This document shows positions 1 through 64,000 of a stretch of 64,000 nt of DNA, piece by piece. How positions within the stretch are numbered: the stretch's first letter is position 1; each line of letters begins with the position of its first letter. Below the pieces are notes generated by a model. It was given only the letters and a program-made list of their open reading frames with translations. It was not told where the DNA came from and did no database searches. This DNA is from an uncultured virus (IMG/VR IMGVR_UViG_3300037483_001817). Taxonomy: Duplodnaviria > Heunggongvirae > Uroviricota > Caudoviricetes. Location of the stretch: IMG/VR virus record IMGVR_UViG_3300037483_001817. One strand, written 5' to 3'. A program made the position numbers and the translations under genes.

Positions 1-166
1 TGCTCCTCGGCGCGCAGCCGCGGGCCGTGATCCGCACGGCGATAGAGCTGGTGCTCGACGACGAGAAGTTCATGCAGCCGCGCAGCGGCATGGTGCCCGC
101 GCGCGTGATCGAGGACGCTGCGTTCGCGGCTTTCGTCAAGCTCTCTCCCAAGTCGGAGGCCAAGCC

Positions 167-358
167 ATGAGCGACACCGTCCGCCGTCTCTGCATCGTCA
201 TGATCGCGATCCTTGTTGCGTACTTCTTCCTGCACGTGATGCGGTTGCGGTCGTTCAACGTCGCAGCGGAAGCTCGTGGCATCTGCGCCGGCATCGCGGG
301 CTACATGGCGGCCGATCTGGTCGCGGGCCTGTTCGGCCGTCGGCGGAGGAAGCGGTAG
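167..358 (+). CDS. small hypothetical membrane protein
   Basis: GGAGG RBS upstream, hydrophobic segments, abuts next ORF. Confidence 0.6.
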   Translation: MSDTVRRLCIVMIAILVAYFFLHVMRLRSFNVAAEARGICAGIAGYMAADLVAGLFGRRRRKR

Positions 359-550
359 ATGACCGCGAAGACGATGACCAAGCGCACCGTCGGGGAGCGC
401 ATCGTGCACGCCGAGGCGATGGCCGCACGCTATCTCGGCAACTACAACGAGGAGCTTGAGGCCGGGCGCGCGAAAGCTGCGGAGAAGATGCTGGCGAAGT
501 CGCAATATTGGCTCGACGTCGCCAACGATTTGCGTGGGTGGGGCGAGTAG
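359..550 (+). CDS. hypothetical protein
   Basis: ATG immediately after previous stop; its stop overlaps the next GTG. Confidence 0.65.
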   Translation: MTAKTMTKRTVGERIVHAEAMAARYLGNYNEELEAGRAKAAEKMLAKSQYWLDVANDLRGWGE

Positions 551-1347
551 TGCTGATCAAGATCACGAACTACTGCTCCATGGGCTGCAACCACTGCTCC
601 GAGGGGTCCACGGTAGCTGGCGAGCACATGACGCGCGAGACTTTTCTTGCTGCGCTCGCGCTCACCGAGCGTCTCGAAGGCGACGCGTGGCGTTCGGGCA
701 TTCCGCGCCGGATCCTGATCAGCGGTGGCGAGGCTACCGAGCACCCCGACGTCGAGTGGTTCCTTTCGACGGTGATTGACGGAGGGTACGACGTCATCCT
801 CATCACCAACGGGATGTGGCTCGACGATCCGACGCTCCGGGCGAAGATCCTGCGGCCCGAATGGCCGCGCCTGATGGTGCAGATCACCAACGATCCACGC
901 TTCTATCCAAGGCGGCCGACGGCTGTTCCGACGGACGATCCACGTGTCGTGTTCGTGCCGACGCTCTCGATCCTGATTCCGCTCGGCCGCATGAAGCCTG
1001 CGCGCGCTCACTCTGGCAAGGACGGCCTGCCCGTTCGCAAGGGACCTACGTCGTTCAATCTGCGCTCGCTCACGCGCTCGCTCGGCGACGTTCGCGCCGC
1101 GCTGACGATGCTGCGCGCGCGGGCCGCGCTCGGTATGTCGGGCAACTGTTCGCCGAGTATCTCGTGCGACGGGACGATTGTTGCCGGCGAGACGAGCAAC
1201 TGCTTTCCGATCGGCGACGTCCACTCGACGGCCGACCAGGTCACCCGCGCGCTCGTGGGCATGGCGTGTAACAAGTGCGGCCTCGTCGACAATCTGACTC
1301 AGGCGCAAAAGCTCGCGATCGGCGAGGCGGGGATCGTGCTGCCGTGA
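550..1347 (+). CDS. radical SAM protein
   Basis: N-terminal CxxxCxxC (TNYCSMGCNHC), ISGGEA and LITNG motifs, Cys-rich C-terminus; GTG start at 550 inferred from overlap. Confidence 0.85.
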   Translation: MLIKITNYCSMGCNHCSEGSTVAGEHMTRETFLAALALTERLEGDAWRSGIPRRILISGGEATEHPDVEWFLSTVIDGGYDVILITNGMWLDDPTLRAKILRPEWPRLMVQITNDPRFYPRRPTAVPTDDPRVVFVPTLSILIPLGRMKPARAHSGKDGLPVRKGPTSFNLRSLTRSLGDVRAALTMLRARAALGMSGNCSPSISCDGTIVAGETSNCFPIGDVHSTADQVTRALVGMACNKCGLVDNLTQAQKLAIGEAGIVLP

Positions 1348-1589
1348 AGATCGCTGATCTTCAGATCGGTGACGAGCTTGAGGATTACCTACGTGGTCGG
1401 CAGCTCGTCGTCACTGCGATCGTTCCGTTCTCAGGAGGCGGCAACGGCGAGATCGCTTTCAACGTCGTGGCGAAGGTCGGTCTCGTACGCGCTGTCATGC
1501 GCCGCGAGACCCTGACGTTTCGCGAGTTTGAGCGGCTCCAATTCATTCGACGCCCACTTCATGTGTCGTCGCTGGGAGACAAACCGTGA
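1344..1589 (+). CDS. hypothetical protein
   Basis: GTGA overlaps with both neighbours. Confidence 0.55.
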   Translation: MKIADLQIGDELEDYLRGRQLVVTAIVPFSGGGNGEIAFNVVAKVGLVRAVMRRETLTFREFERLQFIRRPLHVSSLGDKP

Positions 1590-1849
1590 AGTCAGAGCGA
1601 GGGCATTGCGGCGCCTGCGGTCAGCGCACAGCAGTCCGCGACGGCAAGGCCGCGGACGGTCGTCCGCAGTACCGGTGCCTCGAAGGGCGCTGCGGACAGA
1701 CGTGGACCAAGGGCCACCAGGGCGAGCCGTGGGACACATTTCAATCCACACAATCCACACAATCGCGAATTGCAATTGCGAAGCGTAAACCTAGTTCAAG
1801 GCGACGCCTAGACGCAACAGGTCGTTCGCGAAAGGCAGTGATGCCGTGA
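1586..1849 (+). CDS. small Zn-ribbon-like protein
   Basis: CGAC and YRCLEGRCG Cys pairs; GGAG RBS. Confidence 0.5.
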   Translation: MKSERGHCGACGQRTAVRDGKAADGRPQYRCLEGRCGQTWTKGHQGEPWDTFQSTQSTQSRIAIAKRKPSSRRRLDATGRSRKAVMP

Positions 1850-1877
1850 CGTACGATGCGATTTTGCACACCACGAC

Positions 1878-2189
1878 GTGCTCCGTGTGCGGCTACGCGC
1901 GCGGTGTGCCCGGCGTGCGGCTCGCATGCTGCTGCCGCGGCTGGGTGGCGTTCTGGCGACAGCTTCTTGCACGGAAGGGATCGACGTCGTGAGTCGCGCA
2001 TCCTCGATTCGAGCGTTCCGCCAGGCGATCGGTCTGCTTCGTAGCATCGATCCGGATCTGTCGTTGTACGTCGCTAGCGACACGCTCTGCCTCATGCGCG
2101 GGCCGTCGCACGATGACCACGGACGGCCACAACAGCAAAACGTTATCGACAGCACGGGCAGCCTGCGTATCTCGGGAGGTGACTGGTGA
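1878..2189 (+). CDS. hypothetical protein (start uncertain)
   Basis: Stop overlaps the next GTG start. Confidence 0.45.
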   Translation: MLRVRLRARCARRAARMLLPRLGGVLATASCTEGIDVVSRASSIRAFRQAIGLLRSIDPDLSLYVASDTLCLMRGPSHDDHGRPQQQNVIDSTGSLRISGGDW

Positions 2190-2446
2190 CCAAACACCAA
2201 GCATGGAATGAAGCCAATCAGCGGTGGCGATCCCGCGGCGCGTTTGGGTCGACGGCACAGGTCTGTCTGCGCGCGAAAAAAGTGCTCAACCGCTGCATGG
2301 TGGGCTACATGCTCTGGACCGACGCCGATCGTCGACGGTGCAGTCCACTATTGATCGGTGAAGGGCCGACGTGGGAAGACGCGTTCAAGAACGCCGACGA
2401 GCGCGAGTCCGCCGGTCTTCCACCGCTGCGAGAGGGGTTCTTGTGA
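2186..2446 (+). CDS. hypothetical protein
   Basis: GGAGGT RBS, GTGA coupling. Confidence 0.55.
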   Translation: MTKHQAWNEANQRWRSRGAFGSTAQVCLRAKKVLNRCMVGYMLWTDADRRRCSPLLIGEGPTWEDAFKNADERESAGLPPLREGFL

Positions 2447-2868
2447 AGACTGTCGTCATTAAGCGCGGCATGCGCGTCGTGTGGAAGCCCGAGTGGCGTT
2501 CTCCTGGCGACGAGAAGTACACCTTCATCGCGGTGGAAGATCAGCATCCCTACGATAGCGGCTTCGGCGTGTCGACGATTGAGAACACGCTGTGGATCCG
2601 TCCCATCCAGACTGGCGCGAGGGCGGACATGGTCGAGTTCGCCGAGCCCTATCTGCCGGTCGCAACGCTCACGTTCATGGGCTTGGCCAAGAAGGGAGCG
2701 CGCGTCCAGCTGCGACGCATGCTCGGCGATCGCGAGCTGTCACTTACAGAGGAAACGATCGCGCTCTCGATGTTCCGCACGCTGTTCGGCCGCTTCGCGA
2801 AGGACTGCAAGCCTGGTGTCGAGCTGCGCAGCAGTGTCGAGTTTCCCGAGGTGGAGAAGAAGTCATGA
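2443..2868 (+). CDS. hypothetical protein
   Basis: GTGA/ATGA coupling on both sides. Confidence 0.6.
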   Translation: MKTVVIKRGMRVVWKPEWRSPGDEKYTFIAVEDQHPYDSGFGVSTIENTLWIRPIQTGARADMVEFAEPYLPVATLTFMGLAKKGARVQLRRMLGDRELSLTEETIALSMFRTLFGRFAKDCKPGVELRSSVEFPEVEKKS

Positions 2869-3086
2869 CGATGACCGTTAACGATCTCATCAAGAAGCTC
2901 GACGAGCTGAAGCGTTGCGACCCTGACAACGGCGACTTGCCGATCGTGCTTGGACTCAGCGGTGACACGATGCCCGACGAGGTGTTCATCGCGCACTACG
3001 GGGACGATCCGCAGCTGCCGTACGTGCGCATCTGCTCGCGCAATGACGCGCGTCTCGGGCTCGCTGTGTTCGGGAGGTCTTCGTGA
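2865..3086 (+). CDS. hypothetical protein
   Basis: ATGA coupling; begins MTVNDLIKKL. Confidence 0.6.
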   Translation: MTMTVNDLIKKLDELKRCDPDNGDLPIVLGLSGDTMPDEVFIAHYGDDPQLPYVRICSRNDARLGLAVFGRSS

Positions 3087-3355
3087 CGCGAGCTGCTACG
3101 AAGAAGCGTGAGCGAATGCTACGCGGTGTTCGAAAAGGGGACACGGTCATGATCCCGGTAGGCGCGATCGAGTTTCGTGAGGGCGGGAACACGCTCTGGA
3201 TCCACAGTTCGCAGGGTGGAACCGTCCTTCGCCTCAAGACGCTGAACGGCTCCATCACGTCGAAGCGCTGTCAGTCCAGTCCGGTGTCGCACGGGGATGC
3301 GATCATTCAGGGTGATCTCGAAATCTGCATTGCTGTGAACACCGAGGAGACGTAA
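3083..3355 (+). CDS. hypothetical protein
   Basis: GGAGG RBS, translationally coupled. Confidence 0.6.
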   Translation: MTRAATKKRERMLRGVRKGDTVMIPVGAIEFREGGNTLWIHSSQGGTVLRLKTLNGSITSKRCQSSPVSHGDAIIQGDLEICIAVNTEET

Positions 3356-3837
3356 TGGAACGGATCGTCTTGATCACCAACCTGCTCGACGTTGCTATCG
3401 ACACGGGCTTCGGGAAGGTTCTTACCCATACGAACGCCCTGGTCCTGTCTGATCGTGGCCCTGATGACAAGACGGGCGCGCAGTATCGCGCACACGGCTT
3501 TCGCAACGAGGCGGGAAATCCGACCTTCGACCTGACGCTGCCCTCATTTGATTGGGCGATCGAGCCGCTCTCCTATAGGAGAGCTTTTGTGCTCTGCTTC
3601 GCCGGGCAGGCTGGTCCGAGGATAACGCTCACGACCGACTTTGCGAACGACGCACCGCTCGACATCGAGCACTTGGAGCTTACAGGCGAAGTTCAGTACA
3701 ACTGGGACGACACGCTCGTGCGCAAGGTACTTCGCTACTACCACGCGCCTTACATCGTGCTCGGGAAGCAACTCGACGCGGACCTGGCACGCAAGGCCCT
3801 CGGTGTCGAGGGCGTCGAAAGAGGAGTTTCGCGATGA
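3355..3837 (+). CDS. hypothetical protein
   Basis: TAATG coupling, GAGGAG RBS. Confidence 0.65.
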   Translation: MERIVLITNLLDVAIDTGFGKVLTHTNALVLSDRGPDDKTGAQYRAHGFRNEAGNPTFDLTLPSFDWAIEPLSYRRAFVLCFAGQAGPRITLTTDFANDAPLDIEHLELTGEVQYNWDDTLVRKVLRYYHAPYIVLGKQLDADLARKALGVEGVERGVSR

Positions 3838-4655
3838 GCGCAGGCAATCTACTGGCTCTCTCGTACGGCATGGGCGTCGATTCGACCGCAGTGCTCGTCG
3901 GCTGGTGGCGTCTCGGCATCCGACCGCATTGGATCGGCCACGCACAGGTCGGCAACGAGTGGCCCGAGACCTACGCGTACCGTCCGATCATCGACAAGTG
4001 GCTCGCCGAGGTGGGCTTCCCGACGATCACCGACGTGCAGTACGTCGTGCAGCGGCCCAAGCACGGGCACTACGCGACGCTTGAGGAGAATTGCCTCGTG
4101 AACCAAACGCTGCCGTCGCTCGCGTTCGGCTACAAGAAGTGCTCGCTCAAGTGGAAGGGCGAGCCGCTCGACGCCGCCTGCGCCGACTACTTCGCTGCGC
4201 ACATCAAGGCCGGCGGCAAGGTCCGTCGCGCGATCGGCTACGACGCGGGCCCATGCGACTCGCGCCGTGGTGGCGTCGAGACCAAGGGGCCGTGGAACTG
4301 GATCTATCCCCTGCGTGAGTGGGGCTGGGATCGTGATCGGTGCATGAAGGAGATCGCCGCCGCGGGCCTGCCAGTGCCACCGAAGTCGAGCTGCTGGTTT
4401 TGTCCGTCGCTCAAGCCCGCTGAACTCATCCAGCTCGCGAAGAAGCACCCAGATCTCGCACGCCGTGCAGTCGCGATGGAGGATCGTGCCCGGCCACGCC
4501 TGACCAAGATCCAGGGACTGTGGGGCTGTGGCGTCAAGGGCACGCGTGGCGGAGAAAAGAAGCCAGGATCGTGGCGTGTGTTCCTGGCCGAGCATGCGCC
4601 TGAGGTCTTGCCCGACCTGCCGCTCGCGCTGCCAGCAACGGAGGATGCAGCGTGA
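3834..4655 (+). CDS. PAPS-reductase-like PP-loop protein (phage/MGE type)
   Basis: SYGMGVDS PP-loop, KCSLKWK, IGYDA, YPLREWG, KSSCWFCP. Confidence 0.8.
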   Translation: MSAGNLLALSYGMGVDSTAVLVGWWRLGIRPHWIGHAQVGNEWPETYAYRPIIDKWLAEVGFPTITDVQYVVQRPKHGHYATLEENCLVNQTLPSLAFGYKKCSLKWKGEPLDAACADYFAAHIKAGGKVRRAIGYDAGPCDSRRGGVETKGPWNWIYPLREWGWDRDRCMKEIAAAGLPVPPKSSCWFCPSLKPAELIQLAKKHPDLARRAVAMEDRARPRLTKIQGLWGCGVKGTRGGEKKPGSWRVFLAEHAPEVLPDLPLALPATEDAA

Positions 4656-5065
4656 AGACCAGCCTTTTGATCGGCCAGATCGTCTACGATCGTATGCGCA
4701 CCTCTTCCAAGGGTGCTGCGATCGTGGTCGGCACCTCCAAGAGCTCCGGGCAACTTCGAATTTGCCGCTGGCGCGGTGCACAGCAGCACTGGAGCCTGCC
4801 GATCGCGGTTGATGCACGTCAGCTCGAACTGATCGTCGACTGGACCTTGATGCCGCTCACCGAAGCGAAGCGCTTGGCAACGACCGCGTTCGAGCGCAAC
4901 TATCTCGTGCGCGCGATGGAGTCCGCGAAGGGATCGGCGGTGGATGCTGCGCTCTTGGCCGGTGTCGATCGTTCGAACTTTCGTCGGCTGCTCCAGCGGC
5001 ACGGACTCGTCAAGATGGCGCCGCGCCCCAAGCGCCTCAAGCGCTGGGGGAGAAAATCCTCGTGA
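4652..5065 (+). CDS. protein with C-terminal Fis/NtrC-type HTH
   Basis: PLTEAKR..FERNYL..AA.LAGVDRSNFRRLLQRHG; paralog at 19782-20042. Confidence 0.75.
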   Translation: MKTSLLIGQIVYDRMRTSSKGAAIVVGTSKSSGQLRICRWRGAQQHWSLPIAVDARQLELIVDWTLMPLTEAKRLATTAFERNYLVRAMESAKGSAVDAALLAGVDRSNFRRLLQRHGLVKMAPRPKRLKRWGRKSS

Positions 5066-5670
5066 AGAAAGAGCTGCCATCCCATCCCATGCAGCCTGTC
5101 ATCCAAGACGAGCACGGCGTGGTTCGCTTCCGCGCGAACGCGATCGTTCGAGCCTTGTTCGACCGCGATGGCGGCGCTCTTGGTCAGATCGTGAAGTTCG
5201 ACGCTCCGCCCGAAGATCACATGCAGTTCGCACAGCTTCTCGGTCTCCGCGTCACGCGGCCCACGCTTCCGCTGCTCGGCGGCGGGAAGAAACTGAAGGG
5301 CTATGATCCGCATCCCATGCAGCCCGTCCACGTGGACGCACGCGGTACCATCCGCTTCCGCAAGAACACGATCGTGGACGCACTCCTCGATCGTGATACC
5401 GAACGCGGCAGGGTGTATCCCGACTTCCCAGCGCGTTCCGACGGCGGTCTGAACTGGACCGGTACGCAAGACTTCCCGCAGGAAGATGAGGAGCAGCTCG
5501 CGCAGCTCATCGGCTACTCGGTGAGCGGCTACCACGAGCTGTCCTACGTCTCCGACGAGAGCGCCGCACTGGCCAGTAAGCTCGCGAGCGCGATCCTGTC
5601 CGAGGCAGGCGGCTGTCGTGACGCAGGGTGCGCGATTCACGGTGGTTCTAATGGGAAGGGGCTCTCCTGA
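5062..5670 (+). CDS. hypothetical protein with internal duplication; paralog of 59229-59795
   Basis: HPMQPV..RFR.N.IV.AL occurs twice; QLIGY..SGYHELSYVSDESA shared with the paralog. Confidence 0.75.
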   Translation: MKKELPSHPMQPVIQDEHGVVRFRANAIVRALFDRDGGALGQIVKFDAPPEDHMQFAQLLGLRVTRPTLPLLGGGKKLKGYDPHPMQPVHVDARGTIRFRKNTIVDALLDRDTERGRVYPDFPARSDGGLNWTGTQDFPQEDEEQLAQLIGYSVSGYHELSYVSDESAALASKLASAILSEAGGCRDAGCAIHGGSNGKGLS

Positions 5671-5891
5671 TGCGTGGTGTACTTCGAAGCTTCGTCCTGC
5701 CGTTCATGCTCGGCATCGCAATTAGCCTGAGCGCGTCCTGTACCTATTGGTGCCTCGAGTGGTTGCTCGCGGACCATGCGGACTACGACCGCGGCCTATG
5801 GGAGGGCGGTGTCCTCGTGATGGTCATCATCCTAGGACAGGCACTCGCGCGTCTCGTGCTCAAGCGCTTTGACGCGTGGAGGCAGTCATGA
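5670..5891 (+). CDS. small two-TM membrane protein
   Basis: Two hydrophobic helices; TGATG coupling. Confidence 0.55.
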   Translation: MRGVLRSFVLPFMLGIAISLSASCTYWCLEWLLADHADYDRGLWEGGVLVMVIILGQALARLVLKRFDAWRQS

Positions 5892-6490
5892 CCGAAGCCT
5901 CGCTACTTCAATGGTCCGACGAAGTCGTTGCCGAGAGCTTTCGTTCCGAGATCCGTGCGCGCTTCGAGGCGCACAACGTGGCGTCCCGCGCGCGTGACGC
6001 TGCCGAGCTGGAAGTCGTTCTGCTCCAGCATCCGGAAAAGCGGGGGCAGCCTGGCTACGAGGTTCGCGACAGCGGTGCGTGGGCCGTGTATCAGGCCAGC
6101 GAGATCCGGATCGATCGGAACTCGGTGACGATCGTATTGCCCCGCGGCATCGCGATCGGCGTCGACCTCGTATACCTGTTCGACCACACGGCCATGGCGT
6201 GGTCGAGGGCCTTGATCGGAGCGACGATCGTGGACGGCGAGGCACGGCCCACGATCGAGATCACGCTCGTCGCCACCTGGACCGACGCGATGGATGCCGC
6301 GTGGCGCAAGGAAGGCAACGATCGCAAGCAAGTTCTCGTCGAGCTCTACGAGGATGATGTTCACGCACTTTGCGGACTTGTCGCCGCACAGCTAGCCACG
6401 GTGGCCGCGCACACGACAGCGCCTGACGCTGCGGGCCCAATGCCTACGATTCGTGACCGGTTGAAGCTGGCGCTGGAGGCACTGCCATGA
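5888..6490 (+). CDS. hypothetical protein
   Basis: GGAGG RBS, ATGA coupling. Confidence 0.6.
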   Translation: MTEASLLQWSDEVVAESFRSEIRARFEAHNVASRARDAAELEVVLLQHPEKRGQPGYEVRDSGAWAVYQASEIRIDRNSVTIVLPRGIAIGVDLVYLFDHTAMAWSRALIGATIVDGEARPTIEITLVATWTDAMDAAWRKEGNDRKQVLVELYEDDVHALCGLVAAQLATVAAHTTAPDAAGPMPTIRDRLKLALEALP

Positions 6491-6738
6491 CCGCTGTGCA
6501 TCCACCACCACCCGGCGTTCGTATCGATTCCTACGAGGATCACGTTCCGCTCGCCATTACTGCGCAGATCAGCGACATCGGCGACTCGGATCGGTGGCGT
6601 CTCTTCATCACGGCATGGAGATACGACCCTACCGCAGGGGACTGGTCCTCCGTGGCGATGGAGGATGGCCTGACGAAAGCCGAAGTACGAAGGGTCTTCG
6701 AATACATGAGCAAACACGCGCCGAAGGTCCTGCCGTGA
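6487..6738 (+). CDS. hypothetical protein
   Basis: GGAGG RBS, ATGA coupling. Confidence 0.6.
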   Translation: MTAVHPPPPGVRIDSYEDHVPLAITAQISDIGDSDRWRLFITAWRYDPTAGDWSSVAMEDGLTKAEVRRVFEYMSKHAPKVLP

Positions 6739-7223
6739 CACAGCGATCTGCCGTGACGCAGCGGCTCGTGTTCGTACAGTCCGATCGCTGGTGCAAGCGC
6801 TTTGGCGGGATGGATGCCGGGATGGGCGTCTACGACGAGGCGCTGTGCGCGTACTGCGCGCGGCCCGTGCGGCCGGACGCGGTTCGACTGCGCACGGCGC
6901 GCACCAACGACGGTGAGTGGTGGCTCGTGGCTGCGGACGTTGACCTTTTGGCCGATGAGTGGCGCGACTTTCAGACGTGGCCCGACGGTTCTCGCGCTCC
7001 CACGCTCTTGCCGATCGGACCCGACTGCTTGCGGCAGCACCCGGAGTTCACGTTCGCCGTCGTCGCACCGGCCATTCGAGCATGCTCCTATGGCAAGCAC
7101 CTCGGACCTACGCGCTTAGGGCACGGCCGCCTGCATGGCGCACCTCTAGAAGCGTGGATCTGCGAGAGCTGCGGCAAGGACATCACGGATGAGGTTGTCG
7201 TTCGGAAGAAGGCCGGCTCGTGA
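6735..7223 (+). CDS. Cys-rich hypothetical protein
   Basis: GTGA coupling; CAYC, IGPDC, CESC. Confidence 0.55.
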   Translation: MTQRSAVTQRLVFVQSDRWCKRFGGMDAGMGVYDEALCAYCARPVRPDAVRLRTARTNDGEWWLVAADVDLLADEWRDFQTWPDGSRAPTLLPIGPDCLRQHPEFTFAVVAPAIRACSYGKHLGPTRLGHGRLHGAPLEAWICESCGKDITDEVVVRKKAGS

Positions 7224-7429
7224 CGAAGGGCTCGTGGATCCACGATGACGTCTCTCGGCACTTCGGGAACTGTTCGCAGTGCAAAGCTACCGATCCCGAG
7301 AACGTTCGCGTCGCCCAGGTCAAGGAGCTGCGACTGTCGGTCCCGGATGGCGTGCTCTCTGCGATGTGCCCTGACGGTCGGTCTATCTACCGGTCATACC
7401 TGCGCTGGCTCGCGGAGCCCGACGAATGA
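7220..7429 (+). CDS. hypothetical protein
   Basis: GTGA coupling. Confidence 0.5.
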   Translation: MTKGSWIHDDVSRHFGNCSQCKATDPENVRVAQVKELRLSVPDGVLSAMCPDGRSIYRSYLRWLAEPDE

Positions 7430-7574
7430 CGCAGATATCGCGGGCCGAGATGAAGCTCTACTACTACGCGATCAGCTGCGCGCTGTCCGCCCTCGTGGAC
7501 CATGCCGGGCGTCACGGCCGCGGCTGGTACCATTTCGCGGATGGTGAGGTGATCATCGCCTCGGAGGTCAAGCT

Positions 7575-7811
7575 GTGATGGATGCGACGGCGAAGACCGA
7601 CGCCCTCTCCGTCGCCTGTCCCCAGTGCGGCGCCGAGGTCGGCACGCGCTGCTGGAGCGGTACACGGCGCGGCCGGCACTTGTCGCGTGGGTACCATGCG
7701 AATCGTTTCCGCGTTGCGGCCGGCGAGCACGTACCGGCGAGCGTCGAGACGTTTTTGCGACGTGAGATTCGTCGTGTTGTGGACGACGTCGTTTCCAAGA
7801 GGAAACCGTGA
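7575..7811 (+). CDS. small zinc-finger protein
   Basis: VACPQCGA..C..H..R motif, also seen at 54398 and 61271; GGAGGT RBS. Confidence 0.6.
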   Translation: MMDATAKTDALSVACPQCGAEVGTRCWSGTRRGRHLSRGYHANRFRVAAGEHVPASVETFLRREIRRVVDDVVSKRKP

Positions 7812-8083
7812 CGCGCCTCCAGCGGCTGCTCGATGTCCTGGGCCTCTGGCGCTTCCGGTTCTACCGGCGCTGGGTCGGTGGTCGCTGGGCCGAGAGCTAT
7901 GTCGAGGCGACGCCGCATTCCACCGAGCTCCCATACTAGCTGGCCAACGAGCGAGCTCGCGAAGGTGCGCGGGGAGCTCGGGCTCGAACCGGCGGCGGAA
8001 ATCGATCGCGAGCCGGAGCTGGTCGAGGCTGTCGCGCTTGGCGAGGCGCTCGGGTGTCCAGATCTTGCGGTAGGTCTCGGGGT

Positions 8084-8287
8084 TCATCCGGGTTCCACGG
8101 TCTTGAGGTCGACGGCAACCGGGCCGAGCGGGGACTCGACGAACGCCTCGCCCTCGTGGACGTTGATCAACGTGCCTTGGGTGATCGTGGTTCGACCGCC
8201 GGGCCAGCACACCAGAGCGACGACCTGGTCACCGGCGGCGATATCGTGCCCGTTGATGTGGAACACCTTGCGCGGCTTGTCCTTCAT
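8084..8287 (-). CDS. hypothetical protein
   Basis: AAAGG RBS; part of the minus-strand block. Confidence 0.5.
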   Translation of the reverse strand: MKDKPRKVFHINGHDIAAGDQVVALVCWPGGRTTITQGTLINVHEGEAFVESPLGPVAVDLKTVEPG

Positions 8288-8680
8288 CGGCGAGCCTTTC
8301 GGCGGCGCTCGGCGCGCTGGATCCTCACGTCCCGGGCGGCCTTCATGGACGCGAGTCCGTCGGTGCGTGGCACCCTCATCACGAGACGTCGCTCGACCAA
8401 GATCTCCATACTGCTGAACGTCATGTCACCTCGATGCGAACGCTCGCTAGCAAGCGCTCCGCAAGCTGCAAGTCGTCCCGCAACGACCGATCGACGGCGC
8501 TTTTCGTCACGTCGTCGACGTCCGTTGCGGCTTGGTTCTCCATCAATCTCATGAGCAGCCGATGCTTGACGTCGCTGAGCAGCGCGTAGGCGTTGTGCTG
8601 CGTGACGCCTGGTGGATCATTGGGCCAGAACCCTGCGAGGTCTTCGACATCGGCCATCATCGTAATCAGGATGCGTGGCA

Positions 8681-9031
8681 TCAGGTTCCTTCCCGCAGAT
8701 GCGCAAACTCGCAGTCCGTGCCGCCGTTGCAGGGCAGGATGAGCCGCATCTCGAACGGCTTCTCGTCGTACCCGCGCCATGTCCGACAATCACGATCGGT
8801 GATGCGTGTCATCACGACGCAGCCGCACTCGTATTCTTGCGGGTCGATCTGGGGCGTGTTGTGCCGAGACACCTCCGGCACTGCGGCCAGGATGTCGTCT
8901 GGGACTTGCCCGGTATCAACCAGGTGGCGCATCCAGCGCTCGATCGCTTGCTCGCGATCATCGGACGCCCCGTACTCCGCGGTGAAGGCGTCCAGCTGTG
9001 TGGCCGCGAGATCGCGTAGGGCCTGGGTCAT
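8681..9031 (-). CDS. hypothetical protein
   Basis: AAGGA RBS, translationally coupled. Confidence 0.55.
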   Translation of the reverse strand: MTQALRDLAATQLDAFTAEYGASDDREQAIERWMRHLVDTGQVPDDILAAVPEVSRHNTPQIDPQEYECGCVVMTRITDRDCRTWRGYDEKPFEMRLILPCNGGTDCEFAHLREGT

Positions 9032-9639
9032 GGTGCGGAATCCTTCGTGGTGGCGACGCCGACGATCGCGGCGATCTGCGTCTGCGCGCGCACCGACGCC
9101 CCGGCTTGATCTGCCGCGGCCACGGAGAGCGCGGCGAAATCGTCTTGAGTCCAGGTGCTGTCGATTGACGTGAGGCCGTCGAGGAGCGCGGCGACCTTGA
9201 TGTTGCTGTAGGACTTGCTGCTGTTGTGCATGATCACCACTCCGTGTCGGCCACGAGTGCCTGGTAAAGCGACCAGGCGTGCTGGCGGATTGCTTCCGCG
9301 TGCTTGACCCACGCTGGATCGGTCGTCTCGTCGAGTAGCCCCAGAATGCGGTTGGCCGCGAGGTAGGCTTCGTACGCGGCGGCCTTGGCCTGGTTCTGCG
9401 GCGTGCGTTCGACGTCGGCCGCGCACTCCTCGGGGGTGAGTTGGTGGGGATGGGACTCTTTCACGTAGCGCTCCTGACGTCGCGGCACAGCGGATTGAGC
9501 CGCAGTCCTGCGGCGAATCCGCGTGCTTCTTCCGCACGCGTGAATGTTTGCGAGCGGTCCATATAGAGGCCATAGCCGCCTGCCGAGACGTGACGCCAAG
9601 TCTCGACCCACTGCTGCCAGTGCACCGTCACCGCGGTCT

Positions 9640-9945
9640 TCAGCATCGGCACTCCTCGTTCGCGTCGATCGGTCCGCCGCACGCGGTGCAGCACGTTCCC
9701 TCGCAGACATCACCGACGTGCGCGCGATGCTCACGTGCGTGGCACTTCTCGCGGGTGCGGGCATTGAAGATCTCTGCGCAGCGCGCGCGGGCGTTCGCCC
9801 GATCAGGCGCTGTCGATTCGTCGTCCTCTCCGAGGGCCACTGTACAGGTCAAGATCGTGATGATCTCGTGCCAGTGCTGAGCCACCCTCCGCAGACCGCG
9901 GATCTGGTCGTCGGTGATCGTCGTGCCGATCACGGGCGTGCTCAC
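9640..9945 (-). CDS. TITD/ARARCAE family micro-protein
   Basis: TTITDDQIR..CTVALG..ARARCAEIFNAR. Confidence 0.75.
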   Translation of the reverse strand: MSTPVIGTTITDDQIRGLRRVAQHWHEIITILTCTVALGEDDESTAPDRANARARCAEIFNARTREKCHAREHRAHVGDVCEGTCCTACGGPIDANEECRC

Positions 9946-10250
9946 TTGCCACCGCTGTTCGTGCGGGGGTCATTGGGAAATGCGATGTGGCAGAGCATTG
10001 AGATCGCTGCGTCGCTGCGCCTTGAATCCGCGCGATGCTCGGCGATGCGCTCCTCTTTCGAGCGGCGCAGTTCGGCGATGCATCGGCGAGCGCGCCGCAG
10101 ATCGCTTTCGAGCCGCGCCACCTGGGCGCGAAGCCGATCGTTTTCGTCCTTGTCCGCGTTGCGTTCGGCACGCAAGGTCGCAATCGGCATCGCTGCGTCG
10201 GCCGCAGCAGAGACGAGCGCGGAACCGCGGTTGTATGCAGCCGCCCCCAT
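9942..10250 (-). CDS. coiled-coil hypothetical protein
   Basis: GGAGG RBS supplied by the end of the upstream gene; starts MGAAAYNRG. Confidence 0.55.
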   Translation of the reverse strand: MGAAAYNRGSALVSAAADAAMPIATLRAERNADKDENDRLRAQVARLESDLRRARRCIAELRRSKEERIAEHRADSRRSDAAISMLCHIAFPNDPRTNSGGK

Positions 10251-10252
10251 GA

Positions 10253-10717
10253 CTACTGCGCCTCCTGCGCGCGGGCGTTGAGGATCTCGGCGCAGCGGGC
10301 GCGGGCCTCGGCGACGGTCATGTAGTTGCGCAGCCCGTTGATCCAACCGCCGCCCTGGAGGTTGGCGCCGATCGGTAGAGTGACTCCGAGCGCAAGGTCA
10401 GCGATGTCGCGGGCGATGTAGTCGTCGTGCTTGACGCTGTCTGCGCGGACCTGGCGGATCTGCTCGTCGGTGATCGTGTCGGCGGTGATCATTTGGCTGC
10501 TCTTCGCGCGGGCGTTGAGGATCGCGGCGATGCGCGCGCGGGCTGCCTTACGCTGCTTCGTCGTCGGATACGTTCGTTCCAGTCTGCGCCCGACGAGCGT
10601 CAGCATCTCGCGCCGAGCGCCGAGCGCCAGCGTGCAGTCCTTGTGCTGCGCAGCGGTGAGCGCACCACGCGCGTGTTCACGGATCTGCTCGTCGGTGATG
10701 TTGTCGGCGGTGATCAC
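10253..10717 (-). CDS. TITD/ARARCAE family protein, two tandem units
   Basis: ITAD.ITDEQIR..ALG..ARAR.A.ILNAR occurs twice. Confidence 0.8.
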   Translation of the reverse strand: MITADNITDEQIREHARGALTAAQHKDCTLALGARREMLTLVGRRLERTYPTTKQRKAARARIAAILNARAKSSQMITADTITDEQIRQVRADSVKHDDYIARDIADLALGVTLPIGANLQGGGWINGLRNYMTVAEARARCAEILNARAQEAQ

Positions 10718-10968
10718 TTCGCACCGCCGTTCGCGCGGGCGAGCATTCGAACGCCGCGCTGGGTGATGACGTAGAGCCGCACGTCCTTGAAGTGATCGTC
10801 GACGTGAACGCCCCAGCCGTTATCCCTGAGCAGACCGCGACGCACGAGTTTCGCGAAGTGCCGATGCGGCGTACTGCCGCGCGGGGTGATGCCATCTTCG
10901 CCGCGAGAAGGCGCGCCGAGCGCGAAGCGAAGCACGCGCAGGTCTGCCCCAGTCAGCGGCGTGCTCAC
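10714..10968 (-). CDS. small winged-helix-like protein
   Basis: FAKLVRRGLL..YVITQRG pattern; GTGA coupling. Confidence 0.55.
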   Translation of the reverse strand: MSTPLTGADLRVLRFALGAPSRGEDGITPRGSTPHRHFAKLVRRGLLRDNGWGVHVDDHFKDVRLYVITQRGVRMLARANGGAK

Positions 10969-11285
10969 TTGCCACCGCCGTTCGCGCGGAGCGTGTTGCC
11001 CATCGGAGAAAGTCCTGAGCCGCCACAGCTGCTGCACGGCTGCCAGCCATGTCCCCAGCCGACGAAGATGCAGCCCGTCGGGTGATTCCCGCCGAGGTAC
11101 TGCAACGTGCAGCTCGTACACGCGAGCGCGATCCACAGCTTCGCGAGTTCGTGACGTGCCTGGTTACGCTGCGGCTCGGTGGTGCCGAGCGCGCTGTCGA
11201 GCAGGTCTTGCTGGAACGGCATCAGGGCAACAACTGCCTCACACTGTGCGTCGGTGATCGTGGTGGCGGTCGGCTTCACGAGCAC
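10965..11285 (-). CDS. divergent TITD family protein with Cys-rich C-terminus
   Basis: TATTITDAQC..SALG..ARHELAKLW; CTSC and CSSC. Confidence 0.6.
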   Translation of the reverse strand: MLVKPTATTITDAQCEAVVALMPFQQDLLDSALGTTEPQRNQARHELAKLWIALACTSCTLQYLGGNHPTGCIFVGWGHGWQPCSSCGGSGLSPMGNTLRANGGGK

Positions 11286-11665
11286 ACCTCACATCCCGGG
11301 CTTCCGCAGCAATAGCCGCAGATGTCATTCGTTGACTCGCGAGAGTTCCCGCACCGCAGGCAGTTATTCTCTGGCGCATAGGGCTGAGTTCCTCCGAGCG
11401 ACCAGTCCGGCAGACCCGGCAGGCGCTGGTCCTTTTTCTCGTCGGATACGAGCCAAGCCAGCAGTGAGTGGAGCACGGGCCACCGGGCCATGGCACGCGC
11501 GTCGCTGGCGACGAGGAGCTGAAACTGCTCCCGTGTGAACTGCTCGGTCTTCACCTCAAGCGCGAGCGCACGCGCGAACAGCTGCTCGGAATACGCTGGC
11601 CGCTGGAACCCTGACAACGGAAAGCAGGCTTGCTCGAAGGCGAGTACGAGGTCCGCGGCGGTCAT
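11276..11665 (-). CDS. hypothetical protein with Cys-rich C-terminus
   Basis: GGGGAG RBS. Confidence 0.55.
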   Translation of the reverse strand: MTAADLVLAFEQACFPLSGFQRPAYSEQLFARALALEVKTEQFTREQFQLLVASDARAMARWPVLHSLLAWLVSDEKKDQRLPGLPDWSLGGTQPYAPENNCLRCGNSRESTNDICGYCCGSPGCEVCS

Positions 11666-11721
11666 GACTCCCTCACGGCGTTAAGTTGCTTTTGCAGGTT
11701 CATGTCGTTAGGGTTCGTTTC

Positions 11722-12585
11722 TCAACGCTGCTTGTGTTGAGCGGATTGAAACAGTGCCTGGCGGATCTTCTTGATCGTGCCCCAGAGGTCATCCTTGGTG
11801 GCGCTGTCGTCGAGCTTGTCGAGGATCCCGATCGCCTTCTTGATCCGAGTCGCCGGGGTCTCGATCGGCGCCTTGCCGTTGGCCTCGCGAACCGTGGCCT
11901 TCACGTCGCGGGTCGTGGGCTTGCCGCCGCTGGCCGCCGCGGTAGCGAGGATCGCCGTGAGCTTCTCGGCCTGATCTGCCTCCGACAGCGACGCCAGCTC
12001 GATCGCCGCCGTCTGCTTCAGCTCGCCCGCCATGACGGCCTTCTTCACCGCCGGCCCGACGTCGAGCAGCTTGAGGATGGACCTGAACTGCACGAGACCC
12101 AACCCCATGATGGTCGCGGCCTGGTCCTCGGGGAACTGCTGCGACAGCTCGTACGCCTGCTGTGCACGCACGAACGGGCTCTGCTCGCGACGGTGGGAGT
12201 TCTCGCCGTACTTGAGCACCAGCATCTTCCGCGCGTCGCCCTTGACGATGCGCACGGGCAGAAACCACGGCGCCAGCCCGTCGGCGATGCGGCGCTTGTT
12301 CGCCTCGCGAAGCTGCCGCGTACGCCCGCGACCCGCCACGATCACGATCTTGTCGCCGTCGCGGCGCGCGAGCACGTTCTGAATGACGCCGTTCTCGTAG
12401 GTGAACTTGACGTCGGCTTCGAGCACCGGATTCTTGTTGCTCTCCTCGTCGTACCCCCAGTGGGAAGGGCCGTCGTCGGTATCGAGGCCGATGATGACGG
12501 CCTCGTTCGGATCGTACATCTTCACTTCTTGGCGGGGAGCGCTGTCGGCACGCTTGCTGTCGGCGCGCTTGTTCGTGGTCTTCAT
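11722..12585 (-). CDS. ParB/Srx-domain protein
   Basis: GVIQNV..IVAGRGR..ENSHR followed by a helical HTH-like region; AAAGG RBS before the ATG at 12585. Confidence 0.7.
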   Translation of the reverse strand: MKTTNKRADSKRADSAPRQEVKMYDPNEAVIIGLDTDDGPSHWGYDEESNKNPVLEADVKFTYENGVIQNVLARRDGDKIVIVAGRGRTRQLREANKRRIADGLAPWFLPVRIVKGDARKMLVLKYGENSHRREQSPFVRAQQAYELSQQFPEDQAATIMGLGLVQFRSILKLLDVGPAVKKAVMAGELKQTAAIELASLSEADQAEKLTAILATAAASGGKPTTRDVKATVREANGKAPIETPATRIKKAIGILDKLDDSATKDDLWGTIKKIRQALFQSAQHKQR

Positions 12586-12685
12586 GGTGCCTTTCACGAT
12601 GCTTCGGTGAGTAGAGGGGATGACGCTCCATAGAGCAGTTCGCGTGCCGATGGCGCGTGCTTGCAAGTCATCGAACGAACACGCT

Positions 12686-12754
12686 GGGTAGCGCGTTACC
12701 CAAGGGCCTCGGCACCACAGCCGCGTCGCTCGAGACACGGGTAGTTGGGTACCC
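12686..12754. promoter_or_regulatory. paired GGGTR-N6-YACCC dyads (12686-12701, 12739-12754)
   Basis: Same dyad recurs at 6 loci; lies upstream of the ParB-like gene. Confidence 0.65.
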
Positions 12755-13027
12755 AGGATTTAGGCTCGGCAGGTTCTCCCAACTCCCATCTGGGTCCCTT
12801 CGGTCGATACGCGTCGGCCAGGTGGCGGGCGGCGTGGCCGCTCCATATCTTCGCGATGGTGACGAGGAAGGGCTTGTCCGCGCCGTACAGCTCACACAGC
12901 ATGAGGTGATGCTCGATCAGTGTCGGAACGTGCCTCGGCTCCGGCGTAGCTGGCAGCCGGCCGTTACGCAAGCCTTCGTCGATGAGTGCGTGCCGCGCGA
13001 TCATCCTCCAGTCGAGAACGTGTTTGC

Positions 13028-13543
13028 TCATGGCTTGTAGCCGTCACCGAGCCAGCCGAAGAGCGCCTTGGACAGTTCCTGTTGCAGAAAATGCTGTTGC
13101 AGGAGATCTTGCAGAAGATCTTTCTGTTGTTCGGAGAGCGGACGTGCGATCCGCTCGGCCTGCTGCGGCGTCAACGAAGCGAGGAACTGCTCGACAAATC
13201 CGGGCGTCGCCGCTGGGCATTTTGCGTCGATTGCCTGGAGCAGGGTCTCCACAGCGTCTCGCCAGCGGATCCAGCGGTCACGTTCGACCCGGCCCGATGA
13301 TGTGTACGGCGACCGATCACACACCAAGACCATTGCCAAAACATTCGACACCCACTCCGCAAGCGCCTTGCGGTGCAATCCAGCTAGCGCCGAACCCTCA
13401 GCGAGGGCGACGAGTCCTGCTTCGATCGCGCGAGCGACCTCCCCGAAGTGAAGGTCAAAATTACCACTTCCGAGCCGAAGTCGGTCGTGCAACTCGTCAA
13501 GAGCGCGTCGCGTCTCCGTGTTCAACTGGTCTTCATTCGTCAT
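13028..13543 (-). CDS. hypothetical protein (may extend upstream to ~13831)
   Basis: GGAG RBS before MTNEDQ inside the long open frame 13028-14080. Confidence 0.5.
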   Translation of the reverse strand: MTNEDQLNTETRRALDELHDRLRLGSGNFDLHFGEVARAIEAGLVALAEGSALAGLHRKALAEWVSNVLAMVLVCDRSPYTSSGRVERDRWIRWRDAVETLLQAIDAKCPAATPGFVEQFLASLTPQQAERIARPLSEQQKDLLQDLLQQHFLQQELSKALFGWLGDGYKP

Positions 13544-13827
13544 TTTGGGTTCTCCTTCCTCCAGGGGATTGAGTGGACGATGGGGACAGCGCTCGTTGCA
13601 GACTTCGCACGTGTTTTCGACAAGCTCCTCCAGCGTTTCGACCCTGAGTGCATCTGCACCGATCGGCTCGGCGAGCATGATGTCGGTAGCCTCGACGAGG
13701 GCGGTGTAGCTCTCGTTCCACGTGACGCTCGCTTGATAGATCTCAGCCTCGGACATCTGGCCCGGTGTTGGGGCTTCGGGCAAATCTCGCCAACACCGGA
13801 GCAGATCCCGAAGGTCTTTCTCGACGC

Positions 13828-14247
13828 TCACGGGCGTTTCGCTCCTTCGTCGAGGATGTCGCGGACGTTGTTGTAGACGCTGCGGACGCCTTCGAGCGAC
13901 AGGTGCTCCAGCTCGCGGCGATCGTCGTCCTGGCCTGACGTGTCGTAGCGAGCGGGCGGGTAGTGGCGAACCCGCAGGGCGATGATCTTGTCGATGACCT
14001 CGGACTTCTCGGCAGCGAGAAGTTGCGTCTGCGTGTTGGCCAAGCGCTGCGTGCGTGCGTTGAACAGGACGGCGCAGCACGCACGTGCCTCTTGGCGATC
14101 CTCCGCGCTCCAGCCGGGCCGCGTGGCCACGGTCAGCTCGATCGCGGCGATTTCGTCCGCGTAGAACAGCGCAAGGATCTGCTCGTCCGTGATCGTGTCG
14201 GCCGTGACAAGCTTCGTATCGTCGCGTGAGGCAATGTTCTTGCTCAC
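13828..14247 (-). CDS. TITD/ARARCAE family protein with C-terminal extension
   Basis: TADTITDEQI..ARACCAVLFNAR. Confidence 0.7.
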   Translation of the reverse strand: MSKNIASRDDTKLVTADTITDEQILALFYADEIAAIELTVATRPGWSAEDRQEARACCAVLFNARTQRLANTQTQLLAAEKSEVIDKIIALRVRHYPPARYDTSGQDDDRRELEHLSLEGVRSVYNNVRDILDEGAKRP

Positions 14248-14389
14248 GAGCGGGCTCCGTAGGAGCCGCGGCGAACGCCGCCTTTCCAGAGTCGACGCAG
14301 TGGACGGCGCACCGAGTGCACGACCTGGCGGTACGTCACGCCGACCACGACGCGGAGAAACTGGCGGAAGGTGATGGGATTTTTCGGGG

Positions 14390-14704
14390 TCACGCGTCCC
14401 TCGAGAAACGGGAGCTGGCGCATGTCGAGAGCTCCTTGAAGGTTCGACGAAAGGCGTCTGTCAGCCGAAAGCATCCCAGCGACGAAGCCCCTTCGACGAG
14501 ATAGCCGCTCTTTTCGAGACGTCGCGCGGCGACCATGTCTGGCCAACCGACATAGTGGAAGCGGAACGGATCCTCCCGTTCCTGAACGATCAGTCTGTCG
14601 ACCAATGCATGTTCGGCGCGGGCGTGATCGAACTGAACGTCCTTGCGTCGCTTGGCATCGACAGTGACGCCGTATTTTCCAGGCTTGTTCTTTCGTGCCG
14701 GCAT
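14390..14704 (-). CDS. hypothetical protein, possibly winged-helix
   Basis: ARRLEKSGYL..FRLT. Confidence 0.45.
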   Translation of the reverse strand: MPARKNKPGKYGVTVDAKRRKDVQFDHARAEHALVDRLIVQEREDPFRFHYVGWPDMVAARRLEKSGYLVEGASSLGCFRLTDAFRRTFKELSTCASSRFSRDA

Positions 14705-14707
14705 GCT

Positions 14708-14980
14708 TCACGTTGTCCTCATGTTGAGGATCACGGCACAGCGGGCGCGGGCTTCAATTCGCCTTGTCGCATGGCACTGCGGATTGAGGGCGCTCTTACA
14801 CACCTCGATAATCTCTCGCAGCGAGCGCACGGCCTCGTCGTGCGCTCGCGAGTTGTTGGATAGGTGCTTGTTGTCCTTCCACCAGCGGTTCTCGTAGACG
14901 AGGTCTATCTCCGCGCGATCCAACTGCGCGCGGAGCTGCTCGTCGGTGATCGTGTCTCCAGTGACCTTCGTGTTCAGCAT
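14708..14980 (-). CDS. TITD/ARARCAE family micro-protein
   Basis: GDTITDEQLR..CKSAL..ARARCAVILN. Confidence 0.75.
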   Translation of the reverse strand: MLNTKVTGDTITDEQLRAQLDRAEIDLVYENRWWKDNKHLSNNSRAHDEAVRSLREIIEVCKSALNPQCHATRRIEARARCAVILNMRTT

Positions 14981-15050
14981 CAGCCTTCACCTTCCTCGTC
15001 GACGGGCTCGGCGCACGCTGTACAGCACGTGCCGTTACACGTGACCGTGG

Positions 15051-15690
15051 TCATTTGGTGTCACCCGGAGCGCGCGGGGGATCCGGCCGTGTCAACACCG
15101 ATCGCAGCATCTGCGCGGCGTGGGGAATGCTTCGCGTTGCGCACCCGGCGATCAGCGCTCGAATCGTCTGGGGCTGAGAACGATCAAGCTCGGCGCGCTC
15201 GGCTTCGGTGAGCAGCGTCCGCGACGCGAGGTAGTGCGCCATGTGGCGCGGATCGGCGCTAGGCGTGTGCACCACGGCGATCGGCTGGCGCTGGTCGGCG
15301 CGGATCACAGGGATGCGCTGAAGAAGCGAGCTGGCCTTGTAGTGGTGCGCTACCGGCTCGAACGCGAAGCGGCGGGCTGCGGCCTCCGCCATAGAGTCCA
15401 GCCTGTCCTTCGTTGTCGAGTCGATGATGAAGATCTTTCGCCGCCTACCGCGCAGGCCGACAGGAAACGGGACCGCGCTCGGTTTCGGAGCAACGCCGTG
15501 TCCGAGGCTTTTCGTGGCAGGAATGCCACGTCGAAGGTTCTCTGCGAATTCGGCTCCGCACGAAGCGCACACGGAACAACCACGCTGGTGCGGTCCGTAG
15601 GTCAAGGGCAGCCATTCGATACGTTCGTGGGAGCACGCTGCGTGGGCGTTGATAATCTCGGCGCAACGGGCACGAGCCGAGTCGATGATC
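15051..15690 (-). pseudogene. 3' half of a TITD/ARARCAE gene cut by the inversion
   Basis: Begins IIDSARARCAEIINA with no TITD N-terminus; joins 16373-16492 in frame on re-inversion. Confidence 0.7.
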
Positions 15691-16116
15691 AACAAACGCT
15701 TGCGCGCGCTCTACGCCAAGTATCCAGGCATGTGGTGGGAGCTAGAGCCGGACGCAAGGAGCGGCTATGTCTACTCCGGCAGCATCACGTCGATCCTCGG
15801 AGAACGCTCCCGTGATCGCGTGCTCGCCCGCCTGGTCGACGACAACACCGGCAGCGACATCAAGCGCGAGCTGGAAACCGTCAAGCTGGAGGTCTCGCGC
15901 ACGTTCACGGCACTGACCAAGGCTCGCGCGAAGTTCAACCGATGCAGCAGGCCCGAGAGCCGCGAGGCCGCGCGTATCGCCATGACCTCCGCCGAGGCCG
16001 CATATCGCGAGGTCTCCGATCAGAGAGATCGCCTCGTCGAGCTACGCAACGCCCAGCAGACACAGCGCGGCGGTCAGCCGACGATCTCGCATGACGGTCC
16101 GGTGGTGAAGCTGTGA
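15685..16116 (+). CDS. hypothetical protein inside the inversion (original 5' end at 16493-16542, minus strand)
   Basis: INKRLRALYAKY... fuses in frame to MVKRECGARVRRYPRRQ after re-inversion. Confidence 0.6.
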   Translation: MINKRLRALYAKYPGMWWELEPDARSGYVYSGSITSILGERSRDRVLARLVDDNTGSDIKRELETVKLEVSRTFTALTKARAKFNRCSRPESREAARIAMTSAEAAYREVSDQRDRLVELRNAQQTQRGGQPTISHDGPVVKL

Positions 16117-16492
16117 GCGCCACGTTCGACAAGATCGTGGCACTCGATCCGCAGGAACTGCACCGCTTCGCCGAACAGGCAGCGAAAGGCGGCTGGGGTG
16201 AAGCGTCGCACCTTGCACGCGCGTACCTGCGCCTCCACGCAGCCGCCCGTACCCTCGCGGAAGCAGTGCCTCATTGCCTGATGTGCAGGGACTGCGGTGA
16301 CGGTCCTTGCTGCAACGACTGCGGAATTGCTGTCGCCACGGAGGCGCTAGGCAAGCTGCTCGGAGGTCCAGCGTGACCCTGACGGGATACACGATCACGG
16401 ACGACCAGATCCGCGCGCTACGTGACAGCTGCGGACCAAGTAGTCCCTACCGTATTCACTGCGGCATCGCCCTGGGTGAAAACGTCCCGATC
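15687..16492. other. ~806 bp inverted segment bounded by GATC
   Basis: GATC at 15687-15690 and 16489-16492; reversal restores two ORFs in frame. Confidence 0.8.
16113..16376 (+). CDS. Cys-rich hypothetical protein
   Basis: GTGA coupling on both sides. Confidence 0.55.
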   Translation: MSATFDKIVALDPQELHRFAEQAAKGGWGEASHLARAYLRLHAAARTLAEAVPHCLMCRDCGDGPCCNDCGIAVATEALGKLLGGPA

Positions 16493-16495
16493 TGA
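16373..16495 (+). pseudogene. 5' half of a TITD/ARARCAE gene
   Basis: GGAGG RBS; YTITDDQIR..CGIALGENVPI then a stop exactly at the GATC junction. Confidence 0.7.
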
Positions 16496-16501
16496 CGCCG
16501 T

Positions 16502-16580
16502 GGGTAGCGGCGAACCCGGGCACCACATTCACGCTTCACCATTTTCCGGTCACGCTCGAGACACGGGTAGCCACGCACCC
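16502..16580. promoter_or_regulatory. paired GGGTR-N6-YACCC dyads (16502-16517 imperfect, 16565-16580)
   Basis: Recurrent motif with adjacent GTGTCT. Confidence 0.6.
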
Positions 16581-16680
16581 ACCCACGCGTGATCGCTTAC
16601 TTGACGCGCAACGCGAGACCTACGTCGTCTCGTCACAGGACGTGTCAGGTCGTGGAATGCAGGCTGCACTGAAGGAAAGC

Positions 16681-16989
16681 ATGAGCCTCTACAACGACCG
16701 CATCTCCGAAGTAGCTCGACGCTACGCGCTTGAGTGCAGCTGCGCGGGTAACGTGGTTCCCTGCTCCGACTGCTGGAAGATCGCCGAGGTGTCCGTCATT
16801 CGTTACGCCAAGGCCCTTCCACGCTACTCGGTGGCGTGCAGCTGCGCTGGCAGCTCTCCTTGCAGCAAATGTTGGGAAGCTGCCGAGGCCGACGTCGACG
16901 GCTACTACCGTGCCATCGAGGACGAGGAAGCGCGCATCGAGCGCCTGTATCGCGGCTACTCAGAAACCGGAAAGAAGCTGGAGTCCTGA
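16681..16989 (+). CDS. Cys-rich protein with duplicated CSCAG..PC..CW motif
   Basis: AAGGA RBS; internal repeat. Confidence 0.6.
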   Translation: MSLYNDRISEVARRYALECSCAGNVVPCSDCWKIAEVSVIRYAKALPRYSVACSCAGSSPCSKCWEAAEADVDGYYRAIEDEEARIERLYRGYSETGKKLES

Positions 16990-16991
16990 CC

Positions 16992-17405
16992 ATGACGAAA
17001 ACCATGAAGCGGCTCGCGATTCAGTCTTGCTCGGCCGTTGAAGGTCCTCTCTACGCCGTTCACTTCGAGGACTCGGTCGGCACCTGCTACGACTGGTCCT
17101 TCGAGGCACGTGGCGTGGACGGCAAGCGCTACGTGCTGCGCGATCATCGCGTCGAGGGAGCGATCCGCGGTGAGGAAGGTTTTCTGTGTCCGAACTACCA
17201 GGCCCGGGATCAGGCCGCACGCTTCACCCTGCGGGTGGAAGAGCGCGGCTCGATCGATCCGGCGCTGTGGGACGAAATGCCCGAACGTGACGCGCTGCGC
17301 GAGCTGATGGACTCGTGGGGCGTGGAAGAGGCGCAGCGCGAGAAGGACGACGCCCTGTTCTGGGAAGCGTCCGGGCGGTCGGCGTACTCGTCGTCGCGCA
17401 GATGA
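16992..17405 (+). CDS. hypothetical protein
   Basis: GGAG RBS before MTKTMK. Confidence 0.6.
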   Translation: MTKTMKRLAIQSCSAVEGPLYAVHFEDSVGTCYDWSFEARGVDGKRYVLRDHRVEGAIRGEEGFLCPNYQARDQAARFTLRVEERGSIDPALWDEMPERDALRELMDSWGVEEAQREKDDALFWEASGRSAYSSSRR

Positions 17406-17479
17406 TCTCGCCAGGGAGGAAGCGGTCGAGGTCCGACACAGACACCGAGATCTCGCCCTGGATGCGCTAGTGTTTGTGC

Positions 17480-17939
17480 ATGCGCACGTCAAGGATCACG
17501 TTCAGCACAAACGAGGGTCAGGAGATCGACTGCGAGATCAATGGCCCCAAGCTCGTCGTGCGCGGTCAGCGCACGCGGTTCATCTGCCGCACGAAGTGTC
17601 TCGCGTTCAGACCCAACCTCGTCACGATCGACGAGGCCGCCGTCGACTGGAAAGTCTACGACTTCAACATCTGCGGGCGATCGCAGTTCACCCGAACCGG
17701 CGATGACGAGCGCGACGCGATGCCGGGCGATATGTTCGCACCGGGAGCGAAGGATCGTGCCGCGCCTGGCAAACTCATCGGCAACTGGGGGGGCGCTGAA
17801 AGACGTCGCTCTGATGCCGGGGCCGATCACGATGGAGACAATTCAGACGGCAATGCCGTTCTGGATCGACGTTACGTACATAGGACAGCATCCAGATGCA
17901 GCGTTCCTATGCACGATCAAGGGGCTCGCCGCGTTCTGA
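17480..17939 (+). pseudogene. probable single gene frameshifted at a G7 tract (17787-17793)
   Basis: Removing one G joins ...LIGNWG to ALKDVALMPGPITMETIQTAM... Confidence 0.55.
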
Positions 17940-17980
17940 CGTGCGTGAGCTTGCGCCGGCAAACCCCTCACGACTCGCGG

Positions 17981-18310
17981 CTACGCTGCACGCATCTCGC
18001 GCAGGAGAAAACGACCGAGGTCCGAAACAAAGATCCAGGTCTCGCCCCGGACGCGCACGTGCTGCACGAGCGCGCTGCGCTGCTTCTTGATGCAGGTCAG
18101 GTCGCGCTTGCGCAATCCGGTGACCTCGCGAAGGCGCCGACCACAGGTCTCGGCGATCCACTCCAGCGTCTTGAACTGATCTGCCGTCAGCGGTGATCCG
18201 GGTAGCGCGACGATGCCGCGCAGGTAGGTCACGCGATCGAGCGTCGACTGCGACGGATGCTGCGCGTACTCCGCCTCGGCGCGGTTGAGCTTGTGCTGGA
18301 AGCCTTTCAC
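17981..18310 (-). CDS. hypothetical protein
   Basis: GTGA coupling. Confidence 0.5.
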   Translation of the reverse strand: MKGFQHKLNRAEAEYAQHPSQSTLDRVTYLRGIVALPGSPLTADQFKTLEWIAETCGRRLREVTGLRKRDLTCIKKQRSALVQHVRVRGETWIFVSDLGRFLLREMRAA

Positions 18311-18540
18311 GACGGAACCTCTGCGTCGCGCGCGTCATCTGACGTCCACCGCCGCGGGGCCTGGATCTTCTCGCCGGGGCGCACGACGCGCTGCTGGAGC
18401 GGGTAGCAGGCGAGCTGCAACCAATCCGCGGCGTGCTTGCGCCGGATGGAGCGTGTCGCGCTCGCGTCGTTCGCGAACGCGCCCACGAGCACCTCGACGC
18501 CTTCCGGCGTGACCAGCGTGTAGAGAAACTTGGTGGTCAT
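18307..18540 (-). CDS. hypothetical protein
   Basis: GGAG RBS. Confidence 0.55.
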   Translation of the reverse strand: MTTKFLYTLVTPEGVEVLVGAFANDASATRSIRRKHAADWLQLACYPLQQRVVRPGEKIQAPRRWTSDDARDAEVPS

Positions 18541-18724
18541 GATCAGCTCCGTGCAGGTAGGGCCTGCAACCCCTTCGCGGTGACTGTCCAGTACCCAGCG
18601 CGCCAGGTCTCGATGTAGCCTTGGCGTTGAAGCCAGTCGACGGCATCGAAGCTGTAGCCGGAGATGGAACCCCCGTCATGCGCGACGAGATGCCTGAGCA
18701 GCTTGATAGCCTCGTCGGTCACGA

Positions 18725-19108
18725 CTAGTCCTCCTTGGCGTAGTGGGCCGCGAGCTTGTCGATCTGCGACTCGAAGGCGAGCCATGCCGGGGCTTGGCCG
18801 TAGTTGTTCCAGATGCGATGCACGATCGCGGCATGCTCCTCCGAAAGCGGCGAATCGAGGTGGTCGACACCCTGTTCGAGCAGGATCGCCCGCGCGTGGC
18901 GCTGCATCTCGCGCAGCACGAGCGCCACCAGGTTGTGCACAGATCGCGGCTCGCGGAGTTTGTCGCGCGCTGCCTGGCGCTTGCTCCACGGCAGCGAGTA
19001 GATCTCGTCGTGGAAGATCAGCGCTACGGCGCGTGTCATCTGCGAGATGTCCTCGCCGTAGGTCATGTCGAGCGCGAGGCGTTCGAGCGTTTGATAGAGG
19101 GTCCGCAT
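18725..19108 (-). CDS. hypothetical protein
   Basis: Tightly packed in the minus-strand block. Confidence 0.55.
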   Translation of the reverse strand: MRTLYQTLERLALDMTYGEDISQMTRAVALIFHDEIYSLPWSKRQAARDKLREPRSVHNLVALVLREMQRHARAILLEQGVDHLDSPLSEEHAAIVHRIWNNYGQAPAWLAFESQIDKLAAHYAKED

Positions 19109-19110
19109 GG

Positions 19111-19368
19111 CTAGATGTACCCCAGCACCATCAGCTCGATGTCGAACCGCGTGCGCCAGCTGCCGTACCGCGTCTTAGGATCCTTCGCGAGCCGCTCCAT
19201 CTCGGCGACGGACGCGGCGCACGCGAGAACCGCCGCGCGGTGAGCCCGGGCCCACGCGGGAGAGAAGAAGTCGTCGATCGCATCACGAGCGGCGAGCGCA
19301 GCGAGCGCGTCGACACGCAGCAGGGTCAGGTTGAGGCGGTCGGGATCGATGTCGAGGTTGTTGGACAT
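19111..19368 (-). CDS. hypothetical protein
   Basis: AGGGA RBS. Confidence 0.55.
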   Translation of the reverse strand: MSNNLDIDPDRLNLTLLRVDALAALAARDAIDDFFSPAWARAHRAAVLACAASVAEMERLAKDPKTRYGSWRTRFDIELMVLGYI

Positions 19369-19378
19369 GGTGGTTTCC

Positions 19379-19771
19379 CTAACGGCGGCGGGCGTTCAGG
19401 AGCGCGAGCCCCTCCATCGGAGGGACTCCCTCGTAGCGCAACACGTCTGCGAGGTCGTCCTCGCCGAGGCGCTTCAGGAATGCCTCGGTGCTGAGCTGTC
19501 CGCCGCGCCAGCGGCGGAACGCAGCGATCACGGGCAGCTTCGTGCTGTAGTCGTCCTGGAAGAAGGCAGCCAGCCTGAACACCAGTTCCAACGCGGCCTC
19601 GGCCTTCGCGAGACGCTGATTCACGGCCTCGGCCTTCGCGAGACGCTGATTCAGGTCGTCTATGATCTCATCGGTCCTTGCTTCCAGCGCGGCCTCGGCC
19701 TTCGCGAGGCGCTGCTCCAGGTCGGCTTTGATCGCAGCGGGGTCTGGGTTGATCTTGGTGTCGGTGGTCAT
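19379..19771 (-). CDS. coiled-coil protein with QRLAKAEA repeats
   Basis: GAGGAG RBS; three copies of GGCCTCGGCCTTCGCGAG within 19596-19715. Confidence 0.6.
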   Translation of the reverse strand: MTTDTKINPDPAAIKADLEQRLAKAEAALEARTDEIIDDLNQRLAKAEAVNQRLAKAEAALELVFRLAAFFQDDYSTKLPVIAAFRRWRGGQLSTEAFLKRLGEDDLADVLRYEGVPPMEGLALLNARRR

Positions 19772-19781
19772 GATCTTCTCC

Positions 19782-20042
19782 TCAGCGAAGTCCGTGCCGC
19801 TGGAGCAGGCGGCGGAAGTTGGTGCGATCGATGCCCGACACGCGGGCACCCTCCGAGACCGAGCCGCCCGCGTTCTCCATCACGCGGACGAGGTAGCGCC
19901 GCTCGAATTCGGCCGCGGCGAGGCGCTTGGCCTCGGTCAGCGGCATCGCCATCAGGGTATCGTCATCGAGTGCCGCCGCCGCGGGGGCGGCAGCCTGATC
20001 GATGACAGCAACCTGGTCGGCGGTGAGTACGAGCTGCTGCAT
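19782..20042 (-). CDS. stand-alone Fis/NtrC-type HTH protein
   Basis: PLTEAKR..FERRYL..GSVSEGARVSGIDRTNFRRLLQRHGLR; no AAA+ domain. Confidence 0.8.
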   Translation of the reverse strand: MQQLVLTADQVAVIDQAAAPAAAALDDDTLMAMPLTEAKRLAAAEFERRYLVRVMENAGGSVSEGARVSGIDRTNFRRLLQRHGLR

Positions 20043-20107
20043 GCGGACGGGTATTGCGTCGCGCGTGCCGATCGCCTTTGAGTCGTAAGGCCGCGAAGGC
20101 AGCGCCT

Positions 20108-20197
20108 GGGTAGATCGTCACCCGTGTCTCGAGCTTCACGCTACGAGCGTGCAGGCCCTTGCAGTGGTGCCCGACATATCCGGGTATTCGGTTACCC
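20108..20197. promoter_or_regulatory. paired GGGTR-N6-YACCC dyads (20108-20123, 20182-20197)
   Basis: Recurrent motif upstream of the HTH gene. Confidence 0.65.
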
Positions 20198-20326
20198 GGG
20201 ACAGCAAGATCGAGCAGAACCCCACGCTGCGCGCGGCCTGGCGACGCGGCCCACGCAACGCAACCACGGACGATCTAGGTGACCATTGCCCGCGCAGTAT
20301 TGCAGCCAGCGATCACGACCCCACTG

Positions 20327-23300
20327 GTTTCAACCCACGCGACCGCAACCAGCGATCGCGACCTGACCTCCAAGTGCCGGACGAACGCCAACTCGGATTG
20401 TTTCAACCCGCGCGACCGCAGATAGCGAATCGCGACTGTGCCAAGACCAACTGCAAAGCCGTTTCAACCCGCACGAAGCGCGAAGCGCAACGCATGACCG
20501 GCGGAGGACAGCGGACGCTGCCGTACGCGTTTCAACCCGCGCGAACGCAAACTTCGTTAGCGATCACGACAGCCGTTACGTTTGCCGTTTCAACGGCGTC
20601 GCAGCGGCCCCGATACAGCAGACGGTTTCAACCCGCGCGAACGCAGCCAGCGATCGCGAACTCATCTCGAAGCTGCTGAGCAACGCCATTTCAACCCGCG
20701 CAACCGCAGCCAGCGATCGCGACGTGCACTCGGCGCCATCGCAGCCGATCCGATCGTTCAGTTTCAACCCACGCGACCGCAGACAGCGGTCGCGACCACG
20801 AGTCCGGGCAAGCCCTCGGGCGGAGGGCGAGGGTTTTCAACCTGCGCGACCGCAGCCAGCGATCGCGACGCGAGATACTCGAGATCGTGCATCATCGTTT
20901 CAACCCGCGCGACCGCAGCCAGCGATCGCGGCCTGCTCGCCGAGCTGGTGGCGAAGCGTGTTGTTGTCCGTTTCAACCCGCGCGACCGCAGCTAGCAATC
21001 GTGACGATACTTCCCTACTACCTGCTGTTTCAACCCGCGCGACCGCAGCCAGCGATCGCGACGCCTCGCCGCATCGCCTGAACGGTGTCGGCCGCCGTGT
21101 TTCAACCCGCGCGACCGCAGCCAGCGGTCGCGACCTCGATGAGAAGTTACCAGCGGCCTTCGTGCTTGCCGTTTCAACCCGCGCGACCGCAGCTGGCGAA
21201 CAGCGACGCTCCTCCTCGGAAACGGCCGGGAGGATGTCCAGGTGGTTTCAACCCACGCGACCGCAGACAGCGATCGCGACCGCTCGCACTCGTGGACGGG
21301 CCGAAGCTCCAGTGGTTTCAACCCGCGCGACCGCAGACAGCGATCGCGACGACGCATTCCTCGACGCGCGGATGGAGATTCGGCTTGTTTCAACCCGCGC
21401 GACCGCAGACAGCGATCGCGACCCTGCCACGAGCCACGGCCAGATCCATGACGCCGGAGTTTCAACCCGCGCGACCGCAGCCAGCGATCGCGACGCCTGT
21501 TGGCGACTTCAACGATACTCACGTCGACGGTGTTTCAACCCTCGCGACCGCAGCCAGCGATCGCGACGCGCAAGAGTGATCGGGTGCGCGCGAAGGTGCA
21601 GTCATTTCAACCCTCGCGACCGCAGACAGCGATTAGCGATTCCCTCAAGCACGAGTTGCTGCATGGCGGGTTTCTTGTTTCAACCCTCGCGTCGGCACCC
21701 TCGTCGTTTCAACCCGCGCGACCGCAGACAGTGATCGCGACACCACGAAGCGAGCCACGCCAGGATCGCGGCACGGCTGCTTCAATCCGCGCGACCGCCG
21801 CCAGCGGTCGCGACAACGCTTCCAAGCCGTGCTTCACGGTGCTGATCTGTCGTTTCAACCCGCGCGACCGCAGACAGCGATCGCGACATCTTCGGGCATT
21901 TTGCGTTGGTCATTCGCCGACGATGTTTCAACCCACGCGACCGCAGACAGCGATCGCGACCCTCCATGCGCAGGACCCCGTGCCTGACTACACGATCGTT
22001 TCAACCCGCGCGACCGCAGACAGCGATCGCGACGCGGCACTGGATCGTTCCCACGTGCAAGGGGTGCAAGTTTCAACCCGCACGACCGCAGACAGCGATC
22101 GCGACGAGCTTCAGAGGTGGGGTTGGCGACTTCGTTTCAACCCGCGCGACCGCAGACAGCGATCGCGACGCCGTGGATGGTCCGCGCGGAGTGGCGGCGG
22201 GACTTGTTTCAACCCGCGCGACCGCAGACAGCGATCGCGACCGTCCGCTGGATCCATGCGCCCGTAGCTTTCGCTGCGTTTCAACCCGCGCGACCGCAGA
22301 CAGCGATCGCGACGACTGCGTTGGTGGTCGCGGACAACGTCCGCGTGATCGTTTCAACCCGCGCGACCGCAGACAGCGCTTCGTGACACGCCTGGAGGCG
22401 CCGTGCAGAAGTTCGTTTCGCTCGTTTCAACCCGCGCGACCGCAGACAGCGTTCGCGACAAGGTGCCGTGGACGGTTGGCTCGCTGCGGATGATGTTTCA
22501 ACCCGCGCAACCGCAGACAGCGATCGCGACCTTTCCGAAGGACCTGGCGGCGGACGTCGAGGAGTTATTTCAGCCAGCGCGACCGCAGACAGCGATCGCG
22601 ACGTTCCACAACCAGCTCGCGATCGAGCCTCTACGGTCGTTTCAACCCGCGCGACCGCAGACAGCGATCGCGACTACTGAGGCCAGTGCCCACCAACAGC
22701 GACCCAAGGGTGTTTCAACCCGCGCGACCGAAGACAGCGATCGCGACCCGGCGTACGTCGATGGCGACGGACGCTTTCGAGTGTTTCAACCCGCGCGACC
22801 GCAGCCAGCGATCGCGAACTCATCTCGAAGCTGCTGGGCAACGCCATTTCAACCCACACGACCGCAGCCAGCAACTACAGGCTTGCGTACCCAGCCGTAC
22901 GCCCGCAGACGTCTAGGTGTTTCAACCCGCGCGATTCGCGATATGCCGCAGATCGCAACCGCAGACAACGATTGCGACAGCTAGTTATCGTCCTCGTCGG
23001 GTTCCTCGCTCTCCTCATTTCAACCCTCGCGACCGCCGCCAACGATCGCGACGCTGCTACTCTTCAATAAGGCTCGGCCTCCCATCGTTTCAACCCACGC
23101 GACCGCCGCCAACGATCGCGACGCCATCTCAGGGCACCTCAGCGTCCTTGTTTGTTTGTTTCAACCCGCGCAACCGCAGCCAACGATCGCGACCTGCTCG
23201 CCGAGCAGGCAGTGAAGCGTGTTGTTGTCCGTTTCAACCCGCGAGACGCAGCCAGCGCTCGGAACTCAAGCCAGCGTCGTCGCAACCTCAAGGTCGTAGC

Positions 23301-26300
23301 CGTTTCAACCCGTGCGACCACAGCCAGCGATCGGCCATGGTCCTCGCGACTACGCTGGTTCCCGATCACGTAGTTTGTTTCAACCCGCGCGACCACGGCC
23401 AGTGATCGCGACCTTGTAGCTCGCGCGCGATCTCGAGCAGCGTCCGCGCTATAGGCATCCACTGCACGTTGGTTTCAACCCGCGCGACCGCGACCGCAGT
23501 CGCGACCTGAATCCGCTCCGGGGGATTCTCTGGCACGCCGCGTTTCAACCCGCGCGACCGCAGCCAGCGATCGCAACTGGCTGACGTACGTCGCGTTCAC
23601 GTTGTGGGAGCTGTTTCAAGCTGCGCGATCACGGACAACGATCGCGATGACAAGCTTCCATCCAGCTTCCTGATTGGTGTTTCAACCCGCGCGACCGCGG
23701 ACAACGGCCACGACGCCGCAAATCACGATCATGGATACGCCGATCGAGCCGTTTCAACCTGCGCAACCGCAGTCAGCAATCGCGACCGGCGGCACGCCGG
23801 TCGACTGGATCGTCAATGACGTGTTTGTTTCAACCCGCGCGACCGCAGTCAGCGATCGCGACACTACTCGTCAAGGATCTCGGCTCGCCGACATGGCGGT
23901 TTCAATCCGCGCGACCGCAGCCAGCGATCGCGACGTGACAGAGCGTTCGTTTCAACCCGCGCGACCGCAGCCAGTGATCGCGACTCAAGCCCAGCTACCT
24001 CGGTCGCATGCTCGCGTTCGTTTCAACTCGCGCGACCGCAGACAGCGATCGCAGCGCTTCCGAGCGTCTCGTACGCCTCCTTCATTCGGCGGTTTTTCAA
24101 GCCCGCGCAATCACAGCCAGCTATCACGATCTGGAGGACGTTGCCTGCGAGGGAGAGACCGGTGACGTTTCAACCCGCGCGACCGCAGCCAGCGCTCGCG
24201 ACTCTCCGAGGCCGGGGAGTTTTTACTCGCGCGGCCCGCAGCCCGTGATCGCGACCCCACGCAGCCGAGGAAAGTCCACGGCCATGTCTTCGTTTCAACC
24301 CGCGCCACGTCACCGACAGCTCGTCGCGATTGCTGGCCGTGGCCGTGGTCGCGCGACTTCGCGCAGAGCTGTTTCAACCCACGCGACCGCAGACAGCGAT
24401 CGCGACTTTCCTCAGCGGCATTGCAGCTGTCGCTGGCATCGCGTTTCAACCCTCGCGACCGCAGCCAGCGATCGCGACGCGTGCGCCGGTCTCGGGTACT
24501 GGCTCTACCGGTTGGTTTCAACCTGCACGACCGCAGCCAGCGATCGCGACGGGCCATCTCGCAAACGGCGCGTCGTGACGCGTCGTCGTTTCAACCCGCG
24601 CAACCGCAGCCAGTGATCGCGACGATCTTGCGAGCTTCAGAGGTGGGTTGGCGACTTCGTTTAAACCCGCGCGACCGCAGACAGCGATCGCGACGTTCCT
24701 CGGCACCGTGCCGACGATCGATGTTCACGTGTGTGTTTGTTTGTTTCAACCCGCGCGACCGCAGACAGCGATCGCGACGCCACCTTCGATCGCGCAGACA
24801 TCGCGCATACGGTCGTTTCAACCCGCGCGACCGCAGATAGCGATCGCGACTCTTGAGCTCGCGCTCGTCGGCATCGGTGCCGCCGGGTTTCAACCCGCGC
24901 GACCGCAGACAGCGATCGCGACGTACACCTCCGCATCCACAACAGGCAGGTTTCAACCCACGCGACAGCAGACAGCAATCAGCGATCGCGACACGTCATC
25001 GAGCACTTGCCGTGGGGACGAGACCTCGTGTTTCAACCCGCGCGCCCGCAGCCAGCGGTCGCGACCTTCAACCTCAAGACACTGAGCCAGCACGCCAATC
25101 TCGTTTCAACCGCGCGACAACAGCCTGCGATAGCAGTCAGCGGTCGCGATTGTTGCCGTGCATCACGAGCAGTTTCAACCCGCGCGACCGCAGCCAGCAG
25201 TCGCGACCATCATCGGCGGCATCGTGGCGGTTGCGGGCCTCGCGTTTCAACCCACGCGACCGCAGCGGTCGCGACTTTTGTTTTCCGGCCTCCAACGTGG
25301 TGATCAGTTTCAACCCGCGCAACCGCAGCCAGCACTCGCGACACGCACCGATGATATCGGCTCGTGCTCGTTCGCGCCGGTTCAACCCGCGCGACCGCAG
25401 CCAGCGGTCGCGACCTGACCGGCCGAGATCGTAATCTCGGGAGAGATCACCTGGTTTCAACCCGCGCGACCGCAGCCAGCGGTCACGACCCGCACCATCG
25501 AGGTTCAACCCACGCGACCGCAGACAGTGATCGCGACCTCCTTCTTCGGTGGGGGCGGGGTCGGGTCGACGTTGTTTCAACCCGCGCGACCACAGACAGC
25601 GATCGCGACGCGCGTAATAGCCGCGCCCCAACTCACGTCGGGGTTTCAACCCGCGCGACCGCAAACAGCGATCGCGACTGGTACAGTCAATAGGTGTCGC
25701 TCCACGACTTCTACGTTTCAACCAGCGCGACCGCAGACGTCGATCGCGACGTGGCGCTCGGAGTCGATGAGGCTAGGATTCGCAGCGTTTCAACCCGCGC
25801 GACCGCAGACAGCGCTCGCGACTCTCGATCGCGAGTCCCTTGTTTCAACCCGCGCGACCGCAGACAACACACGCAACACGCAACACGACCTCGCCAGGAT
25901 GTTGACGCTGAGCCGTTTCAACCCGCGCGAACGCAGACAGCGATCGCGACGGAACAACAGACCGTCGGGTGCGGAGGTCGTGCTGTTTCAACCCGCGCGA
26001 CAGACAGCGATCGCGACATCCGAAGTCATCGCCGTTCTGCCGCTTGATCAGCCAGTTTCAACCCGCGCGACCGCAGACAGCGAATCGCGACTCGAGCGCG
26101 TGCACGACCTGCTCGCGTTTCAATCCGCGCGACCGCAGACAGCGATCGCGACCTCCGATTCCGATGCCCAAGCCTCGCTTGGTTTCAACCCGCGCAACCG
26201 CAGAGATCGCGACCTGCCTCACTGCGCGCCAGGATGTTATCCCGCTTGGCGTTTCAACCCAAGCGACCGCAGCCAGTGATCGCGACGATCGGCGTGGCAA

Positions 26301-29300
26301 CGGAGTTCCTCCCGCTGTTCACGTTTCAACCCGCGCGATCACAGCCAGTGGCCGAGCTGGGTACGCCCCGAGCCATGGCCAGATCCATGATGCCGGCGTT
26401 TCAACCCACGCGACAGCAGCCAGTGATCGCGACCATTAGGGCCTTCAGCATTTGAGGCGGCATGCTCGGCATTTCAACCCGCGCAACCGCAGCCAGCGAT
26501 CGCGACGACCTCGGGACCGCAGAACGTCGCACGGTTTCAACCCGCGCGACCGCAGACAGCGATCGCGACAATAGTTCTGCGGCAGGCCGCTGTCGCTGAG
26601 CTTCTTGTTTCAACCCGCGCGACCGCAGACAGCGATCGCGACAAGCCAGCACTTCGTGTGGTCCACACGCGTCGGATGTTTGTTTCAACCCGCGCGACCG
26701 CAAACAGCGATCGTGACGTTGCGCTACCGGCGCTTAACCCTTTGGACATGCCGGTTTCAACCCGCGCGACCGCAGACAGCGATCGCGATGGCGAGCCCTT
26801 CAGCACTTCAGGCGCGATGTCGCGGTTTCAACCCGCGCGACCGCAGACAGCGATCGCGACCTCTCCACCTTTCTTCAAGCTGCGCGACGCGAAGAGTTTC
26901 AACCCACGCGACCGCAGACAGCGATCGCGACTCCAGCGTGTCCAGGACGCCGAGGCCCAACGTGATGTTTGTTTCAAACCGCGCGACCGCAGACAGCGAT
27001 CGCGACCGTGGCTTTCACGCATTGTGCAGGTTGCGGCGCGTTTCAACCCGCGCGACCGCAGACAGCGATCGCGACGGCGGCAAGAAGTGGGGCACGCTTC
27101 GCTGGACCCCGGTTTCAACCCGCGCGACCCGCAGACAGCGATCACGCCTCGCGCTAGCCATCGTCTCGCGCGAAGTTATCGATCTGTTTCAACCCGCGCG
27201 ACCGCGCGACCGCAGACAGCGATCGCGACCGTCGATACCAGCGCGAGGCTACCGAGCCCGAGGACCCTCGAACACGCGCACGGCCTGTCGCGATCACTAT
27301 CTGCGATCGCGACCAGCTATTCCCGACCCTGACCTCGCGGTCGTAGGATGTTTCAACCCGCGCGACCGCAGACAGCGATCGCGACGATCCGATCTCGGCG
27401 CCAATCGAATTTACGCGTCAGGTTTCAACCCGCGCGACCCGCAGACAGCGATCGCGACCAGCTCGACGTCCGCTAGTGGGGCCAGTCCCCAACGGTTTCA
27501 ACCCGCGCGACCGCAGACAGCGATCGCGACCTCAGGGAGGAGCAGCAGGTCTGGCGCGTCGGTCATGTTTCAACCCGCGCGACCGCAGACAGCGATCGCG
27601 ACGAGCCCAGAGGCGCCATCGCCCGATGCTTCCGGTCGTTTCAACTCGCGCGACCGCAGACAGCGATCGTGACGCTGATCAGCACGACGTCGTCAGCGGT
27701 CGGGTCACTGTTTCAACCCACGCGACCGCAGACAGCGATCGCGATACTCCAGATTTGCGTGCGCAATGAGTTGGGCCGTGGGTTTCAACCCGCGCGACCG
27801 CAGACAACGATCGCGACGAGCTTCGACCTCGATCTCGCGGGTGACATGGAGTTCGTTTCAACCCGCGCGACCGCAGACAGCGATCGCGACGACCGGGTTG
27901 CAGCAGGCATCCTCTCGGTCGAGGTGGTTTCAACCCGCGCGACCGCAGACAACGATCGCGACGTGTGCGGACGCCAGTCGGGCTCGTGATAGAGACGGTT
28001 TCAACCCGCGCGACAGCAGACAGCGATCGCGACAATCCCCTGGCGCATCGGAAACGACGGCGTGCTTTTGTTTCAACCCGCGCGACCGCAGATAGCGATC
28101 GCGACAAGCTTTCACCGCCTCGCGGGGTCGGTGTTGCCCACATGTTTCAACCTGCGCGACCGCAGACAGCGATCGCGACCTGTCATGGGGGCATTCCTAG
28201 GGCTGGGAGTTTTCGAGTTTCAACCCGCGCGACCGCAGACAGCGATCGCGACACTTTGGATCGCCGACGATCCCGTAGTGCCTCTCGAGGTTTCAATCCG
28301 CGCGACCGCAGACAGCGATCGCGACGCGCTTGCCAACCATCTTCGCTGGGGTCGTGACGCTGTTTCAACCCGCGCGACCGCAGACATCGATCGCGACCTC
28401 CTGGGTTGACCCCTCGCGCGACGGCCGAGATCAAGTTTCAACCCGCGCGACCGCAGACAGCGATCGCGACGCCCCTTGATGCTCGCCCCGCCGCCGATCG
28501 CCGCATAGTTTCAACCCGCGCGACCGCAGACAGCGATCGCGACCTGGTGCGGTAAAAAAAGCTGCCACCGTCTGGAGTTGTTTCAACCCGCGCGACCGCA
28601 GACAGCGATCGCGACGTCGATGATCTCGTCGACGTACCTCTCTTCATGCGCGTTTCAACCCGCGCGACCGCAGACAGCGATCGCAACTTCCGGTCAACGC
28701 TTCCCTCGCGTAGCTCACGTCGTTTCAACCCGCGCGACCGCAGACAGCGATCGCGACGCGGACAAGTGCGTCCTTTGGGCGCCGGTTGTTTCAACCCGCG
28801 CGACCGCAGACAGCGATCACGACCCGCCGGCTGCTTCAGATACGCCATCGCGGTCGGCCAGTTTTAACCCGCGCGACCGCAGACAGCGATCGCGACCCTC
28901 TTGAGGCCGCTCCTGCGATACGAGTCCGAGGTATTTCAACCCGCGCGACCGCAGACAGCGATCGCGACACTCACTTCGACGGAGAACAAGGAGCTTCGCG
29001 AAACGTTTCAACCTGCGCGACCGCAGACAGCGATCGCGACCGGATTTGACAGAGCAGTCTCGTCGGCGTAACTCTGTTTCAACCCGCGCGACCGCAGCCA
29101 GCGATCGCGACCGTACCCAACCCCGGCGCCACGAGCTGATAACTCGTGTTTCAACCCGCGCGACCGCAGACAGCGATCGCGACTGTTGGTGTTTCGCCCG
29201 GGTCGTCGGTGAGCAGTCGCTTGTTTCAACCCGCGCGACCGCAGACAGCGATCGCGACCTGCCGCTGATCCTCGCCGGTGATACGCCTGCTATTGGTTTA

Positions 29301-32300
29301 AACCCGCGCGACAGCAGACAGCGTTCGCGACGCCGTGCCGACCAGCGCCCAGCCAAGACCTGCGTTGGTTTCAACCCGCGCGACCGCAGACAGCGATCGC
29401 GACATCACCATCGCTCTGGCCACGCCCGACGGACTCGATGTTTCAACCCGCGCGACCGCAGACAGCGATCGCGACCCGGCCGGCATGCTTTGTGGCGGAG
29501 AGCGTAGGAATCGTTTCAACCCGCGCGACCGCAGACAGCGATCGCCACCGTCCTCGACGGTCCCAACAATACACATCGGAGTTTGTTACAACCCGCGCGA
29601 CCGCAGACAGCGATCGCGACTCCGTCGATCGAGACACGGGGCTCCGAGGGAGAGTTGTTTCAACCCGCGCGACCGCAGACAGCGATCGCGACGGCGGCCG
29701 TTGGGCGCGCCTGCGGATCCGTCTGAATGTTTCAACCCGCGCGACCGCAGACAGCGATCGCGACGAGAGGGTGCTCCACGCGATGTCGTACGCCTCGTCA
29801 ACGTTTCAACCCGCGCGACCGCAGACAGCGATCGCGACCAGCCAGAGCGGGGGTCCTCGCTGCGAGCTCACCGATGTTTCAACCCGCGCGACCGCAGACA
29901 GCGATCGCGACTCGGCATGGTGACGATCTCCGTCGTTCACGACCTGTCGTTTCAACCCGCGCGACCGCAGACAGCGATCGCGACCTGGCGTTGACCGGAT
30001 GGGGAGGAGAACGTCCGACGGTTTCAACCCGCGCGACCGCAGACAGCGATCGCGACGAGCGGTCTCCGCTACGACCGGTTGCAGCATCAGGTGGTTTCAA
30101 CCCGCGCGACCGCAGACAGAGATCGCGACGGCAGTTCACGATGCGGACGTGCCCGTTCGCGAGGTTGACGTTTCAACCCGCGCGACCGCAGACAGCGATC
30201 GCGACAGCTGCGACTGCGGTCCGGTTAGAGTCACGTGGTGCTGTTTCAACCCGCGCGACCGCCGACAGTGATCGCGACTCGCCGCCTTGCGCCCCAACAT
30301 TGAGGAAATTCATGTCGTTTCAACCCGCGCGACCGCAGACAGCGATCGCGACAAGCCGTCGTTTCTTCATGTCACGGCATTACGGCCTGTTTAAACCCGC
30401 GCGACCGCAGACAGCGATCGCGACTGGAGTCGGACTTCCCGGTCGAGGGCTGGTGCCACTGTTTCAACCCGCGCGACCGCAGACAGAGAGATCGCGACGT
30501 CTTGCGTCGTCCTCATCGACGCGGTGGTGTCACAGTTTCAACCCGCGCGACCGCAGACAGCGATCGCGACCCGATATAGCGGGACATCTCAGCCGCCTCC
30601 GCTGGGGGTTTCAACCCGCGCGACCGCAGCCAGCGATCGCGACGCGGCCGTGCCCTCGGGCCGCAGGACGATCTCGACGTTTCAACCCGCGCGACCGTAG
30701 ACAGCGATCGCGACCTGGGCCAGGACTTCGCCGCCACTCTCGGTGTGAGGGTTTCAACCCGCGCGACCGCAGACAGCGATCGCAACATACGCGTGCCCAT
30801 GTAGCGAGGGGCAAGTGGGACGATTCAACCCGCGCGACCGCAGACAGCGATCGCGACCGGCCGCCAGGATCCCGCCGAGTCCGGCGTGGTAAACGTTTCA
30901 ACCCGCGCGACCGCAGACAGCGATCGCGACCGGAGCGAGACCTCGACACGGCCAGCGGCGGCGTTGTTTCAACCCGCGCGACCGCAGACAGCGATCGCGA
31001 CGGGGTCGCAACTGTCGACTGACTGATAGTGTCCGGTTTCAACCCGCGCGACCGCAGACAGCGATCGCGACTTCCGGTCGCGTCGTCGACGATCTGGGCA
31101 GCAACCCTGTTTCAACCCGCGCGACCGCAGACAGCGATCTCGGCCCGATATAGCGGGACATCTCAGCCGCCTCCGCCGGGGATTTCAACCCGCGCGACCG
31201 CAGATAGCGATCGCGACCTGCGCGCTCGACTCCGCGGCTGCACTCATCGGGCAGTTTCCACCCGCGCGACCGCAGACAGCGATCGCGACCGCCGCCAACG
31301 CGAATCACCAACGGCGTTTGCAGGCAGTTTCAACCCGCGCGACCGCAGACAGCGATCGCGACAGGCCACCAGAAGGGCCTCAAGTAGCAACTCAAGGTTG
31401 TTTCAACCCGTCGTCCGCCTCAAGCCCGAGTGGATCTGGTTTCAACCCGCGCGACCGCAGACAGCGATCGCGACGTACCCCACCCACGGCGCCGCGAGTT
31501 ACAGCCCGCGGTTTCAACCCGCGCGACCGCAGACAGCGATCGCGACGGTCTTCCGACCAGGCTCGGCGTCGCTTGGACGACGGTTTCAACCCGCGCGACC
31601 GCAGACAGCGATCGCGACCTGGAGTCGGACTTCCCGGTCGCGGGCTGGTGCCACTGTTTCAACCCGCGCGACCGCAGACAGCGATCGCGACGTCCTCCCC
31701 GTCGCGAGCTTCGTCCTCGTCGGCGGTGTTTCAACCCGCGCGACCGCAGACAGCGATCGCGACCCGTGGATGGTCCGCGCGGAGTGGCGGCGGGACTTGT
31801 TTCAACCCGCGCGACCGCAGACAGCGATCGCGACCGTTGATTCGTTGTTGCGCTGTTCGCGCTTCTGCCTGTTTCAACCCGCGCGACCGCAGACAGCGAT
31901 CGCGACGCCGTCCGTGATCTCGATTGTCTTGCTGAGCGCGTTGTTTCAACCCGCGCGACCGCAGACAGCGATCACGACGTCGTGAACTCGTGCCGTCGCA
32001 ACACACAAACGAGCTGTTTCAACCCGCGCGACCGCAGACAGCGATCGCGACGCGCAACTTGAATCAGGCGAGGGCCACGTCCCAGTCGTTTCAACCCGCG
32101 CGACCGCAGACAGCGATCGCGACAGTCTCCGCGCAAGATCGGCGGACGAGTTGAGTACGTGTTTCAACCCGCGCGACCGCAGACAGCGATCGCGACTCGC
32201 TCAACCAAGCCGCAAATGAAGCGCTGTTTCTTGGTTTCAACCCGCGCGACCGCAGACAGCGATCGCGACGGCGTCGTAGAGCGGGCGCAGGTGGGGTGCG

Positions 32301-33504
32301 GCGTTGTTTCAACCCGCGCGACCGCAGACAGCGATCGCGACCCTGCTTCGCCCACGTCGGCGCGAATGCGTCTTGATGTTTCAACCCGCGCGACCGCAGA
32401 CAGCGATCGCGACGAGCGCGTCGATACAGAGCTCAAGGCACTCGGTCTGGTTTCAACCCGCGCGACCGCAGACAGCGATCGCGACCTGCGAGGCTCACGG
32501 CGTGCCCACGATCACTGACTACGTTTCAACCCGCGCGACCGCAGACAGCGATCGCGACGTGTTCTCCGCCTGGCTCGCGAGCTTGCGCATGTTCGTTTCA
32601 ACCCGCGCGACCGCAGACAGCGATCGCGACACCTTCGAGGCCGACGCTGAGACACTGACTACACTTGTTTCAACCCGCGCGACCGCAGACAGCGATCGCG
32701 ACACCGATCGACTCATCGCGTGGGCCAGCTATCAGGGCTGGTTTCAACCTGCGCGACCGCAGACAGCGATCGCGACGTCGGCTGAACAACCAGAATCGAG
32801 CTCGGGTCCTGATGTTTCAACCCGCGCGACCGCAGACAGCGATCGCGACGACGATCAAGGCGGTGCTTCTTGCCTGGGACGTCTGGTTTCAACCCGCGCG
32901 ACCGCAGACAGCGATCGCGACCTTCCGATCGAGATCATCGGAGCGCAAGCGTGGTGGTTTCAACCCGCGCGACCGCAGACAGCGATCGCGACTCGCCGAC
33001 CGTCGGCGGGTAGCCCTCGCGCTGCTCGTTGTTTCAACCCGCGCGACCGCAGACAGCGATCGCGACCAGTTCGGATCGTCATACCAGAGCGTCCAGAGCT
33101 CGTGGTTTCAACCCGCGCGACCGCAGACAGCGATCGCGACGTGCCAAGGTACGGTCGTGGTGGCCGAGCCGGCTGCTGTTTCAACCCGCGCGACCGCAGA
33201 CAGCGATCGCGACTCGGCGCGACATCGGCGACCGCGCACCGTCCGCGGCGTTTCAACCCGCGCGACCGCAGACAGCGATCGCGACGGCGGCGCGTACCAC
33301 AAGGTCACGTGGGACGAGTGGCAGTTTCAACCCGCGCGACCGCAGACAGCGATCGCGACCTCACTGGGGCAGCGAGGACAGTATTCGGTGGTATTTGTTT
33401 CAACCCGCGCGACCGCAGACAGCGATCGCGACACGTGCGATCGGTGCAGCTCACGAGCGCCACCCGTTGTTTCAACCCGCGCGACCGCAGACAGCGATCG
33501 CGAC
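20327..33504 (-). CRISPR. large type I-C-like CRISPR array, roughly 180 repeats (estimate)
   Basis: 36-nt repeat GTCGCGATCGCTGTCTGCGGTCGCGCGGGTTGAAAC (minus strand) with 9-bp stem and 3' GAAAC; ~34-38 nt spacers; perfect near 33504, degenerate toward 20327; partial repeat at 20302-20319. Confidence 0.99.
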
Positions 33505-33681
33505 AGCAGTGCCTAAAAAAGGCATCAGGCCGTGCACTTCCAACGTAGAAGCGCACGACCTGCATTGTTCAATCATGAACGACTATGCAATTGTCAGAGA
33601 CCTCCGAGATTCCCAACGAATCTCGAACCGTAGCGTGGCGAGCGGCTCAGCCGCTTGCGGTCAGCACGCCACCGCTCGCGG
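33505..33681 (-). promoter_or_regulatory. CRISPR leader
   Basis: Non-coding and AT-richer, between the cas7 stop and the best-conserved repeat; contains GCGAGCGG/CCGCTCGC inverted repeats. Confidence 0.75.
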
Positions 33682-34764
33682 TCAGCTCACCGCGTCGTCG
33701 ACCGCCTCATCGCCCGCGTCGTCGCTCGGCGGCGGAGGCGCGTGCAGACCGAGGTGGTCGTAGGCAACCTTGCGGTTGAGCGAGAGCACCGAACCCTCGC
33801 GCACGTAGATGTCCACCCCGTGAACCATGGTGAGCCGGTTGCGGATCTTCCGCTTGAGGCACACGTCGGTCACGAAGCACTTGTGCGTGTACGAGTTCAC
33901 GCGCGGGTGGTTCGCGTTGTCTGGATCACCGTTGGGGTTGGATCGGATCGCCTCCCAGATCAGCCACGCGTCCCAGCGATTCCCGATGACGGCGTCCTCT
34001 GCCAAGCCGGCCATCACGTGAGCGGCCGACATCTCCGGGTGCAGATCGATCACGAAGATCTCGACGTTGGGCGTGGGCGATGCGCCGACAACAACGTCGA
34101 AGTCACTATAGCTCTGCGGATCCGGCACCCTCTGCTGGATGTTGATCAGCTCGCGCAGGAGGGCCGGCGAGCAGTCGCCGCGCTTGGACGCGTGCTTGGC
34201 GATGATGAGCTTGCGCACCGCCAGCATGGGACGTGTCGCCGACGCGTCGTTGTCGAAGATGTGGAGGCAGTCGTCGTAGAACCGCCCGAGATCGCGGTTG
34301 GTCATGCCCGACTTGTCCGCCCAGAACGGATTGACGCTGATTGGCGTGAAGAAGAGAGCGTAGTCCACGATCCACTTGGACCCCATGGTCTGGTTCGCGT
34401 CCTGGTTGTCCGCCAGCGTCTCGTTGGCGACCGCGACGCGCGTGATCGGCACCTCCAGGATGTGCGGAATGTTCACCGAGTTGGTGATCTCGAGCTGGAT
34501 CGGGCCGTGGAGCGAACCCGCGTCGTAGCCTCCCTCGCCCTTACCTGCGAGTACACCGCCGAACAGCCTCAGATCCGGATAGATCTGAACGAGGTGTCCC
34601 TGGGCGGCGGCCGACATCCTGTCGCGATCTTCGTAGCCGACCTTCGCCTTGGCGCCGTTGCCGTTCTTGCCGTTGCCGTTGCCGTTGCCATTCTTGCCGT
34701 TGCCGTTCTTGTCGTGGTTCGGACTCTTCGCTGGCTTCTTCATTTTCTTGGTTCTCTCTTTCAC
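33682..34764 (-). CDS. cas7: type I-C Cas7 (Csd2), circularly permuted; ATG at 34743 is an alternative start
   Basis: DLRLFG, GPIQL, ITRVAV, TMGSK, FDNDASA.R and RKLII.KH precede NPNGDPD..N.PR..VTDVCLKRKIRN. Confidence 0.93.
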   Translation of the reverse strand: MKERTKKMKKPAKSPNHDKNGNGKNGNGNGNGKNGNGAKAKVGYEDRDRMSAAAQGHLVQIYPDLRLFGGVLAGKGEGGYDAGSLHGPIQLEITNSVNIPHILEVPITRVAVANETLADNQDANQTMGSKWIVDYALFFTPISVNPFWADKSGMTNRDLGRFYDDCLHIFDNDASATRPMLAVRKLIIAKHASKRGDCSPALLRELINIQQRVPDPQSYSDFDVVVGASPTPNVEIFVIDLHPEMSAAHVMAGLAEDAVIGNRWDAWLIWEAIRSNPNGDPDNANHPRVNSYTHKCFVTDVCLKRKIRNRLTMVHGVDIYVREGSVLSLNRKVAYDHLGLHAPPPPSDDAGDEAVDDAVS

Positions 34765-34806
34765 CTTTTCGTTTTCGTCGTCACGTGTCTTATCTCGGTG
34801 TTGTTG

Positions 34807-35331
34807 TCAGTCGTCGTTGTCCTCCTCGTCCTGGTCCCCGTCGTCGGACAAGGACTGCTTCGGGACTTCGACCTCTTGCGCGCGAGCGCGAGCTGCCGTC
34901 CGCTTGCGGTACTCTTCCCACAACCACCCCGTGTAGTTGTTGAAGCCGATCCAGAACAGCATCTGCTCTTCCTTGGTGAGCCGCTGTGGGATTTGCGCCA
35001 GGCTCAGCTCTGCTTCGTCGGTCTCCGTGAGCGGTCCCTGGACACCGAGACGCGTCACCAGGGCGTTCATGCGCTGCTGGGACAGCATCGCCATGCCCTG
35101 CCGCCGCTTGCTGTTGAGCTTCTTGATGTGCTTGGTGTGCAGCGTCAGCACGTCGGGAAGGACGTTGTACGGGCTCTGCACGATCTCGGTTCGCGACAAG
35201 CTCGAATGTTGGGGATGGTTGATCGCGATGTTCTGGACGTAGTTCGCCTCGGCCATGATGCAGCCGATAACCATCGGGATCGGCATCACGATGAGGTTCT
35301 GACTCTTGAGAGGATCTGCGTGAATCGTCAC
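34807..35331 (-). CDS. cas11: internally translated Cas11 small subunit (predicted)
   Basis: In-frame GTG at 35331 preceded by AAAGGA, just after LLKLDLIR; matches the known I-C internal start arrangement. Confidence 0.6.
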   Translation of the reverse strand: MTIHADPLKSQNLIVMPIPMVIGCIMAEANYVQNIAINHPQHSSLSRTEIVQSPYNVLPDVLTLHTKHIKKLNSKRRQGMAMLSQQRMNALVTRLGVQGPLTETDEAELSLAQIPQRLTKEEQMLFWIGFNNYTGWLWEEYRKRTAARARAQEVEVPKQSLSDDGDQDEEDNDD

Positions 35332-36864
35332 TGGTATTCCTTTTCGGATGAGATCGAGTTTGAGCAGACTGCACCGAACCGGCAGCAGCCGCCGCCATTG
35401 CTTGCGGCCGTCGTTGTCGCCGGGATACGTGTTGCAGCGCTTCAGCGCTGCCGCCGCAATCTCCACGGGAACGCGCTCACCCTGGAGAATGCAGCGCAGC
35501 ATCCCGTCGACGGTGCTGGACGGAAACCGCTCGTCCATGCGCGTGCGCAGTGCCGCCAGGAGCTGCGAAAGCGGTCGAGGCCGGCTACTGCTAGGGATCG
35601 GCAAGGTCATGTCGTCCATGTACTGCTGGATGCGCCGCCGCAGATCGCCGATCGTGCCGCTGACCGCATTCCGGTACACGACGCGGCCGTTGTCGGAGAT
35701 CAGCAGGGAGTGGAAGTAGTCCTCGCGGAACAGCGGCATGGTGCGGCCCGTACGATGAACCGCGAGCAATTCCTCCACGACCTTCTCGTCGGCCTCGACC
35801 GCCAACAGCTCGCGCACGGACGCCTCGTCCGCCACTTCGATCCGCAGGAACGTCTCGGCCGGCTCAATACTCGGTCCCGCGATCAGCGCTGTCACGGCCC
35901 CGCGGACCGGCATCTCCGTATGCGGATCGCCGGTCCAGATGAGAAACACTGCGTCGCCAGGTTGAGGTTTGCCCGAGCTATTGAGGTACACGCCGCCGCG
36001 CGGCTTGTAGCGCGCGCCGATCGTTCCGTCGGCGCGCTTGAACGGAATGGCCACGCGCTCTAGCAACAAATTCGCAGCGGCGGCCACGCCTTCGGCGACG
36101 TCTTGGCTGACAGGGGCGTTCGCTCCCTGTAGCAGACCGAAGGAACACCAGGCCGGCTGGTTGTTCGACGAGAGAGCCGAGCTGCCGCCCTTCGCTCCGG
36201 GCAACCCCTTGATCGGCGGCTGCGTGTTGCACAGAGGACCGCGCCGACCCGTGACAATGCACGTGATCATCTCTCCGCCAGCGCCGCCTGACTGGATCGG
36301 ACGGTGCGCGCGGATCCACTCCTTCACGCGAGGGCTCTCGTAGACCGGTACCAGCGCGTTGTTCGCGCGAACGACGACCGTGACCCACTCCGAGCCCGTC
36401 AGCGGCTTCCCGTCGCTCCAGCCGAGGCACTTGACGGCAGCCTCCGCCGGAGTCCCATACGTGCCGTCCGCGAGGTCGTCGACGAACTGCGACAGGGCCT
36501 CGGCGTAGGGGTCGCGCGTATCCACGGCCATCTGCCGTAGGTGATCTCGATAGACGCCTTGCAGCTCGAGTCCGCGCTGCGCGACCTTCGCGGCTCTCGC
36601 CGCCGTCGTCGCTTTCGCATCGGTCTTGTGGGCGGTGTAGCACGCGACAGATTCCACGACGGCACTGACCGTGTTGCCTGACGTACGCCCCGATTGCATG
36701 GGCGCACGCAGTGTCACGTAGGGCTCGGTACCCGACGTGATGCGTTGACCAGCGAGCCAGCGACCTTTCAGATCGATGACGATCTGATAGTCCACTCGGC
36801 GATCCGCGAAACCTGGATCCACCAGGTTCTTGCGCTCCGCGTAGCTGAAGAGGTTGTGGTGCAT
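34807..36864 (-). CDS. cas8c: type I-C Cas8c (Csd1)
   Basis: RTSG, CIVTG..P.IKG, SSNN..SFG..QG.NAPVS, EEQ..F.IGF; lies between cas5 and cas7. Confidence 0.92.
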   Translation of the reverse strand: MHHNLFSYAERKNLVDPGFADRRVDYQIVIDLKGRWLAGQRITSGTEPYVTLRAPMQSGRTSGNTVSAVVESVACYTAHKTDAKATTAARAAKVAQRGLELQGVYRDHLRQMAVDTRDPYAEALSQFVDDLADGTYGTPAEAAVKCLGWSDGKPLTGSEWVTVVVRANNALVPVYESPRVKEWIRAHRPIQSGGAGGEMITCIVTGRRGPLCNTQPPIKGLPGAKGGSSALSSNNQPAWCSFGLLQGANAPVSQDVAEGVAAAANLLLERVAIPFKRADGTIGARYKPRGGVYLNSSGKPQPGDAVFLIWTGDPHTEMPVRGAVTALIAGPSIEPAETFLRIEVADEASVRELLAVEADEKVVEELLAVHRTGRTMPLFREDYFHSLLISDNGRVVYRNAVSGTIGDLRRRIQQYMDDMTLPIPSSSRPRPLSQLLAALRTRMDERFPSSTVDGMLRCILQGERVPVEIAAAALKRCNTYPGDNDGRKQWRRLLPVRCSLLKLDLIRKGIPVTIHADPLKSQNLIVMPIPMVIGCIMAEANYVQNIAINHPQHSSLSRTEIVQSPYNVLPDVLTLHTKHIKKLNSKRRQGMAMLSQQRMNALVTRLGVQGPLTETDEAELSLAQIPQRLTKEEQMLFWIGFNNYTGWLWEEYRKRTAARARAQEVEVPKQSLSDDGDQDEEDNDD

Positions 36865-36873
36865 GTCTCGCTC

Positions 36874-37506
36874 CTACTGTTGAGTTGCCGCCACGACGGC
36901 CTGGTAGGAGGGAATGCGGACGGAGCCGTTCACGAGGCGCGCGTCGAACATCAGCGGCTCGGGAGGCGACTTCTTGAAGTTTCGTCCGTACAACATCGGA
37001 CCGAGGGGGCGATCGACACCCTGCTCGATCGTCTGGTAGCTCTCGGGCGCCTCCATGAGGTCGCAGACGAACGGGAACATTCCGAAGCACGGCGTATGGT
37101 GGAGCTGCCCGCGCCTCAGGTAGCGCTCGAACATCTCCGTGAATGCGGTGACATTGTGCTGTGCCTTGTCATCCAGCTCGAAATAGGCGGTGAACACGTA
37201 GTCGACGTCGTACAGACCGACCGTGTTGCGCTGCGTGCGTACGTCTTCCACGTTGAAGGGCTGGCCCGAGGAGCCGGTGCACGTCACTTCGTTCGTACGC
37301 ATGTTGAAGTAACGGATCGGGCGCAGGACCTCGATCAACGTCGGCCTCCAGTGGAGTCCAGGGTGCCAAAGCACCGCTTCGAAGATGCCCACGATCGCCG
37401 ACGGAGTCGGCACGTCGTACGTCAGCCGCTCGACGCGGCACAGCGGTCGGGTAATGACCGCGCGCTCGGCCTTTGCCCGAATCTTGAAGTCTTTACTGCG
37501 TTGCAT
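36874..37506 (-). CDS. cas5: type I-C Cas5 (Cas5c/Cas5d)
   Basis: TRP..RVER.TYDVPTPSA..GI.EA..W.P, VL.PIR, NEV, QR, GQ..H.P.FG; GAGGAGG RBS. Confidence 0.93.
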   Translation of the reverse strand: MQRSKDFKIRAKAERAVITRPLCRVERLTYDVPTPSAIVGIFEAVLWHPGLHWRPTLIEVLRPIRYFNMRTNEVTCTGSSGQPFNVEDVRTQRNTVGLYDVDYVFTAYFELDDKAQHNVTAFTEMFERYLRRGQLHHTPCFGMFPFVCDLMEAPESYQTIEQGVDRPLGPMLYGRNFKKSPPEPLMFDARLVNGSVRIPSYQAVVAATQQ

Positions 37507-37559
37507 TTCTAGTCCTCCTCTTTGTGTGTTCGTTCTTGGCCGGTCCAGTTGCCGTCCAA

Positions 37560-37796
37560 TCAGGGTCGGTAGTTCATGGCCGGATTGCTGGACAACGTTC
37601 TCGGCACGTATCCGGCATTTCGCAAGGCTGTTTCAAGATCGTCCGAGAATTCGGAATCTACGGACCGCCGTCTCTGGGCGTATTCCCACAGCAAATCCTG
37701 CGCAGTCGGATCTTTGACACTGAGCGGGACCTTACCGCGTGGACAAGTCGGGTATTTGTCACTCTGAAACTCCCCATCGATCAGATGTGCGCTCAC
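37560..37796 (-). CDS. small hypothetical protein between cas3 and cas5
   Basis: AAGGAG RBS; co-directional with the cas operon. Confidence 0.65.
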   Translation of the reverse strand: MSAHLIDGEFQSDKYPTCPRGKVPLSVKDPTAQDLLWEYAQRRRSVDSEFSDDLETALRNAGYVPRTLSSNPAMNYRP

Positions 37797-37827
37797 TTTA
37801 GTTCTCCTTGGGTACTAACCAATTCGT

Positions 37828-39927
37828 TCAAGCGTCGAGTAGGCCGAGCTGGTCGTAGCTTCGGGTGCCGCGCAGGTAGACGACGGCATCCGCCACCCAA
37901 CGCGCGCGGTCTTGTTGCAGGTATCGATCGCGCTCCTCGACCGCAACCCAGATCACGAAGTCCATGAGCTGCCGCAGTAGCAACTTGTCGGGTCCATGTG
38001 CGGCCAGGCGTTTGATCAACGCCTTGACAGATTCCTGCCCCTCGCGCGGCGGTGCGGGAACCACGATGGGCACCAAGCCGGCATCGCCGAGCGCCACGTC
38101 GCCCGGCACGGGATGCCTCCCACCGACGCGCAGGGTCTTGCCGGCGAGGGTGCGAAAGCGCAGTTGCTCGCGATCGCGCTGTAGATCCTCCGCCCACGTA
38201 CAACGACCGCGGCTGAGCTTCAGGTCTCGATCGTAGCTGTCCCACGTCATCTTCGCGGTGAGCTGGAGAGGGCCGTCCAGCAATAGCAGCTGAGTCACGT
38301 GTGCTTCGAGCGAGAGCTCAGCCGCCGGGAAAACGCGGTACGCACCGGCACGATGATCACCGGCGTCTGCACGCTGGCTCGTAACGGTGATCGATGGCAG
38401 GTCGGACATCTCGCGCCAGACAACCCCGAAGGTCACGTCGCGCGTCTCGCCCACGGAATCCGTGGCGAGGCGCAGCGGCCTCCCCTCGCGCTTGTGATCG
38501 TGCACCACGCGGAGCACCTCGCGTCTGTCTCTCGGACACATGCGCGACGACAGATAGAACCAACGCCGCGTTCCAGCAACGTCCGCAAACGAGCGCATCG
38601 ATCGTGGGCTGTTCCACACGACGAGACAATCTGGGTGCGTACGTGTCTTCAGGCTGCGGAGTAGCTTCCGGGGCGTCGGAACCTTGGCGCGCGGCTTCGG
38701 CCACGTCGCCGCAGTCCTGGGTTCAAGGCGCCCGAACGCCTCCGGCATCCCGATTTCTCTGGCGCCCTCGACGATCGGATAAGGGACGGTCGAGACGAAC
38801 GTGACGGTCGATCGAAAGTGCGCAACCAAGGTCCTCAAGGTGTCGACGACAACGGGCGCGATCGGTGCGGGCAGTCGCCACGCGTCTTCCACCAAGACCA
38901 TGGCGCACGCGATTCGATGCAGGCGACGGCACGAGGCTGGACGGTTGTCGAACAAGAGACCGACAACGTCGCGCAGCGTCGTGGCGATAACCGGCGCATC
39001 CCAGTCTTCGATCGCGACGGGGATACCGCGGTTTCGCGAATAAAAGGCAGACGGCACGACGATCGCTTCACCAAGGATTCCTCGCAGCTCCTCCACGCGC
39101 TGCTCAAGCGCGGCCTGTGTCGCGCAGACAATGACGACGCGCTGTAGGCCGTGCCGGACGGCATGCCCCACCGCATAGCAAGCCAAGCTCCGCGCGTCGA
39201 CGATGCTCGACGGCGCCGAGAGCTGATACCAGCCCAAAGGTTCGGTGGAGATCTGCTCACACGTGTGCCAGAAAGCATCACGGAGGCGCGTCAGCTCGTC
39301 GCGCTTAGTCCAATGCCGTGGAGGATGCGCGAGCAAGCGTTCGTGTAAGCTCGCTAGATTCACAGGCTGCGGAGTGGGTTGCGGCGTGTCCGACACGCTG
39401 GCTTCCCATGCTTGTGCTTCCGCACGATCGGCATCGACGTGCGCCGAGAAGATGAGGCGCGTGAAGAGCTCGCGGTGCGCGGTGCCAGAGAAGCTGCGCG
39501 ATGCAATGCGATGCCCGAGAATCCCCGGCGCGATGTCTCGTAAGCAGTGGCTGTAGGTCGCGCCTTCCGTGCAGATGCCAGGCAGCTCGCTCAGATCAGG
39601 AATTCCTGCGTGCGTTCCTGCGATCGCGAGAGCGACCAACTCTCGAACCTCTGCGGGCAGCCAGCGGCACGCGTACCACGCGCCGACGAACGAATGGTTC
39701 ACGCGATCGTTCGCGAACGGAACACGCACGTGTTTCTGAAACTCGACAGCGGCCTTGCCTAGGTCGGACCACAGTGCGGCGACATGGGCTTCAGGTGCGC
39801 AGCCAAAGAGCGCGGCCAGATTACGCGCACGCGCTGCGGTCGCTCGAATGTCCTCATCTAACGATCGCACGTAGCGACCCGCAGATCGCGCTATCAGCTG
39901 TGTCGTCTTCGCCATGCCCTTGTTCAC
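37828..39927 (-). CDS. cas3: Cas3-like protein with degenerate HD nuclease and SF2 helicase motifs
   Basis: SDLGKA..FQ, NHS..GA, FSAHVDAD, EDWDAPVIATT, CRRLHRIA, LSSRMCP retained in order; catalytic motifs substituted. Confidence 0.88.
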   Translation of the reverse strand: MNKGMAKTTQLIARSAGRYVRSLDEDIRATAARARNLAALFGCAPEAHVAALWSDLGKAAVEFQKHVRVPFANDRVNHSFVGAWYACRWLPAEVRELVALAIAGTHAGIPDLSELPGICTEGATYSHCLRDIAPGILGHRIASRSFSGTAHRELFTRLIFSAHVDADRAEAQAWEASVSDTPQPTPQPVNLASLHERLLAHPPRHWTKRDELTRLRDAFWHTCEQISTEPLGWYQLSAPSSIVDARSLACYAVGHAVRHGLQRVVIVCATQAALEQRVEELRGILGEAIVVPSAFYSRNRGIPVAIEDWDAPVIATTLRDVVGLLFDNRPASCRRLHRIACAMVLVEDAWRLPAPIAPVVVDTLRTLVAHFRSTVTFVSTVPYPIVEGAREIGMPEAFGRLEPRTAATWPKPRAKVPTPRKLLRSLKTRTHPDCLVVWNSPRSMRSFADVAGTRRWFYLSSRMCPRDRREVLRVVHDHKREGRPLRLATDSVGETRDVTFGVVWREMSDLPSITVTSQRADAGDHRAGAYRVFPAAELSLEAHVTQLLLLDGPLQLTAKMTWDSYDRDLKLSRGRCTWAEDLQRDREQLRFRTLAGKTLRVGGRHPVPGDVALGDAGLVPIVVPAPPREGQESVKALIKRLAAHGPDKLLLRQLMDFVIWVAVEERDRYLQQDRARWVADAVVYLRGTRSYDQLGLLDA

Positions 39928-40030
39928 CTAGACGTCTGCACGCTTGGTCATAGCTAACGCGACGTCTAACAGCGTGCGCATCCTTGCGTCAAGGTGTTTC
40001 ACATGTACATGCGTTTGACATGCGAGGCAT

Positions 40031-40240
40031 GTGTCCGTAATGTGTGCTGTGCCTACGCGATCCCCCAGGATTAAAACCAAGAAGCGAGACACGACCGTGT
40101 TCCTTCAGGTGAAGGTCAGCCGTCGCGCGGCCGACTTGCTTCGCAAGCGGGCGAAGCGCGCGTTACGCTCGCAGGCAAGTTACTTGCGGGCTGTTATCTA
40201 CCGAGACCTCGGCATTTTCAGCGAAATAGACAGCCGCTGA
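40031..40240 (+). CDS. small ribbon-helix-helix-like DNA-binding protein, divergent from cas3
   Basis: VFLQVKVS..L...A....RSQASYLR.VI pattern. Confidence 0.55.
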   Translation: MSVMCAVPTRSPRIKTKKRDTTVFLQVKVSRRAADLLRKRAKRALRSQASYLRAVIYRDLGIFSEIDSR

Positions 40241-40288
40241 TCCGAGAACAGCGCCGCTGTCAGGCCGCACGGGCAGAATAGATCTCCC

Positions 40289-40663
40289 ATGCCCAAGAGC
40301 CAGCGCCGTACGTTCGTTGTCAAAGATCCGATCTCGCCTGCGGACGCCAACTCGCCAGCAGAGCGCAAAAAGAAACAGCGATTCGTCAACGTACTCATAC
40401 AGGCGATTACAGCTGCCACAGAGCATGGCCCTAGCCCCAAAGCGTGGCATGTCGGCGTCGAAATGCGGTCGCCGGTCGAGGTTCGCGATCGCTTCTTCGT
40501 GACGTTCGACGTCGAGGGAAAACGGGTGAGCGCCATCGGACCCATGTCGGCGGACGTCGTGGACCACCTGCTCTGGTTCGTCGAGAGCGGACTGCAAGCA
40601 GATTTGCCAGGAGCCAAGGCCGGCTCGTGCACGCGAAAGATCACAAACCTGTCAAACCATTGA
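40289..40663 (+). CDS. hypothetical protein
   Basis: Follows the RHH-like gene. Confidence 0.5.
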   Translation: MPKSQRRTFVVKDPISPADANSPAERKKKQRFVNVLIQAITAATEHGPSPKAWHVGVEMRSPVEVRDRFFVTFDVEGKRVSAIGPMSADVVDHLLWFVESGLQADLPGAKAGSCTRKITNLSNH

Positions 40664-40684
40664 CGCGCCGTGGTTCGAGCTACG

Positions 40685-41110
40685 TCACGCGGGACATGTC
40701 TGCCGCGCGCCGGTGAGATACCGCAGCAAGTCGACGCGGCCTCCATAGTTCACGAGGATGATCGGTGCGTCCGCGAGATAGGACGCTGCCAACCGATGAT
40801 GGCCGTCGAGCAGGATGGGCACGGGGTAGATCCGTCCGTGGTCGCACTCGTTGTCGACCTCGATCGCGTCCAGCTTCTCACCAGTCAGCAGGCGCTCGTA
40901 GAAGTGCCTGATCCGGCCATAGTCCCACGCGCGTGTCGGCTGCTTTAGGGTCCTCTCCGCATCGCTCACGTAGCCTGGCTGCGCGCGATACCGGAGGAGC
41001 TTCGTGATCGTCATCCCGCGCATGGGAAGATTCCGCTCGGGCCACGCATAGAGCGACCACAGTCGCTCGACGAGCACCTTGCTGGGAGCCGTCACGACGC
41101 GTTGCTCCAA
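40685..41110 (-). CDS. ParB-N-like domain protein
   Basis: LDAIEV..ILLDGHHRLAA. Confidence 0.6.
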   Translation of the reverse strand: MEQRVVTAPSKVLVERLWSLYAWPERNLPMRGMTITKLLRYRAQPGYVSDAERTLKQPTRAWDYGRIRHFYERLLTGEKLDAIEVDNECDHGRIYPVPILLDGHHRLAASYLADAPIILVNYGGRVDLLRYLTGARQTCPA

Positions 41111-41616
41111 CGCACGTACTCACGAAGCTCGACGATCAGCGCGCGTTGCTCAGGCGTGAGCGATCGCTCCAGCTGAAGGCGTTGATCCGGCGTCAGCCGG
41201 TGCCACAGGGACCAAAAGTAGCGTTCTCGGGTCATGTCTTCTCGCTGGGGTGTTCACGTCTTCGTAGCGCGGGGTGGAACACCCACAGCCGCTCGACGAT
41301 CGCCTTGCTGGGAGCACTTACGGGCTCTTCACGCCGAAGATGTTCTGCCAATTCTTGACGAGCAGATCAATTCATCGCCAATGGGGCGGAAAACCATTTC
41401 GTCGCCGGTTACGTTCACACTGGCAGCCTTTGCTGAGGTGGTACGCGCCGTGCTCGCTGCGCTGACTCCAACGCCGACCGCACATGCCGCAGGGATGGTT
41501 GTCGCAGCAACACTCGAAGTAGTAGTGCCTCGACGTCGGGCAAATGCCGTTCGCGGGAAGGACACTACGTGCGGTCCGCTTGGAGACGACGTGTGTTGCG
41601 AGCGCTTCGCGGCGCT

Positions 41617-41685
41617 TCATGGCTTCACGTCCTCATCGCGCAGCGCGACCGGCAGCTTATCGACCGCCTCGCGTTTGCCTTTCTG
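41617..41685 (-). pseudogene. orphan 3' end of a tyrosine recombinase paralog
   Basis: KGKREAVDKLPVALRDEDVK vs KGKREAVEKMPIALRYEDLK at the end of 48748-49743. Confidence 0.65.
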
Positions 41686-41752
41686 CGTGGCGAGGCGATC
41701 GACTTCATCGCCAGCTCCGCGTCGCGCGACTGATGGATGAGCGCTTGCTTCG

Positions 41753-41995
41753 TCATGTGTGTTGGTCCCGCTTGCAGTCGTGGTTGACGTGGGTGTTCCC
41801 GCCGAGCAGGCATTCCTTACCCTCGCGATCGAGCCAGCACCGGTAGCGAGCCTTGCGATGATCGACGTCCGCGTAATCGCAGCACGTGCAGCCTCCGCAG
41901 GTCTCGCAGACCTCGATGCCCTGGTCGCCGAAGTAGACGTAGCCCTCGCAGCTGCGTGTGTAGACCGGCTGTGGTTCCTCAGCATCTGTGCTCAT
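41753..41995 (-). CDS. Cys-rich hypothetical protein
   Basis: GGAG RBS. Confidence 0.55.
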   Translation of the reverse strand: MSTDAEEPQPVYTRSCEGYVYFGDQGIEVCETCGGCTCCDYADVDHRKARYRCWLDREGKECLLGGNTHVNHDCKRDQHT

Positions 41996-42007
41996 GTCGT
42001 CTCCGTT

Positions 42008-42604
42008 TCAGTTACCCGCGGTCGCGCGGATCTCCTGCATGCGCTCGCGAACGTAGGAGAAGTTCGTCCCGTCGAACCGGACCACATTCCTGGAGAACCG
42101 TGTTTCGATGCCGACGTTCCACGGCTGCGCCACCGCGATCACGAGGCCACGCGGACGCCAGGTGAGCCACCGCTCGATGTACTCGGGCCAGTCGTCGCAC
42201 AGCATCTTGCCGTAGACGAGACCCTTGTCCTCGGAGAGCACGATGGGCAGATCGGGCACGTACTTGAGGCACCACTCGATCTTCTCGCCCGCCGCGGCCG
42301 GGATCTTGCGAGGGCTCTTCGAAAGGATCTGGCAGAGAAAGCGCTGCGCCCGCGCTTCCTCGAGAACCTGGAACCCGAACGCGATCGGGGCAAGGTCGCG
42401 CCAGAAGCCGGGCTGTGACTTGATCAGTCGCCGCCGCTCCTTCATGTAGGGCACCTCTTCTTGCGCCGTGGCCTCCGCTTCTGGATCTTCGCCAGGACTG
42501 CGCAGCGCAGCGAGCTTTGGACGCATCGACGCGTCGAAGTCCGCGAGGGTGCCGTCCAGATCGAACAGTGCGATCGGTTCGGCGGGCTTGTCTGTTTCCA
42601 TCAT
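42008..42604 (-). CDS. HAD-family 5'(3')-deoxyribonucleotidase-like protein
   Basis: FDLDGTLADF, GFWRDL.P, EKIEW, DK.LV, L.DD, QPWN. Confidence 0.8.
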   Translation of the reverse strand: MMETDKPAEPIALFDLDGTLADFDASMRPKLAALRSPGEDPEAEATAQEEVPYMKERRRLIKSQPGFWRDLAPIAFGFQVLEEARAQRFLCQILSKSPRKIPAAAGEKIEWCLKYVPDLPIVLSEDKGLVYGKMLCDDWPEYIERWLTWRPRGLVIAVAQPWNVGIETRFSRNVVRFDGTNFSYVRERMQEIRATAGN

Positions 42605-43215
42605 GCCGGCGAATGTCCCTTCAGTCCTGAAGTGCGTTGGGCGCCTTCCCACGCATCGTCCACAGGGGCAGGGTGATCGAACCAGATGCGTGCGCTCGTG
42701 ACGTCGCAGAGGTGGGCGAGAGCAGCTAGAGGGCCCATCTTGCGCTCACGGCTCGAGTAGTCCTCCAGCTCGCCCTCGGCGTACTTGAGGCCGTTCTCGT
42801 GGGCATCGTTGAGCATCACGCCGTACTCGGCGAGCTTCTCCATACGGAAGCGCTGGTGATCTGTTTTCGTCAGCATTGTGGCTTTGTGGCGGAGATGCCC
42901 GTCCTCTCCCAGCTCGTACTTCCACGGCTTCTCGATGTCGTGGAGGAAGACGACGAGTAGAATGTCCGAAATCGAAAACGGCAGCGGCCTCTTGGTGTCC
43001 AGGATCTTGAAGAAGACTAGCGCGATGTTCATGGCCTCGGTGACATGGTCGAGATAGCCGCCCGGCCACGCCTGGTGGTTGTGCGTGGAGCCCTGCACCG
43101 TTCCGAACAACTTGCGATTGTCCGCGAGGAGCCTTTGAACGGCGGTGCGGTTCGGCTCGGTGATGAGCTGGATGAGATCGTCGATCGGAGCGTACTGCTT
43201 CATTTGAGCTTCCAT
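42601..43215 (-). CDS. HD-domain phosphohydrolase
   Basis: HQAWPGGYLDH, FLHDIEK, HLCD. Confidence 0.8.
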   Translation of the reverse strand: MEAQMKQYAPIDDLIQLITEPNRTAVQRLLADNRKLFGTVQGSTHNHQAWPGGYLDHVTEAMNIALVFFKILDTKRPLPFSISDILLVVFLHDIEKPWKYELGEDGHLRHKATMLTKTDHQRFRMEKLAEYGVMLNDAHENGLKYAEGELEDYSSRERKMGPLAALAHLCDVTSARIWFDHPAPVDDAWEGAQRTSGLKGHSPA

Positions 43216-43221
43216 ATTTTA

Positions 43222-43273
43222 GGCGCCTCTGACAGGGGTCGAACCTGCGCAGTCCCGTCTGACTTCAGAGGCG
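43222..43273 (-). ncRNA. tRNA-like mini element (acceptor stem + T-arm + one short hairpin)
   Basis: GCCTCTG/CAGAGGC stem; GCAGG-TTCGACC-CCTGT arm; AGTC/GACT hairpin; 3' G-CC. Confidence 0.55.
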
Positions 43274-43275
43274 GT

Positions 43276-43293
43276 GGGAGGTCGAAGCCTCCC
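43276..43293 (-). terminator. GC hairpin after the vWA stop (no U tract)
   Basis: GGGAGG-N6-CCTCCC. Confidence 0.35.
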
Positions 43294-43302
43294 GGGTGCT
43301 GC

Positions 43303-44811
43303 TTACCAGCGGCTCGACTTGGACTTCGAGACGCCCTTCTTCGCCTTCTCCTTTTTCGCGCCCTTCGCCACGACCGCCGCGACGACCGCCGGAGGCAAGG
43401 TCCCGGGGATCACCATCGAACCGGCGATCGACGCGAGGTCGTTGCTGCCCTTCTGGGCATCAGCGCCCTCGAAGCTGCTCGCCGTACTGCACTGGGCAGC
43501 GTTCGACATCGCGAACTCCGCGCCCAGCCCTGACGTCATGATCTCGCGCTCCAGATCACCGTCCATCTTCGACACGGTCATGCCGCGATCCGAGTAGCCC
43601 TTCGAGCTACGAAGATAGCCCTGGCTCGACGCGTAGCTCGACGCGCTCACGACCCGCGACTGGATGCCCTTGGCGAAGGCCCCGAGCTTGTCATGACCAC
43701 GGCTGCCGAGCGAGACCGCCATCGCATCCATGCGCGCGACGGCGCCGTGGAAGTCGCCTTTCTTGGCCAACTCTTCGGCCTCGACCTGAGCCTGACCAAC
43801 CTGCGCGAGGCCGACGATCTGATCGACGTCCTGGGTCGGCTTCTCCTGCTCTTCGCCTTCCTTCACGAACCGCAGCTTCGCCTTCAGCTCCTCCTGACGA
43901 TGCTCGCGCTTGCCCTCGATCAGCAGATCGTAGTCGATCTTCACGTCCACGATGTTCATCTCGCGGGGCAGCGCCTGGGTCTGCTCCGAGAGCTTCATCG
44001 CGAGGACGACGTGTCGCTCCTCTTCGGACAGTAGATCGCCGAGCTTGATGACGACCTTGCCATCCTTCTCGTCGACGTCGACGTCGCTGGTCACTTCCTC
44101 GATCTTGTGGCCGTTGTGCGGCGCGAGATCGAGCACGATGCCCTGGGCATACGTCGAGAGCAGACCGCCAAGCTCCTTCCCGAAGGCCGAGAGCGCCTCG
44201 TCCGGGTGCTTGATGAAGGCGTAGTTGCCTTCGCCGCGTTTGGCCAAATCTGCGAGCAACTCCTGGTTCGCATCAGTCCCGTAGCCGAAGCAGGACACCG
44301 TGGTCTTGCCGCGGGTGTCGACGATCTTCGCAAGGCCCTCGGAGCTGGTGACGCCGTGGTTCGCGCAGCCGTCGGTCAGCATGATGACGCGGACGAGCAT
44401 GTCCTTGCCGATGTCGACCTTCGAGCCCCACTTGAGACCCAGCTCGAGACCGCCGGAGAAGTTCGTGCTGGTCGTCGTGTGGAGATCGCCGATGCGATTC
44501 TTCAGCGCATCCTTCGACGCCTGCGTCATCTCGATGGGAGCTTGGATCTCGTGGATCTCGGTCGCGAACGCGCCGAGCCCGCAGTAGTCACCAGGCTTGA
44601 GGTGGTCGACGAGTTTGAGGAGCGTCTTCTTCGCGTAGTCGAGCTTATCGCCCGCCATCGAGCCCGAGACGTCGATGAGAGGAATGATGCAGACCGGGGG
44701 ACGCTTGGCCTCCCAGTCGAGCTTGGGAGCTTTGAGGCTCAGGACGAGGTGGATGTTGTTGGTTTTGTCGAAACGCACCTTGTCGTGCGTGAACTTCGCT
44801 TGGATCTTCAC
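43303..44811 (-). CDS. von Willebrand factor A domain protein
   Basis: MIDAS IDVSGSM, TNFSGGL, MLTDG.AN.G, FGYG; GGAG RBS before GTG. Confidence 0.9.
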   Translation of the reverse strand: MKIQAKFTHDKVRFDKTNNIHLVLSLKAPKLDWEAKRPPVCIIPLIDVSGSMAGDKLDYAKKTLLKLVDHLKPGDYCGLGAFATEIHEIQAPIEMTQASKDALKNRIGDLHTTTSTNFSGGLELGLKWGSKVDIGKDMLVRVIMLTDGCANHGVTSSEGLAKIVDTRGKTTVSCFGYGTDANQELLADLAKRGEGNYAFIKHPDEALSAFGKELGGLLSTYAQGIVLDLAPHNGHKIEEVTSDVDVDEKDGKVVIKLGDLLSEEERHVVLAMKLSEQTQALPREMNIVDVKIDYDLLIEGKREHRQEELKAKLRFVKEGEEQEKPTQDVDQIVGLAQVGQAQVEAEELAKKGDFHGAVARMDAMAVSLGSRGHDKLGAFAKGIQSRVVSASSYASSQGYLRSSKGYSDRGMTVSKMDGDLEREIMTSGLGAEFAMSNAAQCSTASSFEGADAQKGSNDLASIAGSMVIPGTLPPAVVAAVVAKGAKKEKAKKGVSKSKSSRW

Positions 44812-44994
44812 TGTGTGTTCTCCGTTACGTTGGGGATAACGTCGAGAACGCGGAGGTTCGGACATCCATCCCTGGAGTCCTCGACAGGTCAGTGCGTCCG
44901 ATGAGGAAGAGCCCAAAACCTTGTGGTGCGGCTGCCCTCGGTGTCTCGATCTCCCAAAGCCGAAGCGCGGAGAGCGAGCTGGTTTCTTTATACC

Positions 44995-45582
44995 TCACGT
45001 GTGCGCCACCTGGGTAGTGGGTGACTCCGGCTGGATGCCAAGGGATCGCTCGCGAGCCACCGTGAGGCCGTCTGCGGATCGCTCCAACAGCCACTTCGCG
45101 CGCTCGACGTCTGGATCATCGAGGCCGTCGTTCGGATGCGTGAGCACGAGCCATGGCATCAACGCGTCCATATCGGAACAGTCGTCGAGAATGACGAACG
45201 CCGTTACCTCGGGGTGCGCGGCGAGCCACTCGCCGATCTCCCAGCCGCGCTCGAGATGCTCGAAATCGAACGGCTTGCCGTTTCGCTCCTGCCAGTTCGC
45301 GAGCCAAACTGTGTCCTTCGAGAGATCCGGCGTCTCGCCGATCACCTCGCCGACAAGGCCGTGACGCACGAGCGCGGGACCGAGGTCCTGCCACCGTGCG
45401 AACTTTCGCCAGCTCGACGAGATGACGATCACGGCCCCCGTCTCCACGATCAGCCGGTTGAGGCACGCCATGCATTCGGGCGCGATTGGAATCGGTAACG
45501 GTTCTGTTGCAGTCGGCGATACGTTGTGGCGCGTATTGCAGTGGTTGACCACGCCGTCGATGTCGAGGAAGACAACGATCAT
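44995..45582 (-). CDS. HAD-domain protein (RNA-repair-associated type)
   Basis: FLDIDGV.N, ISSSWR, RG.EI..WL, FVILDD. Confidence 0.8.
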   Translation of the reverse strand: MIVVFLDIDGVVNHCNTRHNVSPTATEPLPIPIAPECMACLNRLIVETGAVIVISSSWRKFARWQDLGPALVRHGLVGEVIGETPDLSKDTVWLANWQERNGKPFDFEHLERGWEIGEWLAAHPEVTAFVILDDCSDMDALMPWLVLTHPNDGLDDPDVERAKWLLERSADGLTVARERSLGIQPESPTTQVAHT

Positions 45583-45705
45583 GGTCACCTTACGGATGGA
45601 TCCTGAGATCCTGGGCGATGCGGCTATGAACTCGTCCACCTTCTTGATCGCGGTCGTACATCGCGAAACCGATCACACCCTGCGTCGCTTGCTGCACGCG
45701 CCCTA

Positions 45706-45972
45706 TCATCGCGCAGGTGCATCTGGTTTTATAGTGGTGTGCTCGGGCGGCCCAATGTCCGTGCCGTACTTGCGCACTGGTACGAACGGAATGAAGGTGA
45801 AGAGCCGTCCGTCGCGCTGCGGCAGGCCGAACTTCGTCGCCGTCGAATCGACGACGACCCCTTGGGCCTGCACCTCGACGATGCGGTGAGCGATCCGCTT
45901 GTTCCCCCAGGTCACGACGTCGCCGACCTGGAACTTCTTGCCGAGCTTCTTCTGGATCGCGCGACGGGTCAT
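45706..45972 (-). CDS. hypothetical protein
   Basis: ATGA coupling; FQVGDVV. Confidence 0.55.
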   Translation of the reverse strand: MTRRAIQKKLGKKFQVGDVVTWGNKRIAHRIVEVQAQGVVVDSTATKFGLPQRDGRLFTFIPFVPVRKYGTDIGPPEHTTIKPDAPAR

Positions 45973-46367
45973 GCATCCCCCTTGGGCAGCTTCGCGTAAC
46001 GTTCATGGACCTCTGAAATCGACAGCATCTCGTGCGTCCCGCTCGCCGCCCAGACCGACTCGATCTTGTGGGAGAACAGTCGCAGGCGACGTCGATGCGG
46101 GATCTGTCGCAATAGGTGTGCGAATGCGTCCCCCGAGGGCGCGTGTCCCTCCATCATCTTGGCCGCGGCCTCAGCATCCTCGTCCGAAATGTCGAGCCGA
46201 TCAATCCCGCGATCCGCGAAGACGTTCTCGAAGCGCAGCCACATGTCGAACAAGGGACCAATCGCGTTTTCGAGGCGGAAACGTTCCCGATCCTCGGGTG
46301 ACATGTCCTTGGATTCCTCCGCGATCTCGGCGTCCGACAGACGCTCGGCGTAGGCCGTCTTCGTCAC
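45969..46367 (-). CDS. hypothetical protein
   Basis: GTGA coupling with 46364-47047. Confidence 0.55.
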   Translation of the reverse strand: MTKTAYAERLSDAEIAEESKDMSPEDRERFRLENAIGPLFDMWLRFENVFADRGIDRLDISDEDAEAAAKMMEGHAPSGDAFAHLLRQIPHRRRLRLFSHKIESVWAASGTHEMLSISEVHERYAKLPKGDA

Positions 46368-47047
46368 GAGCGTCCTTCGGTCCGGCACGCCTTCATGTGG
46401 TCCTCGATTGTGGCGTCGGCGAACGGGAACGCCTCGAAGCCGCAATAGCGGCAGCGTACGACTGGAACATCCTCACGCTTGACTGAATCCCACTGGGCGG
46501 CGAACTCGGCCTCTGCCTTGGCCACCAGCTTTGCGTAGCGATCGTCGATCAAGCGCTGCTTGACCTTCAGCAGCTCAGGCGACAGCTCGATGTCGGCGTA
46601 GAGCGCGAAAGCGAGAGCACGTAGATCCGCCAACTCTCCCTGATCAACGATCAGCGCGTGGGCGATGCTCTCGACTTCACCCGGGGTCGGCGAGTAGCTG
46701 TTGCGGACGATGCGCTCCGCGAGGTCGAGTGCGGCGGGGTCCGGCGAACGAGCAGCCACCTCGGAAGGCTTCGGCCTCGACACATGTCCGTCGCAGATCA
46801 TGACGAGACGATCGTTCACATCACGCACGAACAAGTGCGGATCTGCCTCGTTCGTGCAGGTCAGCACGGCGATGTCGAGCGTAGCGGGATCCGGCGAACG
46901 AGCAGCCACCTCGGAGGGCTTCGGCATCGACATATGGCCGTCGCAGATCATGACGAGGCGATCGTTCACATCACGCGCGAACAAGTGCGGATCTGCCTCG
47001 TTCGTGCAGGCCAGCACGGCGCACTTGGGAAGTTTGCTCTCCATCAC
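46364..47047 (-). CDS. hypothetical protein with 50-aa tandem duplication
   Basis: CTNEADPHLF.RDVNDRLVMICDGH..PKPSEVAARSPDPA occurs twice. Confidence 0.7.
   Translation of the reverse strand: MMESKLPKCAVLACTNEADPHLFARDVNDRLVMICDGHMSMPKPSEVAARSPDPATLDIAVLTCTNEADPHLFVRDVNDRLVMICDGHVSRPKPSEVAARSPDPAALDLAERIVRNSYSPTPGEVESIAHALIVDQGELADLRALAFALYADIELSPELLKVKQRLIDDRYAKLVAKAEAEFAAQWDSVKREDVPVVRCRYCGFEAFPFADATIEDHMKACRTEGRS
46720..47018. repeat. 150-bp tandem duplication
   Basis: Two near-identical copies inside the CDS. Confidence 0.85.
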
Positions 47048-47607
47048 GCTTCCTTGGCGGGCGTTCGCCGCCGCCAGTAGTTGGTCTCCGTGAGCTCGTA
47101 GCGTTCCCAGTTGCGGTACTGGGGAGGATTGTCGGGCCCACGAAGACCGTTGGTGATGAGCACGATGTCGTTCGGCTCCCAGCCCTCACCCTCTGGTTTC
47201 GGGGAATCTCCGCTCTTTCGCGCGTTCTCCGTCGTGGCGTACTCGTAGTCGGGATGCCGCTGCTCGCAGTGCAGCTCGTGCTCGGTCAGCGAAGCAACGC
47301 GTAGACGCTCACGATCACGATACGTGGCAGCGATCTGTTCTTGCTCGAGATGCGCCGTGTAGATCGGCAACATCCGATCGCGCTCAGCCTCCAGCTCGGT
47401 GACACGCGCGCGAAGGCCGCGAAGCTCGGCAGTCTCATCATCGGACACGCCACAGATGGCGGCGGACAGCTCGACGCACTCAGCGCAAATGTAGATGTTC
47501 CCCGGGCCGCTGATCAGGCGCTTGCACGCATCGCGACCCTTCATGCAGAACGAACATTGAATCGGCGGAGTCGCCTGCTCACGCGGCTGTTGTTGATCCT
47601 GGGTCAT
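47044..47607 (-). CDS. protein with ClpX-type C4 zinc finger
   Basis: CSFC..LISGPG..YICAECV; no AAA+ domain. Confidence 0.75.
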   Translation of the reverse strand: MTQDQQQPREQATPPIQCSFCMKGRDACKRLISGPGNIYICAECVELSAAICGVSDDETAELRGLRARVTELEAERDRMLPIYTAHLEQEQIAATYRDRERLRVASLTEHELHCEQRHPDYEYATTENARKSGDSPKPEGEGWEPNDIVLITNGLRGPDNPPQYRNWERYELTETNYWRRRTPAKEA

Positions 47608-47869
47608 CGGCGTGTACTCGACTTCCTGGAGAGCGCGTCGCCGCACGCTGCGAGGACCTCGCAAACCCGATGAGGCTCGATGCGGATCGGCTCACCGTCC
47701 CACCAATGCTCTGCCCCTGTGGGCGGCGTGACGTAGAGGATGAGGGAGCCGTCCTTGCGTGCCTCGAAGGCGTGGGCACCGCGCAGCTTGGGTGGCTTGC
47801 CGGGCGGCTTCGCCAGCCACAGCCGTTTGTTTGAACGACGTGTGCGCCGCGTATTTTTCGCCGTGGTGG

Positions 47870-48142
47870 TCACGCGGCCTCCTTGCGGAACACCAGGTCC
47901 GCCGCCGCGTAAGCGTACTGCGAGATGTAGTCGCTGTGCCCGACGGCCATGCGCTCGGCGCGTTCGACGACCTCGATTCCGACAGGATCGTAGGCGAACA
48001 GACCACGCTGGTAATTGACCGCGCGCATCACGCTCTCGCGCTCGGCCAAGATCCACTCCTCGACAGAGCGGCCTTTGCGAAGCTCAGTCTCGGCGGCGAG
48101 CTTTGCCCGGATCGCCTCGTAGACGGGTTTGTAGTGGCTCAT
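47870..48142 (-). CDS. hypothetical protein
   Basis: ATGA coupling. Confidence 0.6.
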   Translation of the reverse strand: MSHYKPVYEAIRAKLAAETELRKGRSVEEWILAERESVMRAVNYQRGLFAYDPVGIEVVERAERMAVGHSDYISQYAYAAADLVFRKEAA

Positions 48143-48678
48143 GCGACGCTGACCGTCTGAACGATCACACGCGTGCTACGACGAAGTTCCCCGAGCTGTT
48201 CGATCGAGTCGCCGTCAAACGGGTTCTCGGCTTCTTCGGGCATCGAGCACGTGACGTCCGTTCCTTGCAAGAGTTCGAGGATCGCACGGGCGATCGGCAG
48301 TGTTGGACTGTTCCGTGGACCCGACACGGTGACGCAGATGCTGCTCTTATCCTCGCTCTTGAAGGCGCGCTCGCGCTCGACGGCCGCGTCGTAGCGGGCC
48401 TGCATTTCCACCGTGCGGGCGGCTGCCATCATTCCAACCTTTTGGATGATCTCCTCGCGGATCTGCTCGCTGGTCTTGCCGAGCTGGATGTCTCGCGCGA
48501 TGGCCACGCGAAAGTCGAGGACCCACGCATCAACTGCGAGCTGCCGAACGATCTGCTCTTCGAGACTGCGTAGCTGATCAGGATCTGGCGGGGTGTGCTC
48601 GATGGCGTGCATGCGCGAGCGCACGATGCTCAGCAGGATTTCGAGGTTCGGACGGGCAAAGAGATTCGGATCAGACAC
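48139..48678 (-). CDS. hypothetical protein
   Basis: Coupled to the downstream ORF. Confidence 0.55.
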   Translation of the reverse strand: MSDPNLFARPNLEILLSIVRSRMHAIEHTPPDPDQLRSLEEQIVRQLAVDAWVLDFRVAIARDIQLGKTSEQIREEIIQKVGMMAAARTVEMQARYDAAVERERAFKSEDKSSICVTVSGPRNSPTLPIARAILELLQGTDVTCSMPEEAENPFDGDSIEQLGELRRSTRVIVQTVSVA

Positions 48679-48747
48679 CGGCCGAACCTAACAGTCCACG
48701 CACTTCATTTCCAGCACTTCACATACGGTTGCATAACCCTCAAAGAT

Positions 48748-49743
48748 CTACCTCTTGAGATCCTCGTAGCGCAGGGCGATCGGCATCTTCTCGACTGCCT
48801 CGCGCTTGCCCTTCTCACCGCGGCGATCGTAGATGGCCGTCGTCTTGACGTCGGAGTGGCCCATGAGCTTCTGCACCATGAGGATGTCGGCCCCGTTCTC
48901 GAGCAAGTCCGTGGCGAACGTGCGGCGCAGATCGTGCGGCGTTAGATCGGCGACCCCCGACAGTGTGACAAGCGCGCCGAGCACGTAGTCGACACCCGCG
49001 CGGCCGAGGCGCCTCGTCGTGGGCCCCTTGTCGTGGGCCCAGCGAACAAACAATGGAATGCAACCGCGCTCCTTCTGGTACTCGAACCACGGCAAAAGCC
49101 ACGGCCGGTAGCCCTCGGCGAGGTACGTCTCGCGGAACTTGCCGCGCTTACCGCGTTTGACCGTGAGCGCACCAGTGGCAGGGTCGTAGTGCTCGGTGTC
49201 GAGCGAGGACACCTCCTGACGACGAAGACCCCCGGCGAACATCGCGATGAACAACGCCTGATCACGCCAGCTCCAGGGCGCTTCCTGCCCGGCGGCGGCA
49301 CGTAGGAGAATACGGACCTCGTCGATCGAGACCGCACGGCCGGCGGGCGGCAAATCCGCCGTCTTCATGCTTTTGAAATCGAGTGCCCGTTGGTAATCCT
49401 CGGTCTCGATCTGTTCGAGCTGCCACGCCGCCTTGAGCACGCCGCGTAACGCCGACAGCATCCGGTTGACTGTGCGCTCGCCGTAGCTCGAGACGAGCGC
49501 AGATCGAATCGCCTGCGTGTGCTGGAAACGGAGCTCGTGCCACGGTAGCGTCCACTGTGTTGCTCTCCGATCGACAAGCTCCGCGATCGTCGCGAGGCTC
49601 GACTTCATCGCCGGCCGCGAGTCCTCTCCGAGCTTGGCTAGGTAGACGGCGACGGGATGCACCGCCAGGTTGATTCCGCGCGGGACGTCCAGATCGGCAG
49701 CAGCGCGCGGTTGGTGGGCAAGAGCGAGAGGTTCGCGGGCCAT
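48748..49743 (-). CDS. tyrosine recombinase/integrase
   Basis: GLRRQE (R), GKRGK (K), HDLRR (HxxR), MGHSD (H), TAIYDRR (Y); N-terminal core-binding domain. Confidence 0.95.
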   Translation of the reverse strand: MAREPLALAHQPRAAADLDVPRGINLAVHPVAVYLAKLGEDSRPAMKSSLATIAELVDRRATQWTLPWHELRFQHTQAIRSALVSSYGERTVNRMLSALRGVLKAAWQLEQIETEDYQRALDFKSMKTADLPPAGRAVSIDEVRILLRAAAGQEAPWSWRDQALFIAMFAGGLRRQEVSSLDTEHYDPATGALTVKRGKRGKFRETYLAEGYRPWLLPWFEYQKERGCIPLFVRWAHDKGPTTRRLGRAGVDYVLGALVTLSGVADLTPHDLRRTFATDLLENGADILMVQKLMGHSDVKTTAIYDRRGEKGKREAVEKMPIALRYEDLKR

Positions 49744-49813
49744 GCCCCAGCCTACCAGCCTACTTGCGAGAACCACTATTCAATCAAGTGCATGAAGTAG
49801 CCGAAATCAGGGC

Positions 49814-49934
49814 GTTGCATAAAATAACACCCCCGTACAATAAATGTTATGCAACATTCCGGAATATTCCGACGACAACGTTGTGCGCGCGATCGCGACG
49901 TCTCGACGGGCCGCGATCGATCGTGTTATGCAAC
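49814..49934. promoter_or_regulatory. AT-rich divergent region with GTTGCATAA/TTATGCAAC boxes
   Basis: Boxes at 49814-49822, 49847-49855, 49926-49934; a fourth at 48728-48737. Confidence 0.55.
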
Positions 49935-49944
49935 GCTCATCCAA

Positions 49945-50133
49945 ATGGCGTCAACGAAGGCACGCAGCGCTGAAGAGCGCACCGAGAAGCATCGCAAGAC
50001 GCACAAGCTCGTGCAGACCTGGGTGAGTCCAGAGAGGAAGAAGGAGATCGACGCGCGCGCCAAGAGCGAAGGACGCACAGTCGCGAACTGGCTGCGTCGC
50101 GAGCTCGACAAAATCTTTGGGGCCGCAGGTTGA
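49945..50133 (+). CDS. ribbon-helix-helix-like protein
   Basis: VQTWVSPE.K..I...AK.EGRTVANWLR. Confidence 0.65.
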   Translation: MASTKARSAEERTEKHRKTHKLVQTWVSPERKKEIDARAKSEGRTVANWLRRELDKIFGAAG

Positions 50134-50663
50134 GAAGACCGAACGAATGGCGCCAAGATGCTCCGCCCCCGCGCGGAATCAAATCTTCATTGAGTCATGC
50201 TCGAAACCGCGGGCTTGAAGCGACGCTCACCAATGAGCAGTGGGCCACGACGCTCACCTTCTTCGAGCACCGCTGTGCCTACTGCTGTCGGAAGATCTGG
50301 TGCCTCGTCGATCATGTGACATCGCTCGACCGCGGCGGCGGTACGACGCGGGACAACTGCCTGCCTGGTTGTGGATCGTGCAACCGCTACAAGGGACAGA
50401 GGACGCTCGAAGAGCTGATCCTCCGCGTCGAGCAAAGGAACGCCAAGGAAGGTCGCGAAGCACGACTATATGGGGCGAACACGCTCGACAATCTTTCCCG
50501 CGCGCTCGGGTACCTGCATGAGCACGGGCGGCCACCGAGCGAACCGATAAGACCGCGGCCGAGATGGTGCCCTCACCGAGTCACATGCAACCTCGGACAT
50601 GCGCACGGGTGCAGGTTGACCTTCGACCATGAAGGTCAGCACCTGGTGGAGATTGCCGAATGA
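50130..50663 (+). CDS. HNH endonuclease
   Basis: CAYC, DHV...RGG, N..P.C..CN..KG. Confidence 0.85.
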   Translation: MRRPNEWRQDAPPPRGIKSSLSHARNRGLEATLTNEQWATTLTFFEHRCAYCCRKIWCLVDHVTSLDRGGGTTRDNCLPGCGSCNRYKGQRTLEELILRVEQRNAKEGREARLYGANTLDNLSRALGYLHEHGRPPSEPIRPRPRWCPHRVTCNLGHAHGCRLTFDHEGQHLVEIAE

Positions 50664-51463
50664 CGCACTGGGTACTCCAGAACAACATTTACTCCGAGGA
50701 GGGCTGGGAGGCGCTCGTCGGCGCTATTGAGCGCCTGGGTTTTCCGTACTCCGTGCACAGATGCGTTCCGTTCGAGGGCACGCTCGATCCCGAGCCGTCG
50801 CCGATCGACGGCCCCGTCATCGCGATGGGCTCGTACTCGATGGCGAAGCACGCCCAGACGTACGGCTGGAAGCCCGGCGCGTGGCTCGACAACCTCGACT
50901 TCCGCATCCAGCGCGTGCACTGGGGCGATCTCCTGCTCAACGCAGACGCGCAGTGCACCACGATCGGAGCCTTCGCGGGCCCGATCCCGCGGCCCTGCTT
51001 TGTGCGTCCTGTGCACGACACCAAGGGCTTTACGGGCCAAGTGTTCGACGATCCGGCCTGGCAGAAGTTCCGCGACGGCGTGCTCCGCGTGGATGGCGAT
51101 CCTTCGAGACCCACGGTCACCCCGCTCGACGACATCATGATCTGCTCGGCGAAGGAGATCTGGTCCGAGACGCGGACCTGGGTGGTCAACGGCCGCGTCG
51201 TGACCGCGTCCGGCTACAAGATCGGCACGATCCCTCGCTACACGGCGCCCAACCAGGTCGACGATCGCATCACGGTATTCGCGCAGGCGTGTGTCGATCG
51301 CTGGCGGCCCAACGCTGCCTTCGTCCTCGACGTCGCCGACACTCCAGAGGGCCTCAAGATCGGCGAGATCAACAACCTCAACGCCGCAGGGTTCTACCGC
51401 GGCGACATGCAGAAGCTCGTCATCGCGCTCGCTGACCTGGCAGAGGCGACCTACCTACAATGA
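50660..51463 (+). CDS. ATP-grasp domain protein
   Basis: FVRP..D.K.FTG, E.R.WVV.G, FVLDV, EINNLN.AGFY. Confidence 0.75.
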   Translation: MTHWVLQNNIYSEEGWEALVGAIERLGFPYSVHRCVPFEGTLDPEPSPIDGPVIAMGSYSMAKHAQTYGWKPGAWLDNLDFRIQRVHWGDLLLNADAQCTTIGAFAGPIPRPCFVRPVHDTKGFTGQVFDDPAWQKFRDGVLRVDGDPSRPTVTPLDDIMICSAKEIWSETRTWVVNGRVVTASGYKIGTIPRYTAPNQVDDRITVFAQACVDRWRPNAAFVLDVADTPEGLKIGEINNLNAAGFYRGDMQKLVIALADLAEATYLQ

Positions 51464-51807
51464 GTCAGAGCTACACCACCGCCACGAGCTGGGCCGAGTT
51501 CCTTCCAACCGTGCGTGTAGGCGGCGCGCTGCCTGTCACGTTCACCTTGGATGGAGATCATGTCCTCGTCGAGGTCGTCGTCCCCTACGTGCCGCCAGAG
51601 GCACCGGACATCACGGATCCGAACAAGATCCCGATCCGAATCGCGGAAGGGTTTCCCGTGCCCCTCACCGCACGATACAAGCTGCCGGACTACCACCCCG
51701 AAAACGCCGCGAGCTTCGTGCGGCACATCGTACGAGAGATCTATCACCACGAGGCCGATGAGCAGCTGCGCGTCGGCGATCACAGACCCTTCGCACCAGA
51801 GCACTAA
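51460..51807 (+). CDS. hypothetical protein
   Basis: ATGA coupling; HEADE motif. Confidence 0.6.
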   Translation: MSQSYTTATSWAEFLPTVRVGGALPVTFTLDGDHVLVEVVVPYVPPEAPDITDPNKIPIRIAEGFPVPLTARYKLPDYHPENAASFVRHIVREIYHHEADEQLRVGDHRPFAPEH

Positions 51808-51836
51808 CCAATCCTCGCTATGGAGTAGCTAGCCGC

Positions 51837-52511
51837 ATGCTGATCTTGATCGAGAACCTGATCGACGAAACCACTGTCGCCCGCCTCCGCGGCTGGATGG
51901 CCGAGGCCACCTTCGAGGACGGAAAAGCCACCGCGGGCGGCAACGCCGCCAAGGTCAAGAACAACGAACAGGTCAGCTCTGATCCGGATCTCCCCGATCC
52001 CAAGCTCCCCGAGATGCAGGATCTCGTGGCGAAGCTTCTGTGGAACAACGGCCTGTTCTACGCGGCGGCACAGCCTAAGGAAATCCTCTCGCCGCTGTTC
52101 TCCCGCTACACGGCCGGCAAGAGCTACGGCCTGCACATGGACAACGCGCTCATGGGCGACATGCGCATCGACCTGTCCCTCACGTTGTTCCTCTCCGATC
52201 CGGCCGAGTACGACGGCGGCGAGCTCGTCATCTACTTCCCAACCGGCGAGCGCTCCATCAAGCTCCCAGCTCGTCACGCCGTGCTCTACCCGACCACGGC
52301 GCTTCACCGAGTTGCCGAAGTAACGAAGGGGCAGCGCCTCGTGGCGGTGACCTGGATACGGAGCCTCGTGCGCGATCCGGCGAAGCGCGAAATCTTGTTC
52401 GATCTCAAGACCGCCCACCACCGCCTGGACAGCCAGCTCGGAAAGACGCCGGAGATCGACCTCGTCTCGAAAACGCACACGAACCTGCTACGGCGCTGGG
52501 CCGAGGACTAG
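51837..52511 (+). CDS. ybiX: PKHD-type Fe(II)/2-oxoglutarate hydroxylase (PiuC/YbiX family)
   Basis: DGK.TAG..A.KVKNNEQ, YGLHMDNA, LSLTLFLSDP.EYDGGEL, LHRV..VT.G.R, NLLRRWAE. Confidence 0.88.
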   Translation: MLILIENLIDETTVARLRGWMAEATFEDGKATAGGNAAKVKNNEQVSSDPDLPDPKLPEMQDLVAKLLWNNGLFYAAAQPKEILSPLFSRYTAGKSYGLHMDNALMGDMRIDLSLTLFLSDPAEYDGGELVIYFPTGERSIKLPARHAVLYPTTALHRVAEVTKGQRLVAVTWIRSLVRDPAKREILFDLKTAHHRLDSQLGKTPEIDLVSKTHTNLLRRWAED

Positions 52512-52850
52512 AGGCTCGCGACGTCGGCTGATGCGTCGAGAGCGTCGTGCGCACGTAGGTAGATCACGAGGGGGAGTGCGATGACCAGGAGCGCGATGCA
52601 GGTAAGCCCCGTGATCAACTGGAGCGGCAGTACATGCAGCTTCAACCTTGCCTCACGACCGCCGGCTTGCCGCATCTCGAGCACACCCGCGACGCCTGCA
52701 TGGCCACGAGCGCTTTCACCTGGGCCAACGTCCATAGATCCGATCCGTTCTCGGGATTCAGGTGCAGGTCCCCGCAGTGCGGGCACGGCAGCCGACCAAC
52801 CCCAGGCAGAGACCCGTCGGGCAGTACGGCGGCAAGGAAAATCGCAGCCC

Positions 52851-53060
52851 TCACGGTTCGCTCGGAGGAAATCCCTTGCCGGTTCGTTCCACTTCGTCGA
52901 TCGCGATCAAGAGCCCTTCAATCTCCTCGCGCTCCGGTTCGACGAGGTGCTTCCAAATACGGTCCATCTCACCGACGACCTCGCCGTAGCGCGGGTTGGC
53001 GGACGCAAGGTTCTTCAAGTCAGCGGCCAGCTCTACGTAACGTCTGCCTTCAGCGGTCAT
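52851..53060 (-). CDS. hypothetical protein
   Basis: Short divergent ORF coupled to 52642-52854. Confidence 0.45.
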   Translation of the reverse strand: MTAEGRRYVELAADLKNLASANPRYGEVVGEMDRIWKHLVEPEREEIEGLLIAIDEVERTGKGFPPSEP

Positions 53061-53130
53061 GCTTCATTCCGAGGTGACGAACAAGCCTGGCTCAGCCTTG
53101 CGGGATCAGCGCTCCGAAGCATAACACGCT

Positions 53131-53371
53131 GGGTATCTTGCTACCCGTGTCTTGGGCACCACGCACCACGAGCTCGTTGCTCGTTCCCCGCTCCCCGCTC
53201 CCCGCGTATCGTCAGGACTCGAACTTTCTTTCCCAGAAAATCGTCGGGACTCGAGTTCGCGCTTCCCAAGAAATCAGTTCGATTCCCGGAAAGGAACCAA
53301 ATCCCAGTGTATTTTCTGGGCACAGCCTCGCCCCGAACCGCGTCCGGCCGGAGACGGGTGCGGAACTACCC
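53131..53371. promoter_or_regulatory. GGGTR-N6-YACCC dyads (53131-53146, 53356-53371) enclosing TTCCC-N1-2-GAAA repeats
   Basis: Intergenic divergent region. Confidence 0.6.
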
Positions 53372-53425
53372 GGGGTCGACGATCGCGCAGTTACGCGCGG
53401 GCGCGAACGGCACGCGAGATGCTCA

Positions 53426-53811
53426 TGTCTTGGAGCATGAACGAGCCTGTCGACCTCCAGCCCTCGATCGAGAAGTTTGGCCGCGAGACCTGGGAGGTCA
53501 AGCGCATGCGCCTCGACGCAGAGTGGGCGCCGCTCGTCGACGAGAAGAACCGCAAGGTGCATGGCTGGGCGCATATCGAAGAGATCCCGGCGCGCATGCT
53601 GGGCCGCGTGCTCGAAAGCGGCTCGACGCGCTGGACCCTCAGCTCCAAGCCGTTCGGCGTCCAGCTCATCGCGACCCGCGACAACAAGGGCTTCGGAGCG
53701 AGCCCTCCCACGACCTGGTACGCGACCCGCGAGGACGCGCTCGCGGGCGCTCGCAAGGCGCTCGTCCGGCAGGGCAGACGCTACGCGAAGAAGTACGGAG
53801 GCGCGTCGTGA
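53426..53811 (+). CDS. hypothetical protein (start approximate)
   Basis: Open frame coupled to the GTG at 53808. Confidence 0.5.
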
Positions 53812-54104
53812 TCACCGACGACCAGCTCAAGGCCATGAACCCGGAGATGGCCGCGATGTGGATCGTCGGCTCCGCCGCTTCGTTGTCCAAGCCGCAGTAC
53901 CAGGCGCTCGTGATCGCGTGTCGCAACGGCGGTTACGTCGAGGCGGGCGGCGTCGAACGCGTCTCAGCCGCGGCACTGCTCGCGCTTGCCCGCCGCGGCT
54001 ACCTCGCCCGCTGCTATGGCACGGAGGGCGGCCTCGCCGGCCGGCTCTCGGAGCGTGCCCGAACGCGCCTCGCTGACGTCGCACCGAAAGGACAGGTTCC
54101 GTGA
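53808..54104 (+). CDS. hypothetical protein, ITDDQL N-terminus, winged-helix-like C-terminus
   Basis: GGAGG RBS, GTGA coupling. Confidence 0.6.
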   Translation: MITDDQLKAMNPEMAAMWIVGSAASLSKPQYQALVIACRNGGYVEAGGVERVSAAALLALARRGYLARCYGTEGGLAGRLSERARTRLADVAPKGQVP

Positions 54105-54394
54105 ACAGCCTCACCGGCATGGATGCAGAGCTGGCCCGGAGCAAGCGTGCTCGCGTACGCCGCAAGCGCTCCACGACCGTCGTGTTTCAACGAATCCACA
54201 AGGGGCTGTACATCAGCCACGAGTACGGCATGACGCTCAGCCACGAGGCAACGTGGTCTCGTGACGCGGGCCGCAAGTGGGAGCTGACGTTCAAGCTCAG
54301 CTACATGGGCTTGATGGAGTCGTCGACGCACCGCAAGAAGTTCGACACCATCAAAGAGGCGCGCGCCTACGCAAACGCGTTGGTGCGGAAGTAA
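54101..54394 (+). CDS. hypothetical protein
   Basis: GTGA coupling. Confidence 0.55.
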   Translation: MNSLTGMDAELARSKRARVRRKRSTTVVFQRIHKGLYISHEYGMTLSHEATWSRDAGRKWELTFKLSYMGLMESSTHRKKFDTIKEARAYANALVRK

Positions 54395-54397
54395 CCC

Positions 54398-54859
54398 GTG
54401 GCGCCGTCCGTCGAATTTGTCTGTCCAACCTGCGACGCCCAAACCGGCGAACCGTGCCGCTCTGTGGCTCCGCGATCGATCCGCAACCGCACGAAGTACG
54501 ACACGCCAAAGGCCCTCAAGAAACTCCACGCCAACCGCGTGGCTCGTTGCTACCGCGCACCAATGGCGCCTGTGACGGCGTGCGGTCAGCGCGGTGGCGC
54601 CGACTCCGAGCATTGGAACGACGTCCGATGCGCCACCTGCCTGGCCAAGCAGCCCGAGATCGCGCTCCACTACGCGCGCTACTGCGGCACCGAGTTCGAA
54701 GCGAACCTCGAAAATTCACGGATGCACGACTACTTCGACGACTGTGCCCAACAGTGGGGCTTCGAGGACTGGACTGCACTCCCTAACGACAAGCAGCTCT
54801 TGGTGCGCAAGGCGTTCGACGAAGGCCGCCGCGCCGAGCGCGCCCTGAGGAGCGGTTAA
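54398..54859 (+). CDS. zinc-finger protein
   Basis: CPTCDA..G.PC..H..R. Confidence 0.55.
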   Translation: MAPSVEFVCPTCDAQTGEPCRSVAPRSIRNRTKYDTPKALKKLHANRVARCYRAPMAPVTACGQRGGADSEHWNDVRCATCLAKQPEIALHYARYCGTEFEANLENSRMHDYFDDCAQQWGFEDWTALPNDKQLLVRKAFDEGRRAERALRSG

Positions 54860-54867
54860 CCCGTGAT

Positions 54868-54946
54868 GGGTGCACAGATACCCGTGTCTTGGACGCCTCG
54901 GGCGCCTCGGATTTGCCGTCGTACAGAGACGGGTATCGATGCACCC
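54868..54946. promoter_or_regulatory. paired GGGTR-N6-YACCC dyads (54868-54883, 54931-54946)
   Basis: Intergenic; recurrent motif. Confidence 0.65.
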
Positions 54947-55011
54947 AGGCTCACGCATCGCACACTTGAAGGAACGGTAGAGCGGCACGTGAACTGCTTT
55001 ACAGAAGCCTC

Positions 55012-55245
55012 ATGAAAGCAACCCCGTTCCATACGTCGCGCTGCTACGCCTGCGACGACAAGGCGTGCGGCGTTCGCGATCGACGTCCCGAGGGCGGCTT
55101 GATCGAAGCCGCCTGCAAGCGCCACGCGGATCCGTCGATCCCGGCCTATCTCGCGTGCATGTTCTGCTCGGGCCCGCGCCCGTCGCTCCTGATCGACGGC
55201 AGCTTCGCCCACAAGAGCTGCCACACCGCGCAGGTGCAGTCGTGA
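55012..55245 (+). CDS. Cys-rich hypothetical protein
   Basis: CYAC and CMFC; coupled to next ORF. Confidence 0.55.
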   Translation: MKATPFHTSRCYACDDKACGVRDRRPEGGLIEAACKRHADPSIPAYLACMFCSGPRPSLLIDGSFAHKSCHTAQVQS

Positions 55246-55841
55246 CGCCCCCGAGCGAAGTCGTGAAGGCGCGCAACGGCGCATGGACGCCGTGGGCAGC
55301 CGTGCTGTGCGTCGAGTGCGAATTCGCCGACCTCAAGAGCACCTCGCACAGCGAGTTCTACGCCAGACGCCTCCAAGTCGTCGCCGCGCTCGCACGCACG
55401 GAAACGGTCGAACAGCCCGATGGCGACTTGCTCGGGATCTGCAACAACTGCCAGTGCACGTGCTGGGTGCGTGATGACGTCGCCCTGTTGCAGCAGGTCG
55501 GCTTCAAGGCGTCCGATCTGGACTGGGAAGGTCCGTTCGGGTGGGCGTTGCAGCAGACCGGTGGCATGTGCGCCGCGCTCGTGTTCACAGCCGACAAGCG
55601 CGAGATCGTCGTCACCGCGATGGACGGCGAATTCTACGTTGGCGAGTACGTGCAGCCCGAAAACGAGGACGAGCAGTGCTGGGACTCCGCGCTTCGCATG
55701 TGGAAGTCGGAAGTGTTCTACGTAGACGGCGAGATGAAGAGCAGGGACGCGCTGACGGCCATGGTCGAAGAGTGCGCGCGCAAGGCGATCGAGTTCATTC
55801 GCCAGCCGGTCGCAACCGCACCGAAGGAGCTGACACGATGA
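55242..55841 (+). CDS. hypothetical protein
   Basis: GTGA coupling; QTGGMC motif. Confidence 0.6.
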   Translation: MTPPSEVVKARNGAWTPWAAVLCVECEFADLKSTSHSEFYARRLQVVAALARTETVEQPDGDLLGICNNCQCTCWVRDDVALLQQVGFKASDLDWEGPFGWALQQTGGMCAALVFTADKREIVVTAMDGEFYVGEYVQPENEDEQCWDSALRMWKSEVFYVDGEMKSRDALTAMVEECARKAIEFIRQPVATAPKELTR

Positions 55842-56260
55842 CCGCCCCATGCGAGCACGAGAACGCCGACCACCTGATGCCCGGGCAGTCGTTCGCCAAT
55901 CCCCGCGACACGTACTTCGCCTCGTACATCGTACTCGTCGAGCAGGTCCGCTGCCTCGACTGCGGCGCGTGGCTGAGCCTCGGCCCGGCGAACGATGGTG
56001 GCAAGCACGCACAGCAAGTTGCCGTGGAGCTACGTGCCGCCGCGCTGGCCGTGCACCTTGTCGAGCACGGCAACTTCGTCGGATGTGCCAGTGCCGAGGA
56101 AATGAACGGTTGGTTCGAGCACTACCTGGATCGCGACACCCGCTATCGCGTAAACGCCGACGAGAAGCGACGCAAGGCGCAGGCTGGTTATCTGACGCGC
56201 GCGATAGTCAACCACGACGACGAACAGGCGCCACACCACCTAGCGCGTGGTGCAGCGTGA
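55838..56260 (+). CDS. hypothetical protein
   Basis: AAGGAG RBS, ATGA coupling. Confidence 0.6.
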   Translation: MTAPCEHENADHLMPGQSFANPRDTYFASYIVLVEQVRCLDCGAWLSLGPANDGGKHAQQVAVELRAAALAVHLVEHGNFVGCASAEEMNGWFEHYLDRDTRYRVNADEKRRKAQAGYLTRAIVNHDDEQAPHHLARGAA

Positions 56261-56516
56261 GGGAGTCCAGGGCCCGGAGCGCGGCAGAACTCGCAGCTCA
56301 GGAGACCCGTGAGCGGGCGATGTACGGCTGCACGGAGGCGTCGATCGACCAAGCTCTCACGGGCAAAGAACCGCGCGACATCGCGATGTACGCGATGAGC
56401 GTTCTGTCCGACGCCCAAGAGCAGCTCCGCGAAGTCCCCGTCTCGGACCGTGCTACCGACACGGCTCGCATGCTCATGAACGTGGCGAAGTACGCCATCG
56501 ACAAGGCCGTGCCGCG

Positions 56517-56762
56517 ATGATCACCAGCCTTCAAGCTCTGCGCGATCTGTTCGCGAAACACTGCGCGTGCAGGCCGCTCGACGTCACTCGGGATCCTGCC
56601 GATCACGGCCACGCCTGCCTCCCGGAGGTACTCGCCGACATTCAGCTGGTCTTGCGCTTCGATACCAGCTCCGAGCAAGCCCGGCTCGAACGCTATGCAG
56701 CTGTCAAGCGCTGCGATCGCTACGCGGAGGGTGACTACTCCGCCCTCGGAACCATTCACTAG
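56517..56762 (+). CDS. hypothetical protein sharing LF.+HC.CRPLDV with 58497-58790
   Basis: ATGA coupling; partial paralogy. Confidence 0.6.
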   Translation: MITSLQALRDLFAKHCACRPLDVTRDPADHGHACLPEVLADIQLVLRFDTSSEQARLERYAAVKRCDRYAEGDYSALGTIH

Positions 56763-56770
56763 GCGCGGCA

Positions 56771-57100
56771 ATGAACTACGAAGTGAATTACCCGATGAAG
56801 CACGGTGACCGGTGTCCGTATTGCCAGCAGGTGCTCCACGTCGAAAACGACGTCTTCGAGTGCGGCGGCGAGGGCGAGGGCTGCTGCTCCATCTGGAGTG
56901 CGATCTACGCCTTCGGCCACGCCGTCAACCGGCGGCAGAGATCCACCACGCTCGACGTCGAGCTGTGGATCGGCGAATGGCTCGACGAGTGGCTCGCCGC
57001 TGAAGTCGGTCAGAGTTGGTCCGAGATCGGCTGGGATCGCGACGTGCACCTGCGCGGTGTGCGTGAGACGTGGGATCTGCACGCAAAGGCGGCTCCATGA
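56771..57100 (+). CDS. hypothetical protein
   Basis: CPYC; tight packing. Confidence 0.5.
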   Translation: MNYEVNYPMKHGDRCPYCQQVLHVENDVFECGGEGEGCCSIWSAIYAFGHAVNRRQRSTTLDVELWIGEWLDEWLAAEVGQSWSEIGWDRDVHLRGVRETWDLHAKAAP

Positions 57101-57237
57101 TCCGGCGTTTCTTTTGCTGGCTTGTCGGGCACGCCTGGCGAGCGGGTCACTGCCATGGCTGGTCCGGCATCGTCGAACGCCAATGCCGCCGCTGCCAGCG
57201 CAACGAGTTCACGCAGTTCGACTTCTAGGAGGAGCCC

Positions 57238-57465
57238 ATGAAGACAACCACACTGCCGCAGTTTCTAACGGACGCGCAGATCGCCAAGGCGACGAAGCTG
57301 TACGAGGCCCACGGCATGGACGCCGTAGCCGCGATCCAGGCCCAGGTGATCGAGCCGAACATGGCCGCGATCAACCAGAAGCTCGGCCAGGAGAACGACG
57401 CGCGCTACCTCGCGTATGCGGTCGTGCACGCGTGCTCCCAGGTGGAAGAGGAGCGCTGGTCGTAA
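57238..57465 (+). CDS. hypothetical protein
   Basis: AGGAGGAG RBS. Confidence 0.7.
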   Translation: MKTTTLPQFLTDAQIAKATKLYEAHGMDAVAAIQAQVIEPNMAAINQKLGQENDARYLAYAVVHACSQVEEERWS

Positions 57466-57869
57466 CAGTGTCTAGCGCCGCGCAGATCCGGGCCCTCGTC
57501 GATGACGCGAAGGCGTACGCACTACAGCGAGACAATAGTCGCTTCCCAGCGCGCTTCGCGCTCGTGTCCGCGAAGCGCTTCCCGGAGTTCAAAACGGGTG
57601 CGTTCGCGGCGGAATGTGTCAACGCTCACCCCTTAACACTCGCGATTTCGTGCGACGTCATGAAGGTCGTGAAAGTCATCTCCAAGAGTCGTGGCTGCAT
57701 CGCTGCCGAATGGCTCCTGGACCATCCGAACGAAAGCGTGGCATCGGTTGCTCGGATCTTCGGCCTTACCAGACAGTGCGTACATCGAGCGCTGAAGGAT
57801 CTCCACTCGTCCATGTCCGCGGACCGCGGTGGCATCTAGGTGCAATCCGGATCAGCGCTCGACGTGACT

Positions 57870-57938
57870 GGGTGCTCAGATACCCGTATCTTGCGCGCCG
57901 CGGGTGTGAATGCAAAACATCCGAGTGCAAATGTACCC
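57870..57938. promoter_or_regulatory. paired GGGTR-N6-YACCC dyads (57870-57885, 57923-57938 imperfect)
   Basis: Intergenic; upstream of a TITD gene. Confidence 0.6.
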
Positions 57939-58010
57939 AGGTTCTGGTATCCGCGGACTTACGCACGAACCGCGACGGCACGCGATCTGCTCTACGAAGA
58001 CGTCACGCCC

Positions 58011-58250
58011 ATGAACATCCACGAGACCGGGCACACGATCACCGACGAACAGATCCGCGAGCTGCGCAACCTCCTGTTCCAAGAATCGGGCAACCAGATG
58101 ACCAACGACACCGACGCTTGCGGGATGGCACTCATCGATCCGGATGAGCAGCGGTTCCGTGATGTTGCAGACGTCGCGAAAAGTGTTCGCGAAATGTGCC
58201 GCGCGCGCTGCGCCGAGATCCTCAACGCCCGCGCCCAGGAGACCAAGTAG
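58011..58250 (+). CDS. TITD/ARARCAE family micro-protein
   Basis: HTITDEQIR..CGMAL..CRARCAEILNARAQE. Confidence 0.75.
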   Translation: MNIHETGHTITDEQIRELRNLLFQESGNQMTNDTDACGMALIDPDEQRFRDVADVAKSVREMCRARCAEILNARAQETK

Positions 58251-58496
58251 ATGGCGACCCCGCCGCGGAAGCTCCCCTCGATCGCTGTCCTTGTCAACCG
58301 CTGCCTGCCGTTTCATCGCCGCATCCTCGTGGCACTCGCGGCCGGCAACTTCATCGTTGATCCGTCGTGGAGCGCAGGCGAGCACCGCGGCCTTCAGACG
58401 GCGCGCAAGACGCTGGCCCGCTGGGGCTGTGTTGACGCGACCGACAAGCTCACCGATCACGGCGCCGCCCTGCTCGTCGCGCTGGAGACCAAGTAG
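58251..58496 (+). CDS. small winged-helix-like protein flanked by 22-bp direct repeats
   Basis: TLARWGCV..KLTDHG; repeats at 58238-58259 and 58484-58505. Confidence 0.6.
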   Translation: MATPPRKLPSIAVLVNRCLPFHRRILVALAAGNFIVDPSWSAGEHRGLQTARKTLARWGCVDATDKLTDHGAALLVALETK

Positions 58497-58790
58497 ATGG
58501 CGACCGACGACGTGCAGATCGCCGCGAACGAAGCGCGATTGGCGGCCGAGCGTGGCGTGGACGTCACCGCCGACACGATCACGGACAAGCAGATCCGCGA
58601 GCTGTTTGCGCGGCACTGCAAGTGCCGGCCGCTTGATGTCGATCGCGCCTCTCATTCCCACGACTGCGACACTGGGATCACCGAGACGTGTCTTGCGGCG
58701 CTCGGTGGCCAACCGCTCTGGCCGGACTGCATGCGCGCCGCTCGCGCTTGCTGCGCCGAGATCCTCAACGCCCGTACGAAAGGACCGTGA
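58497..58790 (+). CDS. TITD/ARARCAE family micro-protein
   Basis: TADTITDKQIR..CLAALG..ARACCAEILNAR. Confidence 0.75.
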   Translation: MATDDVQIAANEARLAAERGVDVTADTITDKQIRELFARHCKCRPLDVDRASHSHDCDTGITETCLAALGGQPLWPDCMRAARACCAEILNARTKGP

Positions 58791-58971
58791 TGGCTATGTC
58801 CGACCGCGCCACCGCGCCCGAACTCGCGCTCGATCTCTCCGAGCCCGACGAGCGGGTGGCGCCCCATAGAGCTCCAGCTGTCAAGAATCCGTACGCGAAG
58901 GGAACCCGCCAGTGGAAGGAATTCTGCGACGGGGAACAAAGAGCCACGCGCAGCGTGATGGACGGTGAAGA

Positions 58972-59232
58972 ATGAAGAAGCACGCGCCACGCGGACGCTT
59001 CGCGAAGAAGCACCCGACGCTGGAGAACAAGGGCGTTCAGCGGATGCACCCACGGATCATCAACGTCAGCTTCGATGTCACCCAAGAAGTCGCTGCGGCC
59101 CTGCGAACGCTCCGCGACACGGGGCTGTTCGGCAACGGAATTGACTGCGCGTCGGTCGCAGAGGAACTGCTGCGTCGCTCGCTGCTCGAACCACAGATCG
59201 TTCCCTACTGGAGACGAGGGACAAGACCATGA
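58972..59232 (+). CDS. hypothetical protein
   Basis: ATGA coupling. Confidence 0.55.
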   Translation: MKKHAPRGRFAKKHPTLENKGVQRMHPRIINVSFDVTQEVAAALRTLRDTGLFGNGIDCASVAEELLRRSLLEPQIVPYWRRGTRP

Positions 59233-59795
59233 AGACGACCAGCAAGGACACTCCGCTGAAAAATCCACAACCCATGCAGCCGGTGATCAAGGACGAGGGT
59301 GGCACGCTACGCTTCCGCGAGAACGCGGTTATCCGGTACATCGTCGACCATGCCGGCGACGTCGTTCACCCGGGGGCGCCCGCGATCGATCCCGGCACGG
59401 GACGACCCTACCACCAGGGCCGGCTCGACCTCGGCAAGCTCATGACGCTGGACTTTCCACAGGAAGACCGCGAGCAATTCGCCCAGCTCATGGGCTACGC
59501 GCTCACGGGCTATCACGAGCTGTCGTACGTGTCCGACGAGAGCGCGGCGCAGGCGAATGCACTGGCTCACGCGGTCGAGACGACGGCTGTCCAGTGCACG
59601 GCGGAAAGAAGCTTGCATCCCTCAGACTTGAACCCGATCGAGCTTGCGGTGTGGGGAGCAGAATACGTTCGTGTGCGAGCGGACCGTAGTGCAGGTTCGT
59701 TCCCGGTACTACGCGCGGACGACATTGCCGCGGCCGTCGAAGAAGCAAATCGCGCTGTCGGCGACATACGACGCCTGAGGTGGTCGTGCTCATGA
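59229..59795 (+). CDS. hypothetical protein, paralog of 5062-5670
   Basis: PMQPVI.DE.G..RFR.N..FPQED.EQ.AQL.GY...GYHELSYVSDESA. Confidence 0.75.
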   Translation: MKTTSKDTPLKNPQPMQPVIKDEGGTLRFRENAVIRYIVDHAGDVVHPGAPAIDPGTGRPYHQGRLDLGKLMTLDFPQEDREQFAQLMGYALTGYHELSYVSDESAAQANALAHAVETTAVQCTAERSLHPSDLNPIELAVWGAEYVRVRADRSAGSFPVLRADDIAAAVEEANRAVGDIRRLRWSCS

Positions 59796-60254
59796 CGAAG
59801 CACAACCGGGTGAAGGCACCCACGCCCTACGATCGTCAACAGCAGGCCCTGCACGCACTCAACTGCGCGATCGGCTGCATGGTCGCGTGGCCGCCGAGCG
59901 AGGAGCACCTGGGCGCCGCCGTCTTCTTCACGGCGCTGGCGCTTCACCGGATGGTCCAGGCGGATCCGAGTGGCTCCGCTACCGTGTTTGCCGAGAAACA
60001 CCTGGAACAAGCACGCCTGACAAAGACGGGCGTGATCCACGTCCCTACGAAGGAGGTCCCATGATCTACGGAGAGCATCTGTGCGCAGACGAGCAAGCGA
60101 TCAATTGCACGTGCGGCGTGACCGCCACCGTAGAGGTCATCGACCAAAGCGGCAGCTCGTGCGGTTGGTACTGCCGGCGCTGCGCGTTGGATAAACGCGA
60201 CGAGCTGAAGAGTTACGAGAAGCTCGCCAAGGCGATCGTACGAAAGGACCGGCT

Positions 60255-61274
60255 GTGAGTCGCGATCTCAAGCGTGTTCCTTTAACGTTCGCCTGGCCGT
60301 TGCACGAAATCTGGGGAGGCTTCGTCAACCCGTACTACCAGCTGGCCGGCAGATGCCCTGACTGCAAGAACGGTTACGATCGCGCGAAGGGTCGCCCAGA
60401 CGCCAACGCGGTCCTCTTCCACGATCAGTGGTACGGCAACGCGCCGTTCGATCCGGTCGCGTACGGTGCCGAGCCGCTATCGCCGTTCGCACCTGCGATC
60501 TGGCGCCTCGCCAGCAGGAACGTGGACGCCGCACCCGACTTCTACATGATGAACGCAGAGCGGATCGCTCGCGAGGAGTTCAAGCACAAAGCGTTGACGG
60601 GTACCTTCCATGACGACGATCCGCTCCTCGTCCCGTTCCCGGCGTTCGACAAAGAGTATGCAATCAACAGCGAGGCACGGAGGCTCTACGAGCTCTGGCG
60701 TTTTCAGTGGAACCATCACCTGATCCAGGCCGACGTCGATGCACTCGTCACGGCAGATCGACTGTGGGACCTGACCCGTCGTCCACGCAACGAAGAGCAG
60801 CTCGATCAGCTGAAAGCGCAGGCCGCTGCCGGCGGATCGAGCTGCTGGCTCGACGCGCCGAACGGTCATCACCCAACAGCCGCCGAGGTGAATGCGTGGT
60901 CGCTCGAGGGCTTCGGTCACGACGGCCTCAACAATAGCGTCTGCGTCAGAGCACGCTGCACCCGTGAGGCTGTCCCGTACATGTGCTGCCGCTGCCAAGG
61001 ATCCGGAAAAATCTGGCCAACGCCCGAGATCGAACGGCAGTACGAAGACTGGCAACCCACGCCTCCGCCAACCGGCGACGGGTATCAGCTCTGGGAGGAC
61101 TGCTCCGAAGGTTCGCCGGTCTCTCCTGTATTCGCCTCGCTCGACGAGCTGTGCGAATGGTCCGCCGAGCACGCCACGACGTTCGGTCCTCACAAGGCGA
61201 CAGCCGAGGAGTGGAAAGAGATGCTCGACGGCGGCGTCGTACACGCCAAGGTCGGGAACGATATCTTCCTATGA
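60255..61274 (+). CDS. phage-type hypothetical protein with CxxCxG motifs
   Basis: KRVP..F.WP...W.G, CPDC..G, CCRCQGSG, PP.GDGYQLWE..SEGSP.SPVF. Confidence 0.7.
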   Translation: MSRDLKRVPLTFAWPLHEIWGGFVNPYYQLAGRCPDCKNGYDRAKGRPDANAVLFHDQWYGNAPFDPVAYGAEPLSPFAPAIWRLASRNVDAAPDFYMMNAERIAREEFKHKALTGTFHDDDPLLVPFPAFDKEYAINSEARRLYELWRFQWNHHLIQADVDALVTADRLWDLTRRPRNEEQLDQLKAQAAAGGSSCWLDAPNGHHPTAAEVNAWSLEGFGHDGLNNSVCVRARCTREAVPYMCCRCQGSGKIWPTPEIERQYEDWQPTPPPTGDGYQLWEDCSEGSPVSPVFASLDELCEWSAEHATTFGPHKATAEEWKEMLDGGVVHAKVGNDIFL

Positions 61275-61561
61275 ACGCACCCATCGACATCGAGTGCCCG
61301 GCCTGTGCGGCGACAGCCGGCAACTACTGCACCGCACCCTCCACCGATCCGAAGGTCCGTCAGCGGGTCACCTTCTATCACGCCGAGCGTGTCGACGCCG
61401 CGTTTCGCCGGATCGCGAGCCGTCGAGACGACCCGCGCGCACTACGCGTTGCGCTGCGTGAGGCCCTCGACCGCCTTGAGAAGCACGAACCAGCTGTTCA
61501 GGCCGCGCTCACCAATGACCTGAGCTTCATCATCACGACCCGAGAGGTGTTCGGACTATGA
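61271..61561 (+). CDS. zinc-finger protein
   Basis: CPAC.A.AG.YC..H.ER; ATGA coupling. Confidence 0.55.
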   Translation: MNAPIDIECPACAATAGNYCTAPSTDPKVRQRVTFYHAERVDAAFRRIASRRDDPRALRVALREALDRLEKHEPAVQAALTNDLSFIITTREVFGL

Positions 61562-61782
61562 GCAAGCGCCGCATCCGACTCATGTTCGATCATCCCACGC
61601 ACACGTGCGACGTCGTAGTCGACATCCATTTACCGTTGCCAGAACCGATCGAGGAGAGCGTCGCTGCGATGGCCGATCGCGTCCGGCCCGCATGTCCGAT
61701 CTGCAAACAACCCATGCCGTACACCGGATGGAGCTTCAGCGACCTCGACGACGATGACAACACCCTGGGGCCAACCCGATGA
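61558..61782 (+). CDS. hypothetical protein
   Basis: ATGA coupling. Confidence 0.5.
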   Translation: MSKRRIRLMFDHPTHTCDVVVDIHLPLPEPIEESVAAMADRVRPACPICKQPMPYTGWSFSDLDDDDNTLGPTR

Positions 61783-62504
61783 AGCCGCCGCTAAAGCTCA
61801 TCCACGTCCACTGGCTGTTCAAGGAGGAGCCTACTTTCGCAGGACAGCCCCTCTGCGACGTTGCGCGAGCTGCGAGGGACACCGAGCACTCGATCGTGCT
61901 CCGGCCCGTCATCCGCCAGCGCTCGGGCGGGCGGCTACGCGAGTGCGCGCGCTGCGCGAGGATCGGCAGGGAGCTGGGAATCCCATGAGCCGCGACTACA
62001 CGATGGAGGACTTCCACGCTGAGATGCGTCGCCGTGGCGTGCGTAAGGATGGCCCACAGATCACGGCTCCCGCAGCAACACAGGTCCCTGACGGCGCGGT
62101 CACCAGAATCGTCCGGTGCGGCGTCCACCCGATGCATTTTGTCAGGATCAGCGCGAGTGGCGCTCGCAGTGGCTGCCCCATGTGCGAAGCGGCCAGACGA
62201 TGACGAACCAGAAAGATCTAACCGTGGTGAGTCCACATAACCCACTACCCTTTCGAACCGTGAACGGAGATCCACAGCATGCTCCGAGTGTCGCCCACGA
62301 TCGTGCGCGGATCATCACGCGGATCATCGGCTGCACCTGCGGCTGGCAAACGCCGTCCGGCACCACCGATTCCGATGAAGCTTTCACCATGCACTGTGCT
62401 GTCGTCAGTGTGCATCCTGGCATGGACGTCTATCTCGAGCTGCGAAACGAACGTGGCATTCCCGCCAAACCACACGCTGCACTTCTGGTCCAAGAGGAAA
62501 CTAC

Positions 62505-62846
62505 GTGAGCATCCGCCGTCCCAAGACGAAGACGAAACGCTGCGCGCACTGCAAACGCCGTCGACCCCGCCTCACGATCGAATGGCATCCGGGGATCGAG
62601 GAATGGCAATGCTCGAATTTTAGCTCGTGCGACGAGGTGATCTTTCGCAACGAGGCTCGCAAACGCGAACGTGAGCGGCTGCTCCACGCGCGCCTGACCC
62701 AGGCTACCGACAAGGCATTCTGGAAGAGCACTCGGTACAAGCCTGGTCAGAAACTCGACATGTCCAACCCACAGGATCGGAAAATGTCTCCGGTTTGGAT
62801 GGGCATCTTCCAGCAAAAGCAACGTGAAGCGAAGGAGTCCACATGA
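62505..62846 (+). CDS. hypothetical protein
   Basis: GAGGA RBS, translationally coupled. Confidence 0.55.
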   Translation: MSIRRPKTKTKRCAHCKRRRPRLTIEWHPGIEEWQCSNFSSCDEVIFRNEARKRERERLLHARLTQATDKAFWKSTRYKPGQKLDMSNPQDRKMSPVWMGIFQQKQREAKEST

Positions 62847-63220
62847 TTGGTCTCGATGATGACACCCTCAAGAAACGTCGTGTCCCAACGACACCAGAGG
62901 ATCCTTCGCTAAGTCGCCTCGTGATGGCCCGATACGTCCTCCCGCCAGCGATCCGCTGCTTCTTCCATGTGTACGAGGAGCGCATCGGCACGTACGGCTT
63001 TCGCGTACTCAAGCACGTGCTGGTCTATCCAGGGAACGCCCGACCCGGGATGACGACGGGCTGCGAGTGCGACGTCCATCCCCATGAATACGTCATCGTC
63101 AGCAACAACATTGTTGTCGACCGGACTTGGTGCCGGGCTTGCGTCGCCGCCGTCGACAGGGAATCGAGACGTGGTCATTCACCAACGCGACGCACGCCAG
63201 CCAAAGAAGAGATCACCTGA
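62843..63220 (+). CDS. hypothetical protein
   Basis: AAGGAG RBS, translationally coupled. Confidence 0.55.
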   Translation: MIGLDDDTLKKRRVPTTPEDPSLSRLVMARYVLPPAIRCFFHVYEERIGTYGFRVLKHVLVYPGNARPGMTTGCECDVHPHEYVIVSNNIVVDRTWCRACVAAVDRESRRGHSPTRRTPAKEEIT

Positions 63221-63946
63221 TGCCACGCCACCAGCAAGTCACGACCTGTCGCAAAGGCGGTCCCGTCGAAAAGTTCTGCAACTGCGAAAACTGCTCGTTG
63301 TCGGTGTGCTCGGTCTGCGGTGCCTACGAAGACGGGCTCACGACCGATTGTCCAGGATTGAAGGTCGCCTTCAACCGTCAGAAGGAGGTCTACGAAACCA
63401 GCCTCGACTACACAGACGAACGTGGCTGGCACCTGGGAGCGCCGATGAAGCGCAGAACGCCGCGCTTCGAATCGACGAAGCTGCTGCCCGAGCTGCCACG
63501 CGTCGATCCGCGGACGGTCATCGCGCCGTCGATCTACTGGGCCGCAGTCGATCGTCATGTGAGTCTCCAGCACGAGCTCGCACAGAAGGCGATCGCATGG
63601 GCGCTTGCAGAAAGCACAGCCGAGGATCACTATCGCCGCGATCACCGGGAAGATCAACCTGCGCGAACCGAACGAGCATACGCAAGAGCTACTCGGCAAG
63701 CTCGAACACGCGAAGCTGGAATTCCGTCTCGCGAACCAGCGTGCAGAGACGTGTGACGACGAGTTCCGGCAAGCAGCAAGGACGCTCGTCACCGCGTTGA
63801 AGGAGGGCCAAGTCGCTGCCGTCGCCAACGATAAGACGCTGTTCACGCGTACGTGCGGCTGCACGGTCGTCGCAGGAGCGGCGTGCCCGCACTTCGTCGC
63901 CGCGAACAGCGGCATCGGGGAACCCCGGAAAACCACAGTTCGGTAA
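63220..63946 (+). pseudogene. Cys-rich gene, probably frameshifted near 63634
   Basis: TGATG coupling; one extra C separates ...AEDHY from AAITGKINL... Confidence 0.45.
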
Positions 63947-64000
63947 TCAGCCAAATCCCGCGGGACCCCAGGTGAGATCGGCCCTCAGGATCTGCTAACA

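Follow-up and report, generated by a model that had tools for sequence, protein, structure and literature searches.

A derived type I-C CRISPR-Cas locus with a degenerate Cas3, a circularly permuted Cas7 and a large array on a phage-like element

The window, which is the whole stretch of 64 kb that was analysed, comes from a phage-like mobile element from sediment. Positions 20327-39927 are occupied by four cas genes, all on the minus strand and in the order cas3-like, cas5c, cas8c and cas7, followed by a leader and a CRISPR array. In order of coordinates, the features of the locus are:

20327..33504, minus strand: CRISPR array with 177 repeats (36 nt) and about 176 spacers
33505..33681, minus strand: leader, 177 nt, from the stop codon of cas7 to the first repeat
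33682..34764, minus strand: permuted cas7, 360 aa (Pfam Cas_Cas7, E 1.4e-57, two stretches in swapped order)
34807..36864, minus strand: cas8c, 685 aa (Pfam Cas_Csd1, E 2.7e-48)
34807..35331, minus strand: putative internal cas11 frame in cas8c, 174 aa, with a candidate GTG start at codon 512
36874..37506, minus strand: cas5c, 210 aa (NCBIfam Cas5c, 90 bits at a cut-off of 85)
37560..37796, minus strand: 78-aa open reading frame (ORF) of no known family, between cas3-like and cas5c
37828..39927, minus strand: cas3-like, 699 aa (PADLOC Cas3c, E 7.2e-70, residues 7-693 covered)

The only family matches of the four Cas proteins are to I-C or I-B models of Cas3, Cas5, Cas7 and Cas8, and I-C is the best family and structure match for each of them. 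These matches, together with the 177-repeat array, confirm the original prediction of a derived CRISPR-Cas system of type I-C that has a large array. The gene order recurs in runs X5 and X9, and in each run the contigs take in the four cas genes at a nucleotide identity of about 85-96%. Record 20 of X5 and record 27 of X9 bridge cas8c to cas5c. An X9 contig joins cas5c to cas3-like (joint 37507->37833), skipping the interval that holds the 78-aa ORF.

The surroundings look like those of a mobile element or phage, as had been proposed, and this assignment is supported by a ParB, a tyrosine integrase (48748-49776), phage auxiliary genes and the lack of any tRNA gene in the window. A small ParB-like ORF lies upstream of the operon. 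In a Pfam and PHROGs scan of 40 ORFs the integrase is the sole recombinase, and neither Tn7-like genes (tnsA/B/C, tniQ) nor those of a Mu transposase turned up next to the Cascade genes. A search of the window against Rfam gave zero matches, including zero to CRISPR repeat families. Models of cas1, cas2, cas4 and cas6 match none of the other 107 + 55 = 162 ORFs, so that their predicted absence is borne out for the 64-kb window. These 162 ORFs also include neither Tn7-like nor Mu-like genes, nor any further PADLOC family except for weak matches to pVip, SspD and 2OG. As only 64 kb are visible and one relative is found on a contig of 359,440 bp, an active cas3 and cas1, cas2 and cas4 could lie elsewhere.

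The repeats of the array were counted at no more than 8 edits each from the 36-nt repeat, and 153 of the 176 inter-repeat intervals measure 30-42 nt (mode 36). A length of about 32 nt is usual for the repeats of type I-C, from which the 36-nt repeat found here differs. Read on the minus strand, the repeat is GTCGCGATCGCTGTCTGCGGTCGCGCGGGTTGAAAC, which folds into a hairpin of 9-10 bp followed by a single-stranded tail of 10-11 nt (-17 kcal/mol, z -2.93). A stem-loop with an 11-nt 5' handle is the typical form of an I-C repeat, and here the handle ends in ...TTGAAAC. When the array is divided into thirds of 59 repeats each, the number of perfect copies rises from 10 at the far end through 14 to 43 at the cas-proximal end, where 28 of the last 30 repeats and all of the last 10 are perfect. 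The array has its newest end at position 33504 and its decayed end at position 20327, and the leader-proximal repeats are perfect as anticipated (43/59 near the leader against 10/59 at the far end). The leader contains a hairpin of 17 pairs and, after it, a T-run (33562-33526), which ends 21 nt short of the first repeat. A sigma-70-like promoter was not found in 33300-41300.

The whole array was compared with 50,697 phage and 72,556 plasmid records by megablast, which required an exact 28-nt word, and gave zero matches. Within the rest of the window there is no protospacer either, the top match being 21 nt with 2 mismatches, and with no protospacer found in the phage, plasmid or window searches no PAM (typically 5'-TTC in type I-C) could be inferred. 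By their sequence, 77 spacers look sense and 76 antisense to coding strands (at a classifier accuracy of 75%), and this lack of bias fits DNA targeting. The 22-mer of the repeat has 0 matches in 185,579 species genomes, so that no candidate host array is known. A scan with a 20-mer of the repeat returned 5 loci, of which only L003 and L004 carry arrays. L003 is an array fragment of 16 related repeats with no spacer in common with the window, and L004 has 2 repeats and an unrelated flank. The gradient of repeat decay and the disjoint spacers of L003 suggest that the array may still be acquiring spacers.

Cas5c is accompanied by no Cas6 match among the 162 other ORFs, as is characteristic of type I-C, and because there is no cas6, Cas5c is presumably the pre-crRNA endonuclease. 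The large subunit carries the I-C signature Csd1 (Pfam Cas_Csd1, 165 bits against a cut-off of 27). Its NCBIfam score of 135 bits is under the equivalog cut-off of 218.65, which points to a divergent Cas8c, and its acidic C-terminal tail is conserved. In type I-C, Cas11 is produced from an internal start in cas8c. An AAGGAA motif precedes the candidate GTG by 11 nt, and an R-K/R-G-x-P-V stretch at this site is kept in 14/14 sequences. The 78-aa ORF is preceded by an AAGGAGA ribosome-binding site and has a lower GC content (55%).

The Cas7 protein is circularly permuted, in agreement with the original prediction. Its residues 62-231 align with residues 113-282 of the Cas7c structure 7kha_B (E 2.8e-22) and its residues 259-344 with residues 3-92 of the same chain (E 3.5e-13). 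The polypeptide thus runs from a Lys/Asn/Gly-rich N-terminal tail through the canonical segment ~113-282, a linker and the canonical segment ~3-92 to an acidic C-terminal tail. The segment order is not that of canonical Cas7c (Csd2), and the protein is nonetheless homologous to it. Eight relatives of the permuted Cas7 were found in metagenomes, and the swapped order is common to 9/9 members of the family. The predicted structure has a poor pLDDT of 51.6 when computed from a 9-row alignment and 73.3 when computed from 84 rows. No paper on a circularly permuted Cas7 was found in the literature, although a 2022 Cell survey of virus-encoded CRISPR-Cas systems may mention the family. The permutation discussed in the part of PMC3150331 that was available concerns the HD domain.

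The Cas3-like protein keeps the full Cas3c architecture, but its Walker A and its motifs II and VI are degenerate. In a comparison with the solved I-C Cas3 structures 8zns_A and 8g9u_P and with canonical homologues, the Walker A sequence PTGGGKT is replaced by PSSIVDA and the motif II sequence LDEAQ by VEDAW. The HD motifs QKHL, LHDLGK and GHHAG have become DEDI, WSDLGK and GTHAG, respectively: Asp, Ser and Thr have taken the place of three histidines, and two aspartates and two histidines are retained. Neither a helicase nor an HD domain is found by Pfam, and the NCBIfam cas3_HD model scores 41.4 bits, under its cut-off of 43.45. The protein therefore lacks the intact motifs that an I-C Cas3 has for its HD nuclease and its superfamily 2 helicase, and the earlier description of the protein as a dead Cas3 is confirmed at the level of motifs. 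Judging from these replacements, the protein would be unable to hydrolyse ATP and most likely unable to cut. The second part of this statement is a motif argument. The replacements provide oxygen ligands within conserved blocks and could still bind metal, so that nicking by a remodelled metal site is conceivable.

The motifs are also lost in the close members of the family. Walker A is gone from 10/10 of those that cover this region, as it is from P0133 (47% identity) and P0135 (37% identity), and motif II is likewise lost. DEDI and WSD are found in 8/8 covering members and GTH in 9/9. Two more distant relatives, P0133 and P0136, have a complete set of HD motifs, with ATPase motifs that are lost or degenerate.

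Several observations bear on whether such a system is maintained, as the original prediction held, or is undergoing neutral decay with stop codons in its relatives. The metagenome relatives comprise 13 Cas3-like and 13 Cas8c proteins. Eight of the Cas3-like relatives are full-length (674-714 aa, 47-83% identical), in protein databases that hold called ORFs only and in which broken copies would go unseen. In a substitution-only neutral simulation of cas3-like, the frame remained free of stops in 2/300 runs at 83% identity and in 0/300 at both 70% and 47%, so that neutral drift would not leave such ORFs intact. On 8 contigs that were paired on the basis of equal length, identity to the window is 70-83% for the Cas3-like protein and 67-90% for Cas8c, and thus the former diverges about as fast as the latter. 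The most conserved 30-residue stretches of the Cas3-like protein show 0.23-0.5 changes per site against a family mean of 0.86, and they include residues 324-353 and 234-263, i.e. the degenerate motif II and the degenerate Walker A. The GC3 of cas3-like is 0.73, compared with 0.81-0.87 in the other cas genes. Scans of viral contigs with Cas7, the Cas3-like protein, the Cas3 alignment and the repeat 22-mer, and of metagenome contigs with the Cas3 alignment, yielded no relatives. The full-length relatives and the simulation together speak against decay and for maintenance. Of the original interpretation, a derived I-C locus under maintenance and the lost catalytic motifs are supported, whereas continued acquisition and the lack of cutting are inferred.

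By combining a conserved Cas3 that lacks its catalytic motifs with a rearranged Cas7, one arrives at a system that probably binds its targets rather than destroying them. We give about an even chance to the reading that this is a mobile-element Cascade which binds DNA without processive degradation and in which the disabled Cas3 is kept as an R-loop-binding accessory. In this derivative of I-C, borne on an element that resembles a phage or a plasmid and with no adaptation genes in the window, the array would be transcribed along the minus strand and Cas5c would cut each repeat at the base of the hairpin, leaving an 11-nt 5' handle. Cas5c, Cas8c and a backbone of permuted Cas7, probably with Cas11 made from the internal start, would then assemble into Cascade, which would find matching DNA and open an R-loop. 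As the Cas3 homologue would lack ATP hydrolysis and most likely cutting, the target would not be shredded.

In the I-C system of Neisseria lactamica, in the portion of the report available, contacts with Cas8 bring in Cas3 at a full R-loop only, and the HD site of Cas3 takes up the displaced strand (10.1101/2023.08.05.552134). This mode of recruitment suggests that a disabled Cas3 could still dock and hold the displaced strand. The homologue described here may therefore serve without catalysis, docking on Cas8c once the R-loop is complete and holding the displaced strand, and Cascade, locked on its target in this way, would block transcription or replication of competing elements or of host genes. 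New spacers would be supplied by Cas1-Cas2(-Cas4) encoded elsewhere, in the element or in the host. A bolder version, with somewhat less than an even chance of being right, is that of a natural "dead-Cas3" programmable DNA clamp with ~176 guides, whose Cas3, devoid of ATPase and nuclease, would help to block or silence competitors or host genes, and in which the new Lys/Asn/Gly-rich and acidic tails that the permutation of Cas7 would put on each backbone subunit would form a repeated surface for a further partner.

The retained HD residues also allow for a system that still cuts. A remodelled HD pocket might be a metal-dependent nuclease that nicks or cuts the displaced strand without translocation, and would then be a nickase rather than a shredder. 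All three replacements are potential metal ligands next to the two aspartates and two histidines that persist, and P0133 and P0136 suggest an "HD only" stage in the lineage. However, 3/5 conserved HD-motif histidines are missing in every close member, and both the cas3_HD score and the Pfam result count against an HD domain, so that we regard a nickase as unlikely. A little less likely still is a division of labour in which the element gives the guides and Cascade and the host gives an active I-C Cas3 and Cas1-Cas2-Cas4, the disabled Cas3 either having a regulatory role or acting as a decoy to protect the element against the host I-C system. An array that is large and growing at its leader end with no adaptation genes in the window would fit such a dependence. 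In the parts of the respective papers available, a plasmid-borne type IV-A3 system acquires spacers in trans (10.1101/2023.06.23.546257), and mimicry of Cas proteins by phages is described as an anti-CRISPR strategy (PMC10910872). The absence of the repeat 22-mer from the species genomes, however, leaves this reading with no candidate host array, and a pure decoy would need neither Cascade genes of its own nor 176 spacers. On the eight paired contigs the Cas3-like protein co-occurs with a Cas8c relative, which also counts against this reading.

It is improbable that Cascade and the disabled Cas3 recruit another effector, such as a recombinase, nuclease or modifier. An I-F3 Cascade devoid of Cas3 does guide transposases, according to the part of PMC11127173 available, and the conserved new tails of Cas7 and Cas8c could serve as docking surfaces. 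The candidates nearby are the small upstream ParB-like ORF, the 78-aa ORF in the operon and the tyrosine integrase. Against them stand the lack of Tn7-like and Mu-like genes and the weakness of the PADLOC matches among the 162 ORFs, as well as the X9 contig in which the 78-aa ORF interval is skipped. Least of all do we believe in a relic, i.e. an I-C locus that has shed its adaptation genes and Cas3 activity on its way to loss. The lost catalytic motifs, the heavily degenerate far end of the array and the lower GC3 of cas3-like could be read in this way. Yet all four ORFs are intact, relatives are full-length down to 47% identity, the simulation left at most 2/300 frames free of stops, the leader-proximal repeats are perfect, and the Cas3-like protein diverges no faster than Cas8c.

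If the reading of a DNA-binding Cascade with a disabled Cas3 accessory is true, a lineage that keeps Cas3 with both activities disabled would reveal a selectable non-catalytic role of Cas3, and a ready-made R-loop lock would be on offer. Engineered Cascade without Cas3 is already in use for gene repression. The permuted Cas7 would bear on the assembly of the Cascade backbone, and the family would add an I-C case to the nuclease-free CRISPR systems on mobile elements.

Canonical I-C systems (Desulfovibrio vulgaris, 7KHA and 8DEX; Neisseria lactamica, 8G9U) have the same gene set and order as this locus, cas3-cas5c-cas8c-cas7, likewise lack cas6, and have a repeat that forms a hairpin with an 11-nt tail. 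The locus differs from them in that the ATPase motifs and three HD-motif histidines of Cas3 are lost, Cas7 is circularly permuted with new tails, and cas1, cas2 and cas4 do not adjoin the operon (none in the 64-kb window). The closest precedents are the I-C variants of huge phages and type IV-A. The huge-phage variant (Al-Shayeb et al. 2020, PMC7162821) is likewise phage-borne, derived from I-C and devoid of Cas1/Cas2, with Cas5d-like processing in the absence of Cas6; there an unrelated helicase replaces Cas3, whereas here a true Cas3 homologue with dead motifs is kept, and the portion of that paper available makes no mention of a permuted Cas7. Type IV-A, as far as the available parts of PMC11519345 and 10.1101/2023.06.23.546257 describe it, is also borne by mobile elements without an adaptation module, and its nuclease-free interference suppresses expression. 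It is plasmid-borne and relies on Csf proteins together with a DinG helicase that is active, whereas the four proteins described here are I-C Cas proteins with lost helicase motifs and do not include the set of Csf1/Csf2/Csf3 and DinG. In the I-F3 transposon system (PMC11127173, in the part available) and in an incomplete I-C system with a Cas8-Cas5 fusion, Cascade likewise serves to bind DNA under RNA guidance and does not lead to its degradation. In both, cas3 has been lost entirely, whereas here cas3 is retained, conserved and disabled, with no transposase genes.

The locus consists of the following features:

20327-33504, minus strand: CRISPR array, 177 copies of a 36-nt repeat
33505-33681, minus strand: leader, 177 nt, adjoining the array
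33682-34764, minus strand: cas7, 360 aa
34807-36864, minus strand: cas8c, 685 aa
36874-37506, minus strand: cas5c, 210 aa
37560-37796, minus strand: 78-aa ORF between cas3-like and cas5c, with a strong ribosome-binding site and no family match
37828-39927, minus strand: cas3-like, 699 aa

Pfam, NCBIfam and PADLOC agree in assigning all four cas genes to type I-C, and the closest solved structures of their products are those of I-C Cascade and Cas3. The intact operon upstream of a leader and array, as described in the original prediction, is thus confirmed. The search for loci of the same architecture, proposed at the same time, found relatives in the metagenome runs X5 (permafrost) and X9: in each run, contigs about 85-96% identical in nucleotide sequence cover the four cas genes. 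The cas8c-cas5c junction is bridged by X5 record 20 and X9 record 27, and cas5c is joined to cas3-like on an X9 contig. An X9 contig links position 37507 to 37833, the letters between the two sides not being known, and this relative may lack the 78-aa ORF. That ORF has a GC content of 55% and a GC3 of 0.61, below the GC3 range of the cas genes (0.73-0.87), and resembles a recent insertion, perhaps of a regulator or of an anti-CRISPR-type gene. Acidic C-terminal tails are present on Cas7 (33682-33730, minus strand) and Cas8c (34807-34850, minus strand), and are kept in kind in 9/9 Cas7 and 14/14 Cas8c family members.

The Cas3-like protein matches the PADLOC Cas3c model over residues 7-693 (E 7.2e-70). 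Pfam finds neither a helicase nor an HD domain in it, and the NCBIfam cas3_HD score of 41.4 bits lies under the cut-off of 43.45. Comparison with solved I-C Cas3 (8zns_A, 8g9u_P) and canonical homologues gave the following replacements.

Motifs of canonical Cas3 and of the Cas3-like protein
Walker A: PTGGGKT, replaced by PSSIVDA
Motif II: LDEAQ, replaced by VEDAW
Motif VI: GRCNR, replaced by QRADA
HD motif I: QKHL, replaced by DEDI
HD motif II: LHDLGK, replaced by WSDLGK
HD motif IV: GHHAG, replaced by GTHAG

The predicted dead Cas3 is therefore borne out at the level of motifs, with Walker A, motif II, motif VI and three HD histidines replaced. A protein search returned 13 relatives at 47-100% identity, all of them lacking a precomputed Pfam domain; beyond these comes a canonical protein, at 27% identity. 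Among 1.84 billion representatives searched by profile, only four of the family rank above the continuum of canonical proteins (P0125, 1366 bits; P0133, 1100; P0135, 467; P0136, 329), all further matches scoring 267 bits or less. Together with P0137 and P0138, whose motifs are canonical, these homologues form a graded series of motif loss. In P0136 Walker A is degenerate (APHGASKI), but the HD motifs are retained, as is the DE of motif II. Walker A and motif II are gone from both P0135 and P0133, of which P0133 retains every HD histidine. In the clade of the window three HD histidines have been lost as well.

Loss of catalytic motifs might mean that the locus is a decaying relic, but several observations make this very improbable. 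Eight full-length Cas3-like relatives of 674-714 aa were found in protein databases, which hold called ORFs only, so that broken copies would escape the count. When neutral drift was simulated in 300 copies of cas3-like, with substitutions only, 2/300 copies remained free of stops at 83% identity, 1/300 at 80%, and none at 70% or 47%. Among 30-residue stretches, some of the best conserved within the close clade are residues 324-353, which contain the degenerate motif II (0.23 changes per site), and residues 234-263, which contain the degenerate Walker A, and 83-112 (0.47 each); the most variable part is the HD-helicase linker, 173-233 (1.4-1.7). Cas3-like and Cas8c relatives, inferred to be paired from equal contig size, co-occur on eight contigs (359440, 61582, 7169, 10975, 18543, 18447, 17218 and 8823 bp), where they are 70-83% and 67-90% identical to the window, respectively. 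The X5 and X9 contigs also argue against a relic. Judged by these comparisons, the catalytic motifs of the Cas3-like protein are lost, the protein itself is conserved, and the locus is not decaying. On the 17218- and 8823-bp contigs, matched by the same criterion, Cas3-like (76-81% identical) is nearer to the window than Cas8c (67-71%) and Cas7 (68-69%), the reverse of the other contigs, which hints at recombination between operon modules.

The second departure from the canonical system concerns Cas7, whose profile matches in Pfam, NCBIfam and PADLOC always fall into two stretches in swapped order. Residues 259-344 correspond to residues 3-92 of Desulfovibrio vulgaris Cas7c (7kha_B; E 3.5e-13), and residues 62-231 to residues 113-282 (E 2.8e-22). 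By these alignments Cas7 is circularly permuted, as had been predicted. Among 5.8 billion proteins there are eight such relatives (E <= 5.8e-128, coverage 82-98%); after a sharp drop, canonical Cas7c proteins follow with a coverage of about 50%. All nine permuted sequences share the segment order, the linker, the acidic C-terminal tail and a lysine-rich, Asn/Gly-rich N-terminal tail. The AlphaFold model (84-row alignment; pLDDT 73.3, pTM 0.71) has its best Foldseek matches in the I-C Cas7 chains 9jhb_C and 7kha_B. About 190-207 of 286 columns are aligned, which would be expected of a sequential aligner able to follow just one of two swapped segments. The N-terminal Asn/Gly repeat (34654-34715) is a 6/15/27-nt tandem repeat; contigs from metagenome runs vary in length by 1-3 nt at 34687-34692, and a depth spike falls in the same bin. 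The circular permutation described in the part of PMC3150331 considered here is of the HD domain, not of Cas7. In the literature covered, no description was found of a circularly permuted Cas7 or of a Cas3 disabled in both domains yet retained; a 2022 survey in Cell of the CRISPR-Cas systems that viruses encode lies outside that scope and could bear on novelty.

The repeat is predicted to form a hairpin of 9-10 bp and a 10-11 nt single-stranded tail (-17 kcal/mol, z -2.93), the shape of I-C repeats, and its minus-strand 3' end is ...GGGTTGAAAC. This fold and end suggest that the array is read on the minus strand, from the leader. The leader contains a hairpin of 17 pairs followed by a T-run (33526-33562, minus strand), which stops 21 nt short of the first repeat. 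It resembles a terminator, yet one placed here would keep transcription from running on into the array; an attenuator or leader structure is also conceivable. Intervals between repeats are 30-42 nt in 153 of 176 cases, with a mode of 36. The leader-proximal repeats are perfect, as originally noted: the ten nearest the cas genes are identical, and the number of perfect repeats per third (59 each) falls steadily with distance, from 43 through 14 to 10. In the older part (20327-26500) two repeat variants differing in the loop, GCAGCCAG and GCAGACAG, form a mosaic; some spacers there are truncated, and intervals containing repeat remnants reach 198 nt. Seven near-duplicate spacer pairs occur within the array (for example, 22170-22205 and 31764-31798). 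A 1.3-kb metagenome contig, L003, carries 16 repeats, each 2-7 positions off that of the window, and shares no true spacer with it, so array content differs within the lineage. No spacer targets were found in isolate phages, plasmids or the rest of the window, and spacers have no coding-strand bias (77 versus 76, by a classifier 75% accurate on the window's own genes).

In its gene content the neighbourhood resembles a phage or a large mobile element. The 64-kb window (GC 63.5%) encodes ParB (11722-12738), a tyrosine integrase (48748-49776), and PAPS-reductase-like, radical SAM, 2OG-Fe oxygenase, R2K ATP-grasp, NT5C and HAD_SAK_2 proteins; PHROGs matched 16 of 40 ORFs, and no structural phage genes, tRNA genes or Rfam RNA matches were seen in it. 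Sampled words of the window were present at 80-98% in three sediment metagenome runs, two of them possibly its own source, and in small shares in sixteen soil, permafrost or other runs. A 141-aa ORF (40685-41110, minus strand), 757 bp upstream of cas3-like, carries LLDGHHRLAAS and has no Pfam or PHROGs match; its Atlas look-alikes are viral hypothetical clusters, one with ParB_N in 11% of members, and the ORF possibly encodes a small protein with a ParB-like domain. The ORF at 46364-47047 contains a 150-bp tandem duplication (46719-47021, two copies, 92% identical). The radical SAM ORF (508-1347, plus strand) weakly matches prokaryotic viperin (pVip; E 1.9e-7), and the PAPS-reductase-like ORF (3834-4655, plus strand) SspD (E 8.2e-8); either might serve the element in defence or nucleotide modification.

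Since the proteins belong to I-C families, the pre-crRNA would be cut by Cas5c, Cascade would assemble, and an R-loop would be opened on the target. The Cas3-like protein, lacking Walker A, motif II and motif VI, is very unlikely to carry out ATP-driven translocation. In canonical I-C, according to the part of 10.1101/2023.08.05.552134 considered, a full R-loop is required for Cas3 to dock, which it does through contacts with Cas8, and the displaced strand passes into the HD site. Such docking, taken with the conservation of a disabled protein, favours a Cas3-like protein that would bind the R-loop, hold the displaced strand and stabilize Cascade as a roadblock; by analogy this is the best reading, with about an even chance of being right. 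The Cas3-like protein retains one histidine (NHS) and the VDAD aspartates, and it is possible, if unlikely, that a remodelled HD site still nicks.

Models of cas1, cas2, cas4 and cas6 had no match in 107 and a further 55 ORFs of the window, in agreement with the predicted lack of these genes. A 22-mer of the repeat is absent from all 185,579 species genomes scanned, which leaves this repeat without a known host array. Completion of the system by the host, or a decoy role of the Cas3-like protein, is rather doubtful, and guidance of another effector would be quite improbable. The strand-holding partner remains the preferred reading. The original interpretation, a maintained but non-cutting system, stands in part: the locus appears to be a maintained, non-decaying I-C derivative, and motif loss suggests that it does not cut.

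The locus can be compared to type IV-A, for which the parts of PMC11519345 and 10.1101/2023.06.23.546257 considered describe nuclease-free interference without adaptation genes; the window likewise has none within its 64 kb. It differs from canonical I-C in both altered proteins. The PTGGGKT, LDEAQ and GRCNR motifs are intact in canonical Cas3, whereas all are replaced in the Cas3-like protein, and canonical Cas7c (7kha_B) has the standard segment order, whereas that of the window Cas7 is swapped.

Follow-up and report, generated by a model that had tools for sequence, protein, structure and literature searches.

The type I-C locus and the element that carries it

The 64,000-nucleotide stretch of DNA that was analysed (hereafter, the window), taken from an IMG/VR record of an uncultured virus and with a G+C content of 63.5%, carries four cas genes next to a CRISPR array, all of them on the same strand (Table 1). 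The gene set is that of type I-C, since cas3, cas5c, cas8c and cas7c adjoin the array and no cas6 was found among the ORFs scanned. The PADLOC Cas3c match of the Cas3 protein given in the table has a score of 234.6 bits and covers residues 7-693; the protein is also recognized by an HD domain model and matches the solved Cas3 chains 8zns_A and 8g9u_P. The repeat RNA is predicted to fold, at -17 kcal/mol (z -2.9), into a stem of 10 bp that is interrupted by one 1-nt bulge and closed by a loop of 5 nt, leaving 10 nt unpaired at the 3' end; such a hairpin with a short single-stranded 3' end is the typical shape of type I-C repeats. Towards the far end of the array (~20327-27500), the repeats are degenerate and irregularly spaced.

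Table 1. Features of the cas locus on the minus strand, with the parts of the permuted cas7c gene listed in the order of the protein chain.
Feature	Position	Strand	Description
cas3	37828..39927	-	699 aa; HD domain and helicase; PADLOC Cas3c 7.2e-70
cas5c	36874..37506	-	210 aa; TIGR01876 90 bits (cut-off 85); PADLOC Cas5c 4.6e-40
cas8c	34807..36864	-	685 aa; PF09709 2.7e-48; PADLOC Cas8c
Circularly permuted cas7c	33682..34764	-	360 aa; GTG start at 34764; stop codon 33682-33684
N-terminal tail, residues 1-45	34630..34764	-	K-rich, (N-G)n repeats; pLDDT <50 at 1-41
Residues 46-240, canonical C-terminal two thirds	34045..34629	-	D.R.FG motif, thumb, to last strand
Linker, residues 241-258 (~20 aa)	33991..34044	-	Old C-terminus to old N-terminus
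Residues 259-344, canonical N-terminal third	33733..33990	-	NRW, NPNGDPD, CLKRKIRN, AY..LGL
C-terminal tail, residues 345-360	33685..33732	-	PPPP, then acidic stretch, tip D-D-A-V-S
Leader	33505..33681	-	177 nt, from cas7 stop codon to first repeat
CRISPR array	20327..33504	-	36-nt repeat; at least 157 repeats detected, ~180 by length

Among the 56 other ORFs of the window that were scanned, none matched Cas1, Cas2, Cas4 or Cas6, and Cas1 was likewise found in neither of two related viral records (G001 and G002). The array of about 180 spacers hence has no adaptation genes beside it among the ORFs scanned, and these may lie elsewhere in the genome. Comparison of the spacers with the remainder of the window and with the loci retrieved gave nothing convincing, and a megablast search of the array against phages returned no match.

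The surroundings of the locus encode an integrase, an HNH endonuclease, a ParB-like protein, a PAPS-reductase-like protein, a 2OG-Fe(II) oxygenase, an ATP-grasp protein and a deoxynucleotidase. Accessory genes of phage type are gathered between 42008 and 52511, where the deoxynucleotidase, VWA, HAD_SAK_2 and ClpX-type zinc-finger proteins and the HNH endonuclease are found together with the integrase (48748-49776, minus strand), the ATP-grasp protein, which is of the R2K type, and the 2OG-Fe(II) oxygenase. The capsid (PF05065) and terminase (PF03237) profiles matched neither of the two related viral records, so that the label "phage" rests on the IMG/VR classification and on PHROG matches of accessory genes. 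The surroundings look like those of a phage or of another large mobile element, which is accordingly called phage-like here and not a proven phage.

Type I-C variants have been described from huge phages (Al-Shayeb et al. 2020, PMC7162821), where, according to the main text of that paper, they are Cas5d-like, lie on large phage genomes and lack Cas1 and Cas2. The window resembles them, as far as that text goes, in carrying a type I system without Cas1 and Cas2 on a large element. In contrast, a helicase replaces Cas3 in the published variant, whereas the window encodes a complete Cas3c with its HD domain; and the arrays of those phages are small, with a median of six repeats, against about 180 in the window. 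The word "Cas7" is absent from the main text of the paper, which hence mentions no permuted Cas7.

A circular permutation of Cas7c

The cas7c reading frame, translated from the minus strand, extends from its GTG start over 360 residues without an internal stop; an alternative start is the ATG at 34743 (residue 8), where the homolog P0002 begins. The plus-strand translation of 33682..34764 was also considered and was rejected as an antisense frame on its GC3, which is 0.63 as against 0.87 in the minus frame. The antisense ORF to which it belongs (802 aa, 33655-36063, plus strand) covers cas7 and part of cas8c, and is regarded as a by-product of the high G+C content, given its GC3 of 0.63 in comparison with 0.81-0.87 in the real genes.

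An earlier note, made from the sequence alone, had proposed that this gene encodes a circularly permuted Cas7, and the translation bears out the order of motifs on which the proposal was based. DLRLFG, GPIQL, ITRVAV, TMGSK, FDNDASATR, RKLIIAKH and SYSDF precede NRWD and NPNGDPD, the latter lying at 33919-33939, which by arithmetic from the ORF corresponds to residues 276-282; NRWD and NPNGDPD are then followed by TDVCLKRKIRN, IYVRE and AY..LGL, all without a stop between the two halves. The note had further anticipated that an alignment to Cas7c would give two matches in swapped order, and this is what phmmer returned; the profiles matched in two stretches each, a single collinear alignment being obtained with none of the models tried. 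When compared with solved chains by phmmer, residues 62-231 of the query correspond to residues 113-282 of the 290 residues of 7kha_B (D. vulgaris Cas7c), and residues 259-344 to residues 3-92 of the same chain. The same swapped result was obtained with 9jhb_C, and 8g9s_B was also matched in two stretches.

Profile models lead to the same picture. The PF05107 match (1.4e-57, 195.6 bits with a cut-off of 33.2) falls into two stretches, the best of which covers profile positions 76-247 of 249, and in the permuted relative encoded by G001, positions 76-248 and 2-76 both match. Each of three NCBIfam Cas7 models and all eight PADLOC Cas7b/c models match the window protein in two stretches. TIGR01595 scores 154.7 (cut-off 125.8), and positions 5-60 of TIGR02590 correspond to residues 267-323 of the protein. 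TIGR02589, the model of type I-C Cas7, scores 181.5 bits, just below its curated cut-off of 182.25, a shortfall that is attributed to the splitting of the match in two. The collinear order of N-terminal and C-terminal parts that belongs to the Cas7c/Csd2 family is thus not found here: the protein is homologous, and its topology differs. The window protein is a true circular permutation of Cas7c.

In its motifs and its partners, the protein keeps to its family. All family motifs of the Cas7c of type I-C Cascade (D. vulgaris 7KHA and 8DEX; N. lactamica 8G9S; 9JHB) are present, each of the two parts is about 30-40% identical to the solved proteins, and the partners Cas3, Cas5c and Cas8c are the same. 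Unlike in the solved Cas7c, the two parts of the chain have changed places, about 20 linker residues connect the old ends, and the new ends lie in a helical loop, with a basic tail of ~45 aa on one side and an acidic tail of ~16 aa on the other. The old ends themselves are complete, since neither the last strand (VEIFVID) nor the residues that open the canonical chain ahead of NRW have been lost, and about 15 extra residues lie between them; the linker (residues 241-258) has no Cas7c match by phmmer and varies among homologs. A tract of the hexanucleotide AAC GGC at ~34653-34707 encodes the NG repeats of the N-terminal tail; the length of this tract differs between sequencing runs and homologs, always in frame, and the length of the whole N-terminal tail varies among the homologs of alignments A1 and A2.

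A swapped order could in principle be produced during assembly, either by a chimeric join or by the wrap-around of tandem copies, and the earlier note had named a misassembled junction as a point to be checked. Part of the stretch is present in 24 public runs, none of them an RNA run, and at least 75% of the sampled words were recovered in each of three runs from three studies. A contig of 1212 nt (X1) covers 33478-34689 with 0 differences, and thereby the first repeat, both parts of the protein and the linker; contigs of X3 cover 33602-34084 and 34070-34348; and a contig from a different study (X4), about 95% identical, covers 33864-34689. X2 shows no depth over much of the cas7 gene, from which nothing is concluded. 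One of the best-matching runs is possibly the window's own source, which X4, as a divergent relative, cannot be. The contigs of other runs do end at the NG-repeat tract (34653-34707), as might be expected if the order were an artefact, but this is the only point at which they break, and the junction between the two parts is crossed by single contigs of X1, X3 and X4 from different studies. The same architecture moreover recurs in assemblies made independently of one another (JGI, ENA, Logan and IMG/VR), and the gene lies in the middle of the window, between cas8c and the array. The swapped order is therefore almost certainly not an assembly artefact.

The structure of the protein was predicted with AlphaFold2 from a 12-row alignment of permuted proteins, with a mean pLDDT of 74.2 and a pTM of 0.73. 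Values of 90 or more are reached by 139 residues, which are found in both parts of the protein, and values below 50 are restricted to residues 1-41, 75-77, 111-126, 174-177 and 344-360; residues 111-126 form the tip of the thumb, where low values are expected of the flexible Cas7 thumb. In the linker region, pLDDT averages 70 over residues 241-250 and rises to 93 over residues 251-260. The ten best Foldseek matches are all type I-C Cas7 chains (E 1.2e-9; TM 0.57-0.61 by target length), and VIA-align places residues 46-240 of the model on residues 97-290 of the chain (Z 13.1-13.2, rmsd 2.8, 187-188 residues). It is nevertheless important to note that the structural aligners used keep the order of the sequence, with 187-195 residues, those of the first part, superposable on Cas7c, and that the placement of the second part consequently rests on the AlphaFold2 confidence. 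Thus, the superposition on Cas7c that the earlier note had called for succeeded for the first part, the second part being beyond the reach of order-keeping aligners. A prediction of two copies as a dimer (residues 42-345) gave no answer, with a score of 0.00. Taken as a model, the permuted Cas7 is predicted to have a normal fold, with a confident core and disordered tails.

Relatives, break site and origin of the tails

The permuted architecture is common to 11 distinct sequences, with identities of 46-97%; a search for other permuted homologs had been suggested in the earlier note. Eight of these proteins (P0002-P0009), retrieved from a collection of 5.8 billion proteins, are 57-95% identical, align over nearly their full length and show the same order (alignment A1); below them in the same search, scores drop to canonical Cas7c whose alignments extend over only about half the query. 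Two IMG/VR viral contigs, L001 (a 221-kb record) and L002 (a 78.6-kb record), encode an identical permuted Cas7 of 393 aa, which is 46% identical to the window protein and also has a K/NG-rich N-terminal tail and an acidic C-terminal tail. The order of the genes is that of the window (cas3, cas5, cas8, cas7, array), and these four cas genes, at 36-49% identity, are all that the window has in common with the two contigs, which suggests that the cas module diverged as a unit. An acidic C-terminal tail of Cas8c is present in both permuted-Cas7 systems, at 34807-34860 in the window and at the end of L002:7568-9712. In the 221-kb viral record (G001), to which CheckV assigns a completeness of 100%, nothing but the permuted gene matches Cas7.

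In order to place these proteins among canonical ones, a two-part phmmer classification was used in place of a motif-only scheme, which had left 29 of 269 proteins unclassified and had mis-filed one of them (P0249). Among the 269 sequences gathered up to then, 10 were classified as permuted and 259 as canonical, and among 125 loci, 2 were permuted, 119 canonical and 4 partial. None of the three matching GenBank phage records and none of the 95 matching PLSDB plasmid records covers 80% or more of the query in one place; among the matches listed from these two sources, the query is matched in two pieces, as in genes of canonical order, with the exception of one match in a single piece covering 48%. 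Trees were built on a re-ordered alignment of the two parts, and in these the core permuted clade forms one branch, with a support of 1.0 in FastTree (271 rows) and of 100 in a quick IQ-TREE run (62 rows). Judged from these trees, the core clade has a single origin.

Conservation within the clade bears on the question of whether the gene is still in use, as it could also be a non-functional relic, that is, a pseudogene of a rearranged cas7 in a decaying system. The absence of adaptation genes nearby and the degenerate repeats at the far end of the array would fit decay; against this, the ORF is intact in the 11 distinct sequences down to 46% identity, and the family motifs are invariant across the permuted clade (alignments A1 and A2). 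Furthermore, all five of the X4 differences that lie in the structured part, among those listed (73 more are unlisted), fall on third codon positions, the fold is predicted with confidence, and Cas3, Cas5 and Cas8 are intact too, having diverged along with Cas7. Altogether, a relic is very improbable.

The boundaries of the core clade do not encompass all permuted proteins. One of them, P0139 (325 aa), comes from a Logan contig 24,352 bp long; its chain is opened in the same loop as in the core clade, and it has a similar N-terminal tail, K-rich and with G/N/S repeats, but no acidic C-terminal tip. Its identity to the canonical P0261 is 49%, as against 34% to the window protein, and it groups beside P0261 with a support of 0.997 (FastTree) and 99 (IQ-TREE). 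Under LG+G4, a model that tends to over-reject somewhat according to the documentation of the tool, an AU test with 34 rows rejected a single clade of the core proteins and P0139 (p 0.011, delta lnL 31.9), with the constrained search unfinished. No close relative of P0139 turned up in the collection of 5.8 billion proteins, where, besides P0139 itself, only the permuted P0009 covered more than 63% of it (83%). The other example is P0249 (335 aa, from a JGI contig of 302,685 bp), which is permuted at a different loop, the cut lying between FGAVL and RGPIQ; it is labelled as Csh2 by its source, and the printed sequence begins with V. In the FastTree tree, P0249 is closest to P0149, a protein with a charged insert in the loop that is cut in P0249. 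Two scans of viral contigs returned nothing on the genomic context of either protein, and a metagenome scan returned only an unrelated weak match (L126). Both P0139 and P0249 look like separate permutation events on the basis of these comparisons, although each of them is a single record and thus a lead rather than a result.

The break was located by the earlier note in a variable loop that separates the AY..LG helix from the D.R.FG motif, and this position indeed proves to be the most length-variable segment of the family. In the 199 of 259 canonical proteins in which both anchors are present, the segment from CLKRKIR to D.R.FG measures 33-198 aa (median 63, SD 21), whereas the segment ahead of it has an SD of 5.8. 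The closest relatives with canonical order, the metagenomic proteins P0123, P0124, P0261, P0243 and P0134, of which P0123 is the best-scoring canonical match to the window protein (183 bits, 40% identity), contain an acidic and then a basic, K/NG-rich stretch inside this loop, at the same position as in the window protein; unlike in the latter, the loop is closed and the chain follows the usual order. The order of acid before base is found in 19 of the 20 canonical proteins with strong charge blocks. As the canonical relatives already have such a disordered insert, the tails are halves of that loop, inherited and not newly added, and the permutation has opened a charged loop that was there before. 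Of the claim that the new termini carry new disordered tails, the disorder is thus upheld by the low pLDDT of residues 1-41 and 344-360, but the novelty is not, given that canonical loops are already charged.

The tip of the C-terminal tail has been kept across the core clade despite insertions and deletions ahead of it. It reads D-D-A-V-S in four of the nine rows of alignment A1 (the window protein, P0002, P0006 and P0007) and also in P0009 and P0272 of alignment A2; the other five rows of A1 have acidic variants of the tip ending in M-S, M-T, E-S or D-D-A.

As to how the permutation may have come about, a route by duplication, fusion and trimming can be inferred: cas7c would have been duplicated in tandem, the two copies would have been fused in frame, and the outer halves would then have been lost, leaving the halves of the loop as a basic N-terminal tail and an acidic C-terminal tail. 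No intermediate form of this route was found among the relatives. A canonical Cas7c of 488 aa (P0122) contains an exact internal repeat of about 200 residues, which may be a real duplication or an assembly artefact; it shows only that partial cas7c duplications appear in assemblies. The loop at the break site is not described in the consulted portions of the papers on the solved structures (PMC7684278; bioRxiv 10.1101/2023.08.05.552134). According to the N. lactamica study, Cas7c tolerates C-terminal tags and fusions, which fits an exposed old C-terminus.

Probable role of the permuted subunit and possible role of its tails

All class 1 CRISPR effectors are built on a backbone of repeated Cas7 subunits. 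The product of the gene described here is most probably a functional Cas7c subunit in the backbone of a type I-C Cascade, encoded on a large phage-like element and with a chain that has been permuted. In this chain, the equivalent of canonical residues ~97-290 comes first, followed by the linker of about 20 aa and the equivalent of residues ~3-92, and the fold, the thumb and the RNA-binding surface would be as usual in Cas7c. About seven permuted copies would coat a crRNA that has been cut by Cas5c, Cas8c would read the PAM, and Cas3 would degrade the target DNA. Since the cut lies in a disordered loop at the surface, the permutation was probably close to neutral for the core role in Cascade.

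Alternatively, the permutation may have been adaptive, the freed halves of the loop having become functional tails. Two variants of this idea can be considered: the acidic C-terminal tip could possibly be a docking motif for Cas3, for Cas8c/Cas11c or for the basic tail of the neighbouring subunit; or a brush of about seven basic tails could possibly hold DNA during the target search or block the binding of anti-CRISPRs. Several observations are in line with adaptation, among them the conservation of the acidic tip across the core clade, be it as D-D-A-V-S or as an acidic variant, the changes in length of the NG tract, which stay in frame (+15 nt in X4, and varied in all homologs), the acidic tail of Cas8c in both the window and L002, and the apparent second origin of a permutation in the same loop in P0139. 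However, the charged segments are already present as a closed loop in canonical relatives, so that the charge needs no permutation; P0139 has no acidic tip; the tails are predicted to be disordered and hence have no structural support; and no docking partner was identified. An adaptive permutation is rather unlikely, and near neutrality remains the preferred reading.

A more far-reaching proposal would bring all the permuted proteins together. In this view, Cas7c would have undergone natural permutation repeatedly, in the core clade, in P0139 at the same loop and in P0249 at a second loop. The driver would have been the cutting of a charged disordered loop, by which each Cascade gains some seven free basic tails and as many acidic ones, with the acidic tip docking or regulating a partner, or shielding the backbone from anti-CRISPRs. 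This is a speculative idea, to be held with even more reserve than adaptation as such; if it were true, giant phage-like elements would carry a type I effector with an additional, new layer of regulation.

In the literature searched, mostly at the level of titles and abstracts, no circularly permuted Cas7 from nature was found. The only "circular permutation" of Cas proteins found in that literature concerns the HD domain of Cas10 in type III systems, where the term refers to the order of motifs in a nuclease domain and not to the Cas7 fold.

Proteins of this kind fall into a blind spot of annotation: with their match split and a score just under the TIGR02589 cut-off, they may be under-named by pipelines. 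The protein indicates that the Cas7c fold tolerates both the joining of its old ends and the opening of a helical loop. The loop would thus be a permissive site for new termini, which could be useful in the design of Cascade fusions for gene activation or editing. Finally, if the tails are functional, they would represent an unrecognised way of tuning Cascade in the competition between mobile elements.

Follow-up and report, generated by a model that had tools for sequence, protein, structure and literature searches.

Type I CRISPR-Cas is defined by the shredding activity of Cas3, and a locus that encodes a whole Cas3 homologue with substituted catalytic motifs raises the question of which role such a protein could retain. 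The locus was analysed in a window of 64,000 nucleotides (the whole stretch of DNA under study), which is part of a roughly 289-kb contig. The Cas3-like protein is called dCas3 here, and its gene dcas3. The following features were assigned.

20327..33504, minus strand: CRISPR array with a 36-nt repeat, copy number at least 169 (about 180)
33505..33681, minus strand: leader, separating the cas7 stop from the first repeat
33682..34764, minus strand: cas7/csd2, 360 aa (PF05107, 196 bits versus 33; TIGR02589, 181.5 versus 182.25)
34807..36864, minus strand: cas8c/csd1, large subunit of 685 aa, highly divergent (PF09709, E 2.7e-48, 165 bits versus 27)
36874..37506, minus strand: cas5c, 210 aa (TIGR01876, 90 bits versus cut-off 85; 8g9t_N, E 7e-31)
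37560..37796, minus strand: 78-aa ORF with a GGAG ribosome-binding site, within a 325-nt segment between dcas3 and cas5c
37828..39927, minus strand: dcas3, full-length type I-C Cas3 homologue with HD, RecA1, RecA2 and C-terminal (CTD) domains
39928..40684, no strand: non-coding or poorly coding region upstream of dcas3, presumably the operon control region

The operon runs from dcas3 through the 78-aa ORF, cas5c, cas8c and cas7 to the CRISPR array, and the type I-C effector genes cas5c, cas8c/csd1 and cas7/csd2 are all present. Cas5c is predicted to be the pre-crRNA endoribonuclease subunit; no cas6 was detected among the ORFs scanned. In tblastn searches that used as queries the ORFs from 80 loci of canonical type I-C, neither cas1, cas2 and cas4 nor a second cas3 was found in the 64-kb window, and Pfam likewise revealed no cas1, cas2 or cas4. 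Cas7 is circularly permuted in comparison to the linear topology of canonical I-C Cas7: canonical residues 113-282 come first and residues 3-92 last, with a basic NGNGK tail at the N-terminus and an acidic tail at the C-terminus. An AF2 model of the permuted Cas7 from nine sequences had a pLDDT of 48.8 and was unusable. The 325-nt segment with the 78-aa ORF is skipped by contigs from two other studies (joints 37507/37508 to 37833), and the ORF had no matches in Pfam or PHROGs. A sigma-70 consensus promoter was not found in 33300-41300, and the ORF at 40685-41110 obtained only a weak PHROG match (phrog_8426, E 0.008). The flanks of the operon look like those of a jumbo phage. No Rfam families and no tRNA were found, and the sole recombinase among the 72 ORFs scanned is a tyrosine integrase (48748-49776).

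The 699-codon frame described in the sequence-only reading of this DNA was found open; the true start is probably the ATG at 39915, which gives a product of 695 aa (cluster representative P0002). As canonical reference served the type I-C Cas3 of Neisseria lactamica (NlaCas3; PDB 8ZNS, 8G9U; excerpts of PMC11417383 and bioRxiv 10.1101/2023.08.05.552134). In a phmmer search of the PDB, dCas3 aligned with type I-C Cas3 structures (8zns_A, E 6e-23; 8g9u_P, E 1.1e-20). The AF2 model of dCas3 reached a pLDDT of 91.4, and its best Foldseek match was again 8zns (TMq 0.81), with about 20% identity across the structural alignment. The NCBIfam profile cas3_HD scored 41.4 bits, slightly below its cut-off of 43.45, while a Pfam scan of dCas3 returned no helicase family. 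The PDB alignment and the structure model together establish the ORF as a true type I-C Cas3 homologue with a complete four-domain fold, and bear out the earlier assignment as a full-length Cas3 with substituted catalytic motifs.

The individual substitutions listed by the sequence-only reading were recovered in the alignment with type I-C Cas3 from the PDB. The first metal-binding histidine is lost (LQKHL to LDEDI, His to Asp), HD has become SD (HDLGK to SDLGK) and HH has become TH (GHHAG to GTHAG). Walker A is replaced by PSSIVDA (from PTGGGKT), the Walker B box DEAQ by EDAW, motif III by STVPY (from TATQP) and motif VI by VTSQRAD (from QAAGRCN; VTSQRADA versus QxxGRxxR). The structural motifs WDAP..TT, CRRLHRI and LSSRMCP are all retained, as that reading had stated. 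One further change was absent from its list: the N-terminal histidine, H8 in NlaCas3, is Arg14 in dCas3. Mutagenesis of NlaCas3 identified seven critical HD residues (PMC11417383, in excerpt). The set H8, H25, H52, D53, H118, H119 and S192 corresponds to R14, D26, S54, D55, T105, H106 and S161; four of the seven are thus exchanged (H8R, H25D, H52S, H118T), and the equivalents of D53, H119, S192 and also W354 are retained. In the multiple alignment with active Cas3s, proposed earlier as a check, the substituted motifs stand out against the canonical rows (P0015 and P0019-P0059), all 42 of which carry a glycine-rich Walker A ending in K-T and a DExQ box. At 124 family-conserved columns, each at least 85% conserved among 104 canonical I-C Cas3s, P0001 kept 60 and changed 64, the catalytic columns among the latter. 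Judged from these alignments, the pattern of motif changes is not due to chance.

With the Walker A Gly, Lys and Thr residues, the DExQ box and motifs III and VI gone, canonical ATP binding and hydrolysis by dCas3 are, on its primary structure, impossible, and the loss of ATPase activity can safely be predicted. The loss of nuclease activity is deduced by analogy from NlaCas3, in which alanine mutants at H25, H52, H118 and the Walker B residue D392 had abolished or reduced activity (PMC11417383, in excerpt). The homologue carried alanine where dCas3 carries Asp, Ser, Thr or Arg, and a remodelled metal site in dCas3 is therefore conceivable.

Eleven metagenomic relatives share 70-83% identity with dCas3, and the same substitutions are fixed in every relative that covers the respective sites: the Walker A remnant PSS[IV][IV]DA in 11 of 11, SDLGK and GTHAG in all seven that cover the N-terminus. 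The remodelled motifs form the longest invariant runs in this dead clade. A search of genome_contigs yielded only canonical Cas3 with 23-30% identity, and similarity searches of viral_contigs and metagenome_contigs for DNA of dcas3 relatives yielded none. The tree recovers the dead clade as monophyletic (support 100) and nests it with P0014 and P0017 (support 99) and with P0018 (support 100). These three proteins (705 aa and 48% identity to dCas3; 608 aa and 38%; 660 aa and 32%, respectively) have degenerate helicase motifs and kept HD/HH motifs, although P0017 lacks the N-terminus. Of the ligands equivalent to H25, H52 and H118, most or all are preserved in P0014 and P0018; at the position of H8, P0014 already carries Arg and P0018 is gapped. 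In this tree dCas3 stands at the tip of one lineage, in which the helicase was lost first and the HD ligands later.

At what we judge to be close to an even chance, dCas3 is a non-enzymatic Cascade partner that confers interference by binding only. The pseudoenzyme would dock on its own co-diverged Cascade after R-loop formation and hold the displaced strand via retained elements of the ssDNA path (WDAP..TT, LFDNRPASCRRLHRIA). A stable roadblock to transcription and replication would replace shredding. Such type IV-like interference would serve the jumbo-phage-like element against competitors or the host, and the supply of new spacers would depend on an adaptation module encoded by the host or at another site of the element. 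The combination of dCas3, a permuted Cas7 and a very long array suggests CRISPR targeting without DNA shredding.

An unlikely alternative is a natural nickase, in which a remodelled HD pocket (Asp26, Asp55, His78, His106, Asp165/167) would bind another metal and nick the displaced strand without translocation. The N-terminal part has its two longest invariant runs in the remnants of the HD motifs, AALWSDLGK and AIAGTHAG, and Asp55, His78, His106, Ser161 and Asp165/167 are retained. Since the sister forms P0014 and P0018 combine a dead helicase with HD ligands, motor-free nicking is plausible as an earlier state of the lineage. For NlaCas3, the excerpt of PMC11417383 describes only partly impaired dsDNA cutting by D53A and H118A, but abolished activity for H25A and H52A alike; here, four of the seven key residues changed together, and Arg14 may occupy the metal site, as in other pseudoenzymes. 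The exchanges of His to Asp, Ser and Thr are invariant and metal-capable; they would also fit a working remodelled site, which speaks against binding-only interference.

The array bears on a further alternative. Its spacers are mostly 35-37 nt long. Repeat copies near the cas genes are exact and those at the far end degenerate; the array is still growing, at the cas-proximal end. Type I-C repeats share a consensus of a hairpin and a 3' handle ...TTGAAAC. The repeat fits this consensus; its RNA hairpin (-17 kcal/mol, z -2.9) carries a 10-nt GGUUGAAAC-type tail. A 17-bp stem-loop and, after it, a T-run lie within the leader (33562-33526). Long plus-strand ORFs at 20149-33548 were rejected as genes and are artefacts of the array. 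Among 143 clean spacers, five pairs are near-duplicates, which suggests that the same targets were sampled repeatedly. Spacer targets were found neither in phages or plasmids nor, beyond short chance matches, in the window and the fetched loci; two spacer seeds had no targets in viral_contigs, and the repeat was not found there. The lack of targets in these searches counts against a binding-only mode, as does a growing array of about 180 spacers, which would be expected where immunity is effective; against lytic phages, binding by itself may protect only weakly.

Such an array could also belong to an adaptor, by which a dead Cas3 would mark the R-loop and recruit an effector nuclease from elsewhere, or Cas1-Cas2(-Cas4) for spacer capture. 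We regard this as rather improbable. The array grows although the 64 kb hold no cas1, cas2 or cas4, the near-duplicate spacers fit such a role, and the CTD (residues 531-699) is 50% invariant and thus conserved as much as the core. However, no candidate partner is conserved beside dcas3, the 78-aa ORF being absent from the relatives, and Pfam detected no nuclease domain in the window. Moreover, type I priming, as in types I-E and I-F, requires translocation by Cas3.

A further alternative is a relic: the work would be left to Cascade alone, either through CRISPRi or aided in trans by a Cas3 of the host, and dcas3 would be a slowly decaying passenger. The GC3 of dcas3 (0.73) is lower than that of cas5/7/8 (0.81-0.87), about half of the family-conserved positions are changed, the Cas8-binding anchor loop is lost, and the relative P0011, with a 37-residue insertion and a W to G exchange in WDAP, may be damaged. 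Yet full-length frames of 674-714 aa are open in seven relatives, and frames are also open at 48% (P0014) and 32% (P0018) identity, whereas the chance of a neutral frame staying open at 10-18% nucleotide divergence is 1e-3 to 6e-6 per lineage. The replacement residues are fixed and invariant. The identity of dCas3 (70-83%) tracks that of Cas8c (67-90%) in eight contigs, presumptively matched by their equal length, and active Cas3 tracks Cas8c alike in 56 canonical locus pairs; by this sequence comparison dCas3 has diverged, relative to Cas8c, to the same degree as active Cas3s. The gene is thus conserved and constrained, not decaying, and we consider the relic very unlikely. The earlier proposal of selection for the fold without nuclease or ATPase activity is supported by the fixed substitutions, the active-like rate and the kept frame; its ATPase part is safe, its nuclease part less secure. 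The lower GC3, a nucleotide divergence of 10-18% for dcas3 versus 3-5% for cas7, and the possible damage in P0011 are observations against a binding-only role. Of the 15 read differences in dcas3, a small number taken from the best 40 of 1,007 selected by support, eight fell at codon position 3.

Canonical I-C Cas3 inserts an anchor loop with a hydrophobic tip into the N-terminal domain of Cas8c. In dCas3 this loop is deleted: by an approximate alignment, the stretch from motif III to the REIG segment spans about 8 residues versus about 18-25 in canonical proteins, and the aromatic (Phe) tip is absent. The Cas8-binding loop is missing across the whole dCas3 lineage, so that docking of dCas3, if any, uses a changed interface. 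This loss of the anchor loop is a further point against binding-only interference. An uncontrolled prediction of the complex of dCas3 1-535 with Cas8c 1-420 scored 0.00 and spoke neither for nor against docking. A decoy would compete with the Cas3 of the host in binding host Cascade, or would titrate inhibitors directed at Cas3, and would so be an anti-CRISPR or an anti-anti-CRISPR. It would suit the phage-like context, and a review notes that dominant-negative inhibitors derived from Cas proteins, though expected, are seldom observed (PMC11656645, in excerpt), but this explanation is the most improbable of all, because each matched contig encodes, together with dCas3, a Cascade and array of its own that diverged alongside it, and because dCas3 lacks the loop and conserved aromatic tip needed to grip canonical Cas8c.

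The locus shares with canonical type I-C the position of cas3 ahead of cas5c-cas8c-cas7, and dCas3 shares with canonical I-C Cas3 the four domains in the same fold and order, the WDAP..TT motif, the CRKLH region and the LSxxMC motif. It differs in the missing Walker A, in the replacement of DExQ, motifs III and VI and of H8/H25/H52/H118, and in that cas4-cas1-cas2 were not found within the 64-kb window. Nuclease-free interference on plasmids is described for type IV-A, with a Csf Cascade and CasDinG (excerpts of PMC11656645, PMC11519345 and 10.1101/2023.06.23.546257). In both systems the class 1 effector is carried by a mobile element, adaptation genes are not nearby, a helicase-family accessory protein is present and no nuclease is evident. 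In contrast, DinG belongs to another helicase family and is active while the accessory here is an inactive Cas3, the Cascade derives from I-C instead of Csf, and the array is far longer. Identity with type IV-A was rejected, as the effector genes match families of type I-C and the accessory protein derives from Cas3.

A type I-C variant of huge phages is described as phage-borne, with Cas5d-like processing, no Cas1/Cas2 and a helicase in place of Cas3 (Al-Shayeb et al. 2020, PMC7162821, in excerpt). These features match the present locus, as far as a comparison by description goes; the huge-phage arrays have a median of six repeats according to the same excerpt, against at least 169 here. No Cas12j-sized ORF is present in this window. 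Cas3-less type I systems include CASTs, an incomplete I-C system with a Cas8-Cas5 fusion and Cas8-HNH or Cas5-HNH Cascades (Altae-Tran 2023, PMC10910872, in excerpt). These derived effectors likewise abandoned processive shredding, but by the excerpted account their cas3 was lost or replaced by HNH, whereas here the whole protein is retained and the chemistry alone removed. A type I CAST was rejected, with no transposase, TnsC or TniQ family among the 72 ORFs scanned; Tn7/Mu genes and an HNH insert were not found.

Among the papers covered by a literature search, none described an inactive Cas3 conserved at full length, nor a Cas7 that is permuted. Known nuclease-free derivatives delete or replace cas3; here, a whole Cas3 is kept with only its chemistry removed and with extant intermediates. 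It is possible, though we would not call it probable, that jumbo-phage-like elements carry a derived I-C subtype not described before, with a backbone of permuted Cas7, a Cas3 turned into a pseudoenzyme in two steps (motor first, nuclease second), and R-loop locking without cutting. The same tentative reading includes the absence of the anchor-loop handshake, arrays of about 180 spacers and an independent type IV-like route whose intermediates are extant. If true, the permuted Cas7 and the exceptionally long array on a phage-like element would point to an unclassified I-C-derived subtype, and the locus would offer a natural test of the non-catalytic contribution of Cas3 (R-loop locking, strand capture, recruitment). 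It would also provide a natural dCas3/nCas3 series of possible programmable binders or nickases. Engineered nCas3 and dCas3 include helicase-dead Cas3 that is still recruited (PMC8753164, in excerpt), and P0014, P0017 and P0018 look like their natural counterparts; the engineered proteins of that excerpt are laboratory point mutants, whereas here a natural lineage carries dozens of fixed changes.

The protein encoded by dcas3 (P0001, hereafter dCas3) is a genuine, conserved pseudo-Cas3 which heads a derived type I-C system. The operon comprises the following features, in transcriptional order:

37828-39927, minus strand: dcas3, a frame of 699 open codons
37560-37796, minus strand: 78-aa ORF with a GGAG ribosome-binding site, in the 325-nt segment between dcas3 and cas5c
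36874-37506, minus strand: cas5c
34807-36864, minus strand: cas8c
33682-34764, minus strand: cas7
177 nt between cas7 and the first repeat: leader, with a strong 17-bp GC-rich stem-loop followed by a T-run (33526-33562, minus strand)
33504 down to 20327, minus strand: CRISPR array

The representative of the dCas3 protein cluster is a 695-aa form starting from the ATG at 39915. A Pfam scan assigned no family at E ≤ 0.01, and the sole NCBIfam match, cas3_HD, remained just below its cut-off (41.4 versus 43.45 bits, E 1.5e-10). In phmmer searches against the PDB, residues 23-112 and 153-521 aligned with the type I-C Cas3 of Neisseria lactamica (8zns_A, E 6e-23), followed by 8g9u_P (E 1.1e-20). All motif substitutions listed in the sequence-only reading were visible in the phmmer alignment with PDB type I-C Cas3. 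A confident AlphaFold2 model built from a 115-row alignment reached a pLDDT of 91.4 and a pTM of 0.92, and its top structural match was again 8zns (E 6.5e-32, TMq 0.81), ahead of 8g9u_P and then type I-E Cas3. Because the model draws on canonical homologues in its alignment, it shows that the sequence is compatible with a Cas3 fold but cannot count as separate evidence for one.

The extent of motif loss was assessed against 104 canonical I-C Cas3 representatives, drawn from 3,835 HMMER matches in an exhaustive search (E ≤ 1e-3). Among the 124 columns conserved in at least 85% of them, dCas3 keeps 60 and alters 64. Walker A is wholly altered (T240S, G241S, G243V, K244D, T245A), and changes affect Walker B (D347E, E348D, Q350W), motif III (T379S, A380T, T381V, Q382P) and motif VI (Q515V, G518Q, N521D, R522A). 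Four HD residues are exchanged (H14R, H26D, H54S, H105T). Retained are D55, H78, H106, S161, D165 and D167, along with W309-D310-P312, T316-T317, C333-R334-H337, R519 and several residues of the CTD. In the active Neisseria enzyme, NlaCas3, the key nuclease residues are H8, H25, H52, D53, H118, H119 and S192; single alanine mutants were inactive, with only partial loss for D53A and H118A on dsDNA, and the Walker B mutant D392A was impaired (Kim et al., PMC11417383). In the phmmer alignment, H8/H25/H52/D53/H118/H119/S192/D392 correspond to R14/D26/S54/D55/T105/H106/S161/E347 of dCas3. On sequence grounds, the loss of ATP hydrolysis is thus as secure as it can be. Nuclease activity has probably gone too, although not certainly so, since metal may still be coordinated by Asp, Ser and Thr.

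A word-indexed protein search returned 14 proteins: the own cluster, 11 clusters at 70-83% identity, the more distant P0014 at 47% and a canonical Cas3 at 27%. The signatures PSS[IV][IV]DA, [ED]D[AV]W, ST[VIL] and QRADAG occur in all 11 close relatives, and LDEDI/MDEDI, WSDLGK and AGTHAG in all seven that cover the N-terminus; the other four lack N-terminal sequence, probably because their contigs end within the gene. In one close relative, P0011, 37 residues are inserted in the RecA1 loop, WDAP has a W-to-G change and the N-terminal 110 residues are missing; it may be a damaged or mis-called copy. The longest invariant runs within the clade are the remodelled motifs themselves (AALWSDLGK, AIAGTHAG, LHRIACA, HFRSTVTFVST, QRADAG and DAVVYL).

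Identity (%) of Cas proteins to those of the window; proteins were paired by the equal recorded size of their contigs, so the pairing is inferred
7169-bp contig: dCas3 83, Cas8c 90, Cas7 -
359440-bp contig: dCas3 80, Cas8c 85, Cas7 -
10975-bp contig: dCas3 79, Cas8c 88, Cas7 -
8823-bp contig: dCas3 76, Cas8c 67, Cas7 -
17218-bp contig: dCas3 80, Cas8c 71, Cas7 69
18447-bp contig: dCas3 73, Cas8c 79, Cas7 88
18543-bp contig: dCas3 70, Cas8c 80, Cas7 86
61582-bp contig: dCas3 81 (partial), Cas8c 90, Cas7 -

As a control, 56 canonical locus pairs with a Cas8c identity of at least 55% were compared. They show the same relation, with active Cas3/Cas8c/Cas7 identities of, for example, 74/78/88, 71/76/82, 69/76/90 and 61/74/87; set against its own Cascade, the dead Cas3 is thus under at least as much constraint as live Cas3s. 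The operon was covered by contigs of four studies from soil, permafrost and another habitat, which diverged at the nucleotide level by 10-18% in dcas3, 3-5% in cas7 and 4-14% in cas8c. At 10-18% divergence a neutral 699-codon frame stays free of stops with a probability of 1e-3 to 6e-6, assuming uniform substitutions and ignoring indels. The GC3 of dcas3, 0.73 compared with 0.81-0.87 in neighbouring genes, speaks against constraint. The sequence-only reading had proposed selection for the fold without nuclease or ATPase activity; constraint and the disappearance of the ATPase motifs bear this out, and the nuclease part is weakened to a likely loss, with four of seven key HD residues exchanged.

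In a maximum-likelihood tree (LG+G4, SH-aLRT) of 64 rows, consisting of 13 focal sequences and every second of the remaining 102 in alignment A3, the eight dead rows formed one group (support 100). This group nested with P0014 and P0017 (99), then with P0018 (100), and the canonical P0019 was sister to the whole assemblage (95). P0018 (32% identity) keeps HD, HH and the first His, with PHGASKI at Walker A and degenerate motifs III and VI. P0014 also keeps HH, HD and the first His, lacks Walker A and already has Arg at the H8 equivalent; P0017 keeps HH, with Walker A absent and the N-terminus missing. These states show that, in this one lineage, decay began with the motor and reached the nuclease ligands later. 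The whole lineage lacks the anchor loop, having about 8 residues between TATQP and the V-R-E-I segment, where canonical rows have about 18-25, usually including an aromatic. In canonical systems this loop, tipped by F437, inserts into a Cas8 NTD pocket, and a Cas8 recruit loop grips the Cas3 HD domain (Hu et al., bioRxiv 10.1101/2023.08.05.552134). Because the anchor loop is missing, docking of dCas3, if kept, must use other contacts or a co-evolved surface. The window's Cas8c is itself very divergent (best PDB E 3.7e-9); the best PDB match of cas5c was 8g9t_N (E 7e-31).

Homology, the loss of the ATPase motifs and of four of seven HD residues, constraint, the order of losses in the lineage and the anatomy of operon and array are established. 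Tentatively, and at somewhat less than even confidence, we favour a role of dCas3 as an R-loop lock. The protein would remain a partner of its own Cascade and hold the displaced strand, a step proposed because elements of the ssDNA path are among the kept and invariant parts; such a lock would block transcription or replication. It would resemble the logic of nuclease-free type IV-A and Cas12m/Cas12k systems (PMC11656645). A remodelled nickase, which the possible metal ligands would allow and the four exchanged HD residues disfavour, is unlikely, and an adaptor for effector or adaptation proteins rather doubtful. A relic, with the lower GC3 on its side and the constraint on dcas3 against it, is very improbable. 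A decoy is the least credible.

The operon's Cas7 is circularly permuted: the C-terminal two thirds of the canonical protein come first and its N-terminal segment follows. In the alignment with Desulfovibrio vulgaris Cas7 (7kha_B), residues 62-231 pair with 113-282, and residues 259-344 with 3-92, including the signature NPNGDPD...TDVCLKRKIRN; BLASTP against Myxococcus Cas7 and two-stretch NCBIfam matches gave the same order. Among the query and its 120 best homologues, the signature lies at about 76% of the length in nine proteins, the window's and eight relatives (59-97% identity), and within the N-terminal half in the other 112. All nine combine a basic, NGNG-rich N-tail, which is NGNGK low-complexity in the window and varies in size in relatives, with an acidic C-tail. 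Contigs of three other studies were colinear over the junction; a structure model had a pLDDT of only 48.8. No description of a permuted Cas7 was found in the literature searched, where the one match, PMC3150331, concerns the Cas10 HD domain instead.

In contigs of two other studies, 37507/37508 is joined straight to 37833, skipping the 325-nt segment. Neither Pfam nor PHROG gave a family for its 78-aa ORF. Most of the ORF's look-alikes in the Atlas are hypothetical proteins of viruses (leads only), and its candidate roles are a regulator or an anti-CRISPR-like insert. The leader stem-loop, only about 20 nt ahead of the first repeat, could either terminate transcription of the cas operon or serve spacer integration as a leader element. 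An ungapped scan of the array found at least 169 repeats (about 180 in all, as gaps of 2-3 periods imply roughly a dozen further copies with indels), far more than the six that Al-Shayeb et al. (2020, PMC7162821) give as the median for phage arrays. The repeat RNA forms a hairpin with a 10-nt tail ending GGUUGAAAC. Exact copies make up 27 of the 29 last repeats adjoining cas7, and at the opposite end single copies have as many as 9 mismatches; growth of the array is therefore cas-proximal. The 143 clean spacers, mostly 35-37 nt and with 63.7% GC like the window, include no exact duplicates and five near-duplicate pairs (for example 22170-22205 with 31764-31798, 35/35 nt), and a search for their targets found none. 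Long plus-strand ORFs at 20000-34000 were rejected as genes, being by-products of array repeat composition, as is a plateau of negative GC skew and positive AT skew over the same interval. Immediately next to the trailer end of the array is a short ORF (19782-20042, minus strand) whose product has a Fis-type HTH_8 domain (E 6.8e-7).

The genes cas1, cas2, cas4 and a second cas3 were absent from the 64 kb, both in tblastn searches with all plus-strand ORFs of 80 canonical loci and by Pfam. Two huge phages are described as carrying a type I-C variant with no Cas1/Cas2 and 'a helicase protein instead of Cas3' (Al-Shayeb et al. 2020, PMC7162821); that helicase may belong to the dCas3 lineage. Altae-Tran et al. 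(2023, PMC10910872) report an incomplete I-C with a Cas8-Cas5 fusion and without Cas3, as well as HNH Cascades in which remnants of cas3 persist. The literature searched contained no description of an inactive Cas3 that is both full-length and conserved.

The flanks contain few recognisable genes: 9 of 58 ORFs had a Pfam and 12 of 62 a PHROG family, covering ParB-like, tyrosine integrase, PAPS-reductase-like, 5'-nucleotidase, R2K ATP-grasp, 2OG-Fe(II) oxygenase and HAD-SAK proteins. Two flanking features are of interest:

40685-41110, minus strand: 141-aa ORF upstream of dcas3, with the motif LLDGHHRL
44995-52511: cluster of HAD-SAK (PF18143), ClpX-type zinc finger, tyrosine integrase, R2K ATP-grasp and 2OG-Fe(II) oxygenase genes

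The motif of the 141-aa ORF presumably resembles ParB/Srx-like domains; the ORF had no Pfam match, and its Atlas neighbours are mostly viral, with ParB_N on only 11% of one cluster. No tRNA and no structural gene was found within the window. All 12 best phage matches listed for the R2K protein lie in jumbo-phage genomes of 206-469 kb, for two local ORFs most of the closest Atlas clusters are viral (leads only), and contigs with a record of the dCas3 protein reach 288,627 bp, with a relative on one of 359,440 bp. The element is likely a jumbo phage or a similar large element. A 150-bp tandem duplication (46719-47021, two copies, 92% matches) lies within the ORF at 46364-47047 on the minus strand.
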